This document shows positions 1 to 28,507 of a stretch of DNA of 28,507 bases, piece by piece. The position numbers and the translations under genes were made by a program. The stretch is taken from contig DOEZ01000087.1 in NCBI GenBank assembly GCA_003532715.1, positions 1 through 28,507 on the forward strand. The letters run 5' to 3'. The notes beneath the pieces are model-generated. The model searched no databases. It saw only the letters and a list, made by a program, of their open reading frames with translations, and was not told the DNA's origin. This stretch comes from Planctomycetaceae bacterium. GTDB lineage: Bacteria > Planctomycetota > Planctomycetia > Pirellulales > Thermoguttaceae. The stretch's first letter is position 1. Every line of letters begins with the position of its first letter.

Positions 1-140
1 TGCAAACCTTGGTTCTGGTGGGGCTTCGGTCGCTCGATATGCGTTGTTCAGGGCGGCAGCGTGCAAATTGACGACAGACGGTTTGCATCGCCCCAGGAAG
101 GTTTACGCGACCTCGACCCACCCTACATGGATGATTCGGG

Positions 141-1460
141 CTACCGATTCAACTGAACGCGGAAGTTCGCTCCTTGGATGAACACGTCTTGGCGGTTGTT
201 TTCCCCGAGAATGCCCATCAGCGACGATGTTCCGAATCGGTAGTCGATCAGGTTCGAGGAGCGGGCGATGTTATCCATCCAGAGCCCCGACCAACCGGCG
301 CCGAACGAGATATTGCGAGTCCATTGCCACTCGAGGTTCAGTCGCATCTCGATGCCCGGAGTGAATTCGTTCCTGTGCTGGGTATGCACGAAGGACGTCG
401 CTTCGAGCGCCAGCGGCACATTGGCCTCGGGAACGTGGCCGGGCAGGCTCGGCTCGTTCAGGAGTCCCGTGTTCGGATTCAGTTCCGACCCAATCGTGCC
501 CGTCTGCCGCAGGCTTTGGGCGTTGTAGCCGGCGAAGAAGCGACCTTCGGTGGAAAGGGTCCATCGTCCGTAGTTTTTGAACCATCGGGCCCCGATCTGC
601 GGACCGACGATGCGGTTGTCGGCGTCCTGATACCAGAAGCTATTCGCCAGGGAACCAACGTAGAGGAAGATCTGGTCTTCGTCCGGTTCATTGGGCACCC
701 CCTCCTCGTCGTAGCCGATAATGACGACCCCATCGACCGTCTCGCCCGCGATCGTGACCGGAACGAGATTTCCGTAGGCTTCGAGGCTGAAGCGCTCGTT
801 GAATTCGAGGTATCGGGCACCGCCGAAGAACTCGAAGTAACCGCCGCTGTGCATCTGATTGGTCCGCAGCATGTACATCAATTCGAGGCCCCAGGTCTCG
901 ACCCGGTTTCGGATGTCGGCCGTGGCGAAACTGACGGGCAGAGGTCGGATGATGGTGTTCAGTTCGTCCACGTAGCCGTCGAGGTGTAGAAAGTCGAGCG
1001 GCCCGCCCCATTCCTGGTCGTCGAAGACCATCGTCATGTGGGTGGTCGGTATCTGTTGATCTTGGGGATTCAGTCGCCAGGCGCTAAACAACAGGCCCTG
1101 GTGTCCGTGAATGAATCCGCCTTCGTAGCGTTGGCCGGTGACGAACTCGGCCGTGAAGATACTCGTGTCGTGGCTGTTGTTCTGGGTGGCCGTGTCCTCG
1201 GGATTTGGCCCGTACCAGACCACGCGGCCTTGCTCGCTGTATTTGCCGATGGTCGTGGTGTCGGGGGCGGAGATCGACCAGACCAATGTATCGAAGCCGA
1301 AGAAGAACCCTTCATTAGCCTTCTTCATACCACCGTAGGTGGTTTCGTTGTACGGTGCGAAGAGCTGCATGTCACGCAGACCCTGCGCCTGGGCCGGGAC
1401 CGCCGTGGACAGAGCGATGACTAGAGCGATCAGGCTCCCTGTTACGCGTTGGTATGACAT
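141..1460 (-). CDS. Outer-membrane beta-barrel protein, probably planctomycete BBP7 family (putative beta-barrel porin 7), 439 aa
   Basis: ATG at 1460, TAG at 141-143. Sec-type signal peptide MSYQRVTGSLIALVIALSTAVPAQA|Q. Amphipathic aromatic-rich strands (GFFFGFDTLVW, FEFFGGARYLEFNERF, NRIVGPQIGARW, EMRLNLEWQWTRNISFGAGWSGLW, DVFIQGANFRVQLNR) match my recollection of the BBP7 pattern. The CDS is secure; the family call is by eye. Confidence 0.75.
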   Translation of the reverse strand: MSYQRVTGSLIALVIALSTAVPAQAQGLRDMQLFAPYNETTYGGMKKANEGFFFGFDTLVWSISAPDTTTIGKYSEQGRVVWYGPNPEDTATQNNSHDTSIFTAEFVTGQRYEGGFIHGHQGLLFSAWRLNPQDQQIPTTHMTMVFDDQEWGGPLDFLHLDGYVDELNTIIRPLPVSFATADIRNRVETWGLELMYMLRTNQMHSGGYFEFFGGARYLEFNERFSLEAYGNLVPVTIAGETVDGVVIIGYDEEGVPNEPDEDQIFLYVGSLANSFWYQDADNRIVGPQIGARWFKNYGRWTLSTEGRFFAGYNAQSLRQTGTIGSELNPNTGLLNEPSLPGHVPEANVPLALEATSFVHTQHRNEFTPGIEMRLNLEWQWTRNISFGAGWSGLWMDNIARSSNLIDYRFGTSSLMGILGENNRQDVFIQGANFRVQLNR

Positions 1461-1471
1461 GGTCCTGTTTT

Positions 1472-1476
1472 ACCTC
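1472..1476 (-). promoter_or_regulatory. Possible Shine-Dalgarno site (GAGGT) for the barrel gene
   Basis: Minus strand reads GACCGAGGTAAAACAGGACC-ATG; GAGGT lies 11 nt upstream of the ATG. Confidence 0.35.
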
Positions 1477-1771
1477 GGTCTACGCGTGATAAGTATTGGC
1501 CCCCGAATCCCCGGAACGGAGATTGGGTGCATTTTGGCTGCGACGATAGTATCGGTCACACCAGTCGCAACAGTTGAGTAAGAAAGATAAACCCTGCGGA
1601 AAATACCGAGAAAAACCCCTCCACTAAGGGGGTTGATGCAGCGTTTTTACCAGAAGGTCCTCCCCAGATTCACGCCCATTCGTGTGTCAGCATCACCCAC
1701 TGAGTGGATCGACACCCCTCCGTGAGGTCGTATTACATGGCGCGTGGTGCTTGCGAATGAACCAAGAAGAG

Positions 1772-1811
1772 CAAAGGCGACTCGATCCGTGACGGAAGCA
1801 AGTCGCCTTTG
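1772..1811 (-). terminator. Candidate intrinsic terminator or stabilising hairpin downstream of the 6795-aa gene
   Basis: Perfect 11-bp inverted repeat CAAAGGCGACT (1772-1782) / AGTCGCCTTTG (1801-1811) enclosing a TCCG-TGA-CGGA mini-hairpin. On the minus strand the GC stem is followed by TTTGCTCTTCTT, a weak U-tract; it lies 85 nt after the TAA. Confidence 0.4.
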
Positions 1812-1832
1812 TGAAACGCGTATTGATCAGGA

Positions 1833-1860
1833 GATGTCTCTCGCGAGCATCGTTTTTTTT
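1833..1860 (+). terminator. Terminator-like hairpin plus T8 on the non-coding strand
   Basis: GATG-t-CTC-tcgc-GAG-CATC (7 bp, one bulge) followed by G and eight T (1853-1860). No plus-strand gene lies upstream. Confidence 0.25.
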
Positions 1861-1895
1861 GACGCGGCGAGGGTCCTTCGGAGACTTCGGTCGGC

Positions 1896-3440
1896 TTAGA
1901 TTTCCTCCCAGAGTCCTTCCGTGAAGACGAAATCAACCTCGTCAGTAATTTTCTTCTTGTCGCCCGACCCGGTCTGGTTAACCCAAACGTACTCGAAGTC
2001 GGCCACCCAGAGGCGGAAGTTCAGCTCACCGTTGGACAGATCGGCCCAGGCGTCCTCGCCGTCGCCGATCGATCCGTTCGCGGTGAGCAATTCGCCCAGC
2101 GAGGTGTCGTACAGATAGGCCTCGTCATCGCCACCCTTGCCGTAGGCCTGAACCGTGTCGAACCCGTACGCTCGGAAGGTATTGGCGGCGGTCAGCAGCC
2201 TCGCGTCGGCAGGTCGTCCGATGAACGTATCGACACCTTCGGTCCCGAAGAACCGGACTGTGTCGTTGCCCTGTCCGGCAAACGCCAAGACGTGCTGGAA
2301 GTTGCTCGCCGAGATCTTGAATCCGGCGCCGACGAGCGACATGTCGTTGGGGCTGGCGACCAGGAGATCATCGCCGGCTGAATCGTACAGATTCACGACG
2401 TCCTCGCCTCCGGCGCCGCCCACGGCCCTGGCCGTCGGGAACTTGTCGGCACGCAGGTAGAAATTCGCGCCTCGGAGCAGTGCATACGTCGGATCGGCTT
2501 CGAAGGTATCCGAGTCCGTCGAATCGTAGAACTCGGCGTCGTCGCCGGCGTGGGATGAGCCGATGGCGGCCACGTACCGGAATCCGTTGACCGTGACCTG
2601 GTACAACGCGTTCGCCTTGTCCTTCAACTGGGCGTAGTGGGGATAGCCGGTGAACTTATCGGCTCCGGCCGAATCGTACAGGTTGGCGTAATCGGGCCCA
2701 CCGTTTTCGGAATTCGCCTCGACGTAGCGGAAGCCGTTTGCCTCCACGTAATAGTCGCTTCCCAAGGTTGGCTCGATGCGGGCCTGGGTTGGCGTGGACC
2801 GGAACGTGTCGCTTTCGTTCGAATCGTAGAAGTAGGCGCGATCCGCAAGGATGGGATCGCCGGCGGCGTATCCCTCGCCGTAAGCGCGGGTTGTGTGGAA
2901 TCCCTCGGCGGCGACGACTTCGCCTCCGCCGGTGGTCATGCTGCCGAACTTCGGCCGGCCGACGAACGTATCGTTGCCGGTCGAGCCTCGGAGCACGGCC
3001 GTATCGGATCCGCCGGTTCCGGCGACGGCCAAGACCTGGTTGAAATCGGTGGCTTCGAGCGAATAGCCGGACCCGGTCATCGTGGCCAACCCGGGTCTTC
3101 CCTCGAACGCATCGTCGCCGGCGGCGCCGCGCATCGTGACGTCGTCGTTGCCACCGCCGGCGGCTGCTCGCATCACTTCGACATTGATGGTGTTGACGAG
3201 GTAACCGCCGCCGTGCGGACCCTGGAAGGTGGCCTTGTTGCTCCACATTTCGACGGACTCGTCGGCGGTGGAACCGTGGAAGATCACGGTATCGGTTCCG
3301 GCGCCGCCGTCGTACGCGATGGTATCGACCTCGGTGGCCAGATAGTTGTACGCAGCGCCGTTGATGATGACGGTGAGGGTTTCGCCGGCGAAGAACTCGA
3401 AGAGGTCGTCGCCGTCAGTGCCCGACACCTGGACCTCGCG
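1896..3440 (-). repeat. C-terminal block of 9 approx. 45-aa RTX-derived repeats (GGxDxAxLYDSxGxDxF...GFxxVxA) plus terminal motif EVDFVFTEGLW
   Basis: Repeats read directly from the translation; the same block ends the neighbouring giant protein. Confidence 0.8.
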
Positions 3441-6400
3441 GTTGACGATTGGGGGTCGCGACACGATGGCGACCGTGTAGTCTTCGACTTCGCCGTTATC
3501 GGCCTGACCCGTGTAGGAAAGTCCGCCGATCGTGCTGAAGCGGAATCGGGCATAGGAGTCCCCGACGACCGCTCCGGCGGGCACCTGGAAGTGCAGGGTG
3601 TTCGCGCCGGGCTCGACGAATGCGGCGTCGAAAAGGTGCTCGCCCGCGTCGTCCCAATCGCCGTCGCGATTGAAGTCGAGCCATGCGTCGATATAGCCGT
3701 ATGTCGAGGCCGTGACGGTGACCGAGGCCACGGTGCCTTGGGCAATCGCCGTGTTGAACACGACGCCTTGCTCGTCGTTCGAGAGGTTTCGATTATCGCC
3801 GTCGGCCGCGGCGGTGGGCTGGCCGTTGGGTTCCGCGTCGATATGGGCCGACTGCGGGCCGGCCGGGTCGCCCAGGTAGACGCCCGGCACGATGCGGTGC
3901 CGCGCGCCGTTGTCGACCAGGAGCGTCGGATAGGGCGCGGGCGCGTCGCCAAGATCGAGCACGCCGTCGTCGTTGAGGATCGAGACGACCGCCTGGTCCT
4001 TTCCATCGCGGATGGCGACGATATCGTCGTCGACCTCGATGGCCAACACGAAGTACTCGTCGAGTTCGTATTTCTGATCGCCCACGACGCGCAGGGTAAT
4101 CGTCTGGCTTGCGACCGGCTGGTTCTTGAGTCCGATGACGATGTCGTAATTGGATCCGTGCGCGGCGCGCCAAACCAATAGCGAATCGGAGACGGCCGGC
4201 TTCCATTCAGCGCCGGGCGTGTTCGTCACGTTGACGGAGCCCGTTCCGAGATTCAGGTCGTAGTAGTAAACGTCGTAGGTTGATCCGTTGAAGGCTCTCC
4301 AGACGACCTGGTTGCCTTGGATGCGAGGCTCTTCCTCGGAGAACATCGACGTGCTGGAGATGTTCCTCGGCGCGGTCTGGGCGATCGCGTTGTAATGATA
4401 GATCTCCCAGTTGCTTCCCGTGTTGCCTCGCCACACGATGTCGTTACCCGAAATGTCCGGGTAGCGATCGTGGGTCGAGTTGGTCGTGACGCGCGTGGTG
4501 GCTTCGGTCTCCATGTCGTACAGGAAGATTTCGTAATTGGTCGAGCTGACCTGCGATTCCCAGACGATCTTCTCGCCGTCGATGCGAGGCCACTGATCGA
4601 CGCGGCTGTTGCTGGTCACCTGGATGACTTCGGGCGCGTCGAGCGGGTTGACGTCGCCGTAGTAGGCCATGATCTCGGTGTCCGAAGCTCCGGACCCCCT
4701 GGTCCAGACGATGTTGCGACCGGATATCTGGGGATTCCGATCGTCGAGCGTGTTGTCGGTGAGATTGACCGGATTCGCGCCCGGATCGCCCAGGTTGGCG
4801 ATCTCGAAGACGAAGACCTGGTTGCTTCGGCCGTCGTTGCCCCACCACGTGATCAACGAGTCGGAGACGCGAGGATCGCGGTCGCTGTACGAGTTGTCGG
4901 TGACCTGGCGGGTGGTCGCGACGCCGTTGTTGAGCGAATAGGCGAAGACTTCGTCGTCATTTCCGTCGTTGCCGACCCAGACCACGTTGACGCCCGTCTG
5001 CGTGACGCAGACGTGGGGGACGCGATCGTTCGTGGTGTTGTCGGTCAATTGGATCACGTCGAACGTTCCGCGGCTGACGTCAACGGTGGCGAGGAAGATC
5101 TCCCAGTCGTTGCCGTCGAAGCCCTCCCAAACCACATAGTTGCCCGACACGCCAAAATCGTAGTCGCTCGTCGAGGTCGTGGTCAGAACGCGCGTATCCC
5201 AGGTCGGCGGCGGGGTTTCGCGCGGATCGATGGTTACCTTTCCGGACGCCGCGATGTAATCGCCGTCCTGCGTCGTGGCGGTTCCGTCGATGGTGTGATA
5301 TTGCACCTCGACCGGCGCACCAAAGGAATCGGTCAACGTGAGGGTTACCTGAACTTCGGTGTAGCCCTGGTGTCCTTCCACGACCCAAATGTCACTGACC
5401 GCGACGGACGGCTTGCGGTAGCTGCCGAAATTGGCGCCGTCGAGCGTCTCGTTCGCCTCGAGGAAGATGTCGTAGGAATGATCGGCGTTGCCGTGCGAGC
5501 CGTCGACGAACCAGACCATCTCGTCCGGATAGGTCAAGACCCAATCTTGGAGCGTCTCGTCGACAACCCGAACGACGTACTTCTCGGTTCGCCCGATCAA
5601 GCCGTCGAATTCGTAATAGCCGGTCTCGTTGACGTCGGTCGTGGAGAGATCGTCGGTCATGCTGACGACGTACGGCTCGACGGGCACTCCGTAGACATCC
5701 TTGTCCAAGATGCCGTTTTCGTTCATGTCGATGTAGACGGTCACGCCGGAGATGCCCTTTTCGTTGCCGTCGAATCGGCCGTTGTTGTTGCGGTCCTCGA
5801 AGATCCAGCCGTTGATTGCCGCCGATCCGCGGGCCATAACGACCTGGTAGTCCTCGACCTCGCCGTCGCGCGCCGCGCCGCCGTAGCTCACGTCTTGCTG
5901 CGTGCTCAGGCGGAATCGCGCGAAGGTGGTTCCCGCCGAAACGGTCATGGGAATCGTGACGGGAATGGTCTGGAGTCCGTCGACGACCGAGACGTCGAAC
6001 AAGACCTGCTCTTCGGCGGTGAAGACGCCGTCGACATTCAAATCGATCCAGGCGCTCAGGTAGGCCGCGGTCGCGTCGCCCATGTGGACTTCGACGGTGA
6101 TATTGGTCTGCTGTCCGGCCATGAATTGTTCGGGCAGCGTGATGCCGTCTTCATCGTCCAGATCGTTTTTGTCGTCGCCGAGCGCTTCGTGGTCGGGTTG
6201 TCCGTCGAGTTCGGCGTCGACGAGCGTGCCCAGGTAGAGTCGCCTGGCGCCTTGGCCGGGAGCGGGCCACAGCACGTGATAGGCCGCGTCTTCGCCCGAT
6301 CCATCCTGGCCGTGCGCGGTGACGCCGACCGTGCCCACCGAGCCGATCAGGCCCGAGCCATCGTTGTCCCGGTCGACCAGGTCGCTCAATTCAGCCTTGA

Positions 6401-9400
6401 AGAGAGCCGCCTGCTGGGTATTGATAGCCGCGACGACAGCCGCGGCGGTCGTTCGCAACGGATCGACGTCGATCAGGAGCACCTTGGTGGTCGCGTTGTA
6501 GGTGACGAACGCGATGTCGCCGACGGCCCGATCGTTGACAATGTTGATCTTGACTTCGTTCATTTCGGCGCCGGGGGTCACGGCCGTGATCAACATGTCG
6601 TTGTCGTACCCGGGGAGGATCAGTTGGGCGAAGGCCGCCTCGGACTTCTCGACCGTCGAATAGGAACGAGGCGCATCGCCGTAGTCGCGTGGTTCGGCGG
6701 CGATGATCACTTTGTAGTCCTCGACCTCGCCGTCGGACGCGGCGCCGGTCGGCTCGAGCGACACGTCGCTGCTGAGCCGGAATCGAGCGAACGTATGGCC
6801 GACCATCGTCCCGTCGGCCGTCGACGGCACGGTGAACACGACCGTGTTCGCGCCGGCCGTCAAGGGCTTCGAGTCGGCGATTTTCTCGTCGGGACTCCAA
6901 ACCCCGTCGCCGTCGAAGTCGATCCACGCATTGAGGTCTCCGCCGCTCATCGAGGCGGTCACCTGCAAGCTAGCGAGTTGGCCGGGAATGAGCCAGTCGG
7001 TGAAGACCACGCCATCCTCGTCGTTGAAAACCACGGGTTCCGGACCCGAGTCGTCGATGGGACCGTTCTTGTCGTCGCCCCTGGCGTCCGCATCGGGTTG
7101 GCCGTCGAGTTCATCGTCGGCGCGGCCGCCGAGGAAGAGCCCGCCGCCCAGTTCGTGGCGCGCGCCGTCGTCGGCCAACAGGGTTGGATAGGGGGCGGGA
7201 GCGTCGCCGTAGTCGCGCAGCACGTCGACGATCGCGACCTTGTAGTCTTCCACCTCGCCGTTGATCGCCAAGCCGGTCGGACCGACGGCGGGACCGATGC
7301 TCGTGCTGGTGAAGCGGAATCGAGCGAGCGTATCGCCGATGTATTGGCCGGCGGGCAAGACGAAGCTGACGTTGTTCACGCCGCGCGCGACCGTCCGTGC
7401 GAGGACGTGCTCGCCGGCGTCGTCGAAGTCGCCGTCGCCGTTGAGATCGATCCAGGCGTTGAGATAACCGGCTCGCGACGCCCTCACTTGGAGCGTGACG
7501 ACGGATTCCATGAGCAACGCCGAGGTGAACGACACGCCATCGTCCATCTGGTCGCCCGTCGCGTCGTTGATCGGATTGCCTCGATGGTCGACGGCCTGAT
7601 TGGCGTCGGCCTCGCCGGTGACTCCATAGCCCAGGTAGTAGTCGCCGATCAGCAGATGTCGGGCGCCGTCGTTTTCGAGCTTGGTCGGATAGATCGGATC
7701 GGGCGCATCACCGAAATCGACATGCGTCAGCGCCACGACATACGTGGCGGTGCCGTCCAACTGGTTGGCCTGCAACGGACTGCCAGCGACGTCCATGATG
7801 CCGTCGGGCCCGTTGTCGAGGACGATGGTGTAGGCGTTTCCGTGTTCCCACAGGCCCGCGGCGGCGATCAGGCTGATCACATCGTTTGCCGCGTCGTAGC
7901 GGAAGAAGTAATCGACGCCGGCGACCAGCGGTTCCACGCGGCCGCTGACGTACACGTGGACCTTGCTCGATTTGACCGAGTAGTCGTAAATCCCCGCGCC
8001 GGAGAGACCGTCGTTCAACTGGATCGAAATGACGGGGGTCGGCTGGCCGATGACGAACACCTGATCGAGAGCCGGGTTGAGATCGTTGCCAGCCGCGTCG
8101 TTATCCAGAGGATCGATGATCATCGCGGTCGGCGGATCGAAATCGACGCGATCGATCGCGCCTCGGTCCTTGAAGACGTTGGAGCCCGAGCCGGAAGGCG
8201 GCTGCGCCGACGGGTCGTCGACGCGCTGCTGGCCGTAGAGGTCGTAGTCCGGGGCAAGAATCGGGGATCGCGCGATTCCCAGCGGGTCGCGGACCTCGGC
8301 CATGGCGACGCGATCTTCGAGCGAATTGACCGCGCTGTCGATGGCCTTGCTGCCGGCGGCCAGGTAGAAGTTGCCGGTGTCCGCATCGACGAATAGTGGA
8401 TCGTTCGGGCCGAGGATAACGGCCGTGGCCGATTCGACGGCGCCGACCGCGTTGAGTCCGTTGCGCTGATACACATTAGCGCCGAGCACGGTGGTGCGCG
8501 ACGTTCCGTCGACGAATATGCCGACGTCGGTGTTGGCGACGATGTTATTGAGAATCGTCGGGCTGGCGTTGTTGACGACGAGGATGCCCGTGTCGGAAGA
8601 CGCCTCGATCGGGATTCCGGCCTCGCCCGACAGACGCCACACGTACGTGCCCGGATCCATCAGATCGGTCAGATCGGCGGCACTCTTCGGTCGCATCACG
8701 CTGATGAAGTTCTCGTAGTCGCCGGCATCGAAACCGACCTGGGCGCCCGCGCCGCCGAAGCCGCTTCCCCACTCGTCCGAATCGATGTCGCCGGTGGTCC
8801 ATTGCATGTCGTGGTAGACGAAGACCACGATGTCGCCGAGCGGATCGTCTTCGATATAGAGGGTGAACGTGTTCAGCTTGTCGGCGTTCGACGCGAAATA
8901 GCCCACGCCGACCCAGTCGATCTGGACGACGGCATTGCCTCGGGCGCTAGTGCCATAGGCCACGCGGACCTCGCCCGCGCCGCGCGTGTCGACGTCGCCC
9001 CAGAAGGGCGCGATGATCGGCATGTCCTGCGGAAAGCCCTCGGGCGTGAAGTCGTACAACGGGTAATCGAACGTTATGTTTCCGTTGTTGTTCACGTACA
9101 TCTGGGTGTACGCATTGCCGTAGAAGTTCAATTCGAAGCCGATGTCGAGCAGGGAGCTCGACTCGTCGTCATTCGGCGGCATCACGACGTCGCCCGGCTC
9201 GATTAGACTGATCATCGCATCGACGCCGTTTCCGTAGACCGTGTTGTTGACGATCTTTCCGAACGGCGTGGCCGCCATGGCGCCCTGGTTGTTCGGATCG
9301 CCGCTGAACAGGATGCCGGCGACGCCGCTGTGAACGATCAGGTTGTTCTGGATCGTCACGCCGGGAACGAGTTTCTGGTCGTTGACCTTGACCAACGGAG

Positions 9401-12400
9401 CGACTGATCCGGGATGGGGGTATCCGTCGCGCTCGCCCGCATCGTACCGAATACCGTACGCGGCAGCGTGAAGAATCTCATTGGCGCTGATGACGATCTG
9501 GCCCTGGCCCTGTTCGTTGTTCTCATCGCCCTTCAACTGGCGATAGAGGGGCTGGCCGGTCGTGTAGGTCATGGGAATTTCATAACCGAGAGTGGACGGG
9601 AGCACGGTCGCCTGGTGCGAGAAGTAGTCGGACGTGATGATGTCGAGCACCCCGTCGCCGTCCCAGTCGCCCAGCACCACGCCGCTTGGTCCGGCGCCGA
9701 CGGCGTAGGTACTCGAGGGACGAAGCGTGTTCTCGTCGAATCCCGTGCCAGTGAGCACCCTGACCGAGCCTGTCGAATAGTTGGCCACGACGACATCCAG
9801 GTTGTCGTCTTGATTGAAGTAGCCAACGGTAAGGGCCACGGGTTCGGTGCCGGCGACGTAGTCGGCTCTTTCTTCGAACGTGCCGTCGCCGTTGCCGATC
9901 AGGAGCGACACGGTGCCGTCGGCCCGGTTGACCGTCAGGATATCGAGCGCGCCGTCGTTGTCCATGTCGGCCAATTTGACGTCGACCGGCAAACGGCCGA
10001 CGAGATACTCGACGGGCGTCGCGTAATCCGTATCGCCGACGCTCAAGAGGACCGACACGGTATAGTCGAGCGAGTTGGCCACGACGATATCGCCGAATCC
10101 GTCGCCGTTGAGGTCTTCCACCGCGACGCTCGCCGGCGCGTCGCCGACGGCCACGTTCACGGCGGTTCGGAACGTGCCGTCGCCGTTGCCGTAAAGGATC
10201 GAAACCGTGTTGTCGTCAAGGTTCGCCGTGACGATATCCGGATTCCCATCGCCGTCCAGATCGAAGAGGGTCACGTCACTGGGTTCAGTTCCCACGGCGA
10301 AGGTCATCTGGCTCTTGTAGGAGCCATCGGTATTACCCAGAAGGACCGACACGGTGCCGTCGCCGGCGTTCGCGACGACAATGTCATGAACGCCGTCGCC
10401 GTTCACGTCGGCCATGTCGAGGGCCGAGGGCCGGCTTCCGACCTCGTAGACCGCTGGACCCGGAAGGACCGAAATGGTTCCCTTGTATTCGTTCGTGGTG
10501 ACCATCAGGTCGACAAAACCGTCGCCGTTCAGGTCGGGCGCGACGATGTCGGTGGGGTACTCGCCGAGTTGGTCGTAGACCGTGTACTCGATGCCCGTTA
10601 CGACCGCGGCGCCGCTGAGCACGACGCGATCGCTGCCGACGCGAGAGGAGAAGGCGACGTTTGAAGCGGTCACATTGAGGTTCGTCGCCGAATTGATGGC
10701 GGAAGTGATGGACTGAGCGATCTGATCGGCTCGCCGCCCGGCGAAGAAGAAGATGTCGATAACACCATCTTCCTGGCTGAACGGCAGGAGCGGATTGACG
10801 AAGCGGAAGGTCTGGGTGTTCACGCCGTCGCTGACGGTGAACTTGGCGAGGTGAACCAGGTCCTCGGACGGGGAGGCGAGAATCGTGATGTCTTCCGTGT
10901 GGCGGTCGTTCGTGTCGAAGCTGCGGGTATTGGCGGTGATGTTGAACATCGTGTTCCAATACGAGTACTCGGTGGACACGCGGATTTCGAGCTGGTAATG
11001 GCCCTCGGTGACGTAACCGGAGATTTCACTCGGGTCAACCTGTCCGAAGGACGTATCGGGCGCGGCGTGCGAAATCATCTCGCCCCGTTCGATGAAGCCG
11101 ATCGCGACGTTGTCGATGTACCAGCCCTCGTAGGCGTTGTCTTGCGCCTGGGTATTGTAGTAGAACTGCGTGCCGTTGGCCCCCGGCGAGGTCGCGCGGG
11201 GTGTTTCGCCCGGCAGCCCGTCGCTGTATTTGAGTTTGCCCGGGTCCGCCACGCCGTGCTTCAGCAAGTACATGACACTCTGGTCGATTTTGAGCGACGT
11301 GAACAGTTCGGGATTCTCCGCCGTGCCCGTGTCCTCGCCGCCGTAGAACTCGGCGTAGAAAGCATCGACCACGCGGCCAATCTGATAGGCCACCGCATTG
11401 GCCCTTAAGAAGCCGTCAACGGGCACCAGCACGGGCACGATTTCGGGATCGTCATTGTTGACCATGCCCGGCGCGTTGCCCTCGATCTCGATCGACGACA
11501 AGAAGCTCTGGCTCACGTTCATCGCCCCGCGCCACGTAATGGGCAGCGTCGGAATTCCGGACAAATCGGTGGCGAGCCTGCACAGGTAGACGCGATCGCC
11601 GGCCACGACCGACACCGTGTCTTCGTAGAACGTGTTGAACGCGATGCTGATCGCTTGGGCGACGACGCTGGTCGAATCGACGTCGCTGATCTGAATCGGC
11701 GTGTTGCCGTCGGTCACCTGGCCGTCCTTGTCGAACTCGAAGGTGACGGTTCGACCCTGATCGTCGGTGATCGTGAGCGTTTCGCCGTCTCGAATGGCAC
11801 TGCCGGCCGAAGCGGGCAAACGCAACGAGTAGCCCATGTCGAACTCGAAGAGCTGCGGAACGCCCACCATGCTCAGGTCCGACATAAGCGTGAACGTGTC
11901 GCCGTCGACCAGTTCATTGCCGGGCACCGCGATCAGCGGAACGCCGGTGTACAGGTTTTCCCCCGGATTGCCGTTGACGTTCGTGCTGCCGCCTGTCGTG
12001 AATTCGAACTTGAGCCGCAGATTGTCGAGCCCCACGTATCCGCTCAGGTTGACCTTCGCCTGCAGCCACACGCCACCGCCGTCGACCATGTAGACCGGTG
12101 GAGGGATTTTGTCGTCAGACGTTGACATGACGTCGTTGGGCGTGTCGATGTTAGTCGCCAGAAGCTCCCAAGTCACCCCGTCGTTCGAGATGTACACGCG
12201 AGCCGAATCGGTGACGACGTTCGACTCGGTTGCACCGTCCGTTTCGAGGAAGTAGTCGAAGTAAAGGAACGGAAGGTCCTGGGCCTGATAGCCCGCCAGG
12301 CTGAACGTATTCGTCGTCAACGAGCCCTTGGCGCCGCCGGGCAAGTCGTACGTTCCGATCACGCCGGCGTTGTCGTCAAGATAGGCTTGCGTGTCGGGGT

Positions 12401-15400
12401 GTTGGAACGTGCCCGACCGTTCAAGCCCAAACCAATAGCTGTAATTGCCGTAACCGGAGTCGAGCGAGCCTTGCTGCATCGGTTGGCGCGACTCGTCGGG
12501 GGCGACGGTAATCGTGTGCCCCTCGTCCGTCCTCCGATTCTGCGTGATGTGCCACAGATTGTAGTCGAGCGTCGAGAACGCGACGCCCGTCGCTCCAACG
12601 ATCGGGTTCACGAAGCCGGACATGGCATCCGTGACGCCCAGGGTAATGGTGGAGAGCCCGTCGAGAAAGACCGGCGAGGGAACGCCGGTGACGTCGAAGG
12701 CGTAGAACCCGCCGGTCTTGTCCGTGGCAAACAGCGTCTTGGCGTACGCGCCACCCTCGACGTTGGTCGGGCCATCGGTCATGCCGGAAAACTCGATGAG
12801 CGGCTGTTCGAACGCCGCATTGAGGTCGTATACCTCCGCCTCGGCCAGGTCGATTCGGAAATTGTCCGCATCCCACATCGGCGCTATTTCATTCCCGTCT
12901 TCGTCCTCGGTTTTAACCTCCGCGCCCCGCGGCGCGCTCGCATAGCCGTCGATGACGTACAACAATCCCGCGTCGGTCACCCCGTAGAGCGTTCCGTCGA
13001 TGAAGCCGAGACCCGTGATGAAGCCCTGGGCATTCTCGAGGATTCGCCATGGACAAATCGCGGTCGGCAGTGCCTCCTCCGAGCCGCCGGGCGAAACGGA
13101 GTTTCCGTACTGATCGAACTTGAACAACCACTGCTCGGACGAGTCGCCGCCGCCGCCCATCGCGTACATATACCGGGCTCCCCCTTCGACCACGTCGAGC
13201 ATGGCCCGGAACGTCACGCCCGGGTTGTTGGGGTCGATCCCAATGGCGTTGGGGTCGTCCACTGTCGGCGCCGGAATATAGACTTCGATGCTCGCGTCGT
13301 TGTCATAGCTGATCGAACCGTCGGCGACCGAAATCTGGCGGTAGTTCCCGCCCGTGCCCGCCGCGTTGAGCGTCATCGTGTACAGCTTCCCGTCGTTCCG
13401 CACGACGATGTCGTTGTAGCTCATTCCCCCAACCGCATCGTCCAAGAGAGCATTCGCGTCCGGATTGTGCGGCTGCGAACTGCCCGCCGTGAAGTCGTAG
13501 TGGTATTCGCCCGTGAACGGATTGAACGTATAGACGTCGCTCCCGATGCAGACGTACAGGACGATGTCGCTCAAGTCGAAATCGTTGACGTGGATGCTCA
13601 GTTCGTCGAAAGTCGGGTCGGGGAACAGGATGTCCCGAGGCGAGCCGGCCAGCGCGCCTCCATTGGTGTCGCCGATCATGTCGCCGTTGAGGTCGCCGAT
13701 GGTGTCATCGGCGATTCGGGTGACCGAGTTGACCGGCTCGAACCGCAGATGCGGCTGAATCGGCACGCCCGTCTCCACGTACATTCCGTACGCCGCCCAC
13801 GGCAGCATGGCGACACTGGCGACGGCGACGTAGTAGGTGGATCCGTTCGGGCCGGAGGAATCGCCGTCCTTCAGCGCGATCGGACCAAGGTACGGATCGT
13901 TGGTGCCCGCGCTGCCCCGGGTGAGATCCTGCATTCCGGTAACGCCCAACGGATCGGTCTGGTCGTCGCCGACGTTCGAGTTGTGGCTAATGTACATCAG
14001 CGTGCCCGAACTATCGAAGACGTAGAAGATGGTGTCGGGCCGGCCCATGCCGTCGGCGTAGTCGATGTCGAAGATGACGTTCCAGATGTTGGGCTGAGCG
14101 ACGCCCGAGATGTTCTGCGTTCCCGTCGGCGCGAGCGAGAACGAATACCAGTCGATATCGTACTGCGTTTCGCCGCTGATGGAGTTCACGGTGTTGGTGA
14201 GGTAGCCGCTCACCTTGATGGCGCCGTAGTTGGTTTCGAGCAGATTGCCCAGGTGCTCGGCCGTTTCGAACGTGTTGTTGTCGGTGATGCCCGAGGTGGG
14301 GTTGATTCCGCCGGAGGTCAAGCCCAACTGGGTGTTCAGCGGGCGGATAAGTCCAGAGCCGTTGTTCGCTCCGCCGTCGTTGGCCGTCAGGGCGGCGGTG
14401 AAGGTTCCCTCGGCGTTGATCGCCGCGACAGCCGTAGCCGCCGTGGTGGCCTCCGGATCGCCCAGAATGAAGAGGACCTTGATGATCGTGCCGCCGTTGT
14501 CGAAGGCCGGGTTATAGAACACATCGGCGACGTTTCCGGTCTGGCCGCCGTTGACGAACACGATCCAGACGTTGTTGAAGGCGACGCCCGGCACGGCCGC
14601 GGTCACGGTGAAGTCGTTGAAATTGCCGTCGACGCGGACGGGGGCCGATGCCCGAACGCCCTCGGTTGTCTGGACGGTTCCCTCGATTTCCGAGGTGTCG
14701 GTCACCAGGGGCGAACTGGTCGGTAGTCCGAGCAATTCGATGCCGCTAGTCGCGTACCGGATGCTCGAAATCTGGACGGTGGAACCCGCGATTTCCTGGT
14801 CTTCGCGGATCCGGACCTGGAGTTGATACGCTCCGCTGCTGTCGCCCTGGCCGTCGGCCGTATTGTCGGCGCTGCGAACGCGGACGTAGTACAACGACAG
14901 CGAACCGGTAACGCCTGGCAGAACGAGACGCATTCCGGCGTCGTGGATGTTCGTCGTATACATGTCGCCCGTGCCGCTCCATGCGTCGCGGTCCATGGTT
15001 CGGGCGAGGCCCTCGGGCGCGATCAGGCCCGCTTCCTCGGCGGTCGAGCTTCGGCTCGAGGCCAGCACGTTGCCATTTGCGTCGATCAGTTCGACGATCG
15101 AGTCGAGCCCCATGGTCGTTCGGTCGATGTCGATCCAGACCTCGGTTCCGGCGCGCCCGGTGAACGAGTAGACGTCGGCGTAGTTCGGATCGTCGCCGGC
15201 GACGAAGCCGTGGACGTCGAACCCAAGACGCAGGTTCTCGTCGCCCGACTTCATGTTGGGAGCGAGGCTGCCCACGAACTGGGCCCAGTCGGGGGTGTCG
15301 TTCGTGTTTCCGCCCGCGTGAGCGGCCTCCTGCTCGAGCACGACCGCGACGTTCCGGTCGTTCACGTAGCGTTCGAGCTTGACGCTTCGCCAGTCGCCGG

Positions 15401-18400
15401 CCAACGGGCTGTTGACGGCGTTGTCGGTGTCGTTCTGCGGGTTCCCCCACGGGTCGCGCCCCGCGCCGATGCTGTCGTCGTACAGCGAGGTCAAGACGAC
15501 TGGATAGCCGGGCGCCCCGACGATTTGCAGGGTGCCGCCGATGCGGTCCTCGATTTCCTGAGTCGTTCCCAGCGCGGTGAAGCCGGCGTTTTCGCCGAGA
15601 AGCTTCACGACAAGGCTCTGGTTCGCGGCGCTTTGCAGTCGCAGGCCGCCGTAGGTATGGAAGTTCGGAACGACGATCTCGTCGTAAAGCACGTGAACGA
15701 TGTCGGTGTCGTCCCATACGGAGTCGATGGAGAGCACCTCGCCACGGACGATCATGCCGTTGACGGCGTTATTCGCGAGCGCGTTGCCGCGGACCAACGG
15801 CCCGTGGTTGTTGGGATACTCGGCGAAGGCATCGAGATACCCGGTGCTCCGTCCCCAATCGGCGACGTAGTCGAATTTCAGGGAGTTGGCGTTGATGCTC
15901 ATCGCCGGAACCGTGTTGTCGCGGATCACGTTGTCGACCACGATCGGTTGGGCGCCGCGGACGAAGATCACCGAGGCGGATGCGGCGGGCCGACCGGCGC
16001 GATCCGACGTGGTGGCTCCCGTGTTCCATGCCAGCGTGCTGTTGGCGAGCCGGACGTTGGCCTGATGGATTTCGACCGGGTTGAACGTGGCGAATCCGCC
16101 CGGAATGCGCGTTTCGCCGCCGGCGTACGTAATCACGGCGTGGTCGATGCTGCCGGACGAGACGGGTCCGAAGAACAGTCCGCCCCAATCGCCCGGCGCG
16201 GCCTGGCGCTCGTTGGGGTCGCGATTTCCGTTGTCGGTGTCGAAGACGCCGCCGATGCCATAGGTATCGTCGTACTTCGAGGTGAAGATGATCGGCAGCG
16301 CGGCGGTTCCTTCGGCCAGAAGCTGGGCGCCGATTTCGGTTTCGATGCGGTTGTAGCCGAGCTTGACGATAATGCCCGGGTCGATCGCCAACCGAGCGTC
16401 GTATCTGGCTGTCAGCGTCTGGCCGTTGGACCCCGGTCCACCGGGCGTTCCGGCGATGAGCAGGTTTTCCTGGACCACGTGGACGATGTCGGTGTCGTCC
16501 CACCGAGCGGATACGGTTAGCTTGTCGAGCGACGCGCCCGCTTCGGTTCGAATGCGCACGAACAGGCCGTTGATGCTGTTGTCGACGATCAGATTGCCGT
16601 TGATGTCGGGACCGACCCGATCGTAGTCGGCCGTGAAGTCCTCTCCCTGGAACTTCGTGTCGGCGAAACTGTTGGGATCGGCCGACATGGCGGCATCGGC
16701 CGAACGAACGATCGTGTTGAACGTGAGCGTCGGCCGCGACTCGACCATGTGAATCGGGTTGTAGGTTTCGCTCACGCCGTTGACCGAAACCAGGCCGCCG
16801 CCGTAGCGGATTTCGGCGTTATTGACGTAGTTGAGGAAAATGCCCTCGTTTTCCAGCACCGTTCGATCGACGACCTGGTAATCGAGATTGTTGCGGAACA
16901 CCAAGCCGCCCCAATCGCCCGGGTTCACCGTCGGATTCAGCACGCTCTGATCGCTCCACGAGCCGAGCGACCGGTCGTAGTACGAGGTGAAGTAGACGTT
17001 TTGCAGGGGCGTGCCCAGCACTTGCAGGGCCCCTTCGCTGTGGTCGACGTTCAGCGACGCGCTGCCGACGATGATGTTGGCGCGGGAGACCTTGAAGACG
17101 GCCCCCGCGTCGACCATGAGCGTCACGCCAAACGGGACGTTCAGGTTCGCGCCGTCCGCGAGCACCTGGTTCGTCTTGGTTCGGCCGACGAGGTACGCCT
17201 GGTCACGGCGAGCCCGGAGGATCGAGATCTCGTCGTCGCCCTGGTTGGCCGTGATGACGTCGTGCCGGCCGTCGCCGTCGATGTCGGCGAGGGTCAAGCC
17301 GGTCGGCGTGTCGCCGACGCCGTAGACGACCTGCGACTCGAAGGCGCCGGTGCCCAGGCCGAACAGGACCGACACCGTGTCGTCGGCATAGTTCGCGGTG
17401 ACCACGTCGGGCGAACCGTCGCCGTCGAGGTCGGCAATGCCAAGACTGCCCGGTTCGGCGCCGGTGGCATATTTTACCTGCGCGGCGAGGCTGCCGGTGC
17501 CCAGACCGAGCAACACGGAAATGTCGTTGTCGTCACGATTGGCCACGACGACGTCGCGATTTCCGTCGCCGTCGAGATCGGCGATCGCCACCGCGCTGGG
17601 ACCGGCGCCGGCGGTGAAGGACACGGGCGTGTTGAAGACGCCCTTGTCGCGGTTGATCAAGACGGCGACCGAATTCGCGCCTTGGTTGGCCGTGACGATG
17701 TCGATGAGGCCGTCGTTGTTCAGGTCGGCCAGCGCCACGCCAGCCGGAGCGGCCCCGGCGCCCAGCGCGTAGCGAACCTGGTCGCGGTACATCACATTCG
17801 GATCGCTCAGCAGAACGCTGACGTCGTTCGAGCCCCGGTTGGTCACGACGATGTCCAGGACTCCGTCGCCGTTGAGGTCGGCCAGTTCGACGTCGGTCGG
17901 CTGGGCACCCGCGAATCGCGTGATCTGTTGGTTAAAGATTCCGCTGCCGTTGTTGAGCAACAGCGATAGCGTGTTGTTGCCCTGGTTGACGACCACGACG
18001 TCGAGATCGCCGTCGTTGTCCAGGTCGGCGAGGTTCACCGCGCCGGGCTTCGCGCCGACGAGGTAGGTAATCGGCGCCCAGTAGGTTCCGTCGCCGATTC
18101 CACGGAGCAACGAGATCGAACCGTCGTTCTCGTTGGTGACGACGATGTCGGCGATGCCGTCGCCGGTCACGTCGCCGACGGCCGTTCCGGCGGGCTTCGC
18201 GCTGACCTCGTAGGTCATCTGGGCGTCGAACGTGCGATCGCGATTGCCGACGATGCGGACGATGTCGCCGGACTTGGCCGCGGCCAGGGCGTCGTCGATG
18301 TCGCGATACGGATTGTCGAGGCTGCCGAGTTGGCCGACGCCGTCGGACGTCTTGTCGACGAAGAGGGTCTTTTCGATTGTCTGTACGTTGAACCAGAAGT

Positions 18401-21400
18401 TGTGGACTCCGCCGGGCACGCCGTCGGCGTCGCCGTCGAAGAGGGTTCCGGTCGCGTCGACCAGGTGGCGGTTCGACTCGACCACCGACGGAACGAACGT
18501 CATTCTCAGGTCGTAATTGCCTTGGGTCGTGCCGCCGAGGCCGCTGCCGGCCACGTCGAGATCGTATTCGGTGTTGCCCGTGCTGGCCACCGTTACGTAA
18601 TAGACACCCGGCTCCAACTCGACTTCGAGGTAGGAGTCCTCACTGTAGAAATCGTCGTTTCGAGCGATAATTCGGCCTTGGGCGTCGTGCAGCGTCACGA
18701 CGCTGTCGAGCAGACTGAGGCTTTCGAGTCGTTCGGCGGCCGTCTCGGCGCTGAACGTGCCGCTCGTTTCGATTTCGAACCGATAGACGTCGACGTCGAT
18801 ACTGTCGGGCCGGTAGACGTGCAGGCCGTGGATGGTATCGACGTTGCCCGGGAAGAGAGGCTCGACCGAGGCGTCGTAGTACTCGCCGCCGTCGCTGGAG
18901 CCCATGATGGTTCCGACGGGCATGTCGTAGGTGTGGCCGAACCCCAGCAGGTGGCCGATTTCGTGCATGGCCGTCCGAAACCAATTTTGCCCATAGCCGT
19001 CTACCCACGATTCGGCCTGGTCCATGATGGCCACCCCGCCGCCGGCCAATCCGGCGACGCCGCCGGGGCCCGTCGGAATCGTCGGACTGAGGACGCGGAG
19101 ATCGCCCGTCGCGATCGTCAATCCCGTCGCATTGGTTCCGGTGCGTGTGTCCTCGATGAACGTGACGCCCAAGTAGGCGCCGTAGAGTTCGAAGATTTCC
19201 CGGGCGCGCTGTTTTTGCTCGGGCGTGATCAGGTTATACGCGGGACTTCCGTTGGGCAAGGCGCCGTAGACGTTTTTGAAGTTGTAGTAGATGATCGCCG
19301 TGCCATATTGTTTGTCGGCGGCGATGGCGCCAAGGTGCGCCTCGCCGGCGAGCGTCGAGGGAAGCTCGCGATGGCCGAGTTCGCTGATCGCGCCGGGCCA
19401 GTTCAAATCGTAGGGCAACGCCTCGACGGCCGAGGAGATGACGATGCTCTGGCCCTGGGTGGCCGTCCCGAGGACTCCCATGTCGGTCGCCGACGCCAGC
19501 GTGTCGCCCACGACGTAGGCTTCGGTAATCGACGTGGCGATTTCCTGGTATTCGTCGCCGATACGCAGCCGATACGAGCCCGCGCCGAAAGCGGCCAGGT
19601 CGCTGGCGAAGGTCAGCACGACTTTGTTCGCGACCGGGTCGTACACGACCGACGTCGGCTGAATTTCGACGTCGTCCTCGGGTGTGGCCGTCTCGTTGGT
19701 TTGCGACAGGCGATAGAAGTTGGTGTTCTGGGCCGAGGCGACGTTGAGCGTGTCGTCATTGAAGTAGATTTCGATCTGGTCACGATGCTGCTGGAGATTT
19801 CCGGCGGCGTCGCGATAGGTCGGTTGGGGCACGACCGAAACGACTTGGGCGCCCAGGTCGAGCGTGAACGTGATGCTCAGATCCTCTCCCTGATGGAAGA
19901 TGCCGCCATCGACGTTCTTCAGCACGACGTCGCCCTCGCCCCCGGCGCCGACGATCGTAATCATGTACATGTCGTCGGGCAACGTCTCGGCAAAGCGGAC
20001 GATAACTTCGTTCGGACGTTCGCCGATGCCGATCCAACCATAGTCCACGACGACGTCGTTGGCGTTGCCGATCACACGGTCGCCGCCGGCGCGGACGAGT
20101 CGAATCGCGCCGAGCGTGGTCGAGTCGATGACCTGGGACTCGTTGAACTTGAGCGTCAGATCTCTCGGGGCGATATCGAGAATGGTTCCGTTGACGATCG
20201 TTCCGCCCTGATTCGGGACGAGGGCCACCAACTCGGGTCCCACCATCGTCACCGGACCGGGGCCCGGACCGGGCTCTTCTTCCGTCGTGCCAAAAACGTT
20301 CAACTCCCACGAGCGCAACGTGCCCGTCGTGCCCGTGAGCAAATCTCGCACTTCGAGAGTCCATTCGCCTTCGGACGCCTCGCCCCAGTGGCGAGCCGAA
20401 GTGAGTGTCCACTCGTCGAAACTGCCGGACATGTGCCAGAAAGCGACACTACTCGACTCGGCCAGTACGGGCTTCGTTCCATCGGGCGAAACCAGTACGA
20501 TTTCAAGGTCTGCCGGCGACAGATGACCAATGTCAACCGTCACCTCGACCCATTCAATCTTCTCAACCGAGTCATCAAGCGTTACGCTTGAGCGCACGCC
20601 CGTGGAACCGCCATCGGGAATGCCCGCATTAACCATCGTTCTGCCACTGCCCGTCGATATTTCCGCCGAGACGTTTTCCCACTCGAAGGCCAAGTCAACC
20701 GCCGCCGCTGCGTCAACGGCGCCAAAACCGTAGTTATGATTGACGTGGTAGCCCGCGGCATTCTCGGTCCAGTCAGGATTCTCGGGATCGTTCAGGCTGG
20801 CCGTCTCGACCAGAATGTGTTGGACGTCGCGATAGGTCAGCCCGGGATTTGCTTCGAGCATCAAGGCAATGACGCCGGAGACCAGAGGCGCGGCTGACGA
20901 AGTGCCACCGAAAGTGGAAGTGTAGTTGATGTCGGGAAGGAAGTCGCGAGGAAGTTCACCGGTGCCCGTCTCATTGTACCCATCTTCACCCGTTCGATCA
21001 GATGTAACAATACCGTCAACAACATCACTCTGCGAGTCGTACCCCCAACTCGAATGTCCCGATATGAGCAGTGACGCACCCGGATTCGAGTACTCGGCAT
21101 AGGTGCCGTCCGCGCCGATCGCGGCTACCGCAATTGTCTGCCGCAAGCTCGCGAGCACCAGATAGTTTGTGTTTGCCGCATCTTCTCGACTGTTTCCGGC
21201 GGAAAAAACATAGATGCTTCCCAAACCGTCGCGACCGGTTGCCACGCCCGTTTCGATCGCCGCCAACGTGAGCGGTCCCACAGCCTGAAGATAGCCGCCT
21301 GGCCCCCAACTATTGTTGTAAATATCGATCTGTTCGAGTTGATGCAGGAGCGAACTGGACATCTCCACATCGGTCGCAAACCCACCGATCAGGCGAATAC

Positions 21401-22283
21401 CCGCCAATTGAGCCGCTGGCGCGGAACCGCTGACCCCGAGAGAGTTGTTGCCGACAGCGCCAGCCACGCCGGCCACGGCCGTGCCGTGATTGTCCGGCCC
21501 AAAAAAGATGCTGATGCCTGGAGACGGATCATTGTCGCCGTCACGGTAGTCGTAACTGAGATCCGCACGGATATTGTTGACCAAATCAGGATGGTCCATT
21601 TGCAGGCTGTCGTCGACAATCCCGATGATCACGCCAGCTCCGGTAACGCTATCCCACGCGGACACAACGTTGGCATCAACGCCGGGAGTGCCGCCAGTCT
21701 GTCCCGTGTTCTGCAAATGCCACTGTTCGCCGAACAAGGAATCGTTTGGAACCGCCATGGGCACCAACTTCTCGGCGACCAACGGATAATAGTAATCGAT
21801 TCCCTCGGCCGCTTGCAGCGTGTTGGCCACGGTTACCCACGACGTTGTCTCCGGGAACTCCCAAATCGTCGCATTTGACAAAACGGGCGCGTACTGTAGG
21901 AAATCGGCGTTGAGCGAGGCGGCGAGTTGCGGGGCGCAGGTGTCGGCCTTGCTTTCGTTGACGCCGACGACCCATTGATAGGTCGAGGCCAGAAGCTCCT
22001 GGTCGTAGCCCGAAAGATCGGACGCCCTGTAGACGGCGCGCGACAGGTTGTCGCTCAAGTAGTTGTAGTCGGTCATCGGGCAGACGATTTGTTCGAGGTC
22101 GTCGAAGCCCGGGGGCGAGGTGATGCTCAACAGCACTCGCTGCTCGAACGTCTCGACCCGAAGCGAACGGCTTCGAAGAGACCCCAACACATCACGCCGG
22201 CCGGGCCACGCGTTCTTGATCTTGGCCGCACTCTTCGGCCGACCAACTCCGGACCAACGGCGAAACGTATCCCAGATCATCAT
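1896..22283 (-). CDS. Giant extracellular multidomain protein (6795 aa): S8 protease/P-domain, metzincin-like, PPC, beta-helix, FG-GAP x2, NIDO, GEVED x4, SdrD-B, Calx-beta, beta-propeller, C-terminal RTX-like repeats
   Basis: Uninterrupted 20.4-kb ORF, ATG at 22283 with GAGGAG 8 nt upstream, TAA at 1896-1898. Strong GC3 bias in this frame (143/160 in eight sampled lines). Recognisable motifs along its whole length. Confidence 0.95.
   Translation of the reverse strand: [6795 protein letters not shown]
3465..3956 (-). other. GEVED domain 4 ([11 protein letters not shown]...NGEVEDY)
   Basis: DxGDAP start, [24 protein letters not shown] and GEVEDY motifs. Confidence 0.85.
3966..5411 (-). other. 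Calx-beta domain split by an 8-repeat beta-propeller (about 4110-5210; TolB-like or Methanosarcina surface-protein-type repeats)
   Basis: Calx-beta N-half VSDIWVVEG...[11 protein letters not shown]...[16 protein letters not shown]; C-half [11 protein letters not shown]...ELDEYF...VSILNDD. Eight xxLTxN...DxxPxISGxxIVW...EI(F/Y)xY repeats lie between them. Confidence 0.75.
5412..5822 (-). other. SdrD B-like domain
   Basis: [35 protein letters not shown]...TGYYEFDGL...YVVR...NFG pattern. Confidence 0.75.
5835..7718 (-). repeat. Three tandem GEVED domains (7230-7718, 6702-7214, 5835-6686); the third carries an internal insert of about 100 aa
   Basis: Each has D(F/Y)GDAP...ARH/AYH...LG...AWIDxNxDG...ARFR...GEVEDY. 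Confidence 0.85.
8598..9224 (-). other. NIDO (nidogen-like) domain
   Basis: [47 protein letters not shown] and [12 protein letters not shown] are hallmark NIDO motifs. Confidence 0.8.
9534..10571 (-). repeat. FG-GAP/VCBS-type repeat block 2, seven Ca-binding DxxxDGxxD-type repeats
   Basis: [63 protein letters not shown]. Confidence 0.85.
15350..17204 (-). other. Right-handed parallel beta-helix (pectin-lyase-like) region of three related units
   Basis: Three (F/L)TSxYDxxxG...GDW units, repeated NN/N-ladder rungs ([16 protein letters not shown]) and WDDTDIVHV twice. Confidence 0.65.
17205..18236 (-). repeat. FG-GAP/VCBS-type repeat block 1, seven Ca-binding repeats
   Basis: [63 protein letters not shown]. 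Confidence 0.85.
18530..18810 (-). other. PPC (bacterial pre-peptidase C-terminal)-like domain; further PPC-like units near 14810-15190 and 13820-14165
   Basis: DVDVYRFEI...[20 protein letters not shown]...[17 protein letters not shown] pattern. Boundaries are approximate. Confidence 0.65.
18903..18965 (-). other. Metzincin zinc-binding motif [11 protein letters not shown] (aa 1107-1117) with Met-turn (TIMG, M1127); M10/matrixin-like metalloprotease
   Basis: Intact HExxHxxGxxH followed 10 residues later by Met. Confidence 0.8.
20286..20640 (-). other. Proprotein-convertase P-domain
   Basis: [28 protein letters not shown]...[26 protein letters not shown]...[12 protein letters not shown]. Confidence 0.85.
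20679..21749 (-). other. Kexin/furin-like S8 serine protease catalytic domain, triad D224/H266/S462 and oxyanion N364 intact
   Basis: GIVDDS (D at 21612-21614), NHGTAVAG (H at 21486-21488), FSAGN (N at 21192-21194), [34 protein letters not shown] (S at 20898-20900), NHNYGFG. Confidence 0.9.
22125..22169 (-). other. Planctomycete extracellular / LEPRxLL-type N-terminal motif ([15 protein letters not shown], aa 39-53)
   Basis: Variant of RxLxxExLExRxLL after a basic leader with no hydrophobic segment. Confidence 0.75.
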
Positions 22284-22291
22284 GTCTCGGT

Positions 22292-22297
22292 CTCCTC
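22292..22297 (-). promoter_or_regulatory. Shine-Dalgarno site GAGGAG of the 6795-aa gene
   Basis: Minus strand TTC-GAGGAG-ACCGAGAC-ATG, 8-nt spacing. Confidence 0.75.
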
Positions 22298-22315
22298 GAA
22301 ATATACCCTGAAGCG

Positions 22316-22336
22316 GCGGCGCGAAATTCGCGCCGC
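22316..22336. repeat. Perfect 10-bp inverted repeat GCGGCGCGAA-A-TTCGCGCCGC
   Basis: Arms 22316-22325 and 22327-22336 are exact reverse complements; no U-tract on either side. Confidence 0.7.
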
Positions 22337-22382
22337 GCCCTCGTTCCCTAACAGGTCAAATTGATTGTCCGCGTGTCGTTTC

Positions 22383-22397
22383 CCGCGAGGGTCGCGG
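22383..22397 (-). repeat. Small hairpin CCGCGA-NNN-TCGCGG immediately after the stop codon of the upstream giant gene
   Basis: 6-bp all-pairing stem with a 3-nt loop, 1 nt after the TAG at 22399-22401. Confidence 0.35.
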
Positions 22398-22398
22398 T

Positions 22399-23751
22399 CT
22401 ACCGGTCTCTCCAATTTCCTTCCATGGCCAGCACGAAATCGAGTTCCGACGCGACGTCCTTCGTGTCGTCGCCGCCTTGCATGGACTTCGCGACAACGCT
22501 CTCGAAACAGCAGGCCCAGTAGTTGAACTGATCGTTCGACAACCGGAGCCAGTTGTCGGCCGCATCGAGATGGTCGGCCATCGCCGAATCGTACAGCACG
22601 GCCTGATCGTATCCGCCGTTCTCCTCGCGTCCGAAGACGTTCACCTGGCGGAAGCCGTGGGCGCGGTTCGAGTAGGCGTTGCTCGACAGTTGAGCGTAAT
22701 TCTGCGCGGTCAACAACGTGTCGTCGCCCGCCGAATCGTACAGCACGGCCAGGTCGTTGCCCTGGCTTCCGTAGCCGGTGACGTAGCGGAACGAATCGAC
22801 TTGGATTTTGTATCCGTCGCCGGAGAGCGCGCCGTAATTCGGACCCGCAACGAAGGTGTCGTCGCCGGCCGAATCGTACAGTTGGGCCGTGTCGGTCCCG
22901 CCCTGGCCATAGGCCAGCACGAACGAGAAGCCGTCGGCACGGCAGTAGAAGCCGTCGCCCTGGAATTGGGCGTAGGTCCGGTCGGCCTTGAACGTGTCGT
23001 TGCCGGCGGAGCCGTACATCTTGGCGGTATCCGCACCGCCGGCGGTCGAGGCGACCACCATCCCGTCGAACCCCTCGGCATAGAGGTAGTACGTCGATTG
23101 GTCGTCGCGCAACTGGACGTAACCGGCCGTCGACTCGAAGCGATCGTTACCGGGCGAGTCGGCGAAGTTAACGGTGTCCAAGCCGCCCGCCGTGGCGAAA
23201 GCCTTGACGTTGTCGAACGACTTGGCGACGATCGTGTAGTCGCCGTCGGTCAACGCGGCCGATTGGTGCGAGGCCGTGAACGCGTCGTCGCCGGCCGCGT
23301 CGTACAGCGTCGCCTGATCGTAGCCACCCGCCTCGGAACGCACTTCGACGGTCTCGAAGGCGTTGGCGGCGAGGCTGAATCCCGCGCCGGTCAGGCCCGT
23401 CTGAGCCTTGCGGCCCGTAAACGTGTCGTCGCCGGCCGAATCATGGAGAAGCGCCGCGTCGTTTCCGCCGCCGCCGCTGGCCGTGATCGATTCGACGTTC
23501 TCGACCGTGACGGTGTAGTCGATGCTCGACAAAACGCCGCGGGTGGGCCACAGCTCGACCGAATCGTCGGCGGCCGACCCGGTGAACACGACCGTATCCG
23601 CGCCGCCGAGTCCGTCGAAGCGGACCGTGGCGGTGGTGCTCGGCACGCTCTGCACGACGCCGTTGAGCTTGACGATCCACGCACCCGGCACCGGGCCGCC
23701 GACGAACTCGAAGACGTCGTTGCCCGAGGTGCCCGTCAGGACCAACTCGGT
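22399..23751 (-). repeat. C-terminal block of 8 approx. 45-aa RTX-derived repeats plus terminal motif ELDFVLAMEGNW
   Basis: GG(Y/T/A/L)[14 protein letters not shown]...GFxxVxA repeats read from the translation. Confidence 0.8.
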
Positions 23752-26700
23752 CGAAGTCGTGGAGCTGGCGCCTTCCTGGACGGGCGGATCGATGTAGCGC
23801 GAGTAGATCGCCGGCATTTGGATGGTGGTCGGGATGGGCGTCTGGTCCGTGGCGTCCGGGGGAGGCAGCACGAACGTATCGACCGAAGTGCTCACGCCCG
23901 CCCAAACCACCACGTAGTGTCCGTTGGCGTCCATCGACACGGCCGAGCCGTATTGGTCGCCCACCGTCTCGGCGTTCACGCGGAACTCGCCGACCGGCGT
24001 CGGTCCGACGCCCGGATGAATGAAGTCGGTTCCGTCCGAGTTATACATGCGGGCGCAAATACAGTAGTCGCGGTGATTGGTTTCGTCGGGCAGCGAATCC
24101 TGATTGAACGACGTCCAAGTGACGACGAAGCCGAAGTCTTCATCCTCCACGACGGTCGATGTCATGGCGACGTCCGGCTGGAACTGGTCGTGGATCACGG
24201 TTTCATTCACGAGGAACTCGCCGCCCACGGTGGTTCCATCGGCCTTGTAGATCTGGCCGTAGACGCCGTAGCCGCTGCCGTCCTGCGAGCTTGCCCAGAC
24301 GATCACGAAGTTGCCCTGGCGATCCATGGCCACGGCGGGGCTGTCCTGATCGCCCGTTCGATAGGTGTTGACGCGGACCTCGGTTCCTCGGCGAGCCCCG
24401 GCACTGTCGAACCGCTGCGCGTAGACGCCCACGCCGTTGATGTCGTGCTCACTTTGCCAGGTGACGACGAAGTTGCCCAGTCCGTCCATCGCAACGCCCG
24501 AATTGCCCTGGGCGCCAACGGTGGTGGTCTTGTTGACGAGGAACTCGTCGCCTTGGGCCGAGCCGTTGGCGCGGTACATTCTCGCGTAGACGCCGTCCTG
24601 GCTTCCGTCCTGGCCGAAACTGGTCCAGGAGACGACGAAATCGCCGTTATTGGGATTCATCGCCACGGCCGGCTCGTCTTGCTCCGTGTTGACCCCGTAG
24701 ATACCGCTCGTGGTGAACTGGCTGATGCGGAACTGCCCGCCAAGCTTCATTCCGTCGGCGTCGAACCGTTGTCCGAAGACGCCCGTTTCGTCACCCAGGT
24801 CGAAGCCGTCGCCCGACCACACGACCACGAAGTTGCCGGCATCGTCGATGGCCACGGCCGGTTCGGTCTGGACTCCGATGGTCAAGGTGTTAACCAGAAT
24901 CCGTTCTCCCCACTCGCGACCGTCGGAATGGAATCGTTGGGCCACGATGTTGGCTTCGAAAGCCGGATCGGCCACGAGGATCGGCAAGGTTGCCGGGTCG
25001 ACATTCGGGTCCAAAGGAATGTTCGTCGCATCCACCACTTCGGTATACTCGACCCATACGACGACATAGTCGCCGTGCGCGTTGCGAGCGACGTCGGGCC
25101 CGTCCTGATAGTCGATCTGGGCAAGGTTGTCCTGTCCGACGATCGTGCTCGTTCCGCCGACCAACTGGTCAAGGTCGTTCGCGCTGGGGTCGCCGGGATA
25201 CGTGTTATTCACGGTAAACTGGAAGCCGAATCCGCCGGTGGGGCTGGTGATCGGATCGAGCGGAATCTCGTTGCCCGCCGCATCGTATTGCCGGCCCGTG
25301 CCGTAGGGTTGATAGCCGGTTCGCGCCAGCGCGTTGCCGGCCGCGTCATGGATGGCCGACCGCGCGACCAACGTGTACGTGCCGTTGCCGAGCGCCCCCT
25401 GGATTCCGTTCGGTCCGCTAAAGGTGACCGCGGCGACCCATTTATTCAGTGTCGCGTCGAAGTAGAAGGTGACATGGTGGATCGACGTCGATACTTCCTC
25501 GCCGCTGCCGTTGATCAGGGCCCAGTTGTTCACATTTTCGACGCTGTTCAAGCCCTCGCTGCCGCCCACGCCCGTATTGGCGGTGTTCAACTGCTCATCG
25601 AAAACGACCAACAGGGTCGTCGGATTGCCGAAGATATTGTCGCCCGGCCCGACCAGGGCCTTGTTGCCGTCGGCCAGTCGCAATTCGGTCGCATTAGGTC
25701 CGGCGTTGTCGGCGCTCTGTTCGTACCGACGCACGAAAATACCGTGCCGGTCGCCCACGCCGGCGCCGGCCCAGACGAGAACCACGTCTCCGTCGGGGGT
25801 CATCGCCACCGACGGGAACTGCTGGATGCCGCTCTCGGTCTCGTTTGCACGCTGCTGCGTGGTCGTCGGCGCCGAGTTCGTCCCGGCCGTCGCCGCATGG
25901 AACCATCGCCCGAACACGCCGGCGTCGTCCGTGTCGCCCACCAGTTCCGTGTTGAGCGTGTCGAGCGGATCGGGTTCGCAACCGTTGCCGTTCCAGAAAA
26001 TCACGAAGTCGCCGTCCGCATCCATCCCAATCGTCGGATTGACCTGGTCCTGGTCGAGATACTGCGTAACCTGATCGGTCAGCGGAATATTCTCGTCGGC
26101 CGTCACGACCGTATTGGCCTGCTGCGCCTCGTCGATTCGCGGAGCGCCGAACTCGTCAAACTGCCGGTAGTAGATGCCGTAGCTGTCCGGCGCGTCAGTG
26201 CCTCCAAGGTCATGGTCCTGATAGGCCTCGTACACGACGATGAACGCCCCCGAGTTGTCCATGGCCACTTGCGGGTTGCGGGCATTTCGGGCAAAGTCGT
26301 TGCCGCCGGCGGCTTCATCTAGAACGTCGTGGGTCGAATCGGGGCTGATTACTTCGCCCGTATTGACCTGAATGTCGCCGAGGGGCGCTCCGTCCACGTC
26401 GAGCGCCGGATTGTTGTCGGCGTCGAAGAGCCTCGCCAAAACATTCGAATCGGTCACGACACCGGACGTGCCGAGCACGGCTTGGTCCCACGTCACGGCT
26501 ACGTTGCCGTTGTCGTGGATGGCCACGCTCGGGTTTACCAGGAAACTGTCGACTCGCTCGGGTCCGTTGACGCCCGGCAAATCATCGACATTGACCCGGA
26601 ACTCATCCCCCATCGCCTCGCCGCGGAAATCGAACCGCTGCGCCAGGACGTTGTTGAAGTAACTGAAGTTCTGGCCCGCCGTTCCCCACACGACGATGTA

Positions 26701-28506
26701 GTTGCCGTAGCTGTCCATTGCCACCGCCGGGTTGAACTGCTCGCCGACGGTCGTCGTGTTGACCAAGGTCTCGATTTGCTCAATCGGCACAATCACGCCG
26801 TTGATGATCTCGGATCCCGTCCGGTTCCGGTACGGATCCTGGTCGATGCGCTGATCGCGGCTGTTGAGCACGCGCTCGCCGGTGGCCGTGAACCGTTGCG
26901 AATAGACGTCCAAGGTCCCGTCGGACGCTTCGCTTTCCCAAACCACGATGAAATCGCCGTCGGCGTCCATGGCCACGGCCGCGTTGCCCTGGTTGCCTTC
27001 GACCAGACGGTTGACCAAGAATTCGGAGGTCAACGGAACGTCGTTGCGGTTGTAGAGACGAGCGTAAACTCCCGTCCCGTTGGGGTCGTTCGGATCGTCC
27101 TTGCCGTAGCTGGTCCACACCACGACGTAGTCCCCGTCGTGATCGACCGCGACCGACATGGTGGTGACCTCGCGAGCGTAGCCGGTTCCCTTCGGTTCCG
27201 AAAGGACCTGCACCTCGGAAACACTCTGGTTGACTCGCCGCTCGGCCCCGAGTGCGTCCTCCGCTTGCGGAACGACGAACTCGAACTTGTATCCGCTGTA
27301 TCCGGTCGAATCGGACGACGTGCCCGCAATGCCATCGCGTTCGCCGTCGAGCTTATTGCCGTCGGTGTCCCTGACCAAATCGCGGATCGTAAGCACATAA
27401 CCGCCCGCGCTCAAACCGGGAACGCCGGAGGCCAGCCCGTTGCCGTCGAACGTAATCACCGCTTCGTAGCGATGCGTCACGTTGTTGTACTCGAACTCGA
27501 CGCTGCCGACGCCGCGATGGATCTCCGAACCGTTCTGTTCGAGAATCCAGTTATTCGGATTCAGAATGCTCTCGATGGCCGGAGCGCGCACGCCGCCCGC
27601 GACCGTCTCCATTTCCGAAAGCTCTTCGTCGAACACAATGACCAAACCGTCGAGTCCCACGCTCGCCACGCCGCCCTCGAACAAAGGAGTGAGGGAGCCG
27701 CCGACGCCCGGAACCAGCACGTCGGTCACGATCGGACCGGCAAGATCGGCCAGCAGTGGATATTCGACGCTGAAGAAGACGTCATAGGAGTCGGGAGTGG
27801 CGCTCTCGCCGGTCCATACGACGACGGCGTTGTTGTTCGCGTCGACGCCGACCGACGGCAGCCATTGCATTCCCTTGGTCGTTTGATTGACTCGGGTCTC
27901 GCCGCCGACCTTATTGACACCCACGTCGAACCGCTGGTAGAAGACGCCGTACTCCGACGTGTCTTGCTCGCGTGGCTGGCTGCCGTAGCCGCACCAGGCA
28001 ACGGTGAAATTGCCCGCGCTGTCCATGTCGACCGACGAGTAAAGCTGATTGCCCTCGACGGTCGTGTTGACCAGCGTCTCCAGCGAAGCAGCCGCGCTGC
28101 GGGTGAATTCAAGAGCCCATCCCCACAGACGCCCGCCGTCGGGATCATGGGCCTGATTCACGACGTTGCCGTTAATGTCGATGACGTCGTATTCGTCCGG
28201 ATCGTTTGGCGGATCGCGGTCTTCAATCCTCAGGAACCACGTTCCCTGCGCGTTCTGGCCGTCGAAGGCGGCTAGAGCCTGCTCGGGCACGAAGATCTCG
28301 TCAAACGGCGGCAGGCCAACGAGGATCGATTGACCCGCCTCGTCGTCGAGAATCGTTCCGGTGAAGTTGGCGCCGTTGCCCGTGCCTGGAGCGCCGACAC
28401 CGTCCTGGTCCCCCTGTCGCGGCACTTGGCCGAACAACTGGATTTCCGTCCCGTTGGGACTGATCAGATAGACGAACAGGTCGGACGGATCTTCGTGATC
28501 GATGGT
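22399..28506 (-). CDS. Giant repeat protein, 5'-truncated by the window edge (>2035 aa): P-domain, 16 propeller-like repeats (2+7+7), two Ig-like domains, C-terminal RTX-like repeat block
   Basis: The frame stays open from the window end (TIDHEDPSDLFVYLISPNGTEIQL...) to TAG at 22399-22401. The TTG at 28437 in the ORF track lies mid-P-domain and is not the real start. Confidence 0.93.
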   Translation of the reverse strand, partial: TIDHEDPSDLFVYLISPNGTEIQLFGQVPRQGDQDGVGAPGTGNGANFTGTILDDEAGQSILVGLPPFDEIFVPEQALAAFDGQNAQGTWFLRIEDRDPPNDPDEYDVIDINGNVVNQAHDPDGGRLWGWALEFTRSAAASLETLVNTTVEGNQLYSSVDMDSAGNFTVAWCGYGSQPREQDTSEYGVFYQRFDVGVNKVGGETRVNQTTKGMQWLPSVGVDANNNAVVVWTGESATPDSYDVFFSVEYPLLADLAGPIVTDVLVPGVGGSLTPLFEGGVASVGLDGLVIVFDEELSEMETVAGGVRAPAIESILNPNNWILEQNGSEIHRGVGSVEFEYNNVTHRYEAVITFDGNGLASGVPGLSAGGYVLTIRDLVRDTDGNKLDGERDGIAGTSSDSTGYSGYKFEFVVPQAEDALGAERRVNQSVSEVQVLSEPKGTGYAREVTTMSVAVDHDGDYVVVWTSYGKDDPNDPNGTGVYARLYNRNDVPLTSEFLVNRLVEGNQGNAAVAMDADGDFIVVWESEASDGTLDVYSQRFTATGERVLNSRDQRIDQDPYRNRTGSEIINGVIVPIEQIETLVNTTTVGEQFNPAVAMDSYGNYIVVWGTAGQNFSYFNNVLAQRFDFRGEAMGDEFRVNVDDLPGVNGPERVDSFLVNPSVAIHDNGNVAVTWDQAVLGTSGVVTDSNVLARLFDADNNPALDVDGAPLGDIQVNTGEVISPDSTHDVLDEAAGGNDFARNARNPQVAMDNSGAFIVVYEAYQDHDLGGTDAPDSYGIYYRQFDEFGAPRIDEAQQANTVVTADENIPLTDQVTQYLDQDQVNPTIGMDADGDFVIFWNGNGCEPDPLDTLNTELVGDTDDAGVFGRWFHAATAGTNSAPTTTQQRANETESGIQQFPSVAMTPDGDVVLVWAGAGVGDRHGIFVRRYEQSADNAGPNATELRLADGNKALVGPGDNIFGNPTTLLVVFDEQLNTANTGVGGSEGLNSVENVNNWALINGSGEEVSTSIHHVTFYFDATLNKWVAAVTFSGPNGIQGALGNGTYTLVARSAIHDAAGNALARTGYQPYGTGRQYDAAGNEIPLDPITSPTGGFGFQFTVNNTYPGDPSANDLDQLVGGTSTIVGQDNLAQIDYQDGPDVARNAHGDYVVVWVEYTEVVDATNIPLDPNVDPATLPILVADPAFEANIVAQRFHSDGREWGERILVNTLTIGVQTEPAVAIDDAGNFVVVWSGDGFDLGDETGVFGQRFDADGMKLGGQFRISQFTTSGIYGVNTEQDEPAVAMNPNNGDFVVSWTSFGQDGSQDGVYARMYRANGSAQGDEFLVNKTTTVGAQGNSGVAMDGLGNFVVTWQSEHDINGVGVYAQRFDSAGARRGTEVRVNTYRTGDQDSPAVAMDRQGNFVIVWASSQDGSGYGVYGQIYKADGTTVGGEFLVNETVIHDQFQPDVAMTSTVVEDEDFGFVVTWTSFNQDSLPDETNHRDYCICARMYNSDGTDFIHPGVGPTPVGEFRVNAETVGDQYGSAVSMDANGHYVVVWAGVSTSVDTFVLPPPDATDQTPIPTTIQMPAIYSRYIDPPVQEGASSTTSTELVLTGTSGNDVFEFVGGPVPGAWIVKLNGVVQSVPSTTATVRFDGLGGADTVVFTGSAADDSVELWPTRGVLSSIDYTVTVENVESITASGGGGNDAALLHDSAGDDTFTGRKAQTGLTGAGFSLAANAFETVEVRSEAGGYDQATLYDAAGDDAFTASHQSAALTDGDYTIVAKSFDNVKAFATAGGLDTVNFADSPGNDRFESTAGYVQLRDDQSTYYLYAEGFDGMVVASTAGGADTAKMYGSAGNDTFKADRTYAQFQGDGFYCRADGFSFVLAYGQGGTDTAQLYDSAGDDTFVAGPNYGALSGDGYKIQVDSFRYVTGYGSQGNDLAVLYDSAGDDTLLTAQNYAQLSSNAYSNRAHGFRQVNVFGREENGGYDQAVLYDSAMADHLDAADNWLRLSNDQFNYWACCFESVVAKSMQGGDDTKDVASELDFVLAMEGNWRDR
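23782..25176 (-). repeat. Seven repeats of ExxVN...Q..PxVAMDxxGxFVVxW...GV(Y/F)xQR(F/Y) (propeller B)
   Basis: Seven approx. 55-80 aa repeats counted in the translation. Confidence 0.7.
25207..25713 (-). other. Ig-like domain (SbsA/Big_5-like), paralogous to 27265-27753
   Basis: AGP...LLVVFDEQL...NVNNWALI...V.F...GTYTLV.....DAAGNAL pattern shared by both copies. Confidence 0.55.
25714..27252 (-). repeat. Seven repeats of the same VN...VAMD.DG.F.VVW family (propeller A)
   Basis: Seven repeats counted, several with long acidic loop insertions. Confidence 0.7.
27265..27753 (-). other. Ig-like domain (SbsA/Big_5-like)
   Basis: AGPIVTDV...LVIVFDEEL...NPNNWILE...GGYVLTIRDLVRDTDGNKLDG. Confidence 0.55.
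28090..28506 (-). other. Proprotein-convertase P-domain, C-terminal part
   Basis: IDHEDPSDLFVYLISPNGT...NFTGTILDDEA...PF...L..FDGQNAQGTWFLRIED...GRLWGWALEF. Confidence 0.8.
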
Positions 28507-28507
28507 C

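Follow-up and report, generated by a model that had tools for sequence, protein, structure and literature searches.

In two-partner secretion (TpsA/TpsB, type Vb) the gene for a large exoprotein adjoins the gene for an outer-membrane barrel; TpsB belongs to the Omp85 barrels, with 16 strands and POTRA domains, and the TpsA cargo has an N-terminal TPS domain besides its Sec signal peptide. Two other classes of exported protein bear comparison with the locus described here: the RTX substrates of type I secretion (LapA, CyaA, serralysins, RsaA), which are giant multidomain proteins ending in an Asp-rich, all-beta repeat solenoid, and type IX cargo, whose C-terminal domain is Ig-like and about 80-100 aa long. 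Within the planctomycetes, a leader motif with a presumed role in export, RRLxxExLExRxLLA, is borne by eight of the ten longest Tuwongella proteins (PMC8567305, citing Studholme 2004 for the motif), and a three-HlyD/M50/SecA_DEAD module related to type I secretion has been described (Kamneva et al. 2015, PMC4452313). How planctomycetes export and retain megadalton proteins with an LExRxLL leader has been an open question since 2004. The family BBP7 (PF07585) is entered in Pfam as the putative beta-barrel porin-7 of Planctomycetota; in the literature we searched, we found no paper discussing BBP7 as a planctomycete beta-barrel porin-7.

Gene order and domain content

The window, by which we mean the whole 28,507 nt stretch analysed, is one entire contig (C170) of a 70%-complete metagenome-assembled genome (MAG) in 762 contigs, whose close relatives carry the annotation Planctomycetaceae or Planctomycetia. 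It holds three open-reading frames, giant 1, giant 2 and a barrel in that order, all on the minus strand, and this layout bears out the original prediction of three co-oriented genes. Giant 1 (22399..28506, minus strand), the first of two types which we refer to as g1 and g2, encodes >2035 aa, its 5' end being lost at the contig end. A P-domain opens the fragment and is the sole Pfam match on the visible part, the body of which is made of 'DxDGDFVVVW'-type repeats. The orthologue of giant 1 in G003, a genome of the same genus, lies inside a 6401-aa open frame, and a relative in G021 is 7626 aa long with the leader RRLMVDPLEERQLLS. Giant 2, of the g2 type (1896..22283, minus strand; delimited by its open-reading frame and Pfam matches), encodes 6795 aa and carries an S8 subtilase, a P-domain, FG-GAP repeats, PPC, a metzincin-like motif, NIDO, a beta-helix, four to five GEVED domains and Calx-beta. 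Its orthologues in G370, P0018 and P0032 are 6789-6898 aa long. In G003 the g2 orthologue (L013:2-18179) is broken into three overlapping open-reading frames of 2563, 1805 and 1829 aa, by frameshifts or assembly errors. Besides the P-domain, the leader and a C-terminal module are all that the two types have in common, and judged by their sequences they are two unrelated, non-orthologous kinds of giant.

The N-terminus of giant 2 is basic and is followed by the leader motif RSLRVETFEQRVLLS (residues 39-53, read from the translation; 22125..22169, minus strand), with no hydrophobic stretch. Compared by eye with the published RRLxxExLExRxLLA, seven of the ten specified positions agree. The NCBIfam model LEPR-8K (NF012209), run on a short fragment of giant 2, gave 16.6 bits against a cut-off of 17 (E 0.0045); with the default window the NCBIfam search did not pick up the leader, and the short fragment was needed. 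PF07595 (Planc_extracel) had no match in giant 2 at E-values up to 10. The prediction of a LEPRxLL-type leader without a hydrophobic signal peptide thus holds for the missing signal peptide and for most of the motif, and the expected confirmation by PF07595 failed; since NF012209 falls just under its cut-off and PF07595 is silent, we call this leader borderline by HMM. The window giants resemble the giant LEPR-XLL surface proteins of planctomycetes in megadalton size, in their mosaic of extracellular domains and, in giant 2, in the basic N-terminus with its motif, but differ in scoring borderline or not at all with the HMMs and in adding a C-terminal solenoid module of 450-500 aa. A protein of ~1262 aa that precedes the barrel in G014 (L018:1791-5588) has the leader RRLRCEALEAREML and lacks the repeat module, and the string AVDYLMWDL near its end recalls the terminal motif of that module.

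A C-terminal solenoid module shared by the giants

The ends of giant 1 and giant 2 align by BLASTP over ~425 residues with 36% identity (E 5e-61). The block shared by the two C-termini, as originally noted from the letters, is therefore real, but it was put at about 60 aa and in fact spans 450-500 aa. In giant 1 the module occupies 22402..23745 (minus strand; delimited by BLASTP against the end of giant 2, with an HMM match at 22405-23736), and in giant 2, where it was delimited by AlphaFold2 and alignment, it takes up residues 6290-6795 (1899..3416, minus strand). It is built of repeats of roughly 45 aa on the pattern GGxDxAxLYDSxGDDxF...GF..V.A and terminates in VDF(L/V)F.EG.W, after which 0-5 residues remain. 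The copy in giant 2 has the Asp-rich turn motif GGxDxAxLYDSxGDDxF and the terminal cap VDFVFTEGLWEEI; AlphaFold2 models it as a regular, all-beta solenoid (pLDDT 92.3, pTM 0.86), in which the terminal motif is predicted to form a packed solenoid cap rather than a free tail. Among solved structures the module comes closest to RTX beta-rolls (CyaA, serralysins, lipases, RsaA), at TM-scores that are low and do not exceed 0.23; for the RTX domain of CyaA the match probability is 0.97 and the TM-score 0.23.

The giants are thus like the type I substrates in being giant multidomain proteins that end in an Asp-rich, all-beta solenoid, yet the repeat is ~45 aa long rather than the nonapeptide GGxGxDxUx, giant 2 also bears an N-terminal leader, and PF00353 (HemolysinCabind) found no match on the giants. 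From type IX cargo the module differs in size and fold, being a solenoid of 450-500 aa where that cargo has a small sandwich domain. In our searches the C-terminal module was covered by neither a Pfam nor an NCBIfam model. A profile search collected 4280 representative clusters at 50% identity, 2038 of them at E <= 1e-30, in proteins of ~650 to 8000 aa that in many cases have the module at the very end, and as many as about eight module loci occur in a single related genome. The module represents a large solenoid family of about 4300 clusters for which there is no existing model. In the phylum-wide module search only three candidates were scored in each genome and genuine copies went unnoticed, among them the barrel-adjoining giant of G370, so the tally of 5/401 is unfit for use as a frequency.

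The barrel belongs to a divergent BBP7 subfamily

The third gene (141..1460, minus strand) encodes an outer-membrane beta-barrel of 439 aa, as assessed by Pfam, AlphaFold2 and fold search. The protein has a Sec-type signal peptide, MSYQRVTGSLIALVIALSTAVPAQA (residues 1-25), with an N-terminal helix at residues 3-23 ending in AQA, and the expectation that a signal-peptide-bearing barrel would follow the giants was correct. Membership of BBP7 was likewise confirmed by HMM, at 49 bits against the PF07585 gathering cut-off of 26 (43.6 bits in the genome-wide search); the match covers residues 268-418 and model positions 183-322 of 350, that is, the C-terminal half only. As three canonical BBP7 paralogues in the same MAG reach 320-356 bits, we assign the window barrel to a divergent subfamily. 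It shares with BBP7 the score, the signal peptide, the predicted barrel and the planctomycete distribution, and differs from canonical members in being single-copy, in having a conserved upstream element of its own and in being the sole BBP7 group found beside giants. AlphaFold2 models about 12 long strands (pLDDT 86, pTM 0.81) with no periplasmic domain, Pfam found no match to POTRA, Bac_surface_Ag or ShlB on the protein, and Foldseek places highest a Legionella porin associated with Dot/Icm, two omptins (Pla and OmpT) and OpcA. The barrel has 149 homologues at E <= 1e-10, with BBP7 in all among the matches listed, and occurs in 36 of 41 related genomes at a single copy per genome.

Conserved linkage of barrel and giants

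We searched the DNA upstream of barrel homologues with the module HMM, including nine metagenome contigs taken into the survey for their length alone. The gene directly upstream of the barrel, on the same strand, encodes a module-bearing giant in 12 of 20 judgeable orthologous loci and in one locus from another family, counts that are inflated by relatedness and do not represent independent events, because all the pairs fit, and may be derived from, a single ancestral g1-barrel arrangement. The paired genomes are G000, G001, G003, G023, G022, G021 and G370, all of one family, together with G032, which belongs to another family of the same taxonomic order. Five of the nine metagenome contigs are paired: P0018 (a 6898-aa g2 giant), P0032 (6823-aa g2), P0017 (4219-aa g1), P0048 (4778-aa g1) and P0033, where only a giant remnant lies upstream of the barrel. 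The other four (P0029, P0036, P0119, P0105) are unpaired, as are the barrel orthologues of G024, G015 and G010. The neighbour is of g1 type in G021, G370, G032, P0017 and P0048 and of g2 type in G023, P0018 and P0032, and the order g1-g2-barrel is found in the window and in G003.

The genes outside the giant-barrel pair vary between loci, including those downstream of the barrel, and the pair is kept while barrel identity drops to 32-43%. P0033 and P0036 have an identical set of genes downstream of the barrel, with the giant remnant upstream in P0033 alone. A tree of 24 barrels has the paired loci spread over one clade (support 91/96), together with unpaired members. The original prediction had proposed testing whether BBP7 genes in general are enriched beside giants. 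Five genomes hold 18 BBP7 genes, of which three adjoin giants and all three belong to the subfamily of the window barrel, whilst none of the 14 other BBP7 genes in the same genomes lies next to a module-bearing giant (0/14). The enrichment therefore applies to one subfamily, in 12/20 loci plus the case of G032, and not to BBP7 at large. For this single-copy subfamily the adjacency to giants is not due to chance.

Module proteins are multi-copy and most have no barrel alongside; unrelated genes follow three of the four module proteins in G370 and those found in G410 and G310. In G009, G410 and G310 module proteins are present and we found no homologue of the window barrel. Conversely, the barrel and the element upstream of it persist in G010, G013 and G015 (92-97% complete), from which the module protein is absent.

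Several further arrangements were observed around these genes. On contig C664 of the window MAG (C664:3-3782) a canonical BBP7 gene is convergent with a large open-reading frame, the last ~120 aa of which weakly match the module end (E 4e-11), and a similar convergent layout of BBP7 and large frame occurs at C716:1-2834 of the same MAG and at L053:3983-11390 in G021; a module search of L053 gave no match, and the C716 frame is absent among the matches listed. In P0105 (L050:1-8068) two g1-like giants run divergently to the barrel and have a DUF4915 gene between them, and in G021 a frame similar by eye to the DUF4915 gene (L068:246-1562) lies 5' of the g1-type giant. A convergent AMP-binding/PP-binding/aminotransferase gene is often found 3' of the barrel, and yajC-secDF in some loci. 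These genes, seen at L046:11630-15004, L051:12078-15347, L047:3937-10889 and L048:12245-17690, make up a second conserved neighbourhood of the barrel.

An upstream element and probable separate transcription

A conserved element of 65 nt (1540..1604, minus strand; ATTTTCCGCAGGGTTTATCTTTCTTACTCAACT-N16-CCGATACTATCGTCGC in the window) lies about 85-150 nt 5' of the barrel ATG. It precedes each of the 34 distinct barrel homologues in nearly unchanged form, with or without a giant, across an order-level spread of genomes and even where barrel protein identity is ~25%, and marks every member of the barrel subfamily. There is a single copy per genome; copies outside the window include L042:17946-17978 and L044:9885-9917. 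An Rfam search of the giant-barrel intergenic region returned nothing relevant and RNAalifold found no consensus structure in the conserved part of the upstream region, which together suggest that the element is probably a dedicated, gene-specific promoter or operator; its spacing presumably resembles that of ECF-type promoters. A GCGAC/GTCGC hairpin noticed by eye was dropped, as several sequences break the pairing.

In every paired locus, giant and barrel are separated by about 350-490 nt. In the window, a terminator-like hairpin, CCCCTTAGTGGAGGGG followed by a T run (1616..1631, minus strand), lies between the giant 2 stop and the element, and hairpins of this kind occur at 4 of the 10 paired loci, compared with 0.8 on average for shuffled sequences. 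The barrel is thus probably transcribed separately from the giants, in which case the barrel transcript would start just 3' of CCGATACTATCGTC and the giant transcript would end at the hairpin. Independent transcription and regulation of the barrel had been named in the original prediction as evidence that would speak against its translocating or anchoring the giants; the conserved element and the hairpins do point that way, at the level of sequence.

Possible roles of the barrel

We tentatively favour the reading that the barrel is an accessory partner which docks or stabilises the giants at the cell surface and which also has a function of its own. The giants would leave the cell by a leader-dependent route encoded outside the window, and the barrel would serve at the outer membrane in holding them, not in their passage. 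It would be a separate but conserved neighbour, probably with its own promoter, downstream of module giants across one family and into a second. A docking partner is more likely than an export channel because the barrel is too small, probably forms its own transcription unit and is retained in genomes that lack giants, and it must have a function of its own because it is kept where the giants are gone. Against docking, there is one barrel per genome for up to about eight module loci (4280 clusters overall), and the terminal motif of the module is modelled as a packed cap that offers no free tail. When the mature barrel was co-folded with the entire module of 506 aa the score was 0.00, which is no evidence either way. 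A docking role would explain how planctomycete surface fibres are retained, and whether or not it holds, the vague expectation of 'BBP7 beside giants' is now narrowed to testable objects, namely the barrel subfamily, the solenoid module family and the 65-nt element.

A serious if somewhat doubtful alternative is that the barrel is unrelated to the giants, a general, single-copy outer-membrane porin or structural protein under its own regulation, and that the adjacency is inherited and slowly eroding. The same element precedes 34/34 homologues whether paired or not, once per genome, and the barrel is found in 36/41 related genomes, three of them without a module protein. Unpaired orthologues are readily found (G024, G015, G010, P0029, P0036, P0119), P0033 and P0036 are alike downstream with the giant remnant in P0033 only, and terminator-like hairpins separate giant from barrel. 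However, the pair outlasts a fall in barrel identity to 32-43% and changes in the outer flanks, which would be unusual without a functional tie, and two non-orthologous giant types occupy the same position.

It is improbable that the barrel is an uptake channel in a capture-and-import pair, where binding domains and proteases tethered on the giants would release or hold substrates and the barrel would admit the products. The S8 subtilase and metzincin-like motif of giant 2 would suit such a role, as would the Pfam description of BBP7 as a putative porin, and the barrel could work alone in genomes that lack giants; but the oldest partners, those of g1 type, display the P-domain only and no protease domain, the modelled barrel is narrow and its loops may close it, and no transport genes are linked to it. 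Least credible of all is the original proposal that the barrel is a dedicated outer-membrane translocator of the giants by two-partner-like logic, which would fit the conserved same-strand adjacency with module-bearing giants and the lack of a canonical type I component above curated cut-offs in five genomes, but fares badly on the barrel (about 12 strands, neither of Omp85 type nor with POTRA or any other periplasmic domain, and closest in fold to small omptin- or OpcA-like barrels), on the cargo (no Sec signal peptide on giant 2 and no haemagglutination-activity or TPS domain among the Pfam matches of the giants) and on distribution (one barrel for many module proteins, module proteins where no barrel homologue was found, and barrels retained in genomes lacking giants).

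A candidate export route

As the barrel is unlikely to be the channel, attention turns to other loci for the exporter of the giants. The type I secretion models TIGR01842 and TIGR01843 scored above their curated cut-offs in 0/5 genomes, the 70%-complete window MAG included. In G370, a complete genome of the same family as the window MAG, genes for a GAF-HlyD, a plain HlyD and an M50 protease-HlyD protein stand in a row (L069:7670-13089), and the window MAG has a GAF-HlyD gene, 53% identical, at the edge of another contig (C252:246-2300). G370 thus holds the module of Kamneva et al. 2015 (PMC4452313) in full, and the window MAG one of its genes; the genes lie outside the window and are not adjacent to giants. 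We regard this three-HlyD/M50 module as the best candidate for a leader-dependent exporter of the giants.

Combined with the docking role that we favour for the barrel, this suggests a more specific and rather unlikely scheme, in which the barrel subfamily would be the docking component of a planctomycete-specific display pathway: the leader would direct the giant to the three-HlyD/M50 module, the solenoid would fold outside and the barrel would hold it. If true, the pathway would be a secretion-and-anchoring system without a homologous counterpart among known types, and it would explain why barrel and giant are retained together. The type I models also gave sub-threshold, generic ABC and HlyD matches, among them an adjacent ABC/HlyD pair in G032 that falls below the cut-offs.

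Follow-up and report, generated by a model that had tools for sequence, protein, structure and literature searches.

A Gly/Asp repeat module with a conserved terminal cap in Pirellulales exoproteins

Two proteins encoded on a single planctomycetal contig end in the same module, a block of Gly/Asp-rich repeats that is preceded by a conserved lead-in and closed by a short cap with a near-terminal tryptophan. The module is an uncurated modular domain of Pirellulales exoproteins, of the kind of a C-terminal Gly/Asp repeat module, in which the strictly C-terminal element is the cap only and not the whole module. Its role is best explained, tentatively, as that of a stalk or anchor: a self-contained solenoid, probably stabilised by Ca, that requires a cap at its end.

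The two proteins and the architecture of their terminal module

The window, that is, the whole stretch of DNA that was analysed, is a 28.5-kb contig (C170; 28,507 nucleotides) from a 4.95-Mb MAG with a completeness of 70%. Both of its ORFs lie on the minus strand. The ORF called at positions 1896..22283 encodes a giant protein of 6795 aa, acidic (pI 4.1) and with only 6 cysteines, in which Pfam recognises an S8 peptidase with a P-domain, an M10-like metallopeptidase, FG-GAP repeats, NIDO, four GEVED domains and Calx-beta. Its nearest full-length relative is a 6898-aa 'VCBS repeat-containing protein' from a Pirellulales MAG (MBN1911069.1). Residues 41–53 (22125..22163, minus strand) form an N-terminal LEPR-XLL / Planc_extracel-type export motif, ..LRVETFEQRVLLS, which scores 15.0 bits with NF012209, follows a basic stretch and is devoid of a hydrophobic core. 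The upstream ORF (22399..28506, minus strand) is open at its 5' end, and the visible 2035 aa comprise a P-domain fragment and uncharacterised repeats ahead of the terminal block. A 6401-aa open frame in a genome of the same genus carries a closely matching terminal block and is possibly the full-length counterpart of the upstream protein. With the blocks excluded, the two bodies gave no BLASTP match at E ≤ 1e-3 and each contains a P_proprotein Pfam match, in agreement with the first-pass annotation, which had called them unrelated apart from a P-domain. The genome of the window encodes at least four module proteins, the two in the window and one each on contigs C703 and C80.

The terminal block makes up the final 514 aa of the giant and the final 450 aa of the upstream protein, and the two blocks share 36% identity over 425 aa (BLASTP, E 1e-61). 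All coordinates that follow refer to the minus strand. In the giant, the translation and the block alignment place the lead-in, or N-terminal cap, at 3309..3440, eight repeat units of 45–54 aa at 2145..3308, and a ninth, degenerate unit with the terminal cap and the stop codon at 1896..2144; the end motif, ..DEVDFVFTEGLWEEI, spans 1899-1943. The upstream protein has its lead-in at 23617..23751, seven units of 46–49 aa at 22624..23616, and an eighth, degenerate unit with the terminal cap (..SELDFVLAMEGNWRDR) and the stop codon at 22399..22623. The shared lead-in, the nine and eight repeats and the common end motif that had been noticed at 1896-3440 and 22399-23751 are thus recovered by translation and by BLASTP. 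The lead-in of both blocks follows the pattern GTxGxDxFEF...NG...DGxxGxDTVxFxGS, which is kept in 19 of 24 aligned blocks, and an HMM of the lead-in matches 250 of 256 relatives. Both window proteins display the features by which the family is defined: the lead-in, at least four units of ~47 aa, and a cap ..DFxLxxxGxW no more than 4 aa from the end.

The unit, of ~47 aa, has the consensus GGxDxAxLYDSxGDDTFxAxPxxAxLxGxGFxxRAxxFDxVxAxA. Gly and Asp are conserved in both of its loops, GGxD and DSxGDD; conservation per unit at the Asp/Gly positions is 91% (G), 79% (D), 81% (S), 81% (G) and 90% (D), the first conserved Asp having belonged to the anchor pattern used for this count. Because of these conserved residues, Ca2+ binding is proposed, and the ion is probably bound by the GGxD and DSxGDD loops, as far as can be judged from their sequence. 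Relatives have between 4 and 26 units (median 10) and modules of 400 to 1200 aa. The module blocks have a pI of 4.1 and contain 0–3 Cys. By eye, only the GGxDxAxLY and DSxGDDTFx halves of the unit resemble degenerate RTX nonamers. PF00353 is silent even at E ≤ 1, which bears out the earlier remark that the repeats are not canonical RTX nonapeptides.

AlphaFold2 models were obtained for the 517-aa block from a 24-sequence alignment (pLDDT 94.2, pTM 0.88) and for the last 180 aa from a 72-sequence alignment (pLDDT 95.7, pTM 0.90). Both models consist entirely of short strands, five per unit, and in both the cap is ordered, with no floppy tail. A β-roll or solenoid had been anticipated by the first-pass annotation, and an all-β repeat is what the two models predict. 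A Foldseek comparison of the 517-aa model placed the RTX domain of CyaA first (7usl_C, E 7e-6, TM 0.23) and, after it, RsaA, family I.3 lipases and serralysins. The 180-aa model yielded no significant match in the PDB, the best being the RTX-like domain 9cse (E 0.047), and its TM against CyaA block V is 0.31–0.35. Ca-binding RTX rolls (CyaA, lipases, serralysins, RsaA and the AlgE R-module) are the only recurring PDB neighbours, and the likeness is weak. The nearest clusters in the ESM Atlas are unnamed Planctomycetota proteins (0.95), followed by HemolysinCabind (0.86). Given the low TM values (at most 0.35) and the weak Foldseek matches, the fold is best described, on the strength of confident models, as an all-β stacked repeat that resembles RTX rolls only loosely.

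Distribution, cargo and terminal position

An exhaustive phmmer search against 1.84 billion representatives of 50%-identity clusters returned 2324 clusters of relatives at E ≤ 1e-3 and 505 at E ≤ 1e-30. All named relatives are planctomycetal and fall in Pirellulales, Thermoguttaceae, Lacipirellula, Botrimarina, Mariniblastus and one Isosphaeraceae. In genome samples, where 'not found' does not equal 'absent', the module occurs in 4 of 4 other genomes of the window's genus, in 10 of 18 of its family, in 66 of 151 of its order, which includes Lacipirellula parvula, and in 1 of about 199 other genomes sampled in the phylum (E ≤ 1e-10). The taxonomic restriction expected of a sorting signal by the first-pass annotation is therefore seen both in the named members, all of them Planctomycetota, and in the contrast between the order and the rest of the phylum. 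Genomes carry from one copy (L. parvula) up to fourteen or more matched stretches, and module genes stand in tandem in the window and in relatives.

Scans of both blocks with Pfam and NCBIfam gave no match on the repeats and recognised only GEVED, upstream of the block. A profile built from 24 aligned blocks retrieved nothing from the PDB sequences, even at E ≤ 10, and no description of the module was found in full-text literature searches. A described family with a known non-sorting role, which would have spoken against the earlier proposal, thus came to light neither in Pfam and NCBIfam nor in the literature searched.

Cargo was read from precomputed Pfam lists for 120 relatives of 640–2030 aa, in which no Pfam family corresponds to the module itself. 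S8 peptidases account for about half of these relatives and C25 peptidases, here with a P-domain, for about a tenth. The remaining cargo includes peptidyl-prolyl isomerase, CAP, alkaline phosphatase, phosphodiesterase/sulfatase, pectate-lyase-type β-helix, BNR sialidase-like, cadherin-like, Calx-beta, PKD and DUF1559 domains, among others. At least 15 cargo types, peptidase and non-peptidase, are fused to the module in these lists, so that the diversity of cargo foreseen earlier is real. Nine of the 28 module ORFs in the fetched loci are orthologous to the sole L. parvula module protein, the S8 peptidase WP_152099607.1 (45–54% identity over ~600 aa), and an S8 protein of ~1100 aa with the module is therefore a widespread core member of the family. 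A few module proteins consist of little beyond signal and module.

Full-length relatives start with a basic stretch followed by (L/F)ExLExRxLL(S/A), a pattern that matches 141 of 231 Met-started sequences. Against NF012209 (LEPR-XLL; cut-off 17) the giant scores 15.0 bits and its relatives 13.5–17.9 bits, and against PF07595 (Planc_extracel; cut-off 25.5) the scores are 15–17 bits; the motif is plain by eye. The LEPR-XLL motif is a proposed planctomycete-specific export signal that is present on most of the largest Tuwongella proteins, and several expressed proteins with the motif were found only in the SDS-soluble envelope fraction of T. immobilis (PMC8567305). LEPR-XLL-type motifs also occur on many proteins that lack the module. 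Module proteins have a median pI of 4.2 and a median Cys content of 0.11%, versus 1.25% for ORFs of the same genome. Low Cys is shared by LEPR proteins without the module and therefore marks the class, not the module.

Among 256 relatives, an HMM of the last unit and the cap recognised 188 full-length caps. Of these, 171 stop no more than 3 aa short of the C-terminus and 11 stop 4–10 aa from it; at least four of the remaining six are misassigned internal repeats. For 134 of the 150 best database relatives, the last Trp is followed by 0–5 aa, and the cap Trp is invariant in the 72-sequence alignment of the last 180 residues, so the end motif is far beyond chance. Many relatives without a full cap end in variant tails of the form D-aromatic-hydrophobic...W. 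The module as a whole is C-terminal in 247 of 256 relatives and N-terminal in nine. In these nine, it follows the export motif directly, lead-in included, precedes 350–900 aa of cargo and has no cap. The rod is therefore always at a terminus, not always at the C-terminus. The strictly C-terminal position that the first-pass annotation demanded of a sorting signal holds for the cap; for the entire block it holds in the 247 proteins and fails in the nine capless, N-terminal copies.

Structural and sorting interpretations of the module

The stalk or anchor proposed here would be built as follows. The N-cap lead-in and the 4–26 Asp/Gly-rich, 47-residue units would stack into an all-β, solenoid-like rod, and the terminal cap, with 0–4 residues between its invariant Trp and the free C-terminus, would nucleate the solenoid and seal it; the cap may also dock the rod to a generic envelope component. 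The acidic, Cys-free rod would be rigidified by Ca2+ in the GGxD and DSxGDD loops, a role suggested by their residues, and could act as the stalk or attachment arm of enzymes and giant adhesin-like proteins that are exported via the N-terminal LEPR-XLL route. We infer from these features an extracellular location and a stalk or anchor role for the module. The variable number of units, from 4 to 26, is what is expected of a spacer and not of a fixed tag. A single copy on the ~1100-aa S8 orthologue in many genomes, with no transport genes nearby, fits a module that works without dedicated machinery. Large size, variable length, tolerance of an N-terminal position, frequent occurrence as a single copy and the absence of linked machinery thus favour a structural device over a tag, as does the export motif of the cargo itself, which is also found on proteins without the module.

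An all-against-all comparison of neighbouring ORFs in 25 loci revealed no conserved transporter or partner gene beside the module. The sole neighbour families shared among these loci are Ser/Thr kinases with WD40 repeats (6 loci) and DUF11/CARDB proteins (3 loci, two of them in genomes of the window's own family), and both are abundant in the phylum. On two long contigs, the module genes have unrelated neighbours. The BBP7 porin encoded just downstream in the window was considered as a partner and rejected, because the adjacency is not conserved at related giant genes: in a complete genome, an oxidoreductase comes after the counterpart of the giant, and behind another counterpart lie a C25 peptidase and biotin synthase.

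Several considerations run counter to the stalk. So tight a distance between Trp and terminus is seen more typically at terminal signals that are recognised than at passive caps, and the attachment of a single module to at least 15 cargo types is equally a hallmark of sorting domains. If the N-terminus anchors the protein, a C-terminal rod would be distal, a tip and not a stalk. A partner may also be encoded elsewhere in the genome. A dedicated C-terminal sorting or anchoring signal, in which Pirellulales machinery would recognise the cap with its near-terminal Trp, stays a serious rival because that distance is so tightly kept, and we consider it rather unlikely. By analogy with the T9SS CTD, PEP-CTERM/exosortase and dockerin–cohesin systems, such a signal would direct translocation across the outer membrane or covalent or non-covalent attachment to the surface. 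It would account for the strictly C-terminal cap with its invariant Trp, the diverse cargo, the restriction to one lineage with 1–14 copies per genome, and the tandem module genes. Short aVDLL-type tails on other LEPR proteins of the same genome point the same way: aVD(L/F)LL is found in 6 of 12 of them versus 62 of 2562. However, this motif was defined after the sequences had been seen, which makes the test circular, and the enrichment is not relied on.

A length of 400–1200 aa with a variable number of units, the nine capless N-terminal copies among 256, the absence of a conserved partner gene in 25 loci and the single substrate in many genomes all argue against a sorting signal, as do the separate N-terminal export motif of the cargo and the T1SS ABC and MFP markers, which were not detected in module-positive genomes. 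The models of the known systems are silent as well. T9SS CTD models (TIGR04183/TIGR04131 and PF18962) gave no match in Pfam or NCBIfam. NCBIfam reported no PEP-CTERM, exosortase or sortase tail, and the proteins end in an acidic ..GxWxDx with no hydrophobic helix. Neither dockerin (PF00404) nor GC-type dockerin (NF041540) matched, and the AlphaFold2 model is all-β. The sorting signal proposed in the first-pass annotation consequently has the position of the cap, the lineage, the cargo and the fold in its favour, and has against it the variable size, the N-terminal copies and the lack of a partner gene. An unlikely elaboration is that Pirellulales possess an undescribed pathway that takes LEPR-XLL exoproteins across or onto the outer membrane and recognises them by the cap with its invariant Trp, carried on the solenoid. 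The machinery of such a pathway would be encoded away from its substrates, and it would be a planctomycetal counterpart of T9SS-CTD or T1SS-RTX logic.

It is improbable that the module is a ligand-binding or adhesive rod, comparable to a CBM or an ice-binding solenoid, whose surface binds a polymer (polysaccharide, mineral or prey surface) and targets the attached hydrolases or adhesins to it. Cargo that consists mostly of hydrolases and adhesin-like giants, the tolerance of either terminus and the few proteins that are little more than signal and module would suit such a rod, but the conserved residues are loop Asp and Gly and core hydrophobics with no obvious surface face, and no likeness to CBM or lectin models was found. 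Very unlikely, in our view, is a removable C-terminal pro-domain or intramolecular chaperone of secreted peptidases, similar to PPC or the C-terminal extensions of subtilases, that is cleaved after export and was later copied onto other cargo. The prevalence of S8 (about half) and C25 peptidases (about a tenth) among the 640–2030-aa relatives, the widespread single-copy S8 orthologue with the module (9 of 28) and the S8 and M10 domains at the start of the giant are consistent with this origin. However, non-protease cargo (PPIase, CAP, phosphatases, cadherin-like and Calx) carries the module too, a pro-domain would not usually be so large or so variable in its repeats, and no conserved cleavage motif is seen at the lead-in.

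Highly improbable is a divergent RTX β-roll with an uncleaved C-terminal T1SS signal, in which Ca2+-driven extracellular folding would act as a ratchet and pull the giant, unfolded and poor in Cys, out of the cell with its C-terminus leading. In the PDB, the full block indeed comes closest to T1SS substrates (CyaA RTX at E 7e-6, RsaA, family I.3 lipases and serralysins), module proteins are acidic and Cys-depleted, and the classic cargo of T1SS includes giant adhesins and proteases that bear C-terminal rolls (PMC3034196). Nevertheless, PF00353 is silent, TM is at most 0.35 and the 180-aa model is without a significant match. The canonical ABC and MFP components that a T1SS substrate has in its genome, usually in adjacent genes, were not recovered; divergent systems may be present. 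TIGR01842 (PrtD-type T1SS ABC; cut-off 510 bits) gave best scores of 230–261 bits in module-positive and module-negative genomes alike, and similar generic ABC exporters are present where the module is not found. With TIGR01843 (HlyD-type MFP), control genomes responded, whereas three module-positive genomes, of which one is complete, had no match at E ≤ 1e-15. T1SS substrates are further characterised by the lack of an N-terminal export signal, but the giant and 141 of 231 Met-started relatives carry the export motif; no transporter accompanies the module in the 25 loci, and some modules are N-terminal.

The export and display of the many giant planctomycete surface proteins and exoenzymes are poorly understood. 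The N-terminal LEPR/Planc_extracel motif is a proposed signal only, and no C-terminal counterpart of it has been described. The module marks a coherent subset of LEPR exoproteins, including a peptidase that is conserved across Pirellulales. Neither a curated model nor a solved relative by sequence exists for the family, which exceeds 2000 clusters at 50% identity, and its fold may be a new type of Ca-dependent β-solenoid. With a curated HMM, thousands of proteins listed as 'hypothetical' or 'VCBS repeat' would be better annotated. In the cultured Lacipirellula parvula, the single-copy S8 peptidase (WP_152099607.1) offers a handle on the question of stalk, anchor or sorting signal.

Comparison with known systems

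Like the RTX β-roll domains, the module consists of acidic tandem repeats, rich in Gly/Asp and free of Cys, at the C-terminus of proteases and giant surface proteins, and it is predicted to share with them an all-β stack of repeats closed by a structured cap. However, the module unit has 47 aa and five predicted strands, whereas the RTX turn has 18 aa and is made of two nonapeptides. Unlike the RTX proteins (PF00353, PF08548 Peptidase_M10_C), which are T1SS substrates, the module proteins carry an N-terminal export motif.

The module and the T9SS CTD follow one logic: a domain confined to a single lineage is placed at the very C-terminus of secreted hydrolases that are otherwise unrelated, C25 peptidases (the gingipains) among them. 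The T9SS CTD is a single β-sandwich of 70–100 aa, whereas the module is a repeat rod of 400–1200 aa. A T9SS is not known to occur in Planctomycetota.

A third comparison is with the LEPR-XLL (NF012209)/Planc_extracel (PF07595) class, to which the N-termini of the module proteins point and with which these proteins share giant size, low Cys content and a probable surface location (PMC8567305). That family is defined by its N-terminal motif only. The C-terminal module, which is without description in PMC8567305, is a narrower, additional feature within the LEPR-XLL class and is largely confined to Pirellulales.

Proteins and genes at the giant locus

The upstream protein (22399-28506, minus strand) runs off the edge of the window. 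A closely matching block (G354:C2:18144-19202) lies at the end of a 6401-aa open frame in a genome of the same genus, and the upstream protein may therefore be a second giant. Tandem module-bearing genes are seen again in relatives (G292:C189 and G359:C7/C10). The body of the upstream protein, at residues about 150-1560 of P0004, is built of many successive repeats in which the signature ..DGDFVVVW.. or ..GNFVVVW.. recurs, and no Pfam family was matched to it.

For the 6795-aa giant, precomputed Pfam lists name PF26549.1 on P0005, which covers the giant's last 1161 aa, and on P0155, its 50%-identical relative; this family did not appear in the local Pfam scan. Because it is also missing from the precomputed lists of the remaining 118 relatives, PF26549.1 probably corresponds to something other than the module; its span may be the propeller inserted in the Calx-beta domain. 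On the downstream side, 435 nt separate the giant gene from a 439-aa ORF (141-1460, minus strand) that matches BBP7, the planctomycete beta-barrel porin-7, with an E value of 6.6e-13. In two other genomes (L008 and L010), the genes related to the giant do not have this neighbour.

The module on other cargo

A single-copy S8 peptidase of ~1000-1200 aa that carries the module is kept across Pirellulales genomes (loci L006, L007, L014, L016, L021, L022, L026, L027 and L030). Seven of these nine loci share 45-54% identity over the protease part with the Lacipirellula parvula ortholog WP_152099607.1; the L014 peptidase aligns with only 36% identity over 261 aa. A variant architecture occurs in eight database relatives (P0213, P0249, P0256, P0040, P0011, P0044, P0124 and P0177), in which the N-terminal LEPR motif is followed directly by the lead-in and 8-13 units, and then by phosphodiesterase/sulfatase or beta-helix cargo. 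These N-terminal modules are without the terminal cap.

Other C-terminal ends in the same genome

A second, distinct C-terminal tail of ~45 aa, basic and terminating in ..AELAVDLLMAGR or ..VLAVDLLLARRR, ends four or five further large LEPR-XLL-type proteins among the ORFs of the window's own genome (contigs C205, C210, C240 and C419, and partly C458 and C461). Its short aVDLL stretch is similar to the VDFLL of the module cap, a likeness that may be due to chance. Two other large LEPR-type proteins, of 2558 aa (contig C398) and 1622 aa (contig C209), have dockerin-like and PEP-CTERM-like tails, respectively, and several C-terminal end types thus coexist in one genome.

Follow-up and report, generated by a model that had tools for sequence, protein, structure and literature searches.

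Planctomycetes are a phylum rich in giant genes (PMC5177795). The gene analyzed here resembles the giant genes described from planctomycetes (Reva and Tummler 2008; Fuerstia paper, PMC5177795) in that it exceeds 20 kb, is rich in repeats and encodes a surface-protein-like product. Repeat-rich giant genes have been reported to show atypical oligonucleotide usage (Reva and Tummler 2008), as does the scaffold here, its windows lying on average at the 86th percentile of the genome in tetranucleotide distance. The gene differs in that its atypical composition is uneven: one module of ~1.6 kb stands apart from the remaining ORF, and this departure is inherited within a clade.

This module lies in the head of the encoded protein, which resembles the kexin/furin subtilases (MEROPS S8B): Asp, His, Asn and Ser motifs align to kexin and furin, a P domain follows directly, and about 160 aa precede the catalytic domain where a propeptide would sit. 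Unlike a stand-alone convertase, however, it is the N-terminal part of a multidomain surface protein of 6,795 aa. Pfam gave no propeptide family in the giant at E ≤ 0.001.

Ameliorating horizontal segments provide a third comparison (Lawrence and Ochman 1997, cited in PMC2528017). The module is similar in forming a block of lower GC at third codon positions (GC3) with sharp edges, but its distribution, phylogeny and divergence indicate long residence. Its tetranucleotides are typical of the host, and the low-GC3 block is not coextensive with the inserted unit. The first-pass annotation of this DNA had taken the segment for a recently acquired in-frame cassette.

Domain organization of the giant protein

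In the window (the whole stretch of DNA analyzed, 28,507 nucleotides), the ORF list, its translation and Pfam searches define a giant gene of 6,795 aa at 1896..22283 on the minus strand, to which all features below belong unless stated otherwise. From N- to C-terminus, the predicted protein comprises a leader, a propeptide-S8-P (pro-S8-P) head, a linker, Ig-like, metzincin-like, PPC, FG-GAP, beta-helix/NIDO, GEVED and Calx-beta domains, and C-terminal repeats. It shares with giant surface proteins a length above 5 kb (20.4 kb), a LExRxLL(S/A/T)-type motif at aa 46 and extracellular repeat domains, FG-GAP, GEVED, Calx-beta, NIDO and PPC being recognized by Pfam. A motif search places the planctomycete-type N-terminal leader motif, FEQRVLLS, at aa 46-53 (22125..22148); motifs of this class occur in 59 ORFs of the genome and are present in the orthologues too. 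A chance resemblance, LEVRDLLT, closes the P domain; it was considered as a second leader motif and rejected, as it belongs to the P-domain consensus.

The inserted unit begins with aa 54-126 (21906..22124), presumably the start of the propeptide, in which the count of third positions gives a high GC3. Codons 127-648 (20340..21905), delimited by change-point scans and codon tables, form the low-GC3 segment, which takes in what remains of the presumed propeptide, the S8 catalytic domain and the greater part of the P domain. The kexin/furin-like Peptidase_S8 catalytic domain (PF00082; aa 215-521, 20721..21641) was matched at 140.6 bits (cut-off 21.8), and an own-genome search gave the same match. 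Its catalytic Asp, His and Ser and its oxyanion Asn stand in subtilase order, the motifs being IVDDS (aa 222), HGTAVAG (aa 266), SAGNS (aa 361) and GGTSSAAP (aa 459). The Asp, His and Ser motifs align to kexin (1ot5), and the catalytic motifs are invariant across a 9-sequence alignment. Best PDB matches are kexin and furin (2e-64), with the furin alignment spanning query residues 53-520. The proprotein-convertase P domain (PF01483, 73.6 bits; aa 576-662, 20298..20558) sits immediately C-terminal to the catalytic domain. Given its intact, kexin-aligned catalytic motifs and a dN/dS of 0.12 (versus 0.16 in the scaffold), the protease head is predicted to be functional.

The low-complexity linker EEEPGPGPGP (aa 668-677, 20253..20282), located by motif position and comparison of orthologues, is PG-rich within the genus-level clade; other members of the family have a shorter or different one. 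The first scaffold domain starts with GPELVALVPNQG (20205..20240), as placed by motif position and comparison with relatives; in those without S8, this motif comes straight after the leader. Further downstream, the metzincin-type zinc motif HEIGHLLGFGH (18933..18965) marks a second, M10-like protease domain, for which the PF00413 match is weak (23.9 bits, cut-off 24); this motif falls within the high-GC3 scaffold.

On the plus strand, the ORF list contains a last long antisense shadow ORF (18330..20591), in line with the stop at 20591 reported by the first-pass annotation. It ends there because GC3 drops, and the next plus-strand shadow ORF of at least 150 aa begins at 21339. The shadow ORF is a compositional by-product and not a gene.

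Distribution and descent of the protease head

The order of leader, pro-S8-P unit, linker and GPELV domain recurs in giants of the same genus and of at least 10 genera of the family. The unit occupies the same position in the 88%-identical relative described below, in two of the four same-genus genomes searched and in eight or more further genera of the family, and the genomes without a match to it are MAGs that are 65-94% complete. Nine further database giants carry it at the same place, and S8+P homologues with 47-65% identity are embedded in giants from relatives of the same genus, family and order. In orthologues, the junction is conserved as W-E-L-N-V-[FY]-G, linker and GPELVA..PN.G. Identity (%) of S8+P tracks that of the scaffold, with values of 59/60, 56/58, 55/55 and 51/52 (S8+P/scaffold) in genomes of collinear architecture and 55-65 versus 54-70 in the nine further giants.

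Homologues of the scaffold lacking S8 were found in order-level relatives, in which the LExRxLL leader directly abuts the GPxLxxxxPNxG domain. This arrangement supports the reading, already advanced in the first-pass annotation, that the whole pro-S8-P unit is an insert between the leader and the first scaffold domain. The insertion dates to the family ancestor or earlier. The unit, probably inserted a single time at this junction, is an old, vertically transmitted, functional kexin-like head within a Pirellulales family of giant surface proteins. Two features of these giants are thereby recorded: a conserved architecture running from export leader to kexin-like head to scaffold, and a modular gain or loss of the head at order level.

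The S8+P tree agrees with taxonomy. The window pairs with G002, a genome of its own genus, as sister (98/97*), with order-level sequences outside, and in a 62-sequence tree it falls within a 97* clade of family giants only. Trees of the S8+P core and of the scaffold are mildly discordant. In AU tests, the S8+P data did not reject the scaffold topology (p = 0.22, 0.10, 0.10 and 0.09), whereas the scaffold data, in post hoc tests, rejected the S8+P-like topology (p = 0.0005 and 0.002). The odd taxon in this discordance is G003, not the window. The edge that G003, also of the same genus, holds over other genomes disappears in aa 173-521, and sliding amino-acid identity to three orthologues revealed no clear breakpoint.

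Closer sources were searched for as well. Outside the family, the best S8+P matches reach no more than 54% identity, and no donor was found among 5.8 billion proteins, where, after the close relative described below, the nearest sequences are 65-67% identical, as is the case for the scaffold. A metagenome scan for closer relatives returned nothing above 60%.

GC3 along the giant gene and against the genome

Computed GC3 is 295/461 (0.640) for 20341-21720, 196/241 (0.813) for 19621-20340 and 142/181 (0.785) for 21721-22260, as against 0.836 for the remainder of the gene. The hand counts of the first-pass annotation (293/460, 195/240 and 141/180) were thus nearly exact, and the codons it listed for DVVDGIVTSDR are those in the sequence. 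A free change-point scan likewise detects the step (LLR 48, 0.64 versus 0.84), with codons 127-648 (20340-21905) as the maximum-likelihood low segment (GC3 0.649). All 11 of the lowest 100-codon windows of the 6,795-codon gene fall in codons 101-700, overlapping the dip. The GC3 dip over the kexin-like head is confirmed.

Two-unit support intervals for its edges are codons 115-202 and 614-712. The PG-rich linker (20253-20282), at which the lower boundary had been drawn, lies inside the downstream interval; the best edge, at 20340, lies within the module. The dip is also narrower than the insert, as the first 73 codons of the latter (aa 54-126) have a GC3 of 0.877 (0.890 in a close relative; Fisher p = 5e-5 against the dip).

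Amino-acid composition was rejected as the cause of the dip, since the shift recurs within nearly every amino acid, chiefly as NNC to NNT; third positions have a C/(C+T) of 0.59 in the segment and of 0.85 in the scaffold. A 5'-end or ramp effect was likewise rejected: the same contrast, taken across 122 further genes with 900 codons or more, averages -0.005 (SD 0.061, maximum 0.187), and the first 126 codons are not low. Dips of this kind are therefore not common near the 5' end of long genes, and this one exceeds chance.

Across the genome, 460-codon windows, cleaned by GC1/GC2 filtering, have a mean GC3 of 0.771 (SD 0.056), with just 2.5% of them as low as 0.64 or lower. A cruder background, which placed the dip at the 10th percentile because shadow ORFs inflated it, was dropped once housekeeping genes gave a GC3 of 0.84. 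A free search of every long ORF for intragenic steps was left unused, its top matches being over-extended ORFs, since their in-segment GC3 of ~0.43 equals the second-position level.

Housekeeping genes have a GC3 of 0.842 and a C/(C+T) of 0.867, compared with 0.84 and 0.852 in the scaffold and 0.64 and 0.59 in S8+P. The scaffold follows housekeeping-gene codon usage and the protease head departs from it, so that this 20-kb gene has two codon regimes, one of them matching housekeeping genes. Sequence beyond any ORF of 80 aa or more has a GC of 0.53. In tetranucleotide usage the segment is typical of the genome, lying at the 69th percentile and nearer the genome profile than the scaffold profile. 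At the edges, only short chance repeats and no flanking repeats were found. No second S8 domain was found in the source MAG (70% complete), and conversion driven by a paralogue was set aside as a cause of the dip.

The dip in relatives

The MAG GCA_012514295.1 (REL), an 88%-identical relative, carries both the unit and the dip, with leader, S8+P and 224 scaffold codons on one contig and GC3 values of 0.817 (leader), 0.693 (S8+P) and 0.841 (scaffold). Window and REL have amino-acid identities of 0.881 (S8+P) and 0.886 (scaffold), so that protein divergence is equal within the segment and beyond it. Synonymous divergence of S8+P between the two lies within the scaffold's range, with dS 1.36x higher in S8+P than in the scaffold; at four-fold sites, dS is 0.31 in the tract versus 0.13-0.14 in the immediate flanks. 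AT/GC synonymous differences between window and REL are asymmetric (56 versus 35, p = 0.035), and the segment may therefore not be at equilibrium.

Dip depth is graded, from 0.19 in the window through 0.15 in REL, 0.11 in G002 and 0.10 in G012 to 0.065 in G003, 0.06 in G017, 0.056 in G023 and 0.05 in G006. It is ~0 in the outer family clade and at order level, the dip thus being confined to one clade (range 0.05-0.19). In G012, GC3 of S8+P is low in absolute terms (0.56-0.58). A general property of S8+P was rejected on the basis of 66 other S8+P proteins, in which the mean delta is 0.007 (SD 0.037, maximum 0.085). Since the lineages showing dips are separated by saturated synonymous divergence, the dips must have been maintained or regenerated and cannot be a plain inherited relic.

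Explanations for the dip

With recent acquisition set aside, a modest lineage-specific oddity of codon usage remains. We give about an even chance to the reading that it reflects a lineage-specific, module-internal weakening of codon optimization in an old, vertically inherited protease head. The dip would then be a departure from housekeeping-like C-ending codons and no relic of the insertion. Selection for optimal codons, or GC-biased conversion, might have been effectively weaker over the catalytic and P domains, and third positions of the head would have drifted partly towards the non-coding composition of the genome. The raised dS of S8+P agrees with weaker codon constraint. Against this reading, no mechanism is at hand for domain-wise codon selection within one ORF and transcript, and relaxed selection alone is stretched to cover a segment among the lowest ~2.5% of coding windows. 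The 56 versus 35 asymmetry, the rejection of the S8+P-like topology by the scaffold data, and a ~1.6-kb length with edges inside the module, which also suit a recombination tract, count against it too.

The main rival, possible but held with much less conviction, is an old homologous replacement before the split of window and REL, in which ~1.6 kb of the existing S8+P module (codons ~127-648) gave way to the orthologous tract of a related Pirellulales lineage of lower GC3 and the dip is a partly ameliorated relic. The length is plausible for recombination, the edges do not coincide with architectural borders, and relatives with low-GC3 S8+P such as G012 exist. The mild discordance of S8+P core and scaffold, the loss of the G003 advantage in aa 173-521 and the four-fold dS of the tract point the same way, and a rough two-state estimate lets an ancestral GC3 of ~0.55 reach 0.65-0.69 now. 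On the other hand, the scaffold topology stands unrejected by the S8+P data, the sister position of G002 is what vertical descent predicts, no donor emerged, the discordant stretch (173-521) does not match the dip (127-648), and the lesser dips in six other lineages need several independent events.

Weakened optimization aside, a heritable codon regime restricted to a single module within one ORF is unlikely; in one Pirellulales clade, the head would be kept or selected in non-optimal codons and the remaining ~6,100 codons optimized like housekeeping genes, with the contrast outlasting synonymous saturation. If true, such a module-confined regime would point to control at the level of domains, over translation speed or over recombination and GC-biased conversion, inside giant genes. 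Selected slow translation in this clade, pacing export or propeptide-assisted folding or limiting ribosome crowding where the 20-kb message begins, seems rather improbable. In the window, REL, G012 and G002, the dip starts and stops at domain-scale distances from the pro/S8/P boundaries, and purifying selection on the module is strong, in an ORF otherwise optimized like housekeeping genes. However, a need for slow codons is not intrinsic to the S8+P fold, because the 66 other proteins and the outer clade lack the dip; dS of the segment is raised, not lowered, which argues against constraint on specific codons, and the first 126 codons, unlike a classical ramp, are not slow-coded. If selection did maintain the difference in regime, the gene would offer a natural case for domain-level translation tuning in very long genes.

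A recent horizontal gain of a foreign in-frame S8+P cassette is very improbable. It would fit a GC3 among the lowest ~2.5% of coding windows, the sharp downstream edge near the linker and the status of the unit as an insert relative to relatives without S8, a point on which the first-pass reading stands. Recency fails by the refuting condition that the first-pass annotation itself had named, since the S8 unit is common to orthologues of the clade by vertical descent: position and junction are conserved throughout the family, REL has both unit and dip, the tree follows taxonomy, and matches outside the family are distant. Typical tetranucleotides, absence of flanking repeats at the edges and a GC3 of 0.88 at the start of the insert argue likewise. 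A sharp intragenic GC3 step at a domain and linker can therefore mimic a fresh horizontal cassette when, as here, the module dates back as far as the bacterial family itself.

A segment joined in from another population during assembly or binning is scarcely credible: the MAG is fragmented (762 contigs, 70% complete) and conserved domains can seed chimeric joins, but the independent MAG REL shows the same order and dip on one contig, and within one metagenome sample mismatch-free short contigs have equal depth (2.5-4x) inside and outside the segment. The sequencing runs matching the stretch yield short, low-depth pieces, none spanning it whole; in an unrelated digester run, a contig of 96% identity crosses 20340.

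Measurement of the GC3 dip

The gene under study (20,388 nt, minus strand, window 1896-22283) encodes a giant protein of 6,795 aa. A planctomycete-type leader motif, FEQRVLLS (aa 46-53), of a class present in 59 ORFs of the genome, is followed on the same strand by a Peptidase_S8 domain (aa 215-521; Pfam, 140.6 bits) and a proprotein-convertase P domain (aa 576-662; Pfam, 73.6 bits), together termed S8+P or the head. Downstream of the P domain lie a weak Pfam match to a matrixin-like domain with an HEIGHLLGFGH motif and, further on, PPC, FG-GAP, NIDO, beta-helix, GEVED and Calx-beta domains (Pfam; all minus strand). Among solved structures, the head is matched best by kexin and furin (E = 2e-64), with aligned Asp, His and Ser motifs. 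Homologues carrying names are annotated as Pirellulales or Pirellulaceae, and giant genes are abundant in planctomycetes (PMC5177795).

The wobble counts made by hand in the first-pass annotation for a stretch near the 5' end of the gene were borne out by computation: 295 of 461 third positions (0.640) are G or C over 20341-21720, whereas the two flanks reach 0.813 and 0.785 and the remaining gene 0.836. A free change-point scan placed the low segment at codons 127-648 (window 20340-21905; LLR 48), with support intervals for its boundaries of codons 115-202 and 614-712. Of all 100-codon windows in the gene, the 11 with the lowest GC3 fall in codons 101-700 and overlap this segment. The dip is present inside nearly all amino acids and consists chiefly of a shift from NNC to NNT, position-3 C/(C+T) being 0.59 in the low segment versus 0.85 in the scaffold, that is, the protein beyond the linker following the head. 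Long antisense ORFs end at 20591, as had been noted, because GC3 drops there.

The dip against the genome background

The window comes from a fragmented MAG of 762 contigs and 4.95 Mb (GC 0.616, 70% complete). Against a first background, made of the longest ORFs of this MAG, the low segment ranked at the 10th percentile. GC3 values of 0.80-0.89 (weighted mean 0.842) in housekeeping genes (GroEL, ATP synthase subunits, EF-G, RpoB and translational GTPases) then revealed that shadow ORFs had diluted that background. It was replaced by 460-codon windows filtered on GC1 and GC2 only, in which GC3 averages 0.771 (SD 0.056), is at most 0.64 in 2.5% and at least 0.836 in 9.6%. The head thus lies in the low GC3 tail of the genome and the scaffold in the housekeeping, optimal-codon regime. 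A general 5'-end effect was checked for and not found, as the same contrast averages -0.005 (SD 0.061, maximum 0.187) over 122 other genes with 900 codons or more. Tetranucleotide usage points in the opposite direction to GC3: the head is typical (69th percentile of distance to the genome) and resembles the genome profile more than it does the scaffold profile. For scaffold windows the mean is the 86th percentile and the maximum the 98th. Atypical oligonucleotide usage is already known for repeat-rich giant genes (PMC2528017).

Age and descent of the protease head

The low segment had been proposed to be a recently acquired in-frame cassette. This timing is contradicted by a close relative, REL (MAG GCA_012514295.1), by the family-wide architecture, by equal identities of S8+P and scaffold, and by a tree that follows taxonomy. 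The REL orthologue lies on two contigs, one with the leader, S8+P and 224 scaffold codons, the other with scaffold aa 914-5526. Amino acid identity to the window is 0.96 for the leader, 0.881 for S8+P and 0.886 for the scaffold, with GC3 values in REL of 0.817, 0.693 and 0.841, respectively. Four-fold-site divergence of S8+P (0.31) falls inside the range among scaffold windows (mean 0.24, SD 0.067, range 0.09-0.42); unit and dip are therefore older than the window/REL split, which already has a depth of some 0.4-0.5 synonymous substitutions per site. With dN/dS of 0.12 versus 0.16 in the scaffold, the head is not decaying; its dS is 1.36 times that of the scaffold.

Along the whole gene (1896-22283), four-fold divergence from REL (loci L056/L057) in 150-codon windows (0.09-0.42) varies above binomial noise, and the lowest values (0.13) immediately adjoin the S8+P segment. 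Such unevenness suggests a mosaic recombination history along the giant gene.

Two of the four further genomes of the genus have S8+P homologues with 47-65% identity, as do many genera within the family and several of the order's families; most of these homologues lie in open frames of 4,000-10,000 aa. Family-level giants are collinear with that of the window (leader, S8+P, scaffold), and S8+P/scaffold identities per genome are 59/60, 56/58, 55/55 and 51/52%; nine further full-length giants from a large protein database give 55-65% versus 54-70%. The head-scaffold junction conserves W-E-L-N-V-[FY]-G on one side and GPELVA..PN.G on the other, with a variable linker between them that is PG-rich within the genus-level clade. 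In the S8+P tree the family lies inside and order-level sequences outside, with the window sister to same-genus G002 (98/97*). A tree of 62 sequences including cyanobacterial and other homologues places the window in a 97* clade whose members are all family giants.

A mild discordance concerns same-genus G003 (L021, G003:C2; S8 core corresponding to window aa 173-521), which is sister to the window and G002 in scaffold trees and drops out of the inner clade when S8+P is used. In AU tests, which were post hoc and borderline, S8+P data did not reject scaffold-like groupings (P = 0.22, 0.10, 0.10 and 0.09), whereas scaffold data rejected S8+P-like groupings (P = 0.0005 and 0.002), the odd taxon being G003 and not the window. 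This placement may reflect module-level exchange in G003.

S8+P units also occur in cyanobacterial proteins (P0039, P0063, P0096 and others), among them giants of more than 4,000 aa. Their identity to the unit of the window is 45-54%, and some family-level orthologues are hardly closer. In the tree they are intermixed with sequences from planctomycetes at deep nodes of poor support, which hints at an old movement of the module between phyla.

Insert architecture

The unit had also been described as an insert between the leader and a GPxL..PN.G domain. Order-level scaffold homologues without S8+P do exist, and in these the leader directly adjoins that domain (for example LEDRIVLA-SPQLIGINPNVG, LEERMLLA-LGPQLIGIQPNAG and FEQRCLLS-SGPMLLSITANDG). 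The order-level homologues of S8+P, in turn, have unrelated sequence beyond their P domain. In the family-level giant of G010 (L043, G010:C387), the place of S8+P ahead of the same first scaffold domain is taken by some 400 aa of different, propeller-like sequence; the stretch covered stops short of the N-terminus and looks like an alternative N-terminal cargo on the same body. The head is thus a module that has been combined with different bodies in the distant past, and its fusion in the window is a family-level trait and ancient. The measurement and architecture of the first-pass annotation accordingly stand, and its recent date does not. The dip, moreover, does not fill the insert: the first 73 codons of the insert (aa 54-126) have a GC3 of 0.877 in the window and 0.890 in REL, different from the dip (P = 5e-5).

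The metzincin zinc motif (AMHEIGHLLGFGH in the window) is degenerate in two of the three S8-less order-level scaffold homologues, L042 (G034:C21; ..LRQVGSQLGLGD) and L045 (G029:C239; AMNEIGRLLGLGS), and retained in the third, L044 (G038:C83; AMHEIMHTMGLPH). A second giant on G034:C21, the S8-less L050, has a P-domain-like stretch (..DLEVQLDIDHTWGPDLRVFLTGPEGN..) at about aa 330-400 of its open frame, downstream of the first scaffold domains.

Distribution and explanation of the dip

The GC3 difference between the rest of the gene and S8+P is 0.19 in the window, 0.15 in REL, 0.11 in G002, 0.10 in G012, 0.065 in G003, 0.06 in G017, 0.056 in G023 and 0.05 in G006, and about 0 in the outer family clade and order-level proteins. 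It is individually significant in all of the named genomes except G023, and in the window, REL, G012 and G002 no more than about 10 codons separate the end of the low segment from that of the P domain. Among 66 further S8+P proteins from metagenomes, the difference averages 0.007 (SD 0.037, maximum 0.085). The dip is therefore a graded trait limited to one clade and strongest in the lineage of the window, not intrinsic to the fold. As synonymous divergence between inner-clade lineages is saturated, their dips must have been maintained or regenerated and cannot be a shared relic.

The best-supported reading, to which we give about an even chance, is that of an old head, predicted to be a functional kexin-like protease, whose catalytic and P domains departed in this lineage from the housekeeping-like codon regime of the remaining ORF. 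The likely cause would be weaker effective selection or GC-biased conversion at third positions, the GC3 of these domains falling between the optimised 0.84 and a rough non-coding proxy of 0.53. The main rival, distinctly less probable, is an old replacement, before the window/REL split, of a tract of about 1.6 kb by homologous DNA from a relative with lower GC3. Tract length, boundaries inside the module, the mild S8+P/scaffold tree discordance and an asymmetry between window and REL (56 vs. 35, P = 0.035) speak for it, but no donor was found, the window is sister to G002 as expected, and the smaller dips elsewhere would demand several independent events. Selected slow translation is not favoured and seems improbable, since dS is raised in the head and the dip is absent elsewhere. 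Recent foreign acquisition is hardly credible given that REL carries both unit and dip, and no mobility-type repeats were found at the flanks of the unit. An assembly artefact is just as implausible: REL, an independent MAG, has the same order and dip on a single contig, short contigs from one metagenome sample with zero mismatches and equal depth (2.5-4x) lie inside (20550-20765, 20853-21066) and outside the segment, and an unrelated digester run yielded a contig of 96% identity that runs across position 20340. There remains a discontinuity in codon usage that is modest, lineage-specific and set in a protein of known kind.

The neighbouring upstream giant (22399-28506, minus strand, cut by the contig end) starts inside a P domain (PF01483, E = 4.7e-6; window 28210-28506) and therefore probably has its own S8+P head past the contig end; its GC3 is 0.76 in the first 100 codons versus 0.82 in the remainder. 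Downstream of the studied gene, an ORF at 141-1460 (minus strand) matches BBP7, a family of putative beta-barrel porins (PF07585, E = 6.6e-13).
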